Source of the DNA: Patescibacteria group bacterium
Lineage (GTDB): Bacteria; Patescibacteriota; Minisyncoccia; Phycocordibacterales; GWA1-40-21
Assembly (NCBI GenBank): GCA_018968925.1
Contig: JAGWZI010000003.1
Location: 1-42,169 of the forward strand
Length of the DNA: 42,169 nt
Direction: 5' to 3'
Shown: in pieces, positions 1-42,169 of the stretch
Layout of the letters: each line of letters starts with the position of its first letter
Position numbering within the stretch: position 1 is the first letter of the stretch
Position numbers and translations under genes: made by a program
The notes under the pieces: generated by a model
The model's database searches: none
Seen by the model: only the letters and a program-made list of their open reading frames with translations
Told to the model about the DNA's origin: nothing

Positions 1-1
1 G

Positions 2-331
2 GCGTTTCTCCATTATAAGGAAGCGATTCTCGGCCCACGATACGAGCTCTCCGTTGCCGTCGTCAGTCCGGCAAAGATGCGCGCAATCAACCGGCAGTAT
101 CGCAAGCTCGACAAGCCGACGGACGTTCTCGCATTTCCCCTTTCAAAAACACAGGGCGAGGTGTTCCTCTGTCTGCCGGAAACGAAAAAAGAGGCGAAAA
201 AATTCGACCGCGGCTATGAAAATTTCCTGTCATTCCTCTTCATCCATGCTTGCGTCCATTTGCTCGGCTATGATCACGGGACAAAAATGGAAAAAATGGA
301 GAAAAAATGGAGAAAAAAATTCAACATTTGA
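2..331 (+). CDS. ybeY: rRNA maturation RNase YbeY (5' partial)
   Basis: Frame is open from the window edge; contains INRQYRKLDKPTDVLAFP and the HACVHLLGYDH (H3xH5xH) metal motif. Confidence 0.9.
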   Translation, partial: AFLHYKEAILGPRYELSVAVVSPAKMRAINRQYRKLDKPTDVLAFPLSKTQGEVFLCLPETKKEAKKFDRGYENFLSFLFIHACVHLLGYDHGTKMEKMEKKWRKKFNI

Positions 332-337
332 CCGCTG

Positions 338-363
338 AGCGGAGCCGCGAGCTCCGCTTTTTT
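338..363 (+). terminator. Intrinsic terminator
   Basis: AGCGGAGC-cgcga-GCTCCGCT stem followed by a T-run, just after the ybeY stop. Confidence 0.7.
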
Positions 364-428
364 ATGCACACTTCTCATTCCCCGAATAGTCTGGTACAAT
401 AACCCCAACAGAATCTTATCTTATAAAA

Positions 429-1619
429 ATGGCGCAGAAAATTTCAGTCGGCATAGACATCGGAACGGACCGCGTCAAAGTGGTCGTCGCCGAGAACGTG
501 AAGACCGACCGCGCGTTCGCGCCGCGCGTCATCGGTCTCGGATCGGCGAAATCGTCGGGGCTCCGCCACGGCTACGCCGTCTCGCCTGACGAAGCGACCG
601 AGGCCGTGCGCGAAGCTCTGCATCATGCCGAAAAATCCGCCGGCGTGAAGATCCGCAAAGTCCGCCTCGGCGTAGGCGGCGTCGGCCTCTCGGCCGTCGT
701 CGGCAAGGGATCGGTCATGGTCTCGCGGGCGGATTCCGAGATCACCGAGCTCGACATCCGAAACGTCCTTGCCGCCGCCGAGAGCGAATTGCCGGCAAGT
801 TCCCTCGTGAATCGGAAGATCATCGTTCCCGTGCCGCTCTCCTACAAGATCGACGAGGAGATCGTCCCCGGCCGGCCGCTCGGCATGCGCGGCGCCAAGC
901 TCGAAGCGCGCGTCCTCTTCGTTCTCTGCCTTGAACAACATATCAACGATATCATCAATGCCGCGGAAAACGCGGGTCTTGAGGTAACCGGAGTCATGGC
1001 ATCCCCGCTCATGGCGAGCCTGGTCAACATGACAAAGCTCGAACGCGTGGCCGGCAGCGTCCTTGTCAACATCGGCGCGGAAACCACCTCGCTCGCCGTC
1101 TTCGAGAACAACCTGCCCATTTCGCTCGAGGTCTTCCCCGAAGGCGGCGCGGACATCACAAACGACATCGCGCTCGGCTTCCGCATTCCGATCGACGAAG
1201 CGGAAAGCCTGAAGGTCGGTTCCGTGGCGAATGCCGATTATCCGAAAAAGAAACTCGATGACATCATCCGCAAGAAATCGGAATCCATATTCGCACGCGT
1301 CGAAGCGCATCTGAAAAAAATCGGCCGTTCGGGCCTTCTGCCCGCGGGCATCGTCATCACGGGCGGCGGCTCCGGTGCAACCGGCATCGGCGAGATCGCC
1401 CGTGCGGAACTCGGCCTGCCGGCAAAGATCGCACTGGTTAATTCCGGAGACGAGGCGAAACATGAGATCAAGGACAATGTCTGGTCGGTCGCGTACGGTC
1501 TTGCCGTCTGGGGACTCTCGAACGACGACGATATTTCCTCCGGCCTTCATTTCTCCGCAAGCTCGGGCAAAAAGCTTTTCCGCGGCATGAGCGACTGGTT
1601 CAAGCAATTCATGCCATAA
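429..1619 (+). CDS. ftsA: Cell division protein FtsA
   Basis: Actin-like motifs GIDIGT, VNIGAETT and IVITGGGS; C-terminal amphipathic WFKQFMP; directly upstream of ftsZ. Confidence 0.95.
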   Translation: MAQKISVGIDIGTDRVKVVVAENVKTDRAFAPRVIGLGSAKSSGLRHGYAVSPDEATEAVREALHHAEKSAGVKIRKVRLGVGGVGLSAVVGKGSVMVSRADSEITELDIRNVLAAAESELPASSLVNRKIIVPVPLSYKIDEEIVPGRPLGMRGAKLEARVLFVLCLEQHINDIINAAENAGLEVTGVMASPLMASLVNMTKLERVAGSVLVNIGAETTSLAVFENNLPISLEVFPEGGADITNDIALGFRIPIDEAESLKVGSVANADYPKKKLDDIIRKKSESIFARVEAHLKKIGRSGLLPAGIVITGGGSGATGIGEIARAELGLPAKIALVNSGDEAKHEIKDNVWSVAYGLAVWGLSNDDDISSGLHFSASSGKKLFRGMSDWFKQFMP

Positions 1620-1771
1620 CCGCGACACGCGGAATCGATCCCTGCAAGGCTTCCCTTTCCGTCCTGTTTTTTGCTATAATTCCCCCACGAAACGGAGTTC
1701 GTTTTTTTATTATCAGCGTTAACGCCCGCCCGAAAGGCCGCTTGCCGGCTTGTCCGCAAGCATCATTACCC

Positions 1772-2920
1772 ATGCCACACGTCAAACCGGAAATCGAAGT
1801 GTTCGCGCGCATCAAAGTCATCGGCATCGGCGGCTCGGGCGGCAACGCGGTGAACCACATGGTGAATTCCAAAGTGAAAGGCGCCGAATTCATCGCCGTC
1901 AACACCGACGCGCAGGACCTCCACCACTCCCTTGCGGGCAAAAAGATCCACATCGGCAAGAATCTGACAAAAGGCCTCGGCACCGGCATGAATCCGGAGC
2001 TCGGCAAGCGCGCCGCCGAAGAGACGAAAGAGGAGCTCCAGGAAGCGCTCAAAGGTGCGGACATGGTCTTCGTTGCGCTTGGAGAAGGCGGCGGCACGGG
2101 TACCGGCGCGGCGCCGTTCGTGGCAAAGATCGCCAAGGAGCTCGGCATCCTGACGATTGCCGTCGTCACGAAACCGTTCGTCTTCGAGGGCCAACAGCGC
2201 AACCGCATCGCGGACGCAGGCATCGACGAGCTGAAAAAGTGCGTCGACGCCATCATCGTCGTGCCGAACGACCGCCTGCTCGCCATGGTCACGAAAGAAA
2301 CGACCATGAAATCCGCCTTTGCGCTCTCGGACGACATTCTCCGCCAGGCAGTCGAGGGTATCTCCGATCTCATCACGACGCCGGGCATCATCAATATCGA
2401 CTTCGCCGACATCCGCACCGTCGTCGAGAACGCCGGATCGGCCTTGATGGGCATCGGTACGGCATCGGGCGAGAGGCGCGCCGAGGAAGCCGCGCGCGCC
2501 GCGATCAATTCGCCGCTCCTCGAGGTCTCGATCAACGGCGCGAAAGGCGTGCTCTTCTCCATCGCGGCGGGCGACGACCTGACCTTGTTCGAAGTCCAGG
2601 AAGCCGCAAAAATCATCACCGAATCGATCGACCCGAACGCGAAAGTTATTTTCGGTACCATCCACACCGACAAGCTCAAGAAAAACGAGATCCAGATCAC
2701 CGTCATCGCGTCCGGCTTCGGCGAAAGCCAGGGCAAGAAATCGCTCTTCCAGTCGGCAAAATCCGAAGACAAAGGAAGAATATTCAACACGGTCGAACCA
2801 AAAGAGGAAAAGCCGCTGCCGAAACCGGAACCGATGCCGGCGCCCGAACCGAAAAAATCCGCGAAAATCGAGGAAGAAGACGACTGGGGCGTGCCATCCT
2901 TCCTGCGACGGAAAAAATAA
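1772..2920 (+). CDS. ftsZ: Cell division GTPase FtsZ
   Basis: IKVIGIGGSGGNAVNHM, GGGTGTGAAP tubulin signature, INIDFADI, C-terminal VPSFLRRKK; start placed at ATG 1772. Confidence 0.98.
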   Translation: MPHVKPEIEVFARIKVIGIGGSGGNAVNHMVNSKVKGAEFIAVNTDAQDLHHSLAGKKIHIGKNLTKGLGTGMNPELGKRAAEETKEELQEALKGADMVFVALGEGGGTGTGAAPFVAKIAKELGILTIAVVTKPFVFEGQQRNRIADAGIDELKKCVDAIIVVPNDRLLAMVTKETTMKSAFALSDDILRQAVEGISDLITTPGIINIDFADIRTVVENAGSALMGIGTASGERRAEEAARAAINSPLLEVSINGAKGVLFSIAAGDDLTLFEVQEAAKIITESIDPNAKVIFGTIHTDKLKKNEIQITVIASGFGESQGKKSLFQSAKSEDKGRIFNTVEPKEEKPLPKPEPMPAPEPKKSAKIEEEDDWGVPSFLRRKK

Positions 2921-2946
2921 CGCGAACCGCGTAGTATCATCATTTC

Positions 2947-3861
2947 ATGACATACGACCTTGCAATCATCGGCGGAGGGCCCGCCGGCATATCGGCCGGC
3001 GTCTATGCCGCGCGCAAGAAAATAAAGACGCTCTTCCTCGCGGAAAACCTCGAGGGCCAGAGCGCCGTGTCCGACGACATCCAGAACTGGATCGGCATGC
3101 CGCACGTGAAAGGCGCGGAGCTCGCGAAGATGATGGCGGACCACTTGCGCGCATACGCCGGCGATTCTCTCGATATCAAAAAAGAGCGCGTGACGCTCGT
3201 CGAAAAAGACGGCAAGGGTTTTTCCCTGCGGACGAACAAAGCGAATTATTCCGCAAAAACGATCTTGGTCGCGACCGGCAGCGTCCGGCGCAAACTCGAC
3301 ATTCCGGGCGCGAAGGAATTCGACAACAAAGGCATCAGCTATTGCGCCTCGTGCGATGCGCCGCTTTTCGACGGCGCGAATGTCGCGGTCGTCGGCGGCG
3401 GCAATGCGGCGTTCGAATCGGCGGCGCAGCTTGCCGCGTATGCGAAGCGCATCACCATTCTCGCCAGAAGCCGCTTCCGCGCCGACCCCGTCACCGTCGA
3501 GAAAGTCCTCGCTGACAAGAAGATCGAGGCCCTTGAAAATATCGACCTTGCCGAAGTGAAAGGCGGCGATTTCGTCACCTCTCTCGCGTATACAAAGCGC
3601 GATTCCGGCGCAAAAAAGGAGATTCCTGTCACCGGCATCTTCGTCGAGATCGGCGCCGTCCCCTCGGTCGATTTCGTGAAAAATCTCGTCAAACTCGACG
3701 GAAAAAACGAGATCGTCACCGACCCGAAGACCCAGGTGACGTCCGCGGAAGGCATTTGGGCCGCCGGCGACTGTACGAACGGCCTCTACAAGCAGAACAA
3801 CATCGCCGCCGGCGACGCCGTGAAAGCGCTCGAGAACATCTTTGAATATCTGAAGACATAA
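2947..3861 (+). CDS. trxB: Thioredoxin-disulfide reductase family protein
   Basis: GGGPAG FAD motif, CASCD redox centre, VVGGGNAA NAD(P)H motif, WAAGD. Confidence 0.88.
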   Translation: MTYDLAIIGGGPAGISAGVYAARKKIKTLFLAENLEGQSAVSDDIQNWIGMPHVKGAELAKMMADHLRAYAGDSLDIKKERVTLVEKDGKGFSLRTNKANYSAKTILVATGSVRRKLDIPGAKEFDNKGISYCASCDAPLFDGANVAVVGGGNAAFESAAQLAAYAKRITILARSRFRADPVTVEKVLADKKIEALENIDLAEVKGGDFVTSLAYTKRDSGAKKEIPVTGIFVEIGAVPSVDFVKNLVKLDGKNEIVTDPKTQVTSAEGIWAAGDCTNGLYKQNNIAAGDAVKALENIFEYLKT

Positions 3862-3890
3862 AAAACCGCCTGTGACACGGCGGTTTTTAT
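3861..3890. terminator. Bidirectional intrinsic terminator
   Basis: AAAAACCGCC-tgtgacac-GGCGGTTTTT between convergent genes. Confidence 0.75.
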
Positions 3891-4427
3891 TCTGCTGAAA
3901 GCCTTTCGACTTCCTTCACCTGTACGTCGCCGATCAAGGCAGTAAATCCTCTCGCGTAGGTGAACTCGACGAGAACTTTTTTGCCGGCAAGGACCGGCGG
4001 AAGCCAGTACCGGTCGGCAAGCATCATGTCGGCAAGCGGAAGCTTTTCCCGCGGATACCTGCAAGGATCGATCATCTCTTTCGTCGAAATGATGTCCCCG
4101 TTCCACCGGTCGCACAGGAAGACGAGGATCTTCGCCGTGCGCAACATGCCTTCGGCATTCAAACGATGGGCGGTAAGAACGGCCGAAAGACGGAGATCTT
4201 CCGGACGAACCGCTACACCGTCGCCCGGCTTCCGATCGCCGCGCGTCTCTTCCTCGACCTCGCGGATCGCGGCTTGGACCGGCGTCTCGCCCGCTTCCAC
4301 CCCGCCGCCGTACCCGTTTGTTGTTCCGGCCGATTTCTCCGGTATGCCGTGCCAAAAATACATATCGGTCATCGACAAAAAACACGACAACTGCGGTATT
4401 TTGAAACTTTTCTTTCGGAGCTTCCAT
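3887..4427 (-). pseudogene. NUDIX hydrolase (MTH1/8-oxo-dGTPase-like), frameshifted near 4330
   Basis: N-terminus MEAPKEK..VVVFFVDDRYVFLARHTGEIG (ATG 4427, GAGGTG SD upstream) is in one frame; NGYGGGVEAGETPVQAAIREVEEET NUDIX box and MMLADRYWLP are in another. Confidence 0.75.
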
Positions 4428-4534
4428 GCGTATCACCTCGCTTTCATGATAACGTTCCGCTTTCAGCATACTCCTTTCCGCCGGTCGCGCAAGCGCTTCC
4501 TTTTTCCGGAAAAATATGATAAATTCTCGTGGCC

Positions 4535-4601
4535 GAGCGGTTAGCTGTTTGGGTAGGTCATTTCAAATATTGCGGGGATTAGCTGTTTTGGCAGATCGTT
4601 T
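4535..4601 (+). repeat. Two degenerate tandem copies of the tRNA-Val 5' end
   Basis: GAGCGGT-TAGCTGTTTGGGTAG (4535) and CGGGGAT-TAGCTGTTTTGGCAG (4573) versus tRNA GGGCGGT-TAGCTCAGTTGGTAG (4615). Confidence 0.7.
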
Positions 4602-4614
4602 ACAAAAAACTTGC

Positions 4615-4690
4615 GGGCGGTTAGCTCAGTTGGTAGAGCGCAATCTTGACGTGATTGATGTCAGAGGTTCGATTCCTCTACCGCCCACCA
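4615..4690 (+). tRNA. tRNA-Val(GAC)
   Basis: GGGCGGT/ACCGCCC acceptor stem, CAATC-ttGACgt-GATTG anticodon arm, GGTTCGATTCC T-arm, encoded CCA. Confidence 0.97.
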
Positions 4691-4694
4691 TGGA

Positions 4695-4718
4695 AAAAAT
4701 CCCCTGACGGGGATTTTT
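4695..4718. terminator. Bidirectional intrinsic terminator
   Basis: AAAAATCCCC-tgac-GGGGATTTTT. Confidence 0.75.
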
Positions 4719-5104
4719 CATTTGGAGTGATATTTGCCGTAGACTTCCCGGGCTTTCGCCGCGATGTCCTCCGGGCTGTTCTGACTTTTGACGAGACAGG
4801 CGTCCGCGCCAAGGTCGAGGCCTTTTTTCAGATCTTCCTGGCTCGAAAGGTTCGTGAGGATGATGACCGGAATGTTCTTGAGAGTCGCGTCGGCCTTCAT
4901 AAATTTCAGCACTTCGAAGCCGTCCTTGCGCGGCATCATGACGTCAAGCACCGCGAGGTCCGGCTTTACCGGCATCGCGGCAAGTTTTTCCACCGCTTCC
5001 TGTCCGTCGGCCGCCATCGCGAAATCGAAATTGTCGAGTTTGAAGATCTGGCTGTAAATGCTTACCATCAGCGGATCGTCTTCTGCCATGAAAATCGTCG
5101 CCAT
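4718..5104 (-). CDS. Single-domain response regulator (receiver only)
   Basis: AEDD, LDVMMP phosphoacceptor, IILTN, conserved Lys; 128 aa with no output domain. Confidence 0.92.
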   Translation of the reverse strand: MATIFMAEDDPLMVSIYSQIFKLDNFDFAMAADGQEAVEKLAAMPVKPDLAVLDVMMPRKDGFEVLKFMKADATLKNIPVIILTNLSSQEDLKKGLDLGADACLVKSQNSPEDIAAKAREVYGKYHSK

Positions 5105-5137
5105 AAGAATTGCTGTTTTATGTACGTGAGTATCCTA

Positions 5138-6163
5138 TCATTTCGCAAGCGGAATTGCAAAGACGAAGGTGCTTCCCTTCCCGAGATCGCTTTTCTCGAG
5201 CACGACCGAACCGCCGATCATGCCGACGAGAAGCTCCGAAATGTAGAGGCCGAGACCGCTGCCCTGCGTGATGCCGCGACCGATGAAATTCTCGTCCGTC
5301 TGACGGAACTTGCCGAAGAGCATCTGCTGGTCCTGTTCGGCAATGCCGACGCCGGTATCCGTGACGCGCACGCGCATCATGCCGTCATCGGCGGCGCTCG
5401 ATACCGTGACGCCGCCTTGGAAGGTGAATTTCAGCGCGTTGCCGATCAGATTGACGATCACCTGCTCGACGATCTCCTTGTCGGCGAAAACGGCAGGCAA
5501 CGGATCGCGCGGCGCGTCATACGAAAGGGATATGCCTTTGTTGGTGGCGATGATGGCGAGATCGCCGACCGCTTTGCGGATCGTTTCGGCGACATCGAAC
5601 CGCTCCTTCGTGACAGCGATCCGTCCGGCTTCAAGACGCGGCGCTTCGAGAAAATCGCTCACGATCTTGATCAGACGCACGCTCGCGAGATCGATGTTCG
5701 CGATGAGCTTCTTGGCATTCTCGTTCTGGATGTCATTGCTGTATGCCTTCATGATGAGCTCGGCCGACGCCTTGATGGCGGCGAGCGGCGTGCGCAAATC
5801 GTGCGAGGCAACCATGAAAAACTGTTCGCGGTTCTTTTCGACGGTTTTCGCTTCGGTGATATCCTCGACGATGACGGTGCATGCGGATCCGTCGGCCGGC
5901 ACAAAGAAGAATTTCAGGTATTTGCCGTTCCAGGCCGCTTCTTTCACCTCAATCGTCTTCTGTCCCGCGAGACAATCGCGACATGAGCCGGCGACATCGA
6001 AAGCGGAAACGATACTCCCCATGTTCTTGCCGATCAGGGAGCCAAGAATTTCCTCGCTTTTCCGGTTCTGCGATAGGACCGCTCCGTCCGGGCCGGCAAT
6101 AAGAAAACCGAACGGCGCGTTGGCAATGGCGGCGGATGCGAATCGTTCGGTTTCGGAATTCAT
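5138..6163 (-). CDS. Soluble PAS-like sensor histidine kinase
   Basis: H-box ASHDLRTPL, N-box NLIGNALKFT, G1 DTGVGI, G2 GSGLGL; no TM segment. Confidence 0.93.
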   Translation of the reverse strand: MNSETERFASAAIANAPFGFLIAGPDGAVLSQNRKSEEILGSLIGKNMGSIVSAFDVAGSCRDCLAGQKTIEVKEAAWNGKYLKFFFVPADGSACTVIVEDITEAKTVEKNREQFFMVASHDLRTPLAAIKASAELIMKAYSNDIQNENAKKLIANIDLASVRLIKIVSDFLEAPRLEAGRIAVTKERFDVAETIRKAVGDLAIIATNKGISLSYDAPRDPLPAVFADKEIVEQVIVNLIGNALKFTFQGGVTVSSAADDGMMRVRVTDTGVGIAEQDQQMLFGKFRQTDENFIGRGITQGSGLGLYISELLVGMIGGSVVLEKSDLGKGSTFVFAIPLAK

Positions 6164-6181
6164 GACCTTAAGTATACCACG

Positions 6182-6928
6182 CTAAATCTGTATCTTCGAA
6201 AAAAGCCAACTGCCGATTGCGACAAGAGCGGCGGTGAGAACGATGAGAACCGAGAGGTCGAGACCGAGACCGAATACCGGTGCGCCGCCGAGCGCCGTCC
6301 GGAACGCATCAATACCATAAGAAAGCGGATCGATGCGCGTCAACGCTGCAAGCGCCGACGGCAGGCCGGAAAGCGGAAAGAGCGCGCCAGAGAGGAAGAA
6401 GAGCGGCATGACAAGGAAATTGACCACGAATTGGAATCCCTGCATGTCGTCAAGCTGGGAGGCGATGATCGTGCCGAGCGCGGTGAAAAGGAGCGCGATG
6501 AGGAACATGAGGATGACGGCAAGACCGACAGACAGAGCGCTCGGCGCGCGGAAACCGATAAGCGTCGCAATGAGAAAAACGATGATGCCTTGCATGGTCG
6601 AGGTCGTCGCCCCGCCCGCCGTTCGTCCGAGCATGATCTCGACGCGCGAGACGGGCGCGACGAGCGTCTCCTTGAGAAAACCGAACTGCTTGTCCCAGAT
6701 GATCTCGATGCCGGAAAAGACCGAGGAAAAGATGATCGCCATGCCGATGACCCCGGGCACGAGAAATTGCACGTAATTCCCCTCCCCGGCTTTCTGGAAG
6801 ACCGGTCCGAGACCGTAGCCGAGCGCGACGAGGAACAGGAGCGGCTGGGCGAGCGATCCGAAGACCCGCGATTTCGATCGCAGGTACCTTTTGATCTGCC
6901 GAAGCCATAAAATATAGATCGTTCTCAT
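6182..6928 (-). CDS. ABC-2 type exporter permease (DrrB-like)
   Basis: About 6 TM helices; FLVPGVIGM, DKQFGFLKETLVAPVSR, FLSGALFP, PLSYGIDAFR. Confidence 0.92.
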   Translation of the reverse strand: MRTIYILWLRQIKRYLRSKSRVFGSLAQPLLFLVALGYGLGPVFQKAGEGNYVQFLVPGVIGMAIIFSSVFSGIEIIWDKQFGFLKETLVAPVSRVEIMLGRTAGGATTSTMQGIIVFLIATLIGFRAPSALSVGLAVILMFLIALLFTALGTIIASQLDDMQGFQFVVNFLVMPLFFLSGALFPLSGLPSALAALTRIDPLSYGIDAFRTALGGAPVFGLGLDLSVLIVLTAALVAIGSWLFSKIQI

Positions 6929-6932
6929 GTTT

Positions 6933-7739
6933 TTATCGCCGATTGCCGCCCGACCACACCTGCCGCCGCTGTCGCATGGCATCCGCCGCACCGGCTTCCT
7001 CGTCGCGGATCTTGCGGCCGGTGAGCGCGAGGAACGCGTCTTCAAGCGAACTTGTGTCGGTCTTCTTTTTGAGCTCGTCCGCCGTGCCGATCGCCACGAT
7101 CTTGCCGTAATCGATGACCGCGATCCTCTCGGCCACTTTTTCCGCCTCTTCCATGTAATGCGTCGTGAAAAAAACCGTCGTACCTTCGGTCGCGTTCAGG
7201 TCTTTCAAATAATTCCACAGGTGATTGCGAGTTTGCGGATCAAGGCCGATCGTTGGCTCGTCGAGGAAAATGACCTTCGGGTGATGCAGGAGACCGCGAG
7301 CGATCTCAAGGCGCCGTTTCATGCCGCCCGAGAACGATTTGACGAGGCTGTCCTTCCTGTCCCAGAGCTCGACGAACGTCATGAGCTTTTCGATCCGTTC
7401 ACGCCGGACCTTCTTCTCGATGCCGTAGAGCACGCCGTGGAATTCCATGTTCTCCCAGGCGGTTAGTTCGTCGTCGAGCGATGGGTCCTGGAAGACGATG
7501 CCGAAGGATTTGCGCACCGCATGCGGATCATGTTTCGGATCGAAACCGGCAAGCGCGATCGATCCTGCCGTCGGATCGAGAAGCGTCGTGAGCATTTTGA
7601 TCGTCGTGGATTTTCCCGCGCCGTTCGGACCGAGGAACGCGAAGATCTCGCCGCGTGCGACGGAAAACGTGATGTCGTTCACCGCCGTGATGTCGCCAAA
7701 TTTCTTGACGAGGTTTTTTACTTCGATGATATCGGTCAT
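6933..7739 (-). CDS. ABC transporter ATP-binding subunit (DrrA-like)
   Basis: Walker A GPNGAGKST, signature FSGGMKRR, Walker B IFLDEPT, H-loop TTHY. Confidence 0.95.
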   Translation of the reverse strand: MTDIIEVKNLVKKFGDITAVNDITFSVARGEIFAFLGPNGAGKSTTIKMLTTLLDPTAGSIALAGFDPKHDPHAVRKSFGIVFQDPSLDDELTAWENMEFHGVLYGIEKKVRRERIEKLMTFVELWDRKDSLVKSFSGGMKRRLEIARGLLHHPKVIFLDEPTIGLDPQTRNHLWNYLKDLNATEGTTVFFTTHYMEEAEKVAERIAVIDYGKIVAIGTADELKKKTDTSSLEDAFLALTGRKIRDEEAGAADAMRQRRQVWSGGNRR

Positions 7740-7761
7740 GTCGCTAGTATATACGAAAAAA

Positions 7762-8397
7762 TCAGAATTCGGTTGCCTTGCCGATCGGCATCGGTACGAA
7801 CCTGATCCCCTTCGGCTCGAGAAACGTTGGTGCGAGACGATCCGTCGTTGCCGTGCTTTTGCTATTGGCATCATGCACCGGGAAACAGACATCAGGTTTG
7901 AGCGCTTCGGCATAGCTCACGCCTTCGGAAAATTTCATCCACGGCCCGGCGACCGGCAGGGCAAGCACCGGAACACGCCGGTGCGGGTCGGTCAGCGCAT
8001 CGCCCGGATAAAAGAGCTTGCCCGAGATAAAATATCCTGTGTTCTGGCAGACCGGATAATGATCGTGGATGAACGCATGGTCGCGGCCGATGCCTTCGAT
8101 GATGACGCCTTGGTATTCGTATTTTTCGCCATCCTCGACCTTCGTGAACGGAATCCCCTCCTTCACGAGAAGCGCGCCGACCGAAGCGTTCGTGATGACG
8201 ATCGCGTTCGGATTCTTCTTCAGGATGTTTTTCACCGAATCAAGGTGAAAATGATCGAAATGATCGTGCGTGACAAGCATGATGTCGATATTTTCGACGT
8301 CATCCTGCGCCGTCGAATACGTGCCTGGATCAGTGATGATCCGGACGCCTTTCTCTTCAACAAGCAGACAACAGTGACCAAATTTCGTGATCATCAT
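7762..8397 (-). CDS. MBL-fold metallo-hydrolase
   Basis: GHCC, TDPG, THDHFDH motif, YPGD, FPVHD. Confidence 0.9.
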   Translation of the reverse strand: MMITKFGHCCLLVEEKGVRIITDPGTYSTAQDDVENIDIMLVTHDHFDHFHLDSVKNILKKNPNAIVITNASVGALLVKEGIPFTKVEDGEKYEYQGVIIEGIGRDHAFIHDHYPVCQNTGYFISGKLFYPGDALTDPHRRVPVLALPVAGPWMKFSEGVSYAEALKPDVCFPVHDANSKSTATTDRLAPTFLEPKGIRFVPMPIGKATEF

Positions 8398-8489
8398 GCC
8401 GAATATTATAGCAGAAAAAACCTTTTGCAGGCTTCAGAATTCAAACGTTTGACGTCAATCACCAGTAAGGATATTCTGACGCGCAACGG

Positions 8490-9953
8490 TCAACGTTCGT
8501 AGACGACCGTGTTCGAAGAGAAGGTTGGAGATTGTGCGCACATGCCGGCCGCATAATCGGCTTCTAATTTAGCTGCACTATCCATGCGAACATCCACGTG
8601 TCCTTCGTTCCCATGTCCGCCCGCGCCAACGGCACCCTCAAAACAGTAGATATTTCCGTCAGCGGTTATCTGACTTGGATCGCGATTTATATATCCGCTG
8701 CCTTGTGGCGTAAAGATAAGTTGAGACCCGAGATATGGACTTGGAATAAGATCAGTGCCTGCGCTCACCACTCCTTTTGCAGGGTCAAGGTTGGAATGAA
8801 CAAGCCCAAGTAGCGAGCTTTCCACAATCCCTTGGTATGAAGCAGTATCGCCTTTGTGATACCAATTCCCTTGAGCCGTGCCTGATTTGTCTTGCATGGT
8901 CGATCCGCATGCGGGGATACCGTTTGCACCGGCATTCTGAACGGTAAGTGCTGCGGAGAGATCCGACCTTACGGTACTCGTGAAATAGTCGAGAGGGCAA
9001 ACGGTGTGCAGATAGCTATCTGCAAGCATGCCTGTTGCTTCGCCTTGATCGATGAATGAAAGCGACGTTGTGCGTACATCGGCAACCGCAAAGTCAGCTC
9101 CGCCGGGTTGACCCTGATACGGCAGTACTGTGCCAAGTTCTTCTCCGCTTGTAAGCGGGATCGAGAGCGGTCCATACACCGTATTCTTTACCGTTGCTCC
9201 CTGGTCAATACTTGCGGGGGTAAGCGTAGAAAGCGCCTGTACGAGTCGGGGCGACAGCGTGTTGATTTGGAAAGCGAACATCAAACTCTTGCACGGCGAG
9301 AAGTAGAGCTTTACATTGTTCGTCCCGGCATCTGCACCGGAAGTTCCCACCGATTCAGCAACGGCAAGGAGAGTGACATTCCCCGGAGCATACACCGGCG
9401 TCGCTCCCGATGAACTTCCGTCGAGATATACGTGATCAGCTTGGTCGGGCAAAATATGTTCGCCGTTCAGATGGCCCATGGGCTCAATTCCAGAGAGATC
9501 TGCCGCACTCATAGGAGAGTTGCTAAATAGTGCATTATTTGAGGGACATGAAGGAAGCGCTCCCGCGTTTGCGGTCGTATTGTTCCCGACGTATGCCACG
9601 TCGTTCGAGCGAACGGGTCCGCTCGGAGTCCCTTGGGTGTAGGCACGCATACCGGAGGACATCATATTCTGGAGTTGCGCGCATGCCGATGTCAGAGCGG
9701 ATTTCATGCAAGCGGCAATGCATGATCCCTGGTCTGTGCAGCCGATCTCATTCATAAGAACCTGTTCTTGAGAATTTGATTGCTGGTCGTTTGATGGAGA
9801 AGTATTTTGTGCCGAGTTCGCTTCTGACCCTATCGGCAACGGGAAGGACGCATTATTTTGGTGAAAAACAAGATATGCTCCTCCAGCGAGGATAATTATT
9901 GCGAGTATACCAATAAGGATGAAAACACTCGACAGTCCTCTTCGAAGATTCAT
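8490..9953 (-). CDS. Membrane-anchored secreted protein, possible degenerate M23-peptidase-like fold
   Basis: N-terminal TM, low-complexity linker, Cys-rich GCTDQGSCIAAC segment, then HILPDQADHVY..PVYAPGNVT..LTSGEELG; visibly lower GC than the flanks. Confidence 0.65.
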   Translation of the reverse strand: MNLRRGLSSVFILIGILAIIILAGGAYLVFHQNNASFPLPIGSEANSAQNTSPSNDQQSNSQEQVLMNEIGCTDQGSCIAACMKSALTSACAQLQNMMSSGMRAYTQGTPSGPVRSNDVAYVGNNTTANAGALPSCPSNNALFSNSPMSAADLSGIEPMGHLNGEHILPDQADHVYLDGSSSGATPVYAPGNVTLLAVAESVGTSGADAGTNNVKLYFSPCKSLMFAFQINTLSPRLVQALSTLTPASIDQGATVKNTVYGPLSIPLTSGEELGTVLPYQGQPGGADFAVADVRTTSLSFIDQGEATGMLADSYLHTVCPLDYFTSTVRSDLSAALTVQNAGANGIPACGSTMQDKSGTAQGNWYHKGDTASYQGIVESSLLGLVHSNLDPAKGVVSAGTDLIPSPYLGSQLIFTPQGSGYINRDPSQITADGNIYCFEGAVGAGGHGNEGHVDVRMDSAAKLEADYAAGMCAQSPTFSSNTVVYER

Positions 9954-10106
9954 GCGAGTATGATAGCACGATTAAATTGAAATTACATGGCGTCCTCTGA
10001 ACGAAAGTTTGAATTCCTTCGCGGTCGAGGCGCGAAGAGGTTCGAGCTTTTTTTTAAAAAGGCTAAAACAAAGAGTTCTCAGGTATTCTGATAAAAAAAT
10101 CTGACT

Positions 10107-10194
<88 letters not shown>

Positions 10195-10266
10195 GTGGCG
10201 AACGCCGGAATCCTAGCATCTTTTTGCCTTTTCCGCAAAAAATGATACAGTGCTACGCGTATTTCC

Positions 10267-10338
10267 GGCCCTATCGTCTAACGGTTAGGACACGGGCTTT
10301 TCAAGCCTGTAATCGGGGTTCGATTCCCCGTAGGGTCA
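10267..10338 (+). tRNA. tRNA-Glu(TTC)
   Basis: GGCCCTA/TAGGGTC acceptor stem, CGGGC-ttTTCaa-GCCTG, GGTTCGATTCC. Confidence 0.96.
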
Positions 10339-10340
10339 CA

Positions 10341-11039
10341 TTATACGTTGCATCCACTTGTTTGGACCGGCGCAACGGAACCGAGACCGCATCCGCTCTC
10401 CTGCTGTCCCGGAAACCACATGGCGTTCGCCTGGGCAGCGGCGGCGAGAAGTTCGCCTTCGTCCATCCCTTTCGACGAAAGGATCTCGAGCAGGCCGAGC
10501 ATCGCCATGCCGTGATTGCAATCCGGAAAGTATGCGCTGTTCCGGCAGCAGGGACGGAACACTTCTTTCGACGTTTTCTCGACAAGCGCCTGTTCGGCCG
10601 GCGTCAGCTCGAGAAACGCATGCATGCCGTAATGATCCATCGGATTGCCGGTCGAAACGGTCCATCCGCCGACGGATGCCATGTTCTGCGGACCGCCATA
10701 AGCCGGATCCGTCATCGGTCCGTTCTCGAGGATCGCATTCTTGTTCGAGAGACCGAAGCCCCACAGCAGGTTGAGTTCCGTTACCTGCGACAATTTCTCC
10801 GGATCGAGCACGCCGTTTTGCACAAGTTCGGCGAGCAAGGCATTCTCGGCCTGCATCGGCAGCAAATGCCCGCCATCCACGATAGTTGCCGTATCCGTTG
10901 CGGCATCCGAGACGGAAATCTGCGCGTTGGGCGGCGGAACGCGTCCCGGCGAATTCCACTTGAGGCCGATAACGAAAGCGGCGAGCATGCCGGCAAGAAG
11001 GATCGCGGCCGCCGGCATTGTTGATGTATGTTGTTTCAT
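10341..11039 (-). CDS. Membrane-anchored Cys/His-rich putative metal-binding protein
   Basis: N-terminal TM; RPCCRNSAYFPDCNHGMAMLG motif; terminal SGC repeats; last gene of the csoR cluster. Confidence 0.7.
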   Translation of the reverse strand: MKQHTSTMPAAAILLAGMLAAFVIGLKWNSPGRVPPPNAQISVSDAATDTATIVDGGHLLPMQAENALLAELVQNGVLDPEKLSQVTELNLLWGFGLSNKNAILENGPMTDPAYGGPQNMASVGGWTVSTGNPMDHYGMHAFLELTPAEQALVEKTSKEVFRPCCRNSAYFPDCNHGMAMLGLLEILSSKGMDEGELLAAAAQANAMWFPGQQESGCGLGSVAPVQTSGCNV

Positions 11040-11046
11040 TTCCGTG

Positions 11047-11826
11047 TCAGATGAAGAGGACGAGAATGCCGATAATGATCATGGCGACGCCGGCCCAAAG
11101 GTGGACGTCTTTCATGTTCGTGGCTTTCCATTCTTTGACCTTGCCGATCAGCGCGGGATTCGCCGCAACAGAGAGCGTCACGGCGAGCGGCGCGACGAGG
11201 ATGGCGTTGTAGAGCAGAAGATAGCCGAAACCCGTCGCATACGTCGCATGGTCGTGCAGGAGGCCGATGACCATGAGATACGGACCGCCCATGCACGGAA
11301 ACTGGCAGAGGCCGACGAGAAGGCCCAAGCCGAACGCGGCGGGAAGCGTCGCCGCGTTCATGAGTTCACCCATCGGCCGATGCGCGGCATCGGGGATCTT
11401 CAGCCGGAGCGGAAATTTCGGGAAGAGGGCGGCGAGCACGTTGAGCAGGCCGAAAACGACGAGTAGCGCCGAGCCGACCTTGCCCATGAAATGCGGAACG
11501 TTGAAAAGATGGATCACTCGCAGGATGCCGATGCCGATCCCGAAGTACGCGGCGAAGATGCCGGCGATGTAGAGCCCGCCGATCTCGAGGATCCGCCTGC
11601 GGCTCATCTGCAGACTGAAAAGGAACGCGATGGTGATGAGCAGGATCGAGAACGAGCACGGGTGCACGCTGTCAAGAAGCGCCGAGAATCCGACGAGCGG
11701 CAGGAGCCAAACGCCGCCGCGGCTCGCATGCCAGAGGAATGCCGAGAATCCCGTGCTTCGCTGAAGCACGGCGATGACGGCAATGGCGAACACAATGGCG
11801 CCGAGACTGATGACGAGTTTCTTCAT
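11047..11826 (-). CDS. CcdA/DsbD-like transmembrane protein
   Basis: 6-7 TM helices with LLDSVHPCSF and LCQFPCMGGPY Cys-Pro motifs. Confidence 0.85.
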   Translation of the reverse strand: MKKLVISLGAIVFAIAVIAVLQRSTGFSAFLWHASRGGVWLLPLVGFSALLDSVHPCSFSILLITIAFLFSLQMSRRRILEIGGLYIAGIFAAYFGIGIGILRVIHLFNVPHFMGKVGSALLVVFGLLNVLAALFPKFPLRLKIPDAAHRPMGELMNAATLPAAFGLGLLVGLCQFPCMGGPYLMVIGLLHDHATYATGFGYLLLYNAILVAPLAVTLSVAANPALIGKVKEWKATNMKDVHLWAGVAMIIIGILVLFI

Positions 11827-11828
11827 GG

Positions 11829-12341
11829 CTATGGCGTTACGATTGCTTTGATCTCGAACTTGAGCGCGCCGCCGGACGCATCGGTGAGCAGAATGAAGCG
11901 GTCGATCGAACCGACGCCTGCCGGTCCGTGCGCGGCGGGGTTGAAAATGACGCGGAGCGTGCGGGTAACGCCCGCCTTGATCGTCTCATCCGTCGCGTTC
12001 ATGCCGCCCATGCCCGGCATGCCGAAAGGACCTTTGGTCGATCCGTCAGGTTCGACAAGCAAAGCCGACGTGCACATGCAGGACGTCTCGACCTGCGTGA
12101 TCGTGACATCGTGGTTTGCCGGATTGGTGAATGTGAAATCCCTGCTGACGTCGCCGTTTCTCATCGATATGGTGCCGAAGTCGTAGAACGTGCTCGAAGC
12201 GGCGAGTGCGCTTGCCGGCGCATTCGCCGGAACGCCCTGGACGCTCGCCGCGCTTGAACCGCTATTCGCATAACCGAGAACGAAGAGTCCGAAAATTGCG
12301 AGACAGACCGCGAGAATGATGATTGTTTCTTTTAATTTCAT
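11829..12341 (-). CDS. DUF1573-like Ig-fold protein
   Basis: N-terminal TM; YDFGTI..FTFTN..ITQVETSCMCT motif; GMPGMGG Met-rich loop. Confidence 0.8.
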   Translation of the reverse strand: MKLKETIIILAVCLAIFGLFVLGYANSGSSAASVQGVPANAPASALAASSTFYDFGTISMRNGDVSRDFTFTNPANHDVTITQVETSCMCTSALLVEPDGSTKGPFGMPGMGGMNATDETIKAGVTRTLRVIFNPAAHGPAGVGSIDRFILLTDASGGALKFEIKAIVTP

Positions 12342-12409
12342 GTTTGATGGTAAAAATGGTAAAGACAAAAAGCGCTGCATGGCGCGCGCAAGGCCGGATT
12401 TCCGGCGAT

Positions 12410-12808
12410 TTATGAAAGAGATGGACCGTTTTCAAACAGTGAAAGCCATTCGGTCAACGCATGTTGAAAAATATCCGGCGGAGGATCGGGAACGACGGCG
12501 AGCGAGCGCGGCGGTTTGAAAAAACCTTGCATAAAAAATACGCCTGCAACCGCAAAGAGAAGAAAAACAAACGGCATCGCAAAGCTTGAAACGAGCGCAC
12601 CGAGAAACGACTGGTATGCGCCGATATGATGCATCGCTGCCGCGGCCGCATCCTGTGGACAAAGCGCCGTTTCCATCGCTGAAGAAAAAATGCATCCGCT
12701 CATCATGCGCCCGTCAGGACCGAAAGAGAGCGGCAAGCTCAAAAAAACGATCCCCAAAAAGAATGCGAGGATGATCGCGCCAACGGTTTTTGTTGCGTAC
12801 GTTCCCAT
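12410..12808 (-). CDS. Hypothetical membrane protein with Cys/His/Met motif
   Basis: Two hydrophobic segments flanking MMSGCIF..LCPQ..MHHI; starts 2 nt after the ATPase stop. Confidence 0.65.
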   Translation of the reverse strand: MGTYATKTVGAIILAFFLGIVFLSLPLSFGPDGRMMSGCIFSSAMETALCPQDAAAAAMHHIGAYQSFLGALVSSFAMPFVFLLFAVAGVFFMQGFFKPPRSLAVVPDPPPDIFQHALTEWLSLFENGPSLS

Positions 12809-12809
12809 G

Positions 12810-14702
12810 TCAGAGCGTTTGTTTTCTTAAAAGGACCGCGTTCACCGAGACAATGACGGTCGACAGCGACATGAAGACCGCGGCGATCGCCGGCCCGATG
12901 ACGATCCCCCGACTTGCAAGCGCGCCGGCGGCGACCGGCATGGCGATCAGATTGTAACCGGTCGCCCAAAAAAGATTCTGGAGCATTTTTCCGTAGGTCA
13001 GCTTTGAAAGCCTGATGATTTTCGCGACGTCCCGTGGATCGCTCTTGACGAGAACGATGCCCGCCGATTCGATCGCCACGTTCGTGCCCGCGCCGATAGC
13101 GATGCCGAGATCGGCTTGTGAGAGCGCTGGGGCATCGTTCACGCCGTCGCCGACCATCGCGACCTTGCGTCCGCGTGCCTGGAGCTCCTTCACCTTCCTG
13201 ACCTTGTCTTCCGGCAAGATGCGGGCGAAATATTCGTCGAGGCCGAGTTCTTCGGCGACCTGCTTTGCTGTCTCTTCGCTGTCGCCGGTGATCATGGCGA
13301 CGCGGATGCCTGATGTTTTCAGCCGTTCCACGGCTTCTTTCGATTCCGGACGAACGGCATCGGCAATTGCGATCGTTCCGATGCTTCTGCCGTCTTTTTC
13401 GACGACGATATCGTTCCCGCCTTTCGTGCCGACAAAAATCTTGCTGCCGTTCACCACGCCTCGAGCCCCCCGGCCGGGAATACGGGTGAAGTTGGAAACA
13501 TTTTCGATTTTTAACATGCGCTTCTTCGCTTCTTCAACGATCGCCTTTCCGATCGGATGTTCCGAATGCGTATCGATCGCCGCCGCAAGCGCGAGCGTTT
13601 CGTCCGATGTAACCGATACGACTTTGAATTTTGCTTCGGTCAGCGTGCCTGTCTTGTCGAAAAGCACCGTATCAATGTTTCGCGCCGCTTCGAGCGCAAG
13701 GCGCTGGCGTATCAGGAGGCCGCTTCGCGCTCCCATCGTTGTCGAGATTGAAGCGACAAGCGGAACAGCGAGACCGAGCGCGTGCGGACAGGCAATGACG
13801 AGCACCGCCACGACGAACGTTACGGCAACCGCTGGGCTTGCTCCGACCGCGATCCAAGCAATGAATGTGATGATTGCCGCAACAATGGCGACGATCGTGA
13901 GATAGAATGCCGCGCGATCGGAAAGGATCTGAAGCTGCGATTTTGAAGCCTGTGCATCGGCAACAAGACGCATTACTCCGGCAAGGAACGTGTTCTCGCC
14001 GATTTTCGTCACTTCAACTTTCAAACTGCCGTCGCCATTCGTCGAGCCGGCGACGACTTCCTGTCCGACACCTTTCGATACAGGCTTCGATTCGCCAGTA
14101 ATGATCGATTCGTTCAAGTCTGACTTGCCATCGATGATTTTTCCGTCAGCCGGTATTTTTGATCCCGGACGAACCAGAACACTATCGCCCACGTTCAATT
14201 CTGCGAGTGCAACCTTGACTGGCTGTCCGTTTCGGAGAACTTCCGCCGTATCCGGCAAAAGCTTTGCGAGTTCTTTGAGCGCCCCCTGCGCGCCCTGGAC
14301 GGCTTTCATCTCGATAAAGTGGCCGAGCAGCATGACGGCAATGAGCGTCGAAAGCTCCCACCAGAGCGTATTGCCCGAACCGGCAAAGGTCGAATAGACA
14401 CTCCAGGCGTACGCGGTCGTGATGGCAAGCGCGATGAGCGTCATCATGCCCGGCATCTTCGCCCGAAGCTCTCGGACGGCGCTCGCGAGGAACACCCATC
14501 CGCAGAAAAAGAATATGACGCTACCGAAAACGAGCGACGCGTATTTTTCCGGATATGCGAAAATCGCAACGGTCAAAGCAAGCGCGATCCAGAATCTTTG
14601 TAGGAATGATTCCGTATGATGTCCGGCATGCTTGTCAGATTCCCCATGACCGTGGACTTTCATTTGGTGCGTTTCCGGTTGTATGTGCGCGCAACAGTCC
14701 AT
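12810..14702 (-). CDS. Copper-type P1B ATPase (CopB-like)
   Basis: His-rich N-terminus, TGES, CPHALGLA, DKTGT, SEHP, GDGVNDAP, and YN/MSLS TM ligands. Confidence 0.93.
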   Translation of the reverse strand: MDCCAHIQPETHQMKVHGHGESDKHAGHHTESFLQRFWIALALTVAIFAYPEKYASLVFGSVIFFFCGWVFLASAVRELRAKMPGMMTLIALAITTAYAWSVYSTFAGSGNTLWWELSTLIAVMLLGHFIEMKAVQGAQGALKELAKLLPDTAEVLRNGQPVKVALAELNVGDSVLVRPGSKIPADGKIIDGKSDLNESIITGESKPVSKGVGQEVVAGSTNGDGSLKVEVTKIGENTFLAGVMRLVADAQASKSQLQILSDRAAFYLTIVAIVAAIITFIAWIAVGASPAVAVTFVVAVLVIACPHALGLAVPLVASISTTMGARSGLLIRQRLALEAARNIDTVLFDKTGTLTEAKFKVVSVTSDETLALAAAIDTHSEHPIGKAIVEEAKKRMLKIENVSNFTRIPGRGARGVVNGSKIFVGTKGGNDIVVEKDGRSIGTIAIADAVRPESKEAVERLKTSGIRVAMITGDSEETAKQVAEELGLDEYFARILPEDKVRKVKELQARGRKVAMVGDGVNDAPALSQADLGIAIGAGTNVAIESAGIVLVKSDPRDVAKIIRLSKLTYGKMLQNLFWATGYNLIAMPVAAGALASRGIVIGPAIAAVFMSLSTVIVSVNAVLLRKQTL

Positions 14703-14706
14703 CGCT

Positions 14707-14973
14707 TTATTTCTGCCCCAGTTTGTAAATCTTCAGAATCTCCGCCGTCGCCTTCTTTTCATTCCCGTGCCTGATGCTGTGGGCGATATGGGTTTCCAGA
14801 TGATTCCTGAGAACCAGGTTGCCGACGCCCGAAAGCGCCTCGCGAACAGCTTCGATCTGCGTGATGATGTCCACGCAGTATTGTTCGCGATCGACCATGT
14901 CGCGAACGCCCTTCACCTGGCCGGCGACAATGGCAAGCCGCCGTTCGACGCTCTTTTTGATATTCTGCTTCAT
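14707..14973 (-). CDS. csoR: CsoR/RcnR family metal-sensing repressor
   Basis: RRLAIVAGQVKGVRDMV..YCVDIITQIEAV..LRNHLETH; the last ligand position is His rather than Cys. Confidence 0.85.
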   Translation of the reverse strand: MKQNIKKSVERRLAIVAGQVKGVRDMVDREQYCVDIITQIEAVREALSGVGNLVLRNHLETHIAHSIRHGNEKKATAEILKIYKLGQK

Positions 14974-14979
14974 GCCGCC

Positions 14980-15007
14980 ATGATACCCCCGCAGGGTATT
15001 TTGTCAA
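14980..15007 (-). promoter_or_regulatory. sigma70 promoter of csoR containing a CsoR-type operator
   Basis: TTGACA (15007-15002), 16-nt spacer, TATCAT (14985-14980); palindrome ATACCC-ccgca-GGGTAT (14983-14999) resembles known CsoR C/G-tract operators. Confidence 0.85.
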
Positions 15008-15033
15008 ACACCCTATTCAGCTATACTTATTTT

Positions 15034-15378
15034 ATGGTTACTATCAAAAGGATCTATCTGCCATGGAACAAAAATGACGGCTGTCGCGTGCTTGTCGACC
15101 GGCTCTGGCCGCGCGGGGTGAGCAAGCGGAAAGCGCGCCTGCATGCTTGGATGAAAGATATCGGTCCGTCAGGCGATTTGCGCATCTGGTTCGGCCACCG
15201 CAAAAGCCGCTGGGCAGCCTTCAAGCGGAAATACAAAAAGGAATTGGCCGGCAAGAAAGACCTTGTCGCCAAGCTCAGAAAACTTGAGAAAAAATTCAAG
15301 AAGCTGACGCTTTTGTTCGGTGCAAAGGACGAGAAACGCAATGAAGCGGTCTTGCTTGCCGAAATCCTTCGACGTTGA
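15034..15378 (+). CDS. DUF488/YeaO family protein
   Basis: IKRIY..DGCRVLVDRLWPRGVSK..WMKDIGPSGDLRIWFGH; start at ATG 15034. Confidence 0.9.
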   Translation: MVTIKRIYLPWNKNDGCRVLVDRLWPRGVSKRKARLHAWMKDIGPSGDLRIWFGHRKSRWAAFKRKYKKELAGKKDLVAKLRKLEKKFKKLTLLFGAKDEKRNEAVLLAEILRR

Positions 15379-16188
15379 TCAGACGATCAGCATCCGGCCT
15401 GCAGCATCCTCTCGGATAAACCGCTCTGCGAGAAGCGCATCAAGAATGCGCCCGACACGGACGACCGGTTCCCCCGCCCCCCGGGCAAGTTGCCGTGCGT
15501 CCATCCGTCCTCGCACGAGCAGGAGTTTCAGGATTCTGCCGCGCAATTGCCGGTCCGATCCCTCGAATTTGGACTGCTTGGCGTATTGCCCGCTTCTGCG
15601 GTTCGGATTCTCCACTTCCCCTTTCAGGTGCGCGCCGTAATCCATGAGCGCCGAATACCATTCGCGCGGACGCTTCATATCGAGCGTCTTTCGGACGAGC
15701 GGCAGAATGTCCGCATCGCGCACATTCCTTTTTTTCGGAAAAAAATGATGGATGAAAATCCGGCGGATATTCGTCTCGATGAACGCGACCGGCATGTTGA
15801 ACGCATACGCGCATATCGCGGCGGCGGTGTTCGGGCCGACGCCGGGCAAGTCGACAAGCACGGTCAGGTCCCGCGGCAATTTTTCTTTGAATTCCGCCGT
15901 TACCCGTTCCGCGGTACGCTTGAGGTAGAGCGCGCGGCGGTTATAGCCGAGCCCCGACCATGCTTTCAAAACTTGGGCGGTGGAAGCCTGCGCCAGACTC
16001 TTGAAATTCGGAAATTTTTCGATGAATTCCCAGTATTTGCCGATCACCCGCTCCACCTGCGTCTGCTGGAGCATGATCTCGGAAACGAGAATGTGATAGG
16101 GATCGCGCGTATGCCGCCACGGCAAATGACGTCTGCCGTATTTTTCGTAAAAATCGAGAATGAGCTTTCTGAAACGTGATGATTGCAC
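15379..16188 (-). CDS. mutY: A/G-specific adenine glycosylase (MutY-like, no Fe-S cluster)
   Basis: LPWR..DPYHILVSEIMLQQTQV, WSGLGYNRRA, HhH LPGVGPNTA; Cys cluster motif absent. Confidence 0.85.
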   Translation of the reverse strand: MQSSRFRKLILDFYEKYGRRHLPWRHTRDPYHILVSEIMLQQTQVERVIGKYWEFIEKFPNFKSLAQASTAQVLKAWSGLGYNRRALYLKRTAERVTAEFKEKLPRDLTVLVDLPGVGPNTAAAICAYAFNMPVAFIETNIRRIFIHHFFPKKRNVRDADILPLVRKTLDMKRPREWYSALMDYGAHLKGEVENPNRRSGQYAKQSKFEGSDRQLRGRILKLLLVRGRMDARQLARGAGEPVVRVGRILDALLAERFIREDAAGRMLIV

Positions 16189-16190
16189 GA

Positions 16191-16637
16191 TTATTTCGAT
16201 TCAATGTCGTAAATATCCTTCAGAATTTCGCCGGCATGGATCGTCGGATCGACTTTCGGGTATGCTTTCAAAATTTTTCCGTCTTTGCCGATCAAATATG
16301 AGATACGTTTCGTAAAAATACCGCCGAGCGCGCCGTACGCCTTGATGACTTCCTTTTTCGGGTCGGAAAGCAGTATGAACGGAAGTTTGTATTTCTCCTC
16401 GAATTTTTTGTGGCTTTCCACCGTGTCGTGGCTCACGCCGAACACTTTCACTCCCGCCCGTTCAAAATCGTTGTACATATCGCGGATCGCGCACGCTTCC
16501 TTCGTGCAGCCGGACGTATCGTCTTTCGGATAAAAATACACGAGAACTAACTGTCCTTTGTGATAGGAAAGAGAATGCTCCAGGCCGTTCTGGTCTTTCA
16601 GTTTGAAATCCGGCACTTTTGTTCCGACTGCAAGCAT
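16191..16637 (-). CDS. bcp: Peroxiredoxin BCP/PrxQ
   Basis: YFYPKDDTSGCTKEAC motif; start moved to ATG 16637. Confidence 0.92.
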   Translation of the reverse strand: MLAVGTKVPDFKLKDQNGLEHSLSYHKGQLVLVYFYPKDDTSGCTKEACAIRDMYNDFERAGVKVFGVSHDTVESHKKFEEKYKLPFILLSDPKKEVIKAYGALGGIFTKRISYLIGKDGKILKAYPKVDPTIHAGEILKDIYDIESK

Positions 16638-16737
16638 GAGAATATTGTACCATGATTTCAAAGATTGACTGCAAGGGAAAATATCGCTAGTATCATCTTA
16701 GAAGCATCTTGACTCAATACTTGTATGGAGGGAATCC

Positions 16738-17310
16738 ATGCCTCAGGCAAAGCCGTTTGCAGAGCGTGTATGGGAAAAACAACAGGATAGGATAAACATC
16801 TGGTATAAGAATTTCCCGCATTTTCAATTGCGGGTATTCCAAAATCCTCTCCCGGACATGGAAAATTCGGGGCAGTACAGCGGAAATGTGTTTTTTGTCA
16901 TACGAGACGCTGCTGGGAAAATCCGCAACGGCCGACCAGCGGAATTTATCGAATACTATCCGACGGCCGCTACAGCAAAAAAAGAAGCTGAGAAAAAATT
17001 TGCTGAAATGGTCCGGCGTATCAGCGTTGAAGCAAAAAATTTGAAAGATTTTCCCTGGAAAAGGAAGGAGGACTTCTGGCCGACAAAAAGAAGGGTCTTT
17101 CATTATGGAAAACATATGAAATACCTTTCCGCGAATGTTTTCAGAGGACCAAAGAAATACAAAGACCGGTGGGTTGTCTTGGTGAATTTCACTGCGCTCG
17201 GAGATCCATTCCTGCTGATCGATACCAGGCCGAGATTGCGTGAAGCAAAAATCCGTGCTGACAAGCTTCTCGCGCAGGCCGCGCGGGAAATTGCAAAAGA
17301 AATAAGGTAG
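16738..17310 (+). CDS. Hypothetical basic protein (low GC)
   Basis: 190-aa ORF with GGAGG SD upstream and its own terminator; no recognised family. Confidence 0.65.
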   Translation: MPQAKPFAERVWEKQQDRINIWYKNFPHFQLRVFQNPLPDMENSGQYSGNVFFVIRDAAGKIRNGRPAEFIEYYPTAATAKKEAEKKFAEMVRRISVEAKNLKDFPWKRKEDFWPTKRRVFHYGKHMKYLSANVFRGPKKYKDRWVVLVNFTALGDPFLLIDTRPRLREAKIRADKLLAQAAREIAKEIR

Positions 17311-17318
17311 GCGGACAG

Positions 17319-17354
17319 AAAGACCGTTCGGAAAAAATCCGGATGGTCTTTTTT
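17319..17354 (+). terminator. Intrinsic terminator
   Basis: AAAGACCGTTCGGA-aaaaa-TCCGGATGGTCTTT plus T-run. Confidence 0.7.
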
Positions 17355-17378
17355 ATCGTCAAATGATACTGTAAAAGC

Positions 17379-18539
17379 ATGAAAATCCTGGCCATCGAGA
17401 CATCCTGCGACGAAACAGCGGTGTGCATCGTCAAAGCGGACGGCGAAGATATCCGCGTCCTCGGCAATGAATTGTATTCGCAAGCGGCGCTTCATGCGCA
17501 GTACGGCGGCGTCTTCCCGAACATGGCAAAACGCGAGCATGCGAAAAATCTCGTTCCCCTGCTTGCAAAATGCCTTGCTGATGCGAAATGCGGCGGCGAA
17601 TCGCGCGCGATTCCCGGCGAAACGAAAGAAAAAATCAAAATCATTCTCGAGCGCGAAGGAAATCTTGCTGACGATCTTCTCATCTTTGCCGAAAAATCGG
17701 TGCGGCCGGATATCGACGCCATCGCCGTGACGAACGGTCCCGGGCTCGAGCCGGCCTTGTGGGTCGGCGTGACGTTTGCAAAATCGCTCGGTATCCTTTG
17801 GGACATGCCCGTCTATCCGATCAATCACCTGGAAGGACATATTTTGGTGGCGGCAATCGAGCGCATCGCGGAAAATGGATTCGCTTTCAAGGAGATCGAA
17901 TATCCGGCGATTGCGCTTCTCGTGTCGGGCGGGCATACGCAGATCGTCCTGAACAAGGCGCCGCTCGCATACAAAATCGTCGGCGACACGAAAGACGACG
18001 CGGCCGGCGAAGCGTTCGACAAGGTCGCGCGCATTCTCGGTCTTCCCTATCCCGGCGGGCCGGAAATCTCGCGTCTTGCGAAAAAGGACCGGGAAGAATT
18101 TCCCGACCAGGAAACGATGTATCCCTTGCCGCGGCCGATGATCCGTTCCGGCGATCTTGATTTCTCTTTTTCCGGACTGAAGACTGCCGTCCTCTACACC
18201 GTGAAAAAAATCCCGAAGATGACCGATGCGACCCGGCAGGAGATCGCCCGCGAATTCGAGGATGCCGCGATCGAAGTTCTCGTCCTCAAGACGCGCCAGG
18301 CCGCCATCGAATATGGCGCGAAGACGATCGTCATGGGCGGCGGCGTGAGCGCAAACGCGAAATTGCGCAGCGATCTCGCGAAACTCGCAGAAGAGCTCTC
18401 CGCAGCGTTCCTCGTCCCCGAAGTGTCGGCTTCGACCGATAACGCGCTCATGATCGGGGTTGCCGCCGCAGTGCGGATCGCACACAGCGCGAAACCGGCC
18501 GCAGATTTCCGCGCCGAGGGCAATCTTTCCCTCAGTTGA
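17379..18539 (+). CDS. tsaD: tRNA threonylcarbamoyltransferase TsaD
   Basis: ILAIETSCDET, HAQYGGVFP, GPGL, NHLEGH, VSGGHT, DDAAGEAFDK, FSFSGLKT, TDNALMI. Confidence 0.97.
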   Translation: MKILAIETSCDETAVCIVKADGEDIRVLGNELYSQAALHAQYGGVFPNMAKREHAKNLVPLLAKCLADAKCGGESRAIPGETKEKIKIILEREGNLADDLLIFAEKSVRPDIDAIAVTNGPGLEPALWVGVTFAKSLGILWDMPVYPINHLEGHILVAAIERIAENGFAFKEIEYPAIALLVSGGHTQIVLNKAPLAYKIVGDTKDDAAGEAFDKVARILGLPYPGGPEISRLAKKDREEFPDQETMYPLPRPMIRSGDLDFSFSGLKTAVLYTVKKIPKMTDATRQEIAREFEDAAIEVLVLKTRQAAIEYGAKTIVMGGGVSANAKLRSDLAKLAEELSAAFLVPEVSASTDNALMIGVAAAVRIAHSAKPAADFRAEGNLSLS

Positions 18540-18581
18540 AATGACCCTTGACTTTCCGGCACTCCGGAGTATTCTTGCCTT

Positions 18582-18890
18582 CGCACGGGCGCGGTGAAGG
18601 ATTCATGCTCCTAGCCGCAATGTCCGGGCTTATGCAGAACAGCAGTACCTTAAAAGGGACCGCATAAGCGATCCTGCGGAATAATCTGCGGCGCATTCCT
18701 TGTCGGCCTGAAAGCCTGCTCGAAATGTCAAGCATTTGGTGGCTCTCTGTCATTATCAGCCGCCGGTGTCAGCTGCAATCCGCGAAACGACAGGGCGCAT
18801 TTCCCGGCTTCGAGCCCAAGACTCGAGCCAATGGAAGCGCCCTTCCTCAAGCCCCTGCGACCACCTCTCTCCGGTCGCATGGGGCTTTTT
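18582..18890 (+). ncRNA. Candidate structured ncRNA (~305 nt), family unassigned
   Basis: TTGACT-16-TATTCT promoter (18548-18575), a long rod hairpin 18586-18710, further hairpins and a terminal terminator; no credible ORF. Confidence 0.55.
18849..18890 (+). terminator. Intrinsic terminator upstream of valS
   Basis: AAGCCCC-TGCGACC...GGTCGCA-t-GGGGCTT followed by TTT. Confidence 0.7.
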
Positions 18891-18928
18891 CATTTCCAAA
18901 ATCGCCTTATTTTGCTATGCTGTTTCCC

Positions 18929-21124
18929 ATGAATGAGAAGTTCTTGAAACCCTACAACCCGCAGGAAACCGAAGGAAGGATTTACAAGCTCTGGGAAACC
19001 TCCGGCTATTTCAATCCCGATAAACTGCCGGCAGACCACAAGGATCCGTACACGATCATGATGCCGCCGCCGAACGTCACCGGCGTCCTCCACATGGGAC
19101 ATGCCATGATGATAACGATCGAAGATATCATGATCCGCTACAAAAGAATGCGCGGGTATAAGACGCTCTGGCTGCCGGGCACCGACCACGCCGCCATTGC
19201 CACGCAATCGCGCGTCGAGAAGGACATCAAGAAAGCGGAGGACAAATCGCGCTACGATCTCGGCCGCGAGGAACTTCTGCGCCGGATCGACGCATTTGCC
19301 AAGCAAAGCCACGACACGATCATCTCCCAGCTCAAAGTCTTCGGCGCGTCATGCGACTGGTCGCGCGAAGCGTTCACGCTCGACGAGAAGCGCAACCTTG
19401 CCGTCCGCACGATCTTCAAGAAAATGTACGACGACGGCCTTATTTATCGCGGCAATCGTATCGTGAACTGGGACCCGAAAGGTCAGACGACGATTTCCGA
19501 CGACGAGATCGTCTACGAGGAACGCGACGCAAAATTCTACACGTTCAAGTATTCCAAGGACTTTCCCATTTCCATTTCCACCACGAGGCCGGAAACAAAA
19601 GTCGGCGACACCGCGGTCGCCGTGCACCCGGACGATCTGCGATACCAGAAATATATTGGGAAGGAATATGATGCGGTTTTCTGCGGCGTGCCGATCCATA
19701 TAAAAATCATCGCGGACAAATCCGTCGAGAAGGATTTCGGCACGGGCGCGCTTGGCGTCACGCCGGCGCATTCCAAGATCGACTGGGAAATGGGAGAGAA
19801 AAATCATTTGCCGATCATCCAGGTCATCGACGAGAAAGCCCGCATGATGGTCGGCGATGAACGCCTGATGGGCAAGAAAGTCACCGAAGCCCGCGAAGTG
19901 ATCGTGGAATGGCTCAAATCCGAAGGACTTTTGGAAAAAGAAGAAACAATCAAGCAGAACGTCTCGACCGCCGAACGCACGGGCGGCATCGTGGAACCCC
20001 TGCCAAAACTCCAGTGGTTCGTGGCTGTTGATAAAAAATTTAATATTGAAAAGAAAAACAACAGCGGTATGTTCCCTACCGGCATGAAAGAAGCGTCTTT
20101 GAAAGACATACTCTGGCACGCAGTCAAACCAAATCAAATTAATATTATTCCTGAATATTTTTCAAAAACATATTTTCATTGGACTGAAAAATTAAACGAT
20201 TGGTGCATCTCGCGCCAGATCTGGTACGGCCATCGGATTCCTGTCTGGTACAAAGGCGAGCAAATCTATTGTGGTACCGAAGCGCCGAAAGGCGACGGTT
20301 GGACGCAGGATGAAGACACGCTCGACACCTGGTTTTCCTCGGCGCTGTGGACGTTTTCCACGCTCGGCTGGCCGGAGCAAACGAAAGATCTCGCTATGTA
20401 CCATCCGACAGACGTCCTTGAAACCGGCTACGAGATCATTTTCTTTTGGGTCGCCCGCATGATCATGATGACCGGCTACGCGCTCGGCACAATTCCCTTC
20501 AAGACGGTGTATCTTCACGGCACCGTGCGCGACGCGAAAGGCCGCAAGATGTCAAAATCGCTCGGCAACGGCATCGATCCCCTTGATATCGCGGCGAAGT
20601 TCGGCGCGGACGCCGGCCGCATGGCGCTCGTCGTCGGCAACGCGCCGGGTACGGACAGCAAGATCTCCGAAGACAAGATCAAAGGCTACAAGAATTTCTC
20701 AAACAAGGTCTGGAACATCGCCCGCTTCATCCAGGAAGGAACCGCCGGCACCGCGTATGATCCGAAATTTACCTCGTTCACTCCGGATGAAGAGCACGCG
20801 CGCGAAGAGCGCAGGGCGTTCATCGCGGACATGACGCGCGACATGGAAGAATTCCGCTTCTATATGGCGAGCGAGAAGATCTACCATTACGTCTGGCACA
20901 CGCTCGCCGACGTCATCCTGGAGGACAGCAAAAAGATCTTCAAGGACGGCGCGGAGGAGGCGAAAATATCGCGCAAACAGTTCCTGCTTGAAACGCTCGA
21001 GATCTGCCTCAAACTGCTTCATCCGTTTATGCCGTTTTTGACCGAAGAGATCTGGCAACTCACCGGCAAGAGGAATCTGCTCATGATCGAAACCTGGCCG
21101 ATAGCGAAAGAAACCGATGCATAG
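18929..21124 (+). CDS. valS: Valine--tRNA ligase (lacks C-terminal coiled coil)
   Basis: PPPNVTGVLHMGH, PGTDHAAIATQ, TTRPET, DWCISRQIWYGH, DTWFSS, KMSKS, LHPFMPFLTEE; 731 aa from ATG 18929. Confidence 0.97.
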   Translation: MNEKFLKPYNPQETEGRIYKLWETSGYFNPDKLPADHKDPYTIMMPPPNVTGVLHMGHAMMITIEDIMIRYKRMRGYKTLWLPGTDHAAIATQSRVEKDIKKAEDKSRYDLGREELLRRIDAFAKQSHDTIISQLKVFGASCDWSREAFTLDEKRNLAVRTIFKKMYDDGLIYRGNRIVNWDPKGQTTISDDEIVYEERDAKFYTFKYSKDFPISISTTRPETKVGDTAVAVHPDDLRYQKYIGKEYDAVFCGVPIHIKIIADKSVEKDFGTGALGVTPAHSKIDWEMGEKNHLPIIQVIDEKARMMVGDERLMGKKVTEAREVIVEWLKSEGLLEKEETIKQNVSTAERTGGIVEPLPKLQWFVAVDKKFNIEKKNNSGMFPTGMKEASLKDILWHAVKPNQINIIPEYFSKTYFHWTEKLNDWCISRQIWYGHRIPVWYKGEQIYCGTEAPKGDGWTQDEDTLDTWFSSALWTFSTLGWPEQTKDLAMYHPTDVLETGYEIIFFWVARMIMMTGYALGTIPFKTVYLHGTVRDAKGRKMSKSLGNGIDPLDIAAKFGADAGRMALVVGNAPGTDSKISEDKIKGYKNFSNKVWNIARFIQEGTAGTAYDPKFTSFTPDEEHAREERRAFIADMTRDMEEFRFYMASEKIYHYVWHTLADVILEDSKKIFKDGAEEAKISRKQFLLETLEICLKLLHPFMPFLTEEIWQLTGKRNLLMIETWPIAKETDA

Positions 21125-21890
21125 CGAGGCGCTCTCGTTCGTCATAGCGTTCCTCGGCGGATTCCTGCCGTCCTTCGTCTGGCTTTTTTTCTGGAACGAG
21201 GAAAAGAAATCGGCGGAACCGCTCCGCGCCCTCATCCTCGCTTTCGCCGGCGGCATGGCGGCGGTTTTCATCTCGCTCTTCCTCGAAAAAACCGTTTACA
21301 ACATCGACCCGAACGCGATCTCGCATGGCGCCCTCTGGCAGGCGTTCCTGTCATGGGCAAAAGCGGTCGCAAATATGAAAAATGTGGCGCTCGGCCAGTT
21401 CCTCCTCGTGACGCTTTTCGCGCCGATCATCGAGGAAACGCTCAAATTCCTCGCGGCATACCTGCTCGTCCTGCGTAGCCGCGATGACGAGGAACCGATC
21501 GATCCGGTCATCTTCATGATCACCACGGCGCTCGGCTTTGCCGCCGTCGAGAACATGCTCTTTCTCCTCGATCCGCTGACCCAATCGAGCCTCCACGTCT
21601 CGATCTATACCGGCAACATGCGCTTTGTCGGCGCCATGCTCCTCCATACCGTCTCGTCGGCCACCATCGGCCTCTTCATCGGTTTCAATTTCTTCGATAC
21701 GAAGATCGAGGAGTATTTCTGGGGCTTTACCGGCCTTGTCGCCGCCATTCTCATCCACTCGCTCTTCAACTTCTTCATGATCGGTTCGAACTCGCTCGTC
21801 GTCTTGGAAGGAATCTGGATCAGTGTTATCATGGTCTTGTTCATCATCGAGAAGGTGAAACGGATCCGGCTCGAGAAGATCGAAAAATAG
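21117..21890 (+). CDS. PrsW-family intramembrane metalloprotease
   Basis: IEETLK, ALGFAAVEN, LLHT, IHSLFN motifs in a polytopic protein; overlaps the valS stop. Confidence 0.9.
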   Translation: MHSEALSFVIAFLGGFLPSFVWLFFWNEEKKSAEPLRALILAFAGGMAAVFISLFLEKTVYNIDPNAISHGALWQAFLSWAKAVANMKNVALGQFLLVTLFAPIIEETLKFLAAYLLVLRSRDDEEPIDPVIFMITTALGFAAVENMLFLLDPLTQSSLHVSIYTGNMRFVGAMLLHTVSSATIGLFIGFNFFDTKIEEYFWGFTGLVAAILIHSLFNFFMIGSNSLVVLEGIWISVIMVLFIIEKVKRIRLEKIEK

Positions 21891-21917
21891 TGCGATTACC
21901 AATTTTCATGCACATTG

Positions 21918-22358
21918 ATGGCAAAAAAATCATTTTTTGAGAAGCTGACGGGCATGGTGCGGGCGGATGAGGATGAGCGCGAAGGCGACGAACTTTCCCC
22001 CGTCCTGACCGACGCCGAGGAAGAAACCGATGGCGAGCTTGCCGTCGACATGTACCAGACGCCGTCCGAAGTGGTCATCAAGACGATGGTCGCCGGCGTC
22101 CGGCCGGAGGATCTCGACATCTCCATCACCCGCGACATGGTGACGATCAAAGGCCATCGCGAGGACACGCGCGAAGCGTCGGACGAGGATTTCTTCCACA
22201 AAGAACTCTACTGGGGCTCGTTCTCCCGCACGATCACCCTGCCCGCCGAGATCGAAGTCGAGGAAGCCGAAGCGACGAACAAGAACGGCCTTCTCACCCT
22301 TACCCTGCCAAAAATCGACCGCAACAAACAGGCGAAAGTGAAGATCAAGAGCGTCTAG
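21918..22358 (+). CDS. Hsp20/alpha-crystallin small heat shock protein
   Basis: LAVDMYQT..VAGVRPEDLDI..ELYWGSFSRTITLP..NGLLTLTLPK. Confidence 0.93.
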   Translation: MAKKSFFEKLTGMVRADEDEREGDELSPVLTDAEEETDGELAVDMYQTPSEVVIKTMVAGVRPEDLDISITRDMVTIKGHREDTREASDEDFFHKELYWGSFSRTITLPAEIEVEEAEATNKNGLLTLTLPKIDRNKQAKVKIKSV

Positions 22359-22360
22359 CG

Positions 22361-22386
22361 AAAACCGCCCGTACGGGCGGTTTTTT
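22361..22386. terminator. Bidirectional intrinsic terminator
   Basis: AAAACCGCCC-gtac-GGGCGGTTTTTT. Confidence 0.78.
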
Positions 22387-22390
22387 CATG

Positions 22391-22463
22391 TGTCAGGAGC
22401 CGGGTTCGAACCGGCGACCCTTCGCTCTTCAGGCGAATGCTCTACCAACTGAGCTATCCTGAC
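22391..22463 (-). tRNA. tRNA-Phe(GAA)
   Basis: GTCAGGA/TCCTGAC acceptor stem, TTCGC-ctGAAga-GCGAA, GGTTCGAACCC. Confidence 0.96.
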
Positions 22464-22471
22464 ATTTCTTG

Positions 22472-22537
22472 ATGTTATCCACCAAAACAGCTATCCTGAA
22501 ATACGCTAATGTTATCAGCCAAAACAGTTATCCTGAC
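22472..22537 (-). repeat. Two 37-bp-period degenerate copies of the tRNA-Phe 5' end
   Basis: - strand GTCAGGA-TAACTGTTTTGGCTGATAACAT and TTCAGGA-TAGCTGTTTTGGTGGATAACAT precede tRNA GTCAGGA-TAGCTCAGTTGGTAG. Confidence 0.8.
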
Positions 22538-22599
22538 GGACTCTTGCAAACAAAATTCCAGCGAGAAAATACTACACTATTTCCCCTCTTTTTTCCAGC

Positions 22600-22878
22600 C
22601 TATTTCTTCGTGCTCGTGCCGAAGCCGGGGATCTTGCTCGTGATCTCCTTCACGTTGCCAAGATCGGTGACGATGCTCGAATAGGTCCGCAAAACGGTGT
22701 CGACGTACGGCTCGAGATAATAGAACCCGCCGACCGCGACGCCGATGATGAGAATCCAATAGACGGAAGTCAAAAATACCGACCAGCGGTGGGCGTTGCG
22801 CAAGCTGCGGAGAATCTTGTTGTTCTCTTCGGCAAGCTCGGTCATGCGCTCGAACAGCTGTTTCTGATACGGGTCCAT
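22600..22878 (-). CDS. Hypothetical single-TM protein
   Basis: LAEENNKILRSLR helix followed by one TM helix (VFLTSVYWILIIGVAVGGFYYL). Confidence 0.75.
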   Translation of the reverse strand: MDPYQKQLFERMTELAEENNKILRSLRNAHRWSVFLTSVYWILIIGVAVGGFYYLEPYVDTVLRTYSSIVTDLGNVKEITSKIPGFGTSTKK

Positions 22879-23453
22879 TATATCCGCTCGATCAAGCCGC
22901 TAATGCTGCCCGGATAGCTGAAGTTCAGCGTGCCCGACGGCAAGAGGACGAAATACGCGTTCGTCGTGTTGAAGCCGGCGGTCAGATTCTTCACTTCCAC
23001 CATGGCGAATCCTCCCGAATAAACGAGGAAAAAGGATGTCGACGGCGTCTGCGGATATTTTGCGATGACCGCTTTTTCAAGATCGGCGACGGAGGAGATC
23101 GATACGGTGCCCGGAAATTCGCTCGCACCCGGCCAGTAGTAAAGTTTCATGCCGACGCCCACCTGCTCCGTCCGCGGACCGAAGTACACGAGACTGCCGT
23201 CATTCGTTTTCGTGTTCATGATCCACGTGCTCGGATGCGGATTGGCGAACGAGAAGCCGAGCGCACGGTTGTAATATACGTTCGCCGACACTTTGACCGT
23301 CGAACTTGCCGCCGCCGCAGACGATGTCGATGCGGTCGACGTGGCATTTGCGCCGGTCGACGGCGAGCCGCCCGCGCTCAAAACGACAATTATGATAAGA
23401 ATGATCACTACCGCCGCAATGACAAGATACACTGGTTGAAAATATTTTTTCAT
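22878..23453 (-). CDS. Hypothetical membrane-anchored secreted protein
   Basis: N-terminal TM, Ser/Thr/Ala linker, YYNRALGFSF..P..W motif (PsbP-like start). Confidence 0.7.
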   Translation of the reverse strand: MKKYFQPVYLVIAAVVIILIIIVVLSAGGSPSTGANATSTASTSSAAAASSTVKVSANVYYNRALGFSFANPHPSTWIMNTKTNDGSLVYFGPRTEQVGVGMKLYYWPGASEFPGTVSISSVADLEKAVIAKYPQTPSTSFFLVYSGGFAMVEVKNLTAGFNTTNAYFVLLPSGTLNFSYPGSISGLIERI

Positions 23454-23485
23454 GGCATTCACATTATACCACCTTCCCGGCCGTG

Positions 23486-23557
23486 TGCCACCAGTTGGAA
23501 TCGAACCAACATCTATCCCTTAGGACGGGACTGTTCTATCCATTGAACTATGGCGGC
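23486..23557 (-). tRNA. tRNA-Arg(CCT)
   Basis: GCCGCCA/TGGTGGC acceptor stem, GTCCC-gtCCTaa-GGGAT, GGTTCGATTCC. Confidence 0.94.
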
Positions 23558-23622
23558 AGTGCGCCGACTATACCATGAAAAATAAGCCAAAGAAACATCC
23601 GCCTTTTCGGCGGATGATCTCC

Positions 23623-23868
23623 CTATTTGATGTTGAGGAGCTGTCGGAGGCGGTCTTCGTCAAAACCGAGGACGAGCTCGTTGTCCACATAGATGACCGG
23701 TACGCCCATCTGGCCGGACTTCTGGATCATCTCCTTGCGGCGGGCGAGATCGGACCCGACATCGTACGATTCGTAGGCGATCTTGTTTTCCTTGAAGAAA
23801 TCCTTCGCCGTATTGCACCAGTGGCATGTCGGTGTTGAATAAATGGTCACTTTTTTCGTCTGGGCCAT
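23623..23868 (-). CDS. Glutaredoxin-like (NrdH-redoxin family) protein
   Basis: IYSTPTCHWC..SGQMGVPVI..GFD. Confidence 0.92.
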   Translation of the reverse strand: MAQTKKVTIYSTPTCHWCNTAKDFFKENKIAYESYDVGSDLARRKEMIQKSGQMGVPVIYVDNELVLGFDEDRLRQLLNIK

Positions 23869-23905
23869 GTGATTATTTGGTTACCTTTTTAGTATATCAC
23901 ATTTT

Positions 23906-24041
23906 GTGCGGGTAGCGAATCGGTCACAGGTTTTCGCGTGCTCGCGAAACCCGCGACCCTGCCTCACTCGCCTTCGCTCGTTCCGGCTTTCGATTCTCGC
24001 TACAAAAGCTTCGCTTTTTAGTGCGGGTAGCGAGAATCGAA
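23906..24041. repeat. tRNA-Gly 3'-associated element (direct plus inverted repeat of the tRNA end)
   Basis: GTGCGGGTAGCGA at 23906-23918 and 24021-24033; TTCGATTCTCGCTAC (23989-24003) is the reverse complement of 24027-24041. Confidence 0.8.
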
Positions 24042-24092
24042 CTCGCATATCAACCTTGGGAAGGTCGCATTCTGCCACTAAATTATACCCGC
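24022..24092 (-). tRNA. tRNA-Gly(CCC)
   Basis: GCGGGTA/TACCCGC acceptor stem, CGACC-ttCCCaa-GGTTG, AGTTCGATTCT T-arm. Confidence 0.95.
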
Positions 24093-24470
24093 TTATTTGA
24101 ATAAATGAAGAAACTTCTGCCAAAGGCTCGTCGATGTCGGCGCGAGGGATGCGGCCGATGCCGTCGCGCCGACGACCACGACGACCGCTTCGCCGGGTTT
24201 GGCCACGGAAAACTTGTCGCGGATCTCCTCGTCCTGCCCGACCGGCGTGCCGAGGCGCGAGACTTCCGATCCTAGCACGGCTTGGCGCTGTTTCAAGCCG
24301 TCGTATTCGGCGAGCACCGAGGCATAATCTGTGGCGCTCACCTCTTCGGTCGCGTAGATACGATACGTCGCCCGGGCGAGCAGGATGACGGCGACGAGAA
24401 GGACGAACAGCGTGAGACGCGAGTAGATGACCTTGCGGACTTTGCGTTTTTCTTGAAAATCGAGCGCCAT
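24093..24470 (-). CDS. Septum formation initiator family protein (FtsB/DivIC-like)
   Basis: Basic N-terminus, TM, coiled coil, EEIRDKFSVAKPGE motif; start could also be 24476. Confidence 0.82.
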   Translation of the reverse strand: MALDFQEKRKVRKVIYSRLTLFVLLVAVILLARATYRIYATEEVSATDYASVLAEYDGLKQRQAVLGSEVSRLGTPVGQDEEIRDKFSVAKPGEAVVVVVGATASAASLAPTSTSLWQKFLHLFK

Positions 24471-24492
24471 TGGCATATAGTATACACCAGTT

Positions 24493-24606
24493 ATGAGCAT
24501 CCTGTTCCACAAGAAAACACGGAAAGCGCTGAACGTCTTCATGATCGTTCTCACGTCGCTTGTCATTCTCGGCATGGTTTTGCTTTACACGCCGATCGGC
24601 AGGTAA
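24493..24606 (+). CDS. Small single-TM protein (37 aa)
   Basis: MSILFHKKTRKALNVFMIVLTSLVILGMVLLYTPIGR*; basic patch plus TM; fills the gap between the ftsB-like gene and lepA; below the ORF-track cutoff. Confidence 0.7.
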   Translation: MSILFHKKTRKALNVFMIVLTSLVILGMVLLYTPIGR

Positions 24607-24609
24607 AAG

Positions 24610-26400
24610 CTACTCCGGCTTCATCATATCGAGAAAGACATCCTGGCTGATGTTCACCACGCCGCGCTCTTTCATGCGCTTCTTGCCCTTCTTCTGCTTC
24701 TCGCGAAGCTTCATTTTCCGGGTGATGTCGCCGCCGTAGAGGTAATCCGTGACGTCCTTTTTCATGCCGGACATGGCATGCGAGGCGATGATGCGACCCA
24801 TGGCTTTCGCTTGAATTTTAAAGCTGAACATCTGACGCGGCAAGATGCGGGAAAGCTTTTCAACCGCCGCTTCGGCCTCTTCCTGCACCCTGCGGCGCGC
24901 CACAATGCGGGCGAACGCGATGACCGGCTCGTCCGCGACGAGGATGTCCATCTTCACGACATCGGCCTCGCGGAGCGGCAGGGATTCGTAGGAAATGGAC
25001 GCGTAGCCCGAGGTGATGCTTTTGAGCTCGTTGAAGAAATTGCGCATGAGCTCGCGCAGCGGCATCTCGAGCGTCAAGGACGTGCGGTTGTCGCCAAAGC
25101 TTTCCGAATCGCCGATCACCGCCTCGTGGTCGTAGAGCTTCTGCATGATATTGCCGAGATAGTCGGACGGCGTGATGATGCGGACGCGGACCCAGGGCTC
25201 GTATATCTTCTCGATGAGATGGTCTTCGGGAAAGAGCGCGGGCGAGAAAACCGTGATGCGCTTGCCGTTCTTGAGCGCGACGTCGTAATTGATGGACGGC
25301 GTGGTGACGATGAGCTCGAGCGAAAATTCACGGCGCAGGCGCTCGACGATGATCTCGAGATGGAGCATGCCGAGGAATCCGCAGCGGTAGCCGCGACCGA
25401 TCGTGCCGGACGTTTCCTCTTCATACGTGAACGACGAATCGGAGAACTTGAGCTTGCCGAGCGCGAGTTTCAGGAGATCGAAATCATCCTGGCTTTCCGG
25501 ATAGACAGAAGCCCAGACGACGGGCGACGGACTTGCGTAGCCGGGCAGGGGTTCGCGCCGGTCATGGACGTATGCGACCGTGTCGCCGACAGAAGCGATC
25601 GCCGATTCCTTGATGCCGGTTGTGATATAACCGATCTCGCCTGCGGAAAGGGATTCCCGTGGCGACTCGAGCGGCGAGAAAATGCCGACAGCAGTAGCGG
25701 AAAAGGTTCTTCCGGAAACCTTGAACGCAAGCGGTGTGTTCTTCTTCACTTCCCCGTCGAAAACGCGGACAAAAACGGTCACGCCGCTCGTATTCGAGTA
25801 TTTGAAATCGAAGACGAGCGACTGGAACGACTTCTCGTCGCCGCCATGAGCCGAACGCGGAGCCGGCACGCGCCGAACGATCTCATCGAGCAGATGCGCG
25901 ACGCCCTCCCCCGTCTTGCCGGAAACTTCGAGAATATCTTTCTCGTCAACAAAAAGAAGGTTGGAAATTTCCTCCTTCACCTCCTTTGTCCGCGCCAAAG
26001 GCGAGTCGATCTTCGAGACGACCGGAATGATGACGAGGTTCGATTCCTGCGCCATGCGGAGGGTGGTGAGCGTCTGCGCCTGGACGCCTTGCGTCGCGTC
26101 GACGAGCAAAATCGAGCCTTCGACCGCCTTGAGCGCGCGGGAAACTTCGTAGGAAAAGTCGATATGCCCCGGCGTATCGATGAGGTTCATCACATATGTC
26201 TCGCCGCCGCTTTTCCACTCCATGCGCACCGGCTGCATCTTGATCGTGATGCCGCGCTCGCGCTCGAGTTCCATCGAATCGAGCACCTGGTCCATCATCT
26301 TGCGCTTTTCGATCGTGCCGGTGAGCTCGAGCATGCGGTCGGCAAGCGTCGATTTGCCGTGGTCGATGTGGGCGATAATGCTGAAATTCCGTATGTTCAC
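24610..26400 (-). CDS. lepA: Elongation factor 4 (LepA)
   Basis: IRNFSIIAHIDHGKSTLADR, RERGITIK, DTPGH, GFLGMLH, GGDITRKMKL..QKKGKKRMK; GTG start. Confidence 0.98.
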   Translation of the reverse strand: MNIRNFSIIAHIDHGKSTLADRMLELTGTIEKRKMMDQVLDSMELERERGITIKMQPVRMEWKSGGETYVMNLIDTPGHIDFSYEVSRALKAVEGSILLVDATQGVQAQTLTTLRMAQESNLVIIPVVSKIDSPLARTKEVKEEISNLLFVDEKDILEVSGKTGEGVAHLLDEIVRRVPAPRSAHGGDEKSFQSLVFDFKYSNTSGVTVFVRVFDGEVKKNTPLAFKVSGRTFSATAVGIFSPLESPRESLSAGEIGYITTGIKESAIASVGDTVAYVHDRREPLPGYASPSPVVWASVYPESQDDFDLLKLALGKLKFSDSSFTYEEETSGTIGRGYRCGFLGMLHLEIIVERLRREFSLELIVTTPSINYDVALKNGKRITVFSPALFPEDHLIEKIYEPWVRVRIITPSDYLGNIMQKLYDHEAVIGDSESFGDNRTSLTLEMPLRELMRNFFNELKSITSGYASISYESLPLREADVVKMDILVADEPVIAFARIVARRRVQEEAEAAVEKLSRILPRQMFSFKIQAKAMGRIIASHAMSGMKKDVTDYLYGGDITRKMKLREKQKKGKKRMKERGVVNISQDVFLDMMKPE

Positions 26401-26515
26401 GGGGCTATCCTAGCAGAAAAACGGGAAAAATACATGCGCCGAAAAAAATGGACAGTTGATGATTTCTGCTTCAAAAGATATACTATGCCCTGTTAACAGT
26501 CCTGCAACACACATC

Positions 26516-26929
26516 ATGATTTCTTCATTCGAATGGACGAAAGACATGTCGGTCGGAGACGAAACGATCGACCGGCAGCATCAGCAGCTTCTGAAAGAAA
26601 TCGATATCCTGCTTTCGGTACTCATTGCCGGCGCCGATGAAACCGCGATAGCAAGCGCGGTCGCTTTTTTGAGCGATTATATCGCCACGCATCTCGCCTA
26701 TGAGGAAGAATATATGCGGCAGCACGGGTATCCCGACATCGATTTCCACATCTCGCTTCATCGGGATTTCATCGATCATTACGAATTGTTCAAAAAGGAG
26801 GTCACGGACGGCGTGCCAAGAAAGGAACTCATTTCGGAGATCGCCCAATATGTCGGCGCCTGGTGGCTCAAACACATTCTGATCGAGGACAAGAAATACG
26901 CCCGCTACGTCGCGGAGCACCGGAAGTGA
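26516..26929 (+). CDS. Bacteriohemerythrin
   Basis: W..MSVGDETIDRQHQQL, HLAYEEEYM..YP..HISLH, WWLKHILIEDKKY di-iron ligands. Confidence 0.92.
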   Translation: MISSFEWTKDMSVGDETIDRQHQQLLKEIDILLSVLIAGADETAIASAVAFLSDYIATHLAYEEEYMRQHGYPDIDFHISLHRDFIDHYELFKKEVTDGVPRKELISEIAQYVGAWWLKHILIEDKKYARYVAEHRK

Positions 26930-27856
26930 TCACTGCTTCTCGCGGTCGATGAAATCCTTGAAGTCGCCGATATGCTTGCGGATATTCTCGATCACCTCGG
27001 TCGAACCGGCGAGTGTTTTAATGCGATCGTCTTTTTCAAGCACGTCGATTTGCGCGTTCACATAGTCGCCAAAATAGCGCAGTTTCATTTCGGCAAGCTT
27101 TTCCGCGCCTGTTCCGGGTGCCGACGGGATCGACGGCATTGGGGATCGTTTGCCCTTCCCCTTTGAAAACCGACCGATGATAAATGCAAGGAAAGCGATG
27201 GCGAGAGCGGCGATAGCGAGTGAAAGCGGGGTGACCGGATAGCCAAAAAGGAGAAGCGGCGCCGGAACCGTGCAAGGCGTTTGTATCGGAGCGGCGGTCG
27301 TGGTGGCGACAGTGGCAGTGGCGGCGACCGCCGTCGGAACCGTCGCCGCCGAAGATGCCGTTGCTTGCGGCAATGTCGGCGTAATCGTGAAGGTTGCGGA
27401 ACCGAGACTCGTCGGAAGGCTCGTGCCGACGCCGTCGTTCGCAAGGACCGAACCGGAATCAAATGAAATTGCCGCTGTGCCTGCCGACTTGGCGCGGAAT
27501 GTGATCGAAACCACTTTGCCATTCTGTCCCTCAAAGCCGGGATTCAATACGATACCCTCAAATGTCACCGAGCCGTCGCTGTTCGAGAACGACGGATCGA
27601 CCGTCCAGAGCGAGACGATGGATCCCGATTTCGAGACGGACACCACGCTCAATTTGTCCTTGGGAAACGCAACGGTCGCCGAAACCGCGTTCATCGCCTG
27701 ATCCGTACTCGCGACATCGGCGTTCACGGTAAATTCGGAACCGGCCGAGACGCTTCCCGTTTGCGGCAAAAATGAAAGCGACGCCGCAGAGGCAGCGAGC
27801 GGCCCTGCAACCGCGGCAAGAACAAGAAGCGCGAATGTTACGATCTTTTTTTCCAT
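26930..27856 (-). CDS. Cohesin-domain membrane-anchored protein
   Basis: Signal peptide; GSEFTVNADV..NAVSATVAFPKDKLSVV..GKVVSITFRAKSAGTAAISF..SVLANDG cohesin-like sandwich; Thr/Ala/Pro linker; TM; cytoplasmic tail. Confidence 0.8.
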   Translation of the reverse strand: MEKKIVTFALLVLAAVAGPLAASAASLSFLPQTGSVSAGSEFTVNADVASTDQAMNAVSATVAFPKDKLSVVSVSKSGSIVSLWTVDPSFSNSDGSVTFEGIVLNPGFEGQNGKVVSITFRAKSAGTAAISFDSGSVLANDGVGTSLPTSLGSATFTITPTLPQATASSAATVPTAVAATATVATTTAAPIQTPCTVPAPLLLFGYPVTPLSLAIAALAIAFLAFIIGRFSKGKGKRSPMPSIPSAPGTGAEKLAEMKLRYFGDYVNAQIDVLEKDDRIKTLAGSTEVIENIRKHIGDFKDFIDREKQ

Positions 27857-28716
27857 ACGATAAAATAGAAAAGGAGAAAAACGAACAGAGCGATACCGAT
27901 GACGAACCATGTGTCGAGACTCGCATACCAGGCGAGCGGGTGTTCGGGGAGAAGACGCTCGACGCGGATATTGCCGGCAGTGTCGATCGCTTTGACGTAC
28001 ACGTAGCTCGACAAATTCTGATCGGCAAGCAGATACGGGCTCGTCGCCGGAATCCACGGCGCAAAATCGAACAATACGTGCTTCGTTTCCCGCACTTCAT
28101 AACCCTTGATGCCGCTTCCTTTATCCTGCGTCGAAAAGACGACGAACGCTTTCCCGTCGAATATGTTCGGATCCCGGGCGATTTCGGGCATAAAAGTTTC
28201 CGGCGGGGCCGTATTCGTGACGGGAATGATGCGCGTCGCCGGGCCGTTTTCGGCCACGGTAAACGACGAGCTTGTGACCGTAAATGTCGTCGGTGTGCCT
28301 GCGCCGTCGGCGAGAAGCATGGCGCCGTTCGTTATGCCGATTTCGCCTTTACCGGTCGATTTCGCGGAAAAAATGAGCGAAAGGATCTTTCCTTGCCTGC
28401 CGATGCCGCCCGGCGTGATGCCCGAAAACCGGACGCCCGCCGCAGTCGAGGTCGGCGCATCGACCCAGAAATTGACGACTGAATCGTTATCTCGGATTTG
28501 TTCGAGAGAAAGAAGGTTGGTCGGATACGTGACCGTACCACCGACCGCATTCACATTGGCGCTCGCCGGATCGATGACGATATCGACCTGGAATTCGCCC
28601 CCTGGACCGATACGATCGGCCGATGAGCTCGCAATAAACCGCGCAGCGGAGGAAACGCCCGGCACGGCAAGGATGATGGCGGCAAATACGGTGATGAAAA
28701 AGGAAAAGCGGCGCAT
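27838..28716 (-). CDS. Cohesin plus Ig-like domain membrane-anchored protein
   Basis: Signal peptide; GGEFQVDIVID..NAVGGTVTYP..GKILSLIFSAKSTGKGEI..LLADG; NTAPPETF..DKGSGIKGY..KAIDTAGN; C-terminal TM. Confidence 0.8.
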   Translation of the reverse strand: MRRFSFFITVFAAIILAVPGVSSAARFIASSSADRIGPGGEFQVDIVIDPASANVNAVGGTVTYPTNLLSLEQIRDNDSVVNFWVDAPTSTAAGVRFSGITPGGIGRQGKILSLIFSAKSTGKGEIGITNGAMLLADGAGTPTTFTVTSSSFTVAENGPATRIIPVTNTAPPETFMPEIARDPNIFDGKAFVVFSTQDKGSGIKGYEVRETKHVLFDFAPWIPATSPYLLADQNLSSYVYVKAIDTAGNIRVERLLPEHPLAWYASLDTWFVIGIALFVFLLFYFIVWKKRS

Positions 28717-28717
28717 A

Positions 28718-30259
28718 TTACGGGCGGATTATATCATTTTTCGGCGGTTCGGGTGCGATCGGTGCGGCATGGATCGTTCTCGGATCGACGAGCATATCGG
28801 CAGTTTGCACGGGCAAAACGGCAGCGGGAGGAACGGGAAGCGTTTTTGTTGCGGCAGGCGCGGAAACCGGCGCTTCCCTGTTTTCCGGCCGGGAAACGGC
28901 GTCTGCAACGCTGAGCGTTTGAAGATTTTTCAAAAATTGCTCTTTGAGCTCGCGCTGTTTCTGTTCGAGATCGAGCTTCTTCATCGCTTCCGTCGCATCC
29001 ACCAGCTGTTCCATCTGTTCCTTTTCCGACTGGTACAGCAGTTCCTCCTCTTTCGTCGTTTTCATGATGCGTTTCACTCGGGCGATGATGCGATGGCCGA
29101 AAAGATAATCGAGAATGAGGAAGATGACGAGAAGAATCACCAACCAGTTCGCCTGCACGAACGACACGAGTGTCGATGCTGAGGAAATGGTTATCGTTTC
29201 GTCGCGGACATTGCCCGCTTTGTCGAATGCCCGCACGGTGAGCCGCACATGTTCGAAAGGCTTGAGCGGCAATTGATACGGATTTTCCGCCTGGACGAAT
29301 ACCGGCGAGGTATTCGTCGCATTGCTCCCGTCGACGACGCCGACCTCGTAATGATCGATGCCGGCAAGCGTATCGGTCGTAAAGAACGAAACGAGCGCCT
29401 GGGTGCCGCCGGACGCGGAAACCATTTCGACCCCCGGCGTGAATGCCGCGGGAGGCGTCGTGTCGATACGGATCATGAAATGCGTCGTGCCGCCCCAAAC
29501 GCCCTGTTTTTGCGCTTTAATGTGAAAATACCAGATTCCGTCGGACAAATTCGGATATGAGATGACCGTGTCCGTGGCATCGAGCGTATTGTCCGGCACG
29601 GTGAACGGCTTATCATCAAGCGTGAAACTGAAACCGGAGACGCCGATATCGCGATTCCAGGCGAGAACCGGAGAATTGTTGTTATACCAGGTGTCCTCGA
29701 ACGGATGCGTTTCGGAAAAAACGGACGGACCAGCCGGCGACTGCGGCAGGATCGTGTACGAACCGCGATCGAGAGCAAGTTGCGTTTCACTCCCCTGTCC
29801 GTCGTTCGCCAGCACGCGCGAGGCGCTCGAAATCGTGATCGGCGCCTGTCCCGAAGAAACGGCGCGGAAGGTCATGGTCGTGATGAGACCGCTCGACGTG
29901 GTGATGCCGTTCGGAATGACACCAGAAAGCGAGAGCGTGCCGGCCGTGTTCGAATACGAGGGCGGATCGACCCAGATGCCGATGATGGAATTGCTGTTCG
30001 ACGGATTGACAAGCACCATTTTCGACGGATCGAAATTGACCGAGAGAGACACGGCATTGATGCTCCTCCCTTCGGTGTCGACGAAGACCGGAATCTCGAT
30101 CGTCGCGCCCTGGATGATCGTCGCGGAAGCCGGCGAGAAGAAGAGGTGCGATTTCTGCAGGAGTTTCGACGCGTCGACCGATACCGACGGTTGGGCGAAA
30201 ACGGCATGCGGAGCGAGCATGAGGCAGCAAAGGAACACGCTGGTGATGAGCCGTTTCAT
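28718..30259 (-). CDS. Cohesin plus two Ig/FN3-like domains, TM and coiled-coil tail
   Basis: Signal peptide; NAVSLSVNFDP..GLITTMTFRAVSSGQAPI..VLANDG; LSDGIWYFHIKA; DTTPP..RAFDKAGN; TM; Glu/Lys-rich then Pro-rich tail. Confidence 0.8.
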   Translation of the reverse strand: MKRLITSVFLCCLMLAPHAVFAQPSVSVDASKLLQKSHLFFSPASATIIQGATIEIPVFVDTEGRSINAVSLSVNFDPSKMVLVNPSNSNSIIGIWVDPPSYSNTAGTLSLSGVIPNGITTSSGLITTMTFRAVSSGQAPITISSASRVLANDGQGSETQLALDRGSYTILPQSPAGPSVFSETHPFEDTWYNNNSPVLAWNRDIGVSGFSFTLDDKPFTVPDNTLDATDTVISYPNLSDGIWYFHIKAQKQGVWGGTTHFMIRIDTTPPAAFTPGVEMVSASGGTQALVSFFTTDTLAGIDHYEVGVVDGSNATNTSPVFVQAENPYQLPLKPFEHVRLTVRAFDKAGNVRDETITISSASTLVSFVQANWLVILLVIFLILDYLFGHRIIARVKRIMKTTKEEELLYQSEKEQMEQLVDATEAMKKLDLEQKQRELKEQFLKNLQTLSVADAVSRPENREAPVSAPAATKTLPVPPAAVLPVQTADMLVDPRTIHAAPIAPEPPKNDIIRP

Positions 30260-30260
30260 A

Positions 30261-31640
30261 TTATCCCGTCCAGTAATACGCCATGATCGAGAAATCCGTG
30301 AGGGTGATCGCGCCGTCGCCTGACAATTCCTTCTTCTCTACGGCCGCGAATGTGGGCGAGAGCGCCCGATGATACCAGTACGCCGCGATCGAAAAATCCA
30401 CGAGATTCACGCGGCAATCGCCGTTCAGATCCCCTTTCGTCGGGCATGCTTGCGATGAGGCAAGGACGGTCTTGTCGCCGACTTGGAAGCCCACGGTATC
30501 CGAAAACGGACTGATGAGCGAGCTCGTGGCGGCTTTCGATTTCGTGCTGTGCAAAGCAAGCGCGAGGGGCGATGTGTCGAAATCATACAAATAGACGCCG
30601 TTCGCATCCGATTCCGTCTGTTCGAAATATTCCGGCGTTGAATGCACCGATATGGTGATCGCGGCATCCGGCACGCTCTGTCCGAAAATGGCGATAGTAT
30701 CGCCGCGCTTCACTTCGCTCTTGTCGACGGCGATCGTCGGCGCGAGAAAGATGCCGCCGATATTGGTCGTCACGCCCTGCGTGATGTAGATCGGGAACGT
30801 GAAGGCGCTCGACCGTCTGTTCTGGCTGTCCTCGCCGTAGACCGAAAACGTGTAATTGCCGGCGGCAAGACCGGCGATCGAAACGCTGAAATTGGCGTCC
30901 GGACCCGCAATGGTCGTCACGGCAAGCTGTCCGTCTTTGAGAATGCCGACCGTTGATAAGGGGTAGGCCCGGCCGGAAAAATTGACGCTGGCCGAGCCGC
31001 CGCCGTATGATACGCCTCCGCCACCGCCCCCTCCTCCGCCGCCACCTGACGAATACGTGCACGGCAACGGTCCGCCGTAATTGGTCGCCGAATGATCGGT
31101 ACATACCGGCGGCGCGCCGGAGGGTGTTGCCGAAACCTGTCCTGACGTGATGATGACATTGCCGTAGGCATCGAGCGCCTCGACGATGAAATAGTATGTC
31201 GTTCCGTTCGCGAGTCCCGGAATAATCGCCGACGTCACATTGCCGACCGAAGTAAAACTGTACGGTCCGCCGGAAACGGCCGACTGGCCGACCTTGTAGC
31301 CGGACACGTTCCAGCCCAAAGCGCCGTTCGCCGCCGTCCAGGAAAGCGACACCTGACCGTCGCCCGGTGTCGCCGCGATGACAGGCGACGAGACGACTGG
31401 ATAATACTGGAAACCGAAACTCCCGAGAAACGCCGAGGATGACGACTGGCCGATCGCGACTTGTCCGAGCGAACTCTGCAATTGGAAATTCGCCGACGCT
31501 GAATATCCGCCGCCGAGATCGATGACCGGATCAAGCACCGTATAATTGCCGGAGGAAAATTCCTGGGCGAAAGCAAACGGCGCCGCAAAGAAACAAGCGG
31601 TACAGAAAAAAACGGCAACTCGTGATAAAAAAAGACGCAT
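30261..31640 (-). CDS. Secreted FN3/Ig protein with C-terminal dockerin
   Basis: Signal peptide; FN3 (GDGQVSLSW..GY..GLANGTTYYFIVEA); poly-Gly linker; duplicated Ca-loop GDLNGDCRVNLVDF / ELSGDGAITLTDF; no TM anchor. Confidence 0.85.
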   Translation of the reverse strand: MRLFLSRVAVFFCTACFFAAPFAFAQEFSSGNYTVLDPVIDLGGGYSASANFQLQSSLGQVAIGQSSSSAFLGSFGFQYYPVVSSPVIAATPGDGQVSLSWTAANGALGWNVSGYKVGQSAVSGGPYSFTSVGNVTSAIIPGLANGTTYYFIVEALDAYGNVIITSGQVSATPSGAPPVCTDHSATNYGGPLPCTYSSGGGGGGGGGGGVSYGGGSASVNFSGRAYPLSTVGILKDGQLAVTTIAGPDANFSVSIAGLAAGNYTFSVYGEDSQNRRSSAFTFPIYITQGVTTNIGGIFLAPTIAVDKSEVKRGDTIAIFGQSVPDAAITISVHSTPEYFEQTESDANGVYLYDFDTSPLALALHSTKSKAATSSLISPFSDTVGFQVGDKTVLASSQACPTKGDLNGDCRVNLVDFSIAAYWYHRALSPTFAAVEKKELSGDGAITLTDFSIMAYYWTG

Positions 31641-31717
31641 GATATGGAAAACGGGGCCTGCAAGCGGTCTCTCGAAACCATTCCAGTATACCGCACCGGC
31701 GCGCGGCGCGAAAGGAG

Positions 31718-32158
31718 TTATTTCTTCTTCGCGATATCTTTGACCGGAACTGCGACTTTCGGAATGCCTTCGCCGCGGGAATAGCTGTCGGCGATCTCCC
31801 GGATCTTTGAGACGATCTCGATCGGACTGTATTGGCTCTTGATGAGATAGAGTACCGCCCCGAGCTCAAGCCCTTTCTCGGCATCCTGTTCGCCGGCGAG
31901 GTTCGTCAGGAGAACGACCGGGATCGACTTGAGGGCGCCATCCGCTTTCATTTCCCGCAGGACCTCGAAACCGCTCTTTTTCGGCATCATGATATCGAGT
32001 ACCGCGACGAGCGGCTTCGGATCCATAGAATGCAGAAGGGAGATCGCGCTCTCGCCGTCGAAGGCGATTTTGAGATCGAAACCGTTCGCCTTGAACGCAC
32101 GCTCGTACATTCGGCTCATCAGCGGATCGTCTTCGGCAAAGAATAGCAGTGTCGACAT
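31718..32158 (-). CDS. Single-domain response regulator
   Basis: AEDD, LDIMMP, LLTN, LIK; no output domain. Confidence 0.92.
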   Translation of the reverse strand: MSTLLFFAEDDPLMSRMYERAFKANGFDLKIAFDGESAISLLHSMDPKPLVAVLDIMMPKKSGFEVLREMKADGALKSIPVVLLTNLAGEQDAEKGLELGAVLYLIKSQYSPIEIVSKIREIADSYSRGEGIPKVAVPVKDIAKKK

Positions 32159-32170
32159 GATGACTGATGG

Positions 32171-32542
32171 TTATTTGATAAGCTTTTTCACGTTCTCGAG
32201 GATTTCCGCATTGCTCGTATCGATCTTGATGAGGAACATGGCCGCGCCGAGATCGAGAAACGCCTGCTTGTCCTCTTCGAAGAACGAATTGGTCAGAACG
32301 ATGACCGGCACGGACTGTATTCTAGCATCCTTTTTGATTTTTTTCAAAAACTCCCGACCGTCCATTTCCGACATGTGGACGTCAAGGATCATGATGGCAG
32401 GCAGATCCTTGGCCGCGGAGAGGTAGTCAAGCGCCGCCTGTCCGTTTTCCATCCGCGTCACGGCATATCCATGCATGGTGAAGAGACGCTCGTACATGTC
32501 GCCAACAAATTTGTCATCCTCGATAACGAGTATATTCTTCAT
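32171..32542 (-). CDS. Single-domain response regulator
   Basis: IEDD, LDVHM, VLTN, LIK; no output domain. Confidence 0.9.
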   Translation of the reverse strand: MKNILVIEDDKFVGDMYERLFTMHGYAVTRMENGQAALDYLSAAKDLPAIMILDVHMSEMDGREFLKKIKKDARIQSVPVIVLTNSFFEEDKQAFLDLGAAMFLIKIDTSNAEILENVKKLIK

Positions 32543-32556
32543 CGAATGTTATTGTA

Positions 32557-34509
32557 TCATGAGGCGGCCGGCAGAGTGAAGAAAAACGTGCTGCCGATGC
32601 CGATCTCGCTTTTTTCAAGACCGATCGTGCCGCCCATCCGCTCGACGAGCATCTTCGAAATGTAGAGACCGAGGCCCGTGCTTTTGCTCACGTCGCGGGC
32701 AAGGGCCTGCTCGCCGGCCGGCTGGAACTTGCGGAAGAGCAGGCTCACGCTCGCCGGCGCGATGCCCGAACCCGTATCGGTCACCCGTACCGTCACCAAT
32801 CCTCCTCCGGCGGAGGCCGATACCGCGATGCGACCCTGCTTCGTGAATTTGACGGCATTGCCGATGAGGTTGAACAGGATCTGTTCGGTCTTTTCGCGAT
32901 CGGCCGAAACGGCGGGTAGGGATGCCGGGCGGTCGAAGACGATATCGACCGGCTCGGCGGCGACGAGAAGCTTGGCGGAATCGAGCACCTTGCCGATCGC
33001 ATCGCGGACGTCGAATGTCGTCTTCGTGAACATGATATTCCCCTGCTCGAGGCGGGAGACCTGGAGGAAGTCGTTGACGATGCCGATGAGACGGACGCTC
33101 GCCGTGTCGATATCGGATATCATCTCGCGTACGTCCGTATCCTGCACCTTGTCCGCGTACATGCTCATGATGAGCTCGGTGTTGCCGCGGATGGCCGTGA
33201 GCGGCGTGCGGAGCTCGTGCGACGCGACCGCGAAGAATTCATCCTTGCTCCGCTCCAGGATCTTGGCTTCGGTCGTATCCTCGATCAAGAGCACGTGACC
33301 GATCGTCCGATCCTTGTTCGAAACGGGCGCACAGAAGATGCGGAGGAATTTCGTTCGGTATTCGATATCTTTGACCGTGATCGTCTTGTTTGATTCGAGG
33401 CATTCGCGGCAGCTTTTCTCGAGATCAAACTTGTCGAAGAGCTTCGCCATCTCCGAGATCGCGTGCGGATTCTCCTTCACGTCGAGCACCGTCCGCACGG
33501 CCGAATTCGAGAGAATGATGGCGCCGTTCACATCCGCCATGATATAGCCGATCGAAAGACTGTTGATGGACGCGAGCAGGCGCGATTTCTCGTCGGAAAG
33601 CTCCTCGGTGCGGATCGCGACCGTCTCTTCGACTTTCGATTTTTCGCGCTCAACGTCCTCGAGCAGGTTGACGATCGCCCGCTTCGAATTCTCAAGATTC
33701 TCGTTCGCCGCATGGAGTTCCTGGCCGGACGTCTCGAGATTCGCGATCTTGTCCCGCAGGGCCGCGATCAAGGCGTTGAAGGACGCGGAGAGGCTGCCGA
33801 TCTCGTCGGTCCGGCCGAGCAGGTCCGCACTGACCTCGAGCGAAGACTCACCACTGGTGATGCGTCGGGCGATGTCGGAAAGCTTCCTGATCGGATCGGT
33901 GATCCTGCGCGCGAAGGTATAGGCGAAGAAAATGAGGAACAGGGCGGAACATGCGAGAAACGCGAGAACCGCCGGCGTGATGACCGACTGGATCCTGTTG
34001 ATATCCTGCGTCGTGCGGGCGATGACGGCGGTCTCCGCAAAAATGAGATCCGTCATGTCCTGCTTGACGAAATCGAAATCGTTCGACGCCTGGGAGAAAA
34101 TGTTGGAAATATCGGCGCTCGCGCCCTGCGCCGCGAAGTTGCTCTTGGCGTTCTCGGTCAGGGCGACGATCGTGCCGAGAGCGTTCTTGACGCTCCGGTA
34201 ATCGAGCTTGGCGGTTTCGTCGGCGGACGGAAGGGCGTACGCCTCATCAAGGACCGCTTCTTCCTTCTTGATTTCGGCAAGCTGCGCATCATATTCCGAA
34301 TAATCGTTCGACTTGAACGCGCTGTAGATGTCTTCGACGAGATTCCAGATGTTGTCGCGCAGGGCTTTCTCGGTGATGATGTTCTGATTGATCGCCTGAT
34401 ATTTGCCGACAAGGCTGATGTTGATCGCGGCGACCGCCGCAATCGTAACGAATCCGCCTGCGGCGATGAGCAGGAATGCGGCGGTGATTTTTGTCCGGAT
34501 CGATTGCAT
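32557..34509 (-). CDS. Membrane sensor histidine kinase (helical ectodomain-HAMP-coiled coil-PAS-HisKA-HATPase)
   Basis: Two TM helices; ITDPIRKL..DEIGSLSASFN HAMP; ASHELRTPL; NLIGNAVKFT; DTGSGI; STGLGL. Confidence 0.95.
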   Translation of the reverse strand: MQSIRTKITAAFLLIAAGGFVTIAAVAAINISLVGKYQAINQNIITEKALRDNIWNLVEDIYSAFKSNDYSEYDAQLAEIKKEEAVLDEAYALPSADETAKLDYRSVKNALGTIVALTENAKSNFAAQGASADISNIFSQASNDFDFVKQDMTDLIFAETAVIARTTQDINRIQSVITPAVLAFLACSALFLIFFAYTFARRITDPIRKLSDIARRITSGESSLEVSADLLGRTDEIGSLSASFNALIAALRDKIANLETSGQELHAANENLENSKRAIVNLLEDVEREKSKVEETVAIRTEELSDEKSRLLASINSLSIGYIMADVNGAIILSNSAVRTVLDVKENPHAISEMAKLFDKFDLEKSCRECLESNKTITVKDIEYRTKFLRIFCAPVSNKDRTIGHVLLIEDTTEAKILERSKDEFFAVASHELRTPLTAIRGNTELIMSMYADKVQDTDVREMISDIDTASVRLIGIVNDFLQVSRLEQGNIMFTKTTFDVRDAIGKVLDSAKLLVAAEPVDIVFDRPASLPAVSADREKTEQILFNLIGNAVKFTKQGRIAVSASAGGGLVTVRVTDTGSGIAPASVSLLFRKFQPAGEQALARDVSKSTGLGLYISKMLVERMGGTIGLEKSEIGIGSTFFFTLPAAS

Positions 34510-34523
34510 GCTTCGCTTCTTGT

Positions 34524-35600
34524 CTATGAATGGGTGCTTGAACCGTAGATTTCCTGGGTCGTGTAATAGCCGTCTTTGATGACCGTATCGGCGATATTGT
34601 CTTTGGTGACGATTTCGACGGACGGCAAAAGAACCGATGGCACGTCGAGAACCCCGTTATTGACCGGAGTCGTTGTGGCCGACAGCGGCTCGCCTTTCGC
34701 AAGCTCGATGGCGGCGGCGACGGCCGCGGCGTCTTCCTCGACGATCGGTTTGTACACCGTCGCGGCCTGCGTGCCAGCGATGATGCGCTGGAGTGCTGAT
34801 ATCTCGGCGTCCTGACCGGAGACCGGGACTTTGCCGTCGAGGCCGTGCTCATGCAGAGCCTCGATCGAGCCGAATGCCGTGCCGTCGTTCGCCGCCACGA
34901 CGCCGTCGACGGCGCCCGACGCATCGAGATACGCCTTCAGGTTCTTGTACGCGTTCTCCGGATTCCAGTTCGGCGTGAATTTGTCAAGAACAATCTTGAT
35001 CTCTCCCTTGTCGATGAGCGGCTGGAGCACCTTGAAAGCGCCCTGCTTGACGAGAATGGCATTGTTGTCGGTCAGCGATCCGCCGATGTAGGCGATGGCG
35101 AGCGGCTTCCCCTTGCCAAGCTTGCCGGACAGAGCGTTCACGACCGATTGCGCTTCATATTCGCCGATCTTTTGATTGTCGAACGAAACATAGAGATCGA
35201 TCGGGGTGTTTGTGATGAGCCGGTCGTAGGAAATGACTTTGATGCCGGCCTTGTGCGCGTCATTCACCACGGATGTCAAGCTTGTCGCATCGTACGGCGC
35301 GATCACAAGGATGTTCACGCCTTTGACGATCATCCCCTCGATCTGCGACACTTGGGTCGCGACGTTGTTTTCCGACGATTCCACGTCGACCACGGCTCCC
35401 AGGGCGTTCGCCTGCTTCACGAATTCGTCGCGATCGCGCTGCCAGCGCTCTTCCTGCAGAGTGCCGAGCGAGAAACCGATAAGAAGGCCGTCACCGGGGC
35501 CCTTTTTCTGAACCGGAACAAGCTGATGCCCCATGAAAAATACCGCGACTCCGAGCGCAATAACGATGATGACCGCACTTGCAATGAAAAATTTTTTCAT
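34524..35600 (-). CDS. XylF/ChvE-type sugar-binding protein, N-terminally anchored
   Basis: LQEERWQRDRD, GIKVISYDRLI, YVSFDN, GSLTDNNA, VAANDGTA, VSGQDAE, TVYKP match D-xylose-binding proteins; the ligand is inferred. Confidence 0.88.
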   Translation of the reverse strand: MKKFFIASAVIIVIALGVAVFFMGHQLVPVQKKGPGDGLLIGFSLGTLQEERWQRDRDEFVKQANALGAVVDVESSENNVATQVSQIEGMIVKGVNILVIAPYDATSLTSVVNDAHKAGIKVISYDRLITNTPIDLYVSFDNQKIGEYEAQSVVNALSGKLGKGKPLAIAYIGGSLTDNNAILVKQGAFKVLQPLIDKGEIKIVLDKFTPNWNPENAYKNLKAYLDASGAVDGVVAANDGTAFGSIEALHEHGLDGKVPVSGQDAEISALQRIIAGTQAATVYKPIVEEDAAAVAAAIELAKGEPLSATTTPVNNGVLDVPSVLLPSVEIVTKDNIADTVIKDGYYTTQEIYGSSTHS

Positions 35601-35636
35601 TTGTGATGAAAATGGGGCTGATAAAAAAACGGGCTC

Positions 35637-37118
35637 TTACGTCTCCAACTTTTTTGAGATGAGCAAGATGGGCATGAGCATCACGAGCATGATGAGCGTG
35701 ACGGTGATGAGCGTTAGGCGGTTTGCCGCGTTTGCGATATCAACGATATCCTGTTCGGATTCAGCCGAAGAGATCATGCCGACGATCTTGCCGTCGGCGT
35801 TCGCAAGCGGCAGGAAACTCGCATAGAATGGCTTGCCAAAAATATCCGTCGGCCCGCTCCACGGCGCGCCGGAAAACACGGTTGCGGCAATATTCGGATC
35901 GACGGGCGTTCCGACGAGCCGCGTCACGCCGTCCGTGTCGAAAAGCGTGCTTGCGACCGAGGTGGTCCCGTCGTACACGAACATGTCAAGACCGGTAAGC
36001 GCATGCAGACGGTCGGCAAAAACGTTGTCGAGCGGAAAACCAGCGATGACCGTGCCGATGATGCGGCCGCTTCCGTCGCGTACGGATGCGCCGGCCCGGA
36101 TCGAAAATCCCTCGACCGGACTTTCCGCGATCGTCGCGATCGAATTGCCGTTTGCAGCCTCTTCGAATGCGTGGTCATCGGCGAGCGAATCGCCGAGGCG
36201 GGACAGCGCATGCGCCCGGACAAGCACCGTGCCACCCGCGTCGGTGACGGTAAGGAATCCGAGGTTGTACGAACCGAGATACCGTTCGGCGATCTGATCG
36301 AGCGACACCATGTCAGACTTCGCGACGGCGCGGGCAAGCGATCCATCCGCGGCGATAAGGCCGGCTTTTGCGAGCGATTCCTGTTCCCATGCGCCGATCG
36401 AGAGGTTCATGACTTTGACGTTCGTCAGGAGATTTGCCGACGTATCGGTGCTCACGCGAGCAGAAAGAATCGTCGAAAACGCGAGCGTGATGACGGTCGC
36501 AAGGATGAACGTCGTACCGACCGCGATCATGACGAAGCTCTCGCTGAGGCGCAAACGCATGAACTGCCATATCCACGTGCCGAGCGCGACCGATGCAGCA
36601 AGCTCACCCGCGAGGCTGATCAAAGAAGGCGCGCCGAGCATGCTTCCCCCGAACGCGGCGAACAGTACGGCGATGCCGAAAAGAAAGCACGCGGCGGAAA
36701 ACGGCAGCCAGGTGCGGTTATATTCCCTCTTGGCCTGCCGGTAGGAAAGATAGGCGATGAAAAAGAGCACCGCCGCGCCGGCGATGAAAAATCTGCCGGC
36801 GACGGCGGAAAATGCCGGAATGACGATGACCGCGTTCGCAACGAGATCCTTCTTCTCGAGGAAACTTGCGGCAAGAATGATGAGTCCGGCAAAAAAGAAT
36901 ATGAGACCGATATATAAAAGAATGTCGCTCGTGCCTCCGAGGATGTAGAAAATGTTCCAAACAGCCTCGAGCGAAAGGCCGATCGTCCGCAGCAGGACGG
37001 CGTGTTCCCTGCCGAGACGGTAGGCGTCGAACGACAGCCACGCCGCCATGAGCAACATGATGGCGCTGATCATACCGACGGCGAAGCTCAGATTGTTGAC
37101 GAGAAAATATGCGGTCAT
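35637..37118 (-). CDS. Multi-TM protein with Cache-type domain and no cytoplasmic output
   Basis: About 7 N-terminal TM helices; FLTVTDAGGTVLVRAH..GDSL..IRAGASV..IIGTVIAG..FYASFLPL..GKIVGMI double-Cache-like domain; ends about 5 aa after the last TM. Confidence 0.75.
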   Translation of the reverse strand: MTAYFLVNNLSFAVGMISAIMLLMAAWLSFDAYRLGREHAVLLRTIGLSLEAVWNIFYILGGTSDILLYIGLIFFFAGLIILAASFLEKKDLVANAVIVIPAFSAVAGRFFIAGAAVLFFIAYLSYRQAKREYNRTWLPFSAACFLFGIAVLFAAFGGSMLGAPSLISLAGELAASVALGTWIWQFMRLRLSESFVMIAVGTTFILATVITLAFSTILSARVSTDTSANLLTNVKVMNLSIGAWEQESLAKAGLIAADGSLARAVAKSDMVSLDQIAERYLGSYNLGFLTVTDAGGTVLVRAHALSRLGDSLADDHAFEEAANGNSIATIAESPVEGFSIRAGASVRDGSGRIIGTVIAGFPLDNVFADRLHALTGLDMFVYDGTTSVASTLFDTDGVTRLVGTPVDPNIAATVFSGAPWSGPTDIFGKPFYASFLPLANADGKIVGMISSAESEQDIVDIANAANRLTLITVTLIMLVMLMPILLISKKLET

Positions 37119-37137
37119 CTCTTTCTATTATATCGCA

Positions 37138-37710
37138 TCACTGTTTGACGAGATTCTCTATCTTGTCCACAAGCGCGCTCCTGCCAAGGACGCCCGCGGA
37201 GACGTCGCGGATGACGCCCGAGCGGTCGATGAAGTACGTTTCCGGCAGTCCCGTCACCCGGTAATTTTCCGTCACGGCGCCCGACGAATCGAGCGCGAAC
37301 GGAACGTTGTAGCCGCTCCGGCGGGCAAGCGAAAGGGCGACGCTCGGGTCTTCTTCCGAATCGATCGCGAGGAACGAGACGAGCGGCGCGGCCGCGTCGG
37401 GATTCGCGCGGTAATCGCTCACGATTCGCAGTTCGTCAAGCGACGGCTGGCTCCAGCTCGACCAAAAAATAAGAACGAGTGGCTTGCCGGAAAATCCGGA
37501 CAATGAAACCGAATCGCCGCTCGCGCCGAGCAGATTGAATGACGGCGCCGCGCTTCCGACGAGGCTCGCATCCGTCGAAGTCGCCGCCGCGGCAGGTGCG
37601 CCGCGCGAACCGGTGATGACCGGGATCGCCTGCTTGCCCGATATGTATGCGATAAAAAACACCGCGGCAATGATCGCGGCGGCGGAAGCGATAAGTCCGG
37701 TGTATTTCAT
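37138..37710 (-). CDS. TlpA/ResA-like thioredoxin-fold protein lacking catalytic cysteines
   Basis: TM; AAPSFNL..GKPLVLIFWSSWSQPSLDEL..YRVTGLPETYFIDRSG; no Cys in the protein. Confidence 0.85.
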   Translation of the reverse strand: MKYTGLIASAAAIIAAVFFIAYISGKQAIPVITGSRGAPAAAATSTDASLVGSAAPSFNLLGASGDSVSLSGFSGKPLVLIFWSSWSQPSLDELRIVSDYRANPDAAAPLVSFLAIDSEEDPSVALSLARRSGYNVPFALDSSGAVTENYRVTGLPETYFIDRSGVIRDVSAGVLGRSALVDKIENLVKQ

Positions 37711-37746
37711 GACGATTGGTTGCGCTCGCGCTTGGTATTCTTGAGA

Positions 37747-38178
37747 CTACTTTTTCTTGCCGCCCGTAGCTTGCGTTCCGGCGGAAGCGGTGGAAGTTGC
37801 GGAAGCCGGCACGGCGGCGGACCCTGCGCTGTTCACGTCGAACGGTCCGACATTGACGATCTGATTCTGCATCGGATTATAGAGCACCGCCTTTTTCTCG
37901 GTATAATAGAGGAGCACGTAATCTCCCGCTCGCGCATTGGCGAAAAACGGCTGGTCGGCAAGCTGCGACGGATCGGTCACTTTGACGACAGAGGGCGTTT
38001 CGCCTTCCGGCAGGACGATGAGTTTGCTCGCCGCCCGGATGATGGCGTTTGCCTGGTCTTGCGCCGCCTGCTGGGGATTCGAAGAGAGAGCCGACAGCTT
38101 TCCATACAAAACGACGGATGCCGTTATCGACCCGGCAAGAGCGATGCAAAGAACGGCGATGAGAATGTTCTTTTTCAT
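37747..38178 (-). CDS. Hypothetical membrane-anchored protein
   Basis: TM, then LIVLPEGETPSVVKVTD..QPFFANARAGDYVLLY..KAVLYNP. Confidence 0.75.
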   Translation of the reverse strand: MKKNILIAVLCIALAGSITASVVLYGKLSALSSNPQQAAQDQANAIIRAASKLIVLPEGETPSVVKVTDPSQLADQPFFANARAGDYVLLYYTEKKAVLYNPMQNQIVNVGPFDVNSAGSAAVPASATSTASAGTQATGGKKK

Positions 38179-38218
38179 ATGGCTGTAGTATATCTGTTCC
38201 GCGAAAACAGCGCAATGA

Positions 38219-41200
38219 CTAGAGGGAATACTTGAAGAAATCGATGACGGGTCCGATCCATTTCATGAGGCCAGTCGAGGACGGAAGGAGAAAAGATGCG
38301 TTCACGATGCCGGAGCGACTGAGCGATACCACCTCTTCCTCCGTCCGGTAACCGAAGCCGCTCGCAATGATGCGGTACGCGCCTGCGCGCAGGATGAGAC
38401 GGTAGGTACCGCTCGCATCGGATGCGACCGATGCGAGCGCACCGTACTGCCCCGTCGCCGGATCGAGCCTGAGAATGCGAAGGCGGATGTTCGCAAGCGG
38501 CAGAATGCCGGACGGCGTCTCGGAACCGACAAATCCTTCCTCATGCGGCTCGATCGTGCCGATCCGCTTGTTCGAGACCGCATTGCCCGCGCGGTCGCGC
38601 GCGCTGAGAGCAACGCTCGCCGTCGCGTCGATGCCTGCTTGCACATCGGTCTTCCAGAGGCCGTCCGTCTGGTCGAGCGACAGCGGAACGATCGTCGTGC
38701 CGAGCGAGAGCGATGCGGAAACGGCATCGTTTGAAAGCGATACGGCGAAGAAGAACGGCTTGCCGCGATAAATGCCGATCGTTCCGGATTCGTCGGGATC
38801 AAGTTCCGTTCCGTCCTCGGTCGCGAAGAAACCACCGATATGCGGCGCTGTCGTATCGACCGTGATGTCTTTCGAAACGACATCGGAACGGTTCCCCGCT
38901 TCGTCGACCGCGCGGACGGAAATAGTGTACATGCCGTCGGCAAGCGCCCCGGGATACGCGATGGAAAACGTCCGGTCACTGCTGCCCGGCTCGCCGCCCG
39001 TCACCGCCTCGTACCATTCGCCGGGACTTCCGCCAGCCGGCGTGACGGAAAATTCGACGGCGGCGATGCCAGAAAGTGAATCATGCGCACTGCCGGATGC
39101 GATGAAGCTTTTTCCGGCCGGCGCCGCAGCGAACCGCAGGACGGCGGGCGGTGTGCGATCGACCGAAAAACCGATGACCGATGTGCTCGTCGCGATGCCG
39201 TCCGCCGCAACGATCCGCAGCCGATAGCCCGTCGATTCGGGAAGAGCGGAAAAATCAAACGGTGCGGTACCGCTCGCAGCGGCATTCTCGACGATCGTCC
39301 GGAACGGTCCGTCGGGAGCGCTGTAGCTTATCGTAATACTGGTCGTACTCCGGCTCTCGACGCGCCATGCGAGAAAGCTTTCCCCCGAAAGGCCGCCGAG
39401 CGACTGAGGATTGACAAAGGTGATGACCGGCGGATCGTCATAAGTCACGGAAAACGCCGCCGGCGAACTTGTGTTACCCGCTTCGTCCGTCGCAAAAAGC
39501 GAAAATGTCTGGTTTCCCCGCGCGAGCGTCACGTCATGGAACGCAAACGTCCCGTCCGGCAACGCGACGGCCGTGGTCGTGCCGGACACTCCCCTGAGCG
39601 AAACGATGCTGCCAGCTTCGGCGGTGCCCGCGATCGTGATCTGCACGCCGGGCACGGCCGGATCCTCGTCGTCCGCGGTGGTTACGAGGGATCCGTCGGT
39701 CGGCGTTTTGGTGACAGGCGGCGCGGGCGGCGTGCGGTCGATGATGAGCGCGTGGCTCGCCCGGCCGGTCAGACCATGGTTGTCTTTTATGACGAATTGG
39801 ATCTGATGGACGCCTTCGGAAAGATTTTGCAGACTGAAAGAGAAATTCTGTTCCGGTGCGCGCGAAAGCTTGAAGGGAATGCTGGTCCACGTCGAAGCGC
39901 CGTCCGCCGCATAGAGAACGCTCCCCACGTATGTTCCCGCCGGAGCATTCGGTGCGACAAACGCGTGTCCGGCAACCGTGGCGATCGCATCATGGGTCGC
40001 CGTCACCCTGCCGTCATCGAAACGCGCATACGGCGCGGTATTCTGGACAATGATGCGTACCGGCGACGTCGTAGCCGACAAGATGCCGTCGGAAACGATC
40101 GCCCGGATCATATAGTCGCCGTTGTCCGCTTCGGTGCTGTCCCAGGCATACGCGGCGTCGCCAAGATGATCGGCGACCGTCGTCCATGCCGCAGTGGAGC
40201 TTGCGGAAAGGTACCCCTGGAGAGGCGTTATCTGATAGGTATAAGAGAGGAGATTCTGGTTTTCCGACGAGGCGTCGGCCCTGAGCCGTGCCGTGCCTGA
40301 AAGATAGCTGCCATCGGCCGGCTCGGCAAGACTCGCGGACGGAGGGATTTCCCAGACGATGACGGCGTCCGCCGATGGTCCGATCGAATCGAACGCGTCC
40401 GCCGCATAGACGCTGACGGTATTTCTGCCGTGATTGGCCCCTTTTTCAAGCGGAACGTTCGTGAATACAAAATTGCCGTTCGCGTCCGGCGTCGTCGAAG
40501 CGATAGCTGTGCCGTTCACTTTTATAAAAATGGTCGTGTCCGGACGCGCCATGCCGGCAACGGCGATCGTACCGGCCGTCACGGTCTTCTCGCCGAAACC
40601 GGACATAACGATCGGCGCAGGCGGCGGATTGAAACCGACGATGAACGTTCCGCCGGATACGGTCGTCGTGCCGGTATTGCCCGCGACATCCGTACCGGAA
40701 ACGGCGATGACCGCATTGCCGTCATAGCCCGCAAGAGTAGTATAGACGCCGTTATATATGCTGCCGCTTCCCTGCATCAAAACGGCGACTGGCGCATGGC
40801 CGCGCTGGGCGACCGTCACGGACGGCACGCCTGTGAGATCCTTCGATGCGGTGACGGTGATCGTCACGCTGCCTTTCTTGACGGCAGGCACGTCGGTCTT
40901 TACGACGAACGTGGGCGGCGTGAAATCGACGGTAAAAAGGCCAGATGCGCTTTCGGCAAAATCGCCGCCGCGATCGGTCACATCCGCGATGACGCGGTAT
41001 CCGATGCCCGGCAAGAGATTTCTGACCGGCCAGGCGTACGTGCTCGATGCCGGAAGATCTTTCTCAATCAAGACTTTGTCGGCGGAATCAACCGCCTGAC
41101 CGAACCATTCGGGAGTGGTTGTCGAATAAAAAAGCGATACCGGTAAAGGAGCGAGACCGTACTCGAGTTGTTCGCTGACCGGACCAAGATCGTTCCGATC

Positions 41201-41977
41201 AGTCGCACGATAAGCGATAAGGGTTGAGGAAGAGAATATCATTCCGTCTCTTGGAGAAAACACCTGTATGACCGGATTAAAATTCCGGGCTATCTTCAAC
41301 ATGTCGCTCGAAAACGAGAGAACAAAAACCGACGGAGGTACATAGGTGAAATTCCGATCGAACGCTTGGATCTCATACGTCACAGCATTCGTATCCGGCA
41401 GAATTTCGACCGTGCCGCACTGTACGGGTCCCGAATCGACCCCAACAACCTCGTAATACGCAATATTCGTATTGCATCCGGGAATGAACGGATTGCCGTC
41501 GAACACGGTGGAAGGCGCGATGAGCGGCAAAATGCCGCCCGAAGAATAGTGCGGCGTATCATCATATATGGTAAATGCGGCTTCCCCCGCCGGCCCGTCA
41601 TATTGCGGATCGGCGCGCATGCCGGAAAGCGTCAGATTGGCCGATGTTCCGGAACCGCCGTTCGGATCGGCGTTCGTGAATTCGACGGCGACATAATTTC
41701 CCGGCGGCTGCATGTAATTCGCCCATGTCTGTCCGCATACGTCCGCGCTGTCCACTTGCACGCCGGTATCGGCGTTGAATACGGCAAACGAACCGTCGCA
41801 ATCGAACGTCACGTTATATTCCTGGCTTAAAGCCACTGAATTCGGCGTCACGACCATATGCGCGGCAAACACCCGGGACGGGATGCCGAGCATAAAAACC
41901 GGCAAGAAAAATCCAATCGCGGTAAAGACGCTGCGGAACGACATACATCTTTTGATGCAGGTGGCGATGATTCGCAT
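38219..41977 (-). CDS. Large secreted Ig-like repeat surface protein
   Basis: Signal-like N-terminus; repeated D(F/R/T)T(P/A)P..D.AGN Big-type modules; C-terminal carboxypeptidase-regulatory-like sandwich (SDASGTYRLILRAGAYRIIASGFGY). Confidence 0.82.
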   Translation of the reverse strand: MRIIATCIKRCMSFRSVFTAIGFFLPVFMLGIPSRVFAAHMVVTPNSVALSQEYNVTFDCDGSFAVFNADTGVQVDSADVCGQTWANYMQPPGNYVAVEFTNADPNGGSGTSANLTLSGMRADPQYDGPAGEAAFTIYDDTPHYSSGGILPLIAPSTVFDGNPFIPGCNTNIAYYEVVGVDSGPVQCGTVEILPDTNAVTYEIQAFDRNFTYVPPSVFVLSFSSDMLKIARNFNPVIQVFSPRDGMIFSSSTLIAYRATDRNDLGPVSEQLEYGLAPLPVSLFYSTTTPEWFGQAVDSADKVLIEKDLPASSTYAWPVRNLLPGIGYRVIADVTDRGGDFAESASGLFTVDFTPPTFVVKTDVPAVKKGSVTITVTASKDLTGVPSVTVAQRGHAPVAVLMQGSGSIYNGVYTTLAGYDGNAVIAVSGTDVAGNTGTTTVSGGTFIVGFNPPPAPIVMSGFGEKTVTAGTIAVAGMARPDTTIFIKVNGTAIASTTPDANGNFVFTNVPLEKGANHGRNTVSVYAADAFDSIGPSADAVIVWEIPPSASLAEPADGSYLSGTARLRADASSENQNLLSYTYQITPLQGYLSASSTAAWTTVADHLGDAAYAWDSTEADNGDYMIRAIVSDGILSATTSPVRIIVQNTAPYARFDDGRVTATHDAIATVAGHAFVAPNAPAGTYVGSVLYAADGASTWTSIPFKLSRAPEQNFSFSLQNLSEGVHQIQFVIKDNHGLTGRASHALIIDRTPPAPPVTKTPTDGSLVTTADDEDPAVPGVQITIAGTAEAGSIVSLRGVSGTTTAVALPDGTFAFHDVTLARGNQTFSLFATDEAGNTSSPAAFSVTYDDPPVITFVNPQSLGGLSGESFLAWRVESRSTTSITISYSAPDGPFRTIVENAAASGTAPFDFSALPESTGYRLRIVAADGIATSTSVIGFSVDRTPPAVLRFAAAPAGKSFIASGSAHDSLSGIAAVEFSVTPAGGSPGEWYEAVTGGEPGSSDRTFSIAYPGALADGMYTISVRAVDEAGNRSDVVSKDITVDTTAPHIGGFFATEDGTELDPDESGTIGIYRGKPFFFAVSLSNDAVSASLSLGTTIVPLSLDQTDGLWKTDVQAGIDATASVALSARDRAGNAVSNKRIGTIEPHEEGFVGSETPSGILPLANIRLRILRLDPATGQYGALASVASDASGTYRLILRAGAYRIIASGFGYRTEEEVVSLSRSGIVNASFLLPSSTGLMKWIGPVIDFFKYSL

Positions 41978-42016
41978 GGTTCTATGGTTGCATGCTGTTT
42001 AGCAAAAAAATGAACG

Positions 42017-42169
42017 TCAGCGGCCAAGCTGATTGTCGACCTGCGAATACACGTACCGGGAGATGTCCGCGATCGTATTCGCCATCAGATTGAAATCGGT
42101 TCCTTGTGTCATGATGCACAAAAGGTACGGATGGTTCGGGTAGTAGACGATGCCGCAGTCGTGCAGCTC
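42017..42169 (-). CDS. Class A beta-lactamase-related serine hydrolase (C-terminal fragment)
   Basis: ELHDCGIVYYPNHPYLLCIMT..IADISRYVY* is typical of this family's C-terminus; the rest lies outside the window. Confidence 0.7.
   Translation of the reverse strand, partial: ELHDCGIVYYPNHPYLLCIMTQGTDFNLMANTIADISRYVYSQVDNQLGR

Follow-up and report, generated by a model that had tools for sequence, protein, structure and literature searches.

Tandem, damaged copies of a tRNA 5' end in the leader of tRNA-Phe and of other tRNA genes in Patescibacteria

Introduction

The leaders of tRNA precursors are usually regarded as throw-away sequence. Partial tRNA copies beside tRNA genes are a classic mark of integrative elements, and repeats that re-use part of a tRNA are known from several other settings. 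The tRNA-linked repeats of E. coli, such as the 178-bp repeat after tyrT, lie downstream of the gene, copy its 3' end, and occur at few loci in one species. Plant mitochondria and haloarchaea have t-elements and acceptor-mimicking stem-loops, of which the t-elements take the fold of a tRNA-like top half and serve as substrates of RNase P or RNase Z. Tandem arrays of trnF pseudogenes also occur in the plastids of Brassicaceae. In the Solanaceae, plastid trnF(GAA) is accompanied by tandem pseudogene arrays made of D-, anticodon-, and T-domain pieces, which serve as clade markers (PMC3786074). Synthetic riboswitch leaders have been built that sequester the leader or the cleavage site in a ligand-responsive manner and so control RNase P (PMC8925977).

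Here we analyze 42,169 nucleotides of a patescibacterial genome (the window), the source assembly of which comprises 579,453 bp (0.58 Mb) in 31 contigs with 55% G+C and 45 tRNA genes. An earlier note, made from the sequence alone, had pointed to two mimics of the tRNA's own 5' end in the leader of tRNA-Phe(GAA), and had offered alternative pairing, decoy sites, or scars of repeated integration as explanations.

Results

The array upstream of tRNA-Phe(GAA)

On the minus strand, two head-to-tail units run into tRNA-Phe(GAA) in exact register (Table 1), the steps from unit 1 to unit 2 and from unit 2 to the start of the tRNA being exactly 37 and 37 nt. The coordinates and sequences of the two mimics described earlier were verified, and Tandem Repeats Finder reported a period of 37 at 22452-22537 (2.3 copies, 79% matches, score 109). 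The 18-mer pattern TCAGGATARCTGTTTTGG, when up to three mismatches were allowed, matched at these three places alone in the window. By chance, 0.04 hits would be expected, and three or more hits were obtained in none of 100 shuffles. When Rfam 15 was searched, the tRNA alone matched, the Phe units giving no match even at E-values up to 10 and the units at five other loci giving none at gathering scores.

Table 1. Features of the tRNA-Phe and tRNA-Val(GAC) loci in the window, and two RNA genes elsewhere in the assembly (C, contig)
Feature	Position	Strand	Remarks
PrsW-family protease gene	21117-21890	+	precedes the Hsp20 gene
Hsp20 gene	21915-22358	+	converges on the tRNA terminator
Hairpin CCGCCC-GTAC-GGGCGG + TTTT	22361..22380	-	likely tRNA terminator; read from sequence
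tRNA-Phe(GAA)	22391..22463	-	ARAGORN and Rfam (72.5 bits); last, partial repeat of the array
Unit 2 (proximal, 37 nt)	22464..22500	-	TTCAGGA-TAGCTGTTTTGG-TGGATAACAT-CAAGAAAT
Unit 1 (distal, 37 nt)	22501..22537	-	GTCAGGA-TAACTGTTTTGG-CTGATAACAT-TAGCGTAT
-10-like TAGTAT, within TAGTGTAGTAT	22569..22574	-	at 11/11 genus loci; predicted start near 22562
-35-like TGGAAA, in genus-conserved tRNA-Phe promoter block CTGGAAAA	22592..22597	-	putative promoter role
ORFs upstream of tRNA-Phe	22600-22878, 22878-23462	-	no Pfam family above cut-off
Extended -10 pattern TGATAAATT	4517..4525	+	ends exactly 9 nt before the first Val-GAC unit
Second array, two units	4535..4614	+	before tRNA-Val(GAC) (4615-4690)
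Val-GAC distal unit	starts 4535	+	GAGCGGT-TAGCTGTTTGGG; 1 mismatch to tRNA
Val-GAC proximal unit	starts 4573	+	CGGGGAT-TAGCTGTTTTGG; 3 mismatches to tRNA
RNase P RNA gene	C15:13889-14225		129 bits
tmRNA	C2:1142-1547		

The distal unit consists of GTCAGGA, which is identical to the acceptor 5' strand of the tRNA (7/7), followed by TAACT-GTT-TTGG and the tail CTGATAACATTAGCGTAT; the proximal unit consists of TTCAGGA (6/7, G1 being changed to T), TAGCT-GTT-TTGG, and the tail TGGATAACATCAAGAAAT. That the units mimic the tRNA's own 5' end was thus confirmed. The tRNA itself reads, from 22463, GTCAGGA TAGCTCAGTTGG TAGAGCAT; its 3' acceptor strand, TCCTGAC, occupies 22398-22392, its discriminator A is 22391, and CCA is not encoded. 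The units track the tRNA to about position 31, with the exception of two patches, both of which fall in the D-stem: C13-A14-G15 is replaced by GTT in each unit, and G24 by TAA, after which GATAACAT(T/C) is aligned opposite the GAGCATT of the tRNA. In unit 1, G10 is additionally changed to A.

The Phe array shares the traits by which we delimit a family of such units: (i) a same-strand copy, no more than about 130 nt upstream, of the tRNA's own acceptor 5' strand plus TAGCT (here 7/7 plus TAACT in unit 1, and 6/7 plus TAGCT in unit 2); (ii) GTY, TTGG, and YAG/YRG in succession (here GTT-TTGG and then CTG in unit 1 or TGG in unit 2); and (iii) a host tRNA with a TAGCTCAG(T/C)TGG D-arm (here TAGCTCAGTTGGTAGAGC).

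The block CTGGAAAA..TAGTGTA(A/G or C)TAT lies upstream of tRNA-Phe in 11 of the 11 genus loci examined. The hexamer TAGTAT, which the earlier note had taken for a -10 element, falls inside this conserved block; a generic sigma-70 scan did not call it. The -35-like TGGAAA directly follows the stop codon of the upstream ORF, and together these elements suggest that transcription of tRNA-Phe would begin near 22562. The presumed terminator was missed by a rule-based scan because its T run is only four long.

Copies at other tRNA genes of the same genome

The first 12 bases of each tRNA were sought in its 150-nt upstream region, a test that makes no reference to the motif. At up to two mismatches, nine tRNAs had a copy, including Val-GAC, Phe, Ile-UAU, Thr-GGU, Asp, Met, Val-CAC, and Thr-UGU, the neighbor context of Thr-GGU also being counted among the nine; with looser copies at Val-UAC and Lys-CUU, 11 of the 45 tRNA genes in this 0.58-Mb genome are preceded by a copy of their own 5' end. 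All 11 host tRNAs carry TAGCT at positions 8-12 and a TAGCTCAG-type D-arm, and all copies have D-arm positions 13-15 altered from CAG to GT(T/C), with the continuation GT(T/C)T(T/G)GG. At the 29 tRNAs with other D-arm classes, the same motif-free test found no copy of their own 5' end.

Searches with the motif agreed. The pattern TARCTGTTTTGG had seven hits in the genome, each immediately upstream of a tRNA gene and on its strand, while the reversed control had none; exact CTGTTTTGG was found 130 nt or less upstream of a tRNA at 9 of its 14 sites, although only 0.5% of positions qualify. Beyond tRNA leaders, the motif occurs at chance level. The recurrence that the earlier note had proposed as a check was thereby borne out, both at 11 of 45 tRNAs here and in the leaders of relatives (below). 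The second array of the window, before tRNA-Val(GAC), is one of the seven hits of TARCTGTTTTGG and is detailed in Table 1, together with the RNase P RNA gene and the tmRNA; a 16S rRNA gene was not found in the 31 contigs.

Partial copies next to tRNA genes, the presence of which differs between strains, bring to mind att-type scars of elements that were once integrated in the tRNA gene and have since been lost, one of the origins proposed in the earlier note. However, it is the 5' and not the 3' part that is copied, and only 9-37 nt separate copy and tRNA; at the Phe locus, where it is likewise the 5' block that is repeated, each copy is set off from the following unit, or from the tRNA, by a tail of 15-18 nt. 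The neighbors there are the genes for Hsp20 and the PrsW protease, and ORFs of unknown kind, and no insert separates the repeats. Further, such scars would have had to form at 11 loci in 0.58 Mb, with identical tandem units and the same lesion at every tRNA, and seven viral-contig stretches that contain the pattern are without a link to any tRNA. We consider integration scars highly improbable, and that part of the earlier note was abandoned. A phage origin of the units was likewise rejected, none of these seven stretches being tRNA-linked.

Distribution among relatives

Of 24 other genomes of the genus, 13 contain the exact 12-mer, as do 2 of 16 further families that were sampled, and where a tRNA follows it in these relatives, the preceding 7-mer agrees with that tRNA. 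A public scan for TAGCTGTTTTGG-N19-49-TAGCTCAG, using one genome per species, returned at least 116 stretches, of which 80 were taken as loci. Among the matches listed, record titles name Nomurabacteria, Paceibacterota, Lloyd-, Taylor-, and Zambryskiibacteria, Saccharibacteria, and Minisyncoccia, while others read Parcubacteria or Patescibacteria group, or just 'bacterium'; six listed records from other phyla were taken as chance, because there was no tRNA at the match.

Among the matches listed, 65 mimic/tRNA pairs from Patescibacteria, representing 31 distinct acceptor 7-mers, had zero, one, two, or three mismatches in 44, 8, 8, and 5 cases. In the control, a unit 7-mer equaled a non-cognate acceptor in 0.2% of comparisons (same 65 pairs, matches listed). 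The acceptor part thus covaries with the cognate tRNA, a check that the earlier note had proposed, 44 of 65 pairs among the matches listed being identical.

As the 65 pairs were ascertained with the exact motif, they cannot gauge how well the motif is conserved. An unbiased scan was therefore made with three bases left free (TAGCTNNNTTGG) across 301 genomes of the order, 44 of which had a match. The triple at the 61 matches outside the focal genome (G000), counted by eye and including one GTT from the unpublished genome G271, was GTT in 36, GTC in 16, CAG in 6, and TTT, CTC, and GAC in one each; GTY is therefore found at 52/61 free-triple matches in these 301 genomes, G000 left out. Uncrippled CAG copies are rare (6/61), but their existence indicates that a raw copy is not lethal. 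In one genome (G133:C5:18185-18314), tandem 61-nt repeats each contain unaltered TAGCTCAGTTGGTAGAGCAG and are raw partial tRNA copies.

Motif-free tests gave a similar picture of the lesion and a varied one of unit counts: compared with 11 tRNAs here, copies were seen at 3 of 44 tRNAs in a complete genome of the same genus, where one reads ATG and not GTY, and at 3 of the 35 tRNAs seen in a genome of another family, where all read GTY and arrays reach at least three units. Taken together, the units appear to be a family of crippled tRNA 5' copies that extends through the Patescibacteria (candidate phyla radiation). Literature searches found no description of tRNA leader copies or of the motif, the motif matching primers only; as far as these searches reach, this widespread family is undescribed. 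In one public record (L042, Candidatus Paceibacteria), ARAGORN called a tRNA with a UUA anticodon ('Stop tta') that has its own two-unit array and that may be a suppressor or recoding tRNA.

The D-arm lesion

The earlier note had held that GTT in place of CAG breaks the D-stem, and the C13-G22 pair is indeed abolished; also gone are A14 and G15, both of which are engaged in tertiary contacts in tRNAs (U8-A14; G15). The same GTY recurs at ten different tRNA species and in different families. The tRNA gene cannot refresh it, yet it is constant, so that either the exact sequence is recognized or it is generated by some further process. Slippage would account for the identity of the acceptor part but not for the shared GTY, which calls for selection of the exact sequence or for another generating mechanism. 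We infer that the lesion is probably under selection. In our own reading, GTY could be a loss of C13-A14 combined with two extra U before G18, in which case Y would be the natural U/C at position 17.

Predicted structure offers little by way of a common cause. When all 64 triples were compared by nearest-neighbor folding, GUU ranked 23rd, GUC 13th, and CAG 56th in native acceptor pairing; for native folding, the lesion is thus predicted to be better than a raw copy but not special, and GTY as the optimal triple was ruled out by ranks 23 and 13 of 64. A conserved hairpin of G10-U17 was not detected (4.34 paired bases with real and 4.17 with shuffled tails, 33/64 units higher, p = 0.35). A register-shifted GUU/AAC stem was enriched (14 of 64 units, where shuffles gave 6.2 +/- 2.3), yet was rejected as a common structure since only a fifth of units have it. 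Likenesses to boxA, ops, K-turn, hammerhead, and CRISPR repeats did not fit all units and were dropped.

A block that is conserved in sequence without demonstrable structure might be a binding site: TAGCTGTYTTGGYAG, as DNA or RNA, could be bound by a protein or nuclease, with the acceptor part a mere passenger of copying. Such a site would suit the restriction of hosts to one D-arm class, as well as the constancy, across tRNAs and families, of a GTY that is not refreshable from the tRNA gene. Weighing against it, no candidate factor was found, and away from tRNA leaders the motif is at chance level. The motif has no notable complementarity to the genome's own RNase P RNA (-10.5 kcal/mol, against -12.3 +/- 1.6 for shuffled motifs), and the tmRNA 5' end is unlike it. 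We regard a factor site of this kind as unlikely.

Transcription of the units

In the focal genome, the extended -10 pattern TGNTANNNT ends 20 nt or less from +1 at 17 of 45 tRNAs, where 0.01 would be expected per search window. Genome-wide, the distance from its end to the mature 5' end (+1) has a mode of 9 nt and is mostly 9-10 nt, so that most pre-tRNA leaders should be only about 2-3 nt long. At Val-GAC, Met, and Lys-CUU, exactly 9 nt separate the end of the pattern from the first unit; at Asp the distance is 17 nt, and in G322 the unit begins 10 nt after the end of the conserved Phe promoter. Units are also found between co-oriented tRNAs, namely Arg-Val here and likewise in L097. On the strength of this promoter geometry and of the position between co-oriented tRNAs, we take the units to be leader RNA; they probably lie inside the transcribed leader, as the earlier note had supposed, and would then be removed by RNase P cleavage at the true +1.

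In each focal unit, a TAACAT stands 8 nt upstream of the following +1, making additional start sites within the array possible. This is the observation behind another explanation, namely that a unit is a promoter together with the first transcribed bases of the tRNA, duplicated in tandem so that extra promoters raise tRNA output. In the distal Phe unit, TAACAT belongs to TGATAACAT (22517-22509), an exact fit to the genome's TGNTANNNT that ends 8 nt before the next unit, and the proximal unit has its TAACAT 8 nt before the tRNA. Elsewhere in this genome, TGCTAAGAT lies between the Thr-UGU unit and its tRNA and TGGTAGATT within the Thr-GGU unit, and many long units (49-59 nt) of AT-rich relatives contain -10-like hexamers, as judged by eye. 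Short units (31-43 nt), in contrast, mostly lack a -10-like hexamer with T last, which was counted by eye in about 15 of 65 tails among the matches listed; at Met, Lys-CUU, Val-GAC, and Asp, TGNTANNNT is found only upstream of the first unit, with none between unit and tRNA; and the GTY lesion is left unexplained. Promoter duplication is thus very unlikely as the general explanation, and for most units a promoter role was rejected, given the few -10-like tails and the position of TGNTANNNT upstream of arrays.

Pairing versus copying

The unit retains the acceptor 5' strand and could compete with it for the tRNA 3' strand. When the predicted 172-nt Phe transcript was folded, the 3' strand paired with the distal unit at a probability of 0.87 and with its native strand at one of 0.10, and constrained energies were -56.0 kcal/mol for distal, -52.8 for native, and -50.9 for proximal pairing. 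Alternative pairing was predicted to be dominant at three of six other loci. Pairing with the 3' strand, which the earlier note had considered possible, is thus thermodynamically competitive within the model, which takes no account of tertiary structure or co-transcriptional order.

From this it might be argued that each array is a cis-regulatory switch under selection, in which pairing of the leader copy to the 3' acceptor strand delays or times RNase P cleavage and 3' maturation, while unit number sets the level of each tRNA. Besides the predicted energies, it can be noted that acceptor identity is far above chance, that the lesion leaves both the acceptor strand and G18-G19 intact, and that engineered leaders that hide the cleavage site do control RNase P processing in E. 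coli (PMC8925977). The pattern of mismatches points the other way. Among the mimic/tRNA pairs of the matches listed, 26 of 39 mismatches would abolish pairing to the 3' partner, against 13 that would preserve it, and G>A (13 among 192 G) is as common as C>T (11 among 177 C) in the same listed matches. Mismatches are therefore without bias toward pairing bases, so the covariation looks like the result of copying and not of selection for pairing, which was not supported. What is preserved between unit and acceptor is identity, not complementarity. In addition, tRNA-Phe of close relatives can do without the copies, which are missing altogether from 7 of 11 Phe loci in the genus, and the limits of the folding model apply to the predicted energies. 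We therefore hold a selected pairing switch to be doubtful, and control of folding or of RNase P processing by the units to be possible.

Gain and loss of units

Two to four units are present at 28 of 65 public loci among the matches listed, two of the two-unit calls being doubtful, and within these listed arrays the units are often identical. At locus L066, one and the same mismatch to the tRNA recurs in three units, which have thus been copied from one another. Repeated copying between the shared acceptor+TAGCT blocks would explain identical units, their loss in relatives, and the tracking of the tRNA.

The tRNA-Phe loci of the genus illustrate this turnover. The promoter-like block is constant, whereas the leader varies between genomes from 13 to 74 nt; GTY units number two here, one in G322, and one in G022, whereas at seven of the 11 loci the tRNA 5' end is not copied at all. 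All these GTY units share the GATAACAT tail, while the 7-mer tracks the local tRNA at four positions, being GTCAGGA here and GCCGAGG in both G322 and G022, in each case as in the tRNA. Upstream of tRNA-Phe in G006 (L147) is a copy of another kind, which reproduces tRNA positions 1-17 exactly and leaves CAG unaltered; it is followed by two hairpins and GGTAGAG and lies about 110 nt before the true tRNA-Phe, and the insertion is absent from the otherwise same leader of G016. In a contig of metagenome run X2, from a related population, 32 other letters stand between the promoter and tRNA-Phe where the focal genome has the 125 nt (22465-22589) with the array, but this is a weak hint, since only 27 letters fit on one side. 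Run X8 contains a diverged leader with units that end in a GGTAGGTAACATCG-type tail. The tRNA-Asp leader of G021 has a promoter that matches that of the focal genome, no tRNA copy, and a direct repeat (tccatagttat, twice). Leaders in the genus seem generally prone to small tandem duplications.

The unit tails were compared with the rest of the tRNA, and no overall similarity was found (9.5, against 9.0 for shuffled tails, p = 0.2), so that tails as the decayed remainder of the tRNA were rejected; a few single tails do contain T-arm or 3'-acceptor pieces.

Discussion

The reading we prefer, with a probability of roughly 0.55, is that these arrays are slippage-driven leader minisatellites of crippled tRNA 5' copies that are discarded by RNase P and bear a selected D-loop lesion. 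Each unit would be a partial copy of the downstream tRNA gene, covering at least positions 1-22 (about 1-31 at the Phe locus) and carrying a stereotyped D-arm lesion in which C13-A14-G15 has become G-U-Y, with G24 also changed to UAA at Phe. The array would constitute a minisatellite with the tRNA gene itself as its last, partial repeat, and slipped-strand duplication and deletion between acceptor+TAGCT blocks would create, copy, and remove units, thereby probably holding the acceptor part in step with the tRNA. To judge by promoter geometry, transcription from the tRNA promoter would include the units in the leader; RNase P, the RNA gene of which is present, would then cut at the true +1 and discard them. 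A second tRNA-like body, if one formed, would presumably be cut by RNase P at the wrong place. The lesion would destroy the D-stem together with the U8-A14 and G15 tertiary contacts, leaving the copy unable to form such a body, and this may be what is selected. The copy can still compete for the 3' acceptor strand in folding predictions, and may therefore slow or tune maturation.

We also entertain, as a tentative alternative, a phylum-wide, two-part leader module in which the acceptor strand serves as an address and the constant UAGCUGUYUUGGYAG is read by a factor that sets the rate of RNase P maturation, unit number acting as a fast-evolving supply dial. The tRNAs tuned in this way would be those of the D-arm class (Val, Thr, Lys, Ile, Met, Phe, Asp), in genomes with a single gene for each tRNA.

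Whichever explanation applies, a large uncultivated bacterial phylum retains a precisely damaged copy of the tRNA start in many of its tRNA leaders. If the copies affect folding or RNase P cleavage, they would represent a natural, undescribed means of tuning single-copy tRNA genes. If they are merely tolerated minisatellites, they would provide a clean example of concerted evolution anchored on an essential gene, and would also reveal which parts of a tRNA must be broken to render a partial copy harmless. As units share at least 12 bases with true tRNA genes, they can confuse both tRNA annotation and assembly in these genomes.

The arrays differ in kind from several systems that they recall. 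A CRISPR array was rejected, as the inter-repeat parts are identical within arrays, the repeat changes with the tRNA, and the period is 31-59 nt. Like att duplications, the units are partial tRNA copies next to an intact gene, but they copy the 5' part, form tandem arrays at many loci, and are accompanied by no element. They share with t-elements that tRNA-derived pieces in transcripts meet the tRNA-processing machinery (here, on our reading of the leaders), but the units consist of the 5' strand only and appear to be altered such that tRNA-like folding is impossible. The repeats at tyrT in E. coli are also direct repeats that re-use a stretch of the neighboring tRNA, unequal recombination being the presumed origin of both; there, it is the 3' end that is copied, downstream of the gene and without any conserved lesion, whereas the units described here copy the 5' end and lie upstream.

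Engineered riboswitch leaders resemble the units in that part of the precursor is contested or masked by its 5' leader, which could thus set the rate of processing (PMC8925977). Unlike in those designs, the putative competitor here is a naturally occurring copy of the acceptor strand. A further resemblance is to the plastid trnF arrays, which are likewise tandem partial tRNA copies beside the parent gene, seemingly produced by local duplication (PMC3786074). Those arrays belong to an organelle, involve one gene, and are built of varied pieces, whereas in this case positions 1-22 are copied with a constant lesion, at about ten tRNA species, in the leader, and across a bacterial phylum. The resemblance to plastid trnF is a likeness of kind, not of descent.

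What the first reader, a model, noticed from the sequence alone, without database searches (positions are those of the whole stretch)
26930..41977. Candidate sugar-sensed cohesin-dockerin surface system in one co-oriented locus
Seen: twelve consecutive - strand genes: giant Ig-repeat protein, small anchored protein, Cys-free TlpA, Cache sensor, XylF-like binding protein, histidine kinase, two receivers, a dockerin protein and three cohesin proteins. Known: cohesin-dockerin pairs build cellulosomes, and binding-protein/kinase pairs sense sugars. Inference: a small-genome, probably episymbiotic bacterium links extracellular sugar sensing to assembly or deployment of a modular surface complex, e.g. 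for host or substrate attachment. No glycoside hydrolase domain is recognisable. I do not know of a description of this combination.
Basis: partly seen in the sequence, partly recalled or inferred. Interest (0 to 1): 0.85.

Follow-up and report, generated by a model that had tools for sequence, protein, structure and literature searches.

The report
Cohesin-dockerin surface cassette beside sensor island
A tiny-genome bacterium carries a widespread gene set that probably docks a stalk protein onto membrane anchors, and in this genome a sugar-sensor gene block sits inside that set, a pairing that most relatives lack.

Summary

The run joins two separable modules.

(A) Surface cassette: giant secreted protein, small anchored protein g02, dockerin stalk protein g09, then 2-3 cohesin proteins with a C-terminal membrane helix.
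- It occurs widely in Patescibacteria (490 g09 relatives).
- In the best 80 loci a cohesin gene follows g09 in 76 of 77 evaluable cases.
- The binding-protein, Cache and Trx genes are found in 0 of 80 of those loci; HK and receiver genes each have one distant hit.

(B) Signalling island: Ig-repeat giant g01, Cys-free thioredoxin-fold g03, multi-TM Cache g04, a variable sensor slot, kinase, stand-alone receivers.
- It was found in 10 other genomes.
- It lies directly upstream of g02/g09 in 3 of those 10, so 4 of 11 with the window.
- The sensor slot holds the XylF-like protein only here. Elsewhere it holds CHASE4, CHASE or Peripla_BP_6.

This genome has one dockerin and three cohesins, all in the cassette, and the twelve proteins show no glycoside hydrolase domain. 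The likeliest function is membrane anchoring of a surface stalk, not a cellulosome. Sugar control of it is possible but unproven.

The parts
38219..41977 (-). g01: 1252-aa secreted Ig-repeat giant (Big_13, Big_6, Big_3_3, DUF7743, CarbopepD_reg-like C-terminus). It is the first gene of the signalling island and sits where relatives carry other giant genes.
   Evidence: Pfam and NCBIfam. Orthologues (25-37% identity) lie next to g03-g04 in G005, G301, G175, G395, G250, G048 and G346. It is not homologous to the giants upstream of g09 in the 56 loci tested.
37747..38178 (-). g02: 143-aa protein with an N-terminal membrane helix and no known family. It is a conserved member of the surface cassette.
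   Evidence: No Pfam hit at E<=10. A g02-like gene lies within 2 kb upstream of g09 on the same strand in 54 of 77 evaluable loci. The protein atlas gives only hypothetical-protein clusters, commonest phylum Minisyncoccota.
37138..37710 (-). g03: membrane-anchored thioredoxin-fold protein with no cysteine (a pseudo-TlpA/ResA).
   Evidence: AhpC-TSA 58.6 bits and Redoxin 51.2 bits. It has 0 Cys. W[NS]xx[SA] replaces the CxxC motif in 8 of 8 aligned orthologues.
35637..37118 (-). g04: polytopic membrane protein with an extracytoplasmic Cache (sCache_3) domain and no cytoplasmic output domain.
   Evidence: sCache_3_3 64.6 bits, sCache_3_2 and dCache_3. Full-length orthologues occur in 9 of 400 genomes sampled from the class, plus G005.
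34524..35600 (-). g05: membrane-tethered XylF/ChvE-like monosaccharide-binding protein, probably a sensor input to g06.
   Evidence: Peripla_BP_4 204 bits. XylF 324 and 321 bits and ChvE 240 bits are all below the equivalog cut-offs. No BPD_transp_2 permease was found in the 92.9%-complete genome. The only orthologue among 40 relatives (G014, 68% identity) lies directly before a g06 orthologue.
32557..34509 (-). g06: sensor histidine kinase (two TM helices, extracytoplasmic loop, HAMP, HisKA, HATPase_c).
   Evidence: Pfam. A full-length orthologue (51% identity) follows the SBP in G014.
32171..32542 (-). g07: stand-alone receiver (123 aa).
   Evidence: Response_reg 70.7 bits, no other domain. 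All 4 receiver hits in the genome lie in open frames of 125-167 aa, and no Trans_reg_C domain was found.
31718..32158 (-). g08: stand-alone receiver (146 aa), the receiver type conserved in the island.
   Evidence: Response_reg 62.5 bits. Orthologues of 54-66% identity occur in the islands of G005, G301, G250 and G175.
30261..31640 (-). g09: secreted stalk protein made of signal peptide, N-terminal PamT-type module, fn3, Gly-rich linker, two Ig-like domains and a C-terminal dockerin.
   Evidence: AF2 model, mean pLDDT 76.5. At least 1495 homologues, some named 'dockerin type I repeat-containing protein' by NCBI. 490 relatives were found in species genomes.
31386..31571 (-). g09 residues 24-85: N-terminal beta-strand module shared with PamT and with many other secreted proteins.
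   Evidence: NCBIfam CPR_pilus_PamT 37.9 bits, E 1.3e-9, profile positions 5-78 of 241, cut-off 240. 240 representatives at E<=1e-3; in nearly all of the 150 listed the match starts within about 60 residues of the N-terminus (one repeat protein matches at 157-187), and lengths run from 82 to 1178 aa. The module has low pLDDT (36-44) in the monomer model.
30264..30455 (-). g09 residues 396-459: dockerin, the only one found in this genome.
   Evidence: Dockerin_1 22.2 bits excised and rated over the cut-off in the genome scan. PDB dockerins 2y3n_B at E 1.9e-4 and 5nrm_B at E 0.022. A family HMM finds 1 hit in the whole genome. The Cys399/Cys409 pair is present together in 31 of 38 aligned homologues and absent together in 7.
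28718..30259 (-). g10: cohesin, two Ig/fn3-like domains, TM helix, then a long cytoplasmic helix and disordered tail.
   Evidence: Cohesin 25.4 bits. AF2 mean pLDDT 80.8. The top 17 VIA-align rows are all cohesins, Z 13.6-16.0. Foldseek best hit 2w1n at E 1.1e-11. At least 1025 homologues, most with PF00963.
29741..30160 (-). g10 residues 34-173: the cohesin domain.
   Evidence: VIA-align: 4uyp_A Z 16.0, rmsd 2.5 A, 133 residues aligned; 2xdh_A (non-cellulosomal archaeal cohesin) Z 15.0.
27838..28716 (-). g11: cohesin-like domain, one Ig-like domain and a C-terminal TM helix. This is the cohesin type that most often follows g09 directly in other genomes.
   Evidence: Cohesin 18.2 bits, below the cut-off. 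Family HMM E 2.1e-17. It is the best-matching query immediately downstream of g09 in most of the 80 loci.
26930..27856 (-). g12: cohesin-like domain, Ala/Thr/Pro-rich linker, TM helix and a cytoplasmic tail of about 70 aa.
   Evidence: No Pfam hit. Family HMM E 4.1e-30. tblastn against g10 gives E 4.4e-19.

Best explanation
The twelve genes are two separable modules lying side by side.

Module A (g02, g09, g10-g12, usually preceded by a giant secreted protein) is a surface cassette found widely in Patescibacteria. Its proposed working is as follows.
- Three cohesin proteins are exported and held in the cytoplasmic membrane by C-terminal helices.
- The single dockerin-bearing protein g09 is secreted and plugs its calcium-type dockerin into these cohesins.
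- A stalk of fn3 and Ig-like domains then stands on the cell, with its N-terminal PamT-type strand module pointing outwards. That module is available to hold another surface component, such as the neighbouring giant protein or a filament.

The domain identities, the 1:3 stoichiometry and the gene linkage are shown. The binding itself and the outward partner are inferred.

Module B (g01, g03-g08) is a signalling island: an Ig-repeat giant, a Cys-free thioredoxin-fold protein, a polytopic Cache protein, an exchangeable extracytoplasmic sensor, a histidine kinase and stand-alone receivers. In this genome the exchangeable sensor is a XylF/ChvE-like sugar-binding protein with no transporter. It probably reports a monosaccharide to kinase g06, in the manner of binding-protein-dependent kinases. 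The receivers have no DNA-binding domain, so the output must go through protein contacts.

The island sits between g02 and g09 because the space upstream of g09 is where giant surface-protein genes and their accessories lie. Regulation of the cassette by the island is possible but not required.
For: Module A is conserved and self-contained.
- 490 g09 relatives were found in species genomes.
- In the best 80 loci a cohesin-like gene starts within 1.5 kb downstream on the same strand in 76 of 77 evaluable loci, and g02 lies within 2 kb upstream in 54 of 77.
- Exactly one dockerin ORF occurs per locus in 79 of 80. Cohesin domains per locus number 2 in 49 loci and 3 in 23.
- An ORF of at least 1000 aa touches the 6 kb upstream in 40 of 48 loci, against 6 of 53 downstream.
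- In this genome family HMMs find 1 dockerin and 3 cohesins, all in the cassette.
- Folds: the g10 cohesin matches solved cohesins at Z 13.6-16.0. The g09 dockerin is modelled as three helices at pLDDT of about 93, and it matches a solved dockerin at E 1.9e-4.

The modules are separable.
- Module B genes are missing from the 80 loci: SBP 0, Cache 0, Trx 0, one weak HK hit and one receiver hit.
- The closest relative, G021 (LepA 86% identical), has a 2472-aa giant directly upstream of g09 and no island.
- G175 (97% complete) has the island, but no g09 was found. G346 has both, 67 kb apart.

Module B is a unit of its own.
- g01-g03-g04 are syntenic in 7 other genomes, and g03-g04 in 2 more.
- The Cys-free state of g03 holds in 8 of 8 orthologues.
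- The sensor slot varies: CHASE4, Peripla_BP_6 with sCache_3/HAMP, or CHASE/PAS.

The SBP looks like a sensor.
- No BPD_transp_2 permease was found in the genome.
- The SBP-kinase adjacency is kept in G014.
Against: - No binding of the dockerin to any of the three cohesins has been shown.
- The Pfam scores for the dockerin, g11 and g12 are at or below the cut-offs.
- The island abuts g02/g09 in 4 of the 11 genomes that have it, from three families (G000, G005, G301, G250). That is far more than chance placement in genomes of 0.6-0.9 Mb would give, so a functional tie is not excluded.
- G018 has a different kinase and two receivers directly downstream of its cohesin gene.
- The 80 broad loci are the best-scoring of 490, not a random sample.
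- The contig ends 192 bp upstream of g01, so what precedes g01 is unknown.
- The idea that g09 holds the giant protein rests on neighbourhood alone.
Confidence: 0.68

Rival explanations
1. One reading: the sensor island controls the cohesin-dockerin cassette. A sugar bound by g05 activates kinase g06. The phosphorylated stand-alone receivers then change assembly or display of the g09-cohesin complex, either by read-through transcription of one long operon or by contact with the cytoplasmic tails of g10 and g12.
For: - All twelve genes are co-oriented with gaps of 77 bp or less. The consensus scan found no terminator-like site in the 77-bp g08|g09 gap.
- The island lies directly upstream of g02/g09 in 4 of 11 island-bearing genomes from three families, with g04 only 36-47% identical between them.
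- G018 has a kinase and two receivers directly after its cohesin gene.
- g10 and g12 have cytoplasmic tails.
- All four receivers in the genome lack output domains, so they must act on proteins.
Against: - None of the 80 broad g09 loci has the SBP, Cache or Trx genes. HK and receiver genes appear once each, far from g09.
- 11 of the 13 g09-bearing genomes in the relatives sample lack the island at g09.
- The island is unlinked from g09 in G346, and on other contigs in G048, G395, G427 and G092. No g09 was found in G175 or G364.
- The sugar-binding protein is in this island only.
- No expression data could be obtained.
Confidence: 0.2
2. The cassette is a Pam-like, donor-strand-exchange pilus system. 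g09 would be a tip or adaptor subunit with a PamT-type N-terminus. The two-domain, C-terminally anchored 'cohesin' proteins would be membrane-bound chaperones like PamC and PamD. The dockerin similarity would be incidental.
For: - The g09 N-terminus matches NCBIfam CPR_pilus_PamT at E 1.3e-9.
- The N-terminal module is poorly modelled alone (pLDDT 36-44), as an incomplete fold awaiting a partner strand might be.
- In the Pam preprint, PamC and PamD are two-beta-domain proteins with a C-terminal TM helix, and a tail-fibre-like giant is a conserved neighbour (PMC13278184, passages read).
- g11 has the same gross layout.
- The giant next to g09 in G021 carries a Peptidase_S74 tail-fibre chaperone domain.
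Against: - The PamT match covers only profile positions 5-78 of 241 and scores 33-38 bits against a cut-off of 240.
- No other Pam model matched g02 or g10-g12, even at E<=10.
- The N-domain of g10 is a cohesin by HMM and by fold. The top 17 structural rows are cohesins and no PapD-type chaperone is among the 50 listed.
- The dockerin is the best-conserved part of g09 across 38 homologues.
- The own-genome HMM scan found no second protein with the N-terminal module.
Confidence: 0.1
3. The locus is a minimal cellulosome-like enzyme complex for polysaccharide breakdown, induced by the released sugar.
For: - Cohesin and dockerin domains sit next to a XylF-like sugar-binding protein.
- g01 has a weak Glucodextran_B hit, 24.4 bits against a cut-off of 27.
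Against: - The genome has only one dockerin, and it sits on a protein made of fn3 and Ig-like domains.
- None of the twelve proteins has a glycoside hydrolase or carbohydrate-binding catalytic family at E<=0.01.
- Each cohesin protein has a single cohesin, so there is no multi-cohesin scaffoldin.
- The Glucodextran_B hit is to the Ig-like domain B.
Confidence: 0.02

Closest known systems
Cell-surface anchoring scaffoldins of cellulosomes (recalled examples: Clostridium thermocellum SdbA, OlpB and Orf2p binding the CipA type II dockerin). Solved cohesin-dockerin complexes seen here include 4uyp, 4dh2, 1ohz and 5k39.
   Same: A cohesin tethered at the cell surface receives the C-terminal dockerin of a secreted multi-domain protein. 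The cohesin fold (Z up to 16.0) and the duplicated calcium-loop dockerin are present.
   Different: - The anchor is a C-terminal transmembrane helix with a cytoplasmic tail, not an SLH or sortase anchor.
- There is one cohesin per protein and one dockerin per genome.
- The docked protein carries no enzymes.
- The host is a 0.58-Mb Patescibacteria genome.
- Binding is untested.
Non-cellulosomal cohesin-dockerin modules (PDB 2xdh Archaeoglobus fulgidus cohesin; the Clostridium perfringens GH84C and GH33 cohesins 2w1n, 2o4e, 2vo8). The survey of such modules across the three domains of life is recalled, not read here.
   Same: Cohesin and dockerin are used outside plant cell-wall degradation. These entries are among the best structural matches (2xdh_A Z 15.0, 2vo8_A Z 15.3, 2w1n_A Z 15.1).
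   Different: Those examples join enzymes or toxins. Here the cassette is a fixed, syntenic set (g02, dockerin stalk, 2-3 membrane cohesins) beside giant genes, and it is conserved across many Patescibacteria lineages.
Pam pili of CPR bacteria (Troman et al. 2026 preprint, PMC13278184; abstract and passages read).
   Same: - It is a CPR-specific surface system without a trans-envelope machine.
- Its accessory proteins are held by C-terminal TM helices.
- A tail-fibre-like giant is a neighbour.
- g09 shares the first 55 or so mature residues with PamT.
   Different: - No PamA/B-type pilins or PapD-like chaperones were detected.
- The anchored proteins are cohesins.
- g09 ends in a dockerin.
- Pam homologues were reported mainly in Saccharimonadia and Microgenomatia, whereas this cassette's named records are Parcubacteria- and ABY1-type lineages.
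Binding-protein-dependent histidine kinases (recalled: ChvE-VirA of Agrobacterium, XylFII-LytS of Clostridium, LuxP-LuxQ, TorT-TorS).
   Same: A XylF/ChvE-family binding protein is encoded directly before a membrane kinase. No cognate permease was found in the genome, and the adjacency is kept in G014.
   Different: - The downstream partners are two stand-alone receivers with no DNA-binding domain.
- The kinase's extracytoplasmic loop has no recognised family.
- The ligand is unknown, because the XylF and ChvE scores fall below the equivalog cut-offs.

Membership tests
Cohesin (Pfam PF00963) | Sequence scores above the Pfam gathering threshold (24.1 bits) | tested here: met
   g10 scores 25.4 bits. 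g11 scores 18.2 bits and g12 has no hit, so those two fail on Pfam alone. An HMM built from g10 orthologues finds g12 at E 4.1e-30 and g11 at E 2.1e-17.
Cohesin (Pfam PF00963) | Nine-stranded beta-sandwich fold superposable on solved cohesins | tested here: met
   For g10 model residues 34-173 the top 17 of 48,161 chains are cohesins of types I, II and III, with Z 13.6-16.0 and rmsd 2.2-2.8 A. Foldseek gives 6kgf_C at TM 0.75, rmsd 2.8 A. g11 and g12 were not modelled.
Cohesin (Pfam PF00963) | Binds a dockerin | not testable with these tools
   This needs a binding assay or a solved complex. The genomic pairing is strong (76 of 77 loci) but is not a binding test.
Dockerin type I (Pfam PF00404) | Sequence scores above the gathering threshold (22.9 bits) | tested here: inconclusive
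   The excised C-terminus scores 22.2 bits. The six-frame scan gives 18.5 bits, marked over the cut-off at 24.1 bits with its neighbours in the frame. Several homologues carry a precomputed PF00404.
Dockerin type I (Pfam PF00404) | Two tandem segments, each a calcium-binding loop (D-x-N-x-D ... D) followed by a helix | tested here: met
   The first loop is D404-N406-D408...D415, invariant in 38 of 38 aligned homologues. The second segment, LNGDGKIDLVD, has D442 nearly invariant and D449 invariant, but the first loop position is not a conserved Asp. The model shows helices at 413-422, 429-438 and 447-457 at pLDDT of about 93. Solved dockerins 2y3n_B, 5nrm_B and 1ohz_B align over residues 401-459.
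Cellulosome | Several dockerin-bearing glycoside hydrolases or other enzymes | tested here: not met
   One dockerin was found in the 92.9%-complete genome, on a protein of fn3 and Ig-like domains. The twelve proteins have no hydrolase family.
Cellulosome | A scaffoldin with multiple cohesins in one polypeptide | tested here: not met
   Each of g10, g11 and g12 has one cohesin domain.
CPR-type Pam pilus, PamT (NCBIfam NF058579) | Whole-protein score at or above the equivalog cut-off (240 bits) over the 241-position profile | tested here: not met
   The score is 33.0 bits for the whole protein and 37.9 bits for residues 1-85, over profile positions 5-79 only.
CPR-type Pam pilus system | PamA/PamB-type pilins and PapD-like chaperones PamC/PamD in the locus | tested here: inconclusive
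   No further Pam model matched the ten proteins scanned at E<=0.01 or the five scanned at E<=10. I do not know which Pam models the library holds. No PapD-type chain is among the 50 listed structural matches of g10.
D-xylose-binding protein XylF (NCBIfam NF007680 / TIGR02634) | Score at or above the equivalog cut-off | tested here: not met
   324.2 bits against 504, and 320.9 bits against 389.55. ChvE scores 240.1 against 460. The protein belongs to the family (Peripla_BP_4, 204 bits), but its ligand is not assigned.
Binding-protein-dependent sensor kinase pair | The binding protein is encoded next to the kinase and no cognate ABC permease is present | tested here: met
   g05 and g06 are 14 bp apart. 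No BPD_transp_2 was found in the genome, while 12 of 14 control genomes have it. The same adjacency occurs in G014.
Binding-protein-dependent sensor kinase pair | Physical contact of the binding protein with the kinase's sensor loop, and ligand-dependent kinase activity | not testable with these tools
TlpA/ResA/DsbE thiol-disulfide oxidoreductases | CxxC active site | tested here: not met
   g03 has 0 Cys. WSQPS stands at the motif, and 8 of 8 orthologues lack both cysteines. The ResA, DsbE and TlpA models score far below their cut-offs.
Classical two-component regulator (OmpR/NarL type) | Receiver fused to a DNA-binding output domain | tested here: not met
   g07 and g08 are receiver-only. 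All 4 receiver hits in the genome lie in open frames of 125-167 aa, and no Trans_reg_C was found. NarL- and LytTR-type outputs were not searched.

The most novel reading that the evidence does not exclude
The cassette is the general docking station of Patescibacteria for their giant host-contact proteins. Membrane cohesins hold the g09 stalk, and the stalk's PamT-type N-terminal module captures the giant protein or a filament. In the minority of genomes where the Cache/kinase island abuts the cassette, the phosphorylated stand-alone receivers would bind the cytoplasmic tails of the cohesin anchors. An extracellular cue (here a monosaccharide) would then switch surface display from the inside. 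That would be the first regulated, transmembrane cohesin-dockerin system.
Probability: 0.08. Interest if true: 0.85.

Novelty: new variant of a known kind. Interest (0 to 1): 0.5.

Why it matters
Patescibacteria are thought to live attached to host cells, and how their surface structures are built and anchored is largely unknown.

A fixed gene set lies next to giant surface-protein genes in hundreds of species genomes. It comprises a small anchored protein, one dockerin-bearing stalk and two or three membrane-anchored cohesins. It gives a concrete, testable candidate for how these cells fasten large surface proteins without a sortase or an outer membrane.

It also extends cohesin-dockerin pairing to a non-enzymatic, membrane-anchored role.

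The sugar-sensing link that made the finding attractive is a feature of this genome and a few others, not of the system. Even so, the recurrent placement of a Cache/kinase island at this site marks a small set of genomes in which regulated display could be tested.

Tried and rejected
- Complex prediction (collected): g10 cohesin residues 28-178 with g09 dockerin residues 392-459 and two calcium ions. The verdict was 'no answer': scores 0.24, 0.35 and 0.37, with one control at 0.56. This is neither support nor evidence against binding. g11 and g12 were not tried, because the cap is one job.
- The look-up of sequencing runs for RNA over window 27000-36900: no RNA holder was listed, so co-expression could not be examined and read laying was not used.
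- The search of earlier findings was closed, so no earlier notes were seen.
- The promoter/terminator consensus scan of 26400-42169 and a reading of the g08|g09 gap gave no usable signal. Terminator-like sites numbered 23, against 17.5 +/- 3.9 expected.
- Foldseek on the whole g09 model returned only generic tandem fn3/Ig chains.
- Pfam at E<=10 and the protein atlas gave no family for g02.
- Literature: six searches found no paper describing a cohesin-dockerin cassette in Parcubacteria or CPR. The term sets were cohesin+dockerin+Patescibacteria; dockerin+Parcubacteria; 'cohesin domain'+'candidate phyla radiation'; noncellulosomal+cohesin+dockerin; cohesin+dockerin+CPR+surface; and PamT+pilus. 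For most papers I saw only listings. The Omnitrophota giant-gene preprint (10.1101/2023.11.21.568195, passages read) concerns a different dockerin-like repeat. Subscription journals are not in the library.
The supplements of PMC13278184 (homologue lists, operon tables) might show whether g09-type proteins were already counted as PamT relatives.
- Considered and rejected: a cellulosome (see rivals), and g03 as a redox enzyme (it has no cysteine).
- The clustering of the C-termini of upstream giants (44 of 56 in one BLAST cluster) may be inflated by Pro/Thr-rich tails and was not checked with a profile.

Full report
**1. What is there**

The window is contig C1 of a 579,453-bp, 31-contig genome rated 92.9% complete, with GC about 0.56. 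Homologues of its proteins come from records named Parcubacteria, Patescibacteria group, Magasanik-, Taylor-, Nomura- and Uhrbacteria and the like. A small-genome Patescibacteria organism is therefore a fair reading.

From 41977 down to 26930 there are twelve minus-strand ORFs with gaps of 40, 36, 19, 36, 14, 14, 12, 77, 1, 1 and -19 bp.
- g01: Ig-repeat giant.
- g02: 143-aa protein with one N-terminal helix and no family.
- g03: thioredoxin-fold protein with no cysteine.
- g04: polytopic protein with an sCache_3 domain and no output domain.
- g05: Peripla_BP_4 protein closest to XylF and ChvE, but below their equivalog cut-offs.
- g06: HAMP-HisKA-HATPase kinase.
- g07 and g08: two receiver-only proteins.
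- g09: protein with weak fn3 and Big_6 hits and a borderline Dockerin_1 C-terminus.
- g10-g12: one clear cohesin, one sub-threshold cohesin and one Pfam-negative paralogue.

I moved the start of g12 to the internal Met at 27856. The longest ORF would overlap g11 by 220 bp.

**2. Are the cohesin and dockerin calls real?**

Yes.
- With a 37-sequence alignment, AlphaFold2 models g10 at mean pLDDT 80.8: a beta-sandwich at 36-171, two further Ig/fn3-like domains, a membrane helix at 363-386 and a long cytoplasmic helix.
- An all-against-representatives structural search puts 17 cohesins of types I, II and III in the top 17 rows (Z 13.6-16.0, rmsd 2.2-2.8 A, about 130 residues). One of them is a non-cellulosomal archaeal cohesin. 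Foldseek agrees.
- An HMM built from g10 orthologues finds g12 (E 4e-30) and g11 (E 2e-17), and nothing else in the genome.
- The g09 model (pLDDT 76.5) has a signal helix, a poorly defined strand region at 21-80, an fn3 domain, a Gly-rich linker, two Ig-like domains and a three-helix C-terminus at pLDDT of about 93.
- That C-terminus aligns to solved dockerins (2y3n_B at E 1.9e-4). It is the best-conserved part of the family, and the first calcium loop is invariant in 38 of 38 sequences.
- The genome holds exactly one such dockerin.
- With one dockerin on a non-enzymatic stalk, single-cohesin proteins and no hydrolase domain in the locus, this is not a cellulosome.

**3. The cassette is widespread and has a fixed layout**
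- g09 has at least 1495 homologues and g10 at least 1025 in the protein collection. Full-length identity is typically 45-70%, and some are already auto-named 'dockerin type I repeat-containing' or 'cohesin domain-containing'.
- A scan of one genome per species found 490 g09 relatives. I analysed the best 80 loci with up to 10 kb on each side.
- A cohesin-like gene starts within 1.5 kb downstream on the same strand in 76 of the 77 loci that have at least 700 bp downstream.
- A g02-like gene lies within 2 kb upstream in 54 of the 77 loci that have at least 700 bp upstream.
- 79 of 80 loci have exactly one dockerin ORF. Cohesin domains per locus number 0 (1 locus), 1 (4), 2 (49), 3 (23), 4 (1) and 5 (2).
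- An ORF of at least 1000 aa touches the 6 kb upstream in 40 of 48 evaluable loci (median largest 2007 aa, truncated by the flank). The figure is 6 of 53 in the 6 kb beyond the last cohesin (median 628 aa).
- The conserved unit is therefore giant gene(s), g02, g09 and 2-3 cohesin genes.
- The cassette is patchy. g09 was found in 13 of 41 genomes of the relatives sample including the window's own genome, which is 9 of 24 congeners.

**4. The signalling genes are a separate module**

Absence from g09 loci:
- In the same 80 loci, tblastn at E<=1e-3 finds the SBP in 0, the Cache protein in 0 and the Trx-like protein in 0.
- It finds one weak kinase hit about 10 kb away and one receiver 8.8 kb away.

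The 13 relatives whose loci I fetched:
- None has g03, g04 or g05 at the cassette.
- G018 has a different kinase and two receivers directly after its cohesin gene.
- G011 has a receiver 7 kb downstream.
- g02 abuts g09 in G023, G002 and G022.

What replaces the island upstream of g09:
- The closest relative, G021 (LepA 86% identical), has a 2472-aa giant with a Peptidase_S74 domain directly upstream of g09.
- G020 has a 4831-aa giant, g02 and a beta-lactamase-like gene there.
- G022 has ORFs of 1261, 998 and 2394 aa followed by g02.

**5. The island recurs, and sometimes at this very place**
- The SBP has one orthologue among 40 relatives, in G014. It sits on a 7.7-kb contig in the order kinase, receiver, receiver, SBP, kinase, with no cassette gene on that contig.
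- The Cache protein g04 has one orthologue among the 40 relatives (G005) and nine among 400 genomes drawn from the class.
- Around these, g01-g03-g04 are syntenic in G005, G301, G175, G395, G250, G048 and G346. g03-g04 are syntenic in G092 and G427. The G364 contig is too short to tell.
- Kinases and g08-like receivers are nearby.
- All 8 aligned g03 orthologues lack both active-site cysteines, so the inactive thioredoxin fold is a conserved feature.
- The position taken by the sugar-binding protein in the window is variable:
  - G005: a CHASE4 protein.
  - G301: Peripla_BP_6, a sCache_3/HAMP protein and a PAS kinase.
  - G175: CHASE/PAS and HAMP/PAS proteins.
  - G250: an AAA_14/DUF4143 gene.
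- The island lies directly upstream of g02/g09 in G005, G301 (g09 at C11:2090-3400) and G250, as it does in the window. These four genomes span three families.
- In G346 the two are 67 kb apart on one contig. In G048, G395, G427 and G092 they lie on different contigs. No g09 was found in G175 (97% complete) or G364 (87% complete).
- The frequency of the island at a g09 locus is therefore low: none of the 80 broad loci, and 2 of the 13 g09-bearing genomes in the relatives sample. The frequency of adjacency to g09 among island-bearing genomes is 4 of 11.

**6. How it most likely works**

Shown:
- the domain identities;
- one dockerin to three cohesins;
- the tight and widespread gene linkage of g02, g09 and the cohesins;
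- giant genes upstream;
- C-terminal hydrophobic helices on all three cohesin proteins;
- cytoplasmic tails on g10 and g12.

Inferred:
- the cohesins are exported and held in the membrane;
- g09 docks on them through its dockerin;
- the stalk presents its N-terminal module outward.

That N-terminal module (residues 24-85) occurs directly behind the signal peptide in at least 240 representative proteins of 82-1178 aa. It is shared with the N-terminus of PamT, the proposed tip subunit of the recently described CPR Pam pilus (PMC13278184). It scores far below that family's cut-off, so g09 is not PamT. Its low confidence in the monomer model is compatible with a fold completed by a partner, but that is speculation.

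For the island:
- The binding protein with no permease in the genome and the conserved SBP-kinase adjacency fit a binding-protein-dependent kinase. ChvE-VirA and XylFII-LytS are recalled precedents.
- The four receivers of the genome are all stand-alone, and no OmpR-type output domain was found. The output is therefore by protein contact and its target is unknown.

**7. Verdict**

A cohesin-dockerin surface system is there, but it is a common Patescibacteria cassette that normally has no sensor genes. The sugar-binding input is peculiar to this genome.

The simplest account of the juxtaposition is that the island travels with its own giant protein g01 into the giant-gene slot upstream of g09. 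The recurrence of this placement in three families keeps a regulatory tie alive, at roughly one chance in five.

In the searchable literature I found no description of the cassette, although automatic annotation already names its domains. I rate it a new variant of a known kind, with moderate interest.

**8. Limits**
- No binding, expression or localisation evidence could be obtained (see Tried and rejected).
- The 80 loci are the best-scoring, not a random draw.
- Genome samples are draws from larger groups.
- Several contigs are short.
- The contig ends 192 bp upstream of g01.

Noticed in passing
window 30264-30455 (g09 residues 396-459); alignment A1: Two cysteines flank the first calcium loop of the dockerin (Cys399 and Cys409 in g09). 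They are both present in 31 of 38 aligned homologues and both absent in 7. None has only one, which suggests a disulfide clasp.
   Followed up: partly
window 4718-6163, minus strand: A second kinase (HisKA and HATPase_c, 341 aa, no membrane part detected) and a stand-alone receiver. They are paralogues of g06 (42% identity) and g08 (52% identity).
   Followed up: partly
whole genome G000: All four receiver domains found lie in open frames of 125-167 aa, and no Trans_reg_C output domain was found. Two-component signalling here seems to lack classical DNA-binding regulators. Other output families were not searched.
   Followed up: partly
window 26456-26929, plus strand: A hemerythrin-domain gene (49.1 bits) converges on g12 and ends one base before the g12 stop codon. 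A paralogue lies on contig C3.
   Followed up: no
G000 contigs C18 (about 12.1-15.6 kb, contig end) and C21 (about 2.1-3.9 kb): Fragments homologous to the giant proteins that precede g09 in other genomes lie at or near contig ends. The giant gene of this genome may be broken by assembly and could join the window's end upstream of g01.
   Followed up: partly
loci L038-L117, ORFs upstream of g09: The last 250 residues of the nearest upstream giant fall into one BLAST cluster in 44 of 56 loci. Several show a shared motif of the form GFxIxLNKxAPxDIxFxW.A.AVK followed by a Pro/Thr-rich tail. The low-complexity tails may inflate the cluster.
   Followed up: partly
relatives sample G001-G040 compared with the cross-lineage hits: g09 is patchy, being found in 9 of 24 congeners. 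Its identity to the window's copy is similar within the genus (53-79%) and in records named for other lineages such as Magasanikbacteria and Uhrbacteria (about 50-57%). That suggests strong constraint or lateral spread.
   Followed up: no
L027 (G018:C16) 3190-9069: A divergent cassette (a cohesin-like 589-aa ORF and a weak g09-like ORF) is followed, after a 35-bp gap, by a 1071-aa kinase and two receivers. This sensor-cassette adjacency differs from the one in the window.
   Followed up: partly
window 12810-14702, 18725-21124 and 21117-21890: The rest of the window holds housekeeping genes: a P-type ATPase, a class I tRNA synthetase and a PrsW-type protease. LepA lies at 24610-26400, directly downstream of the cassette, as it also does in G021 and G020.
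   Followed up: no
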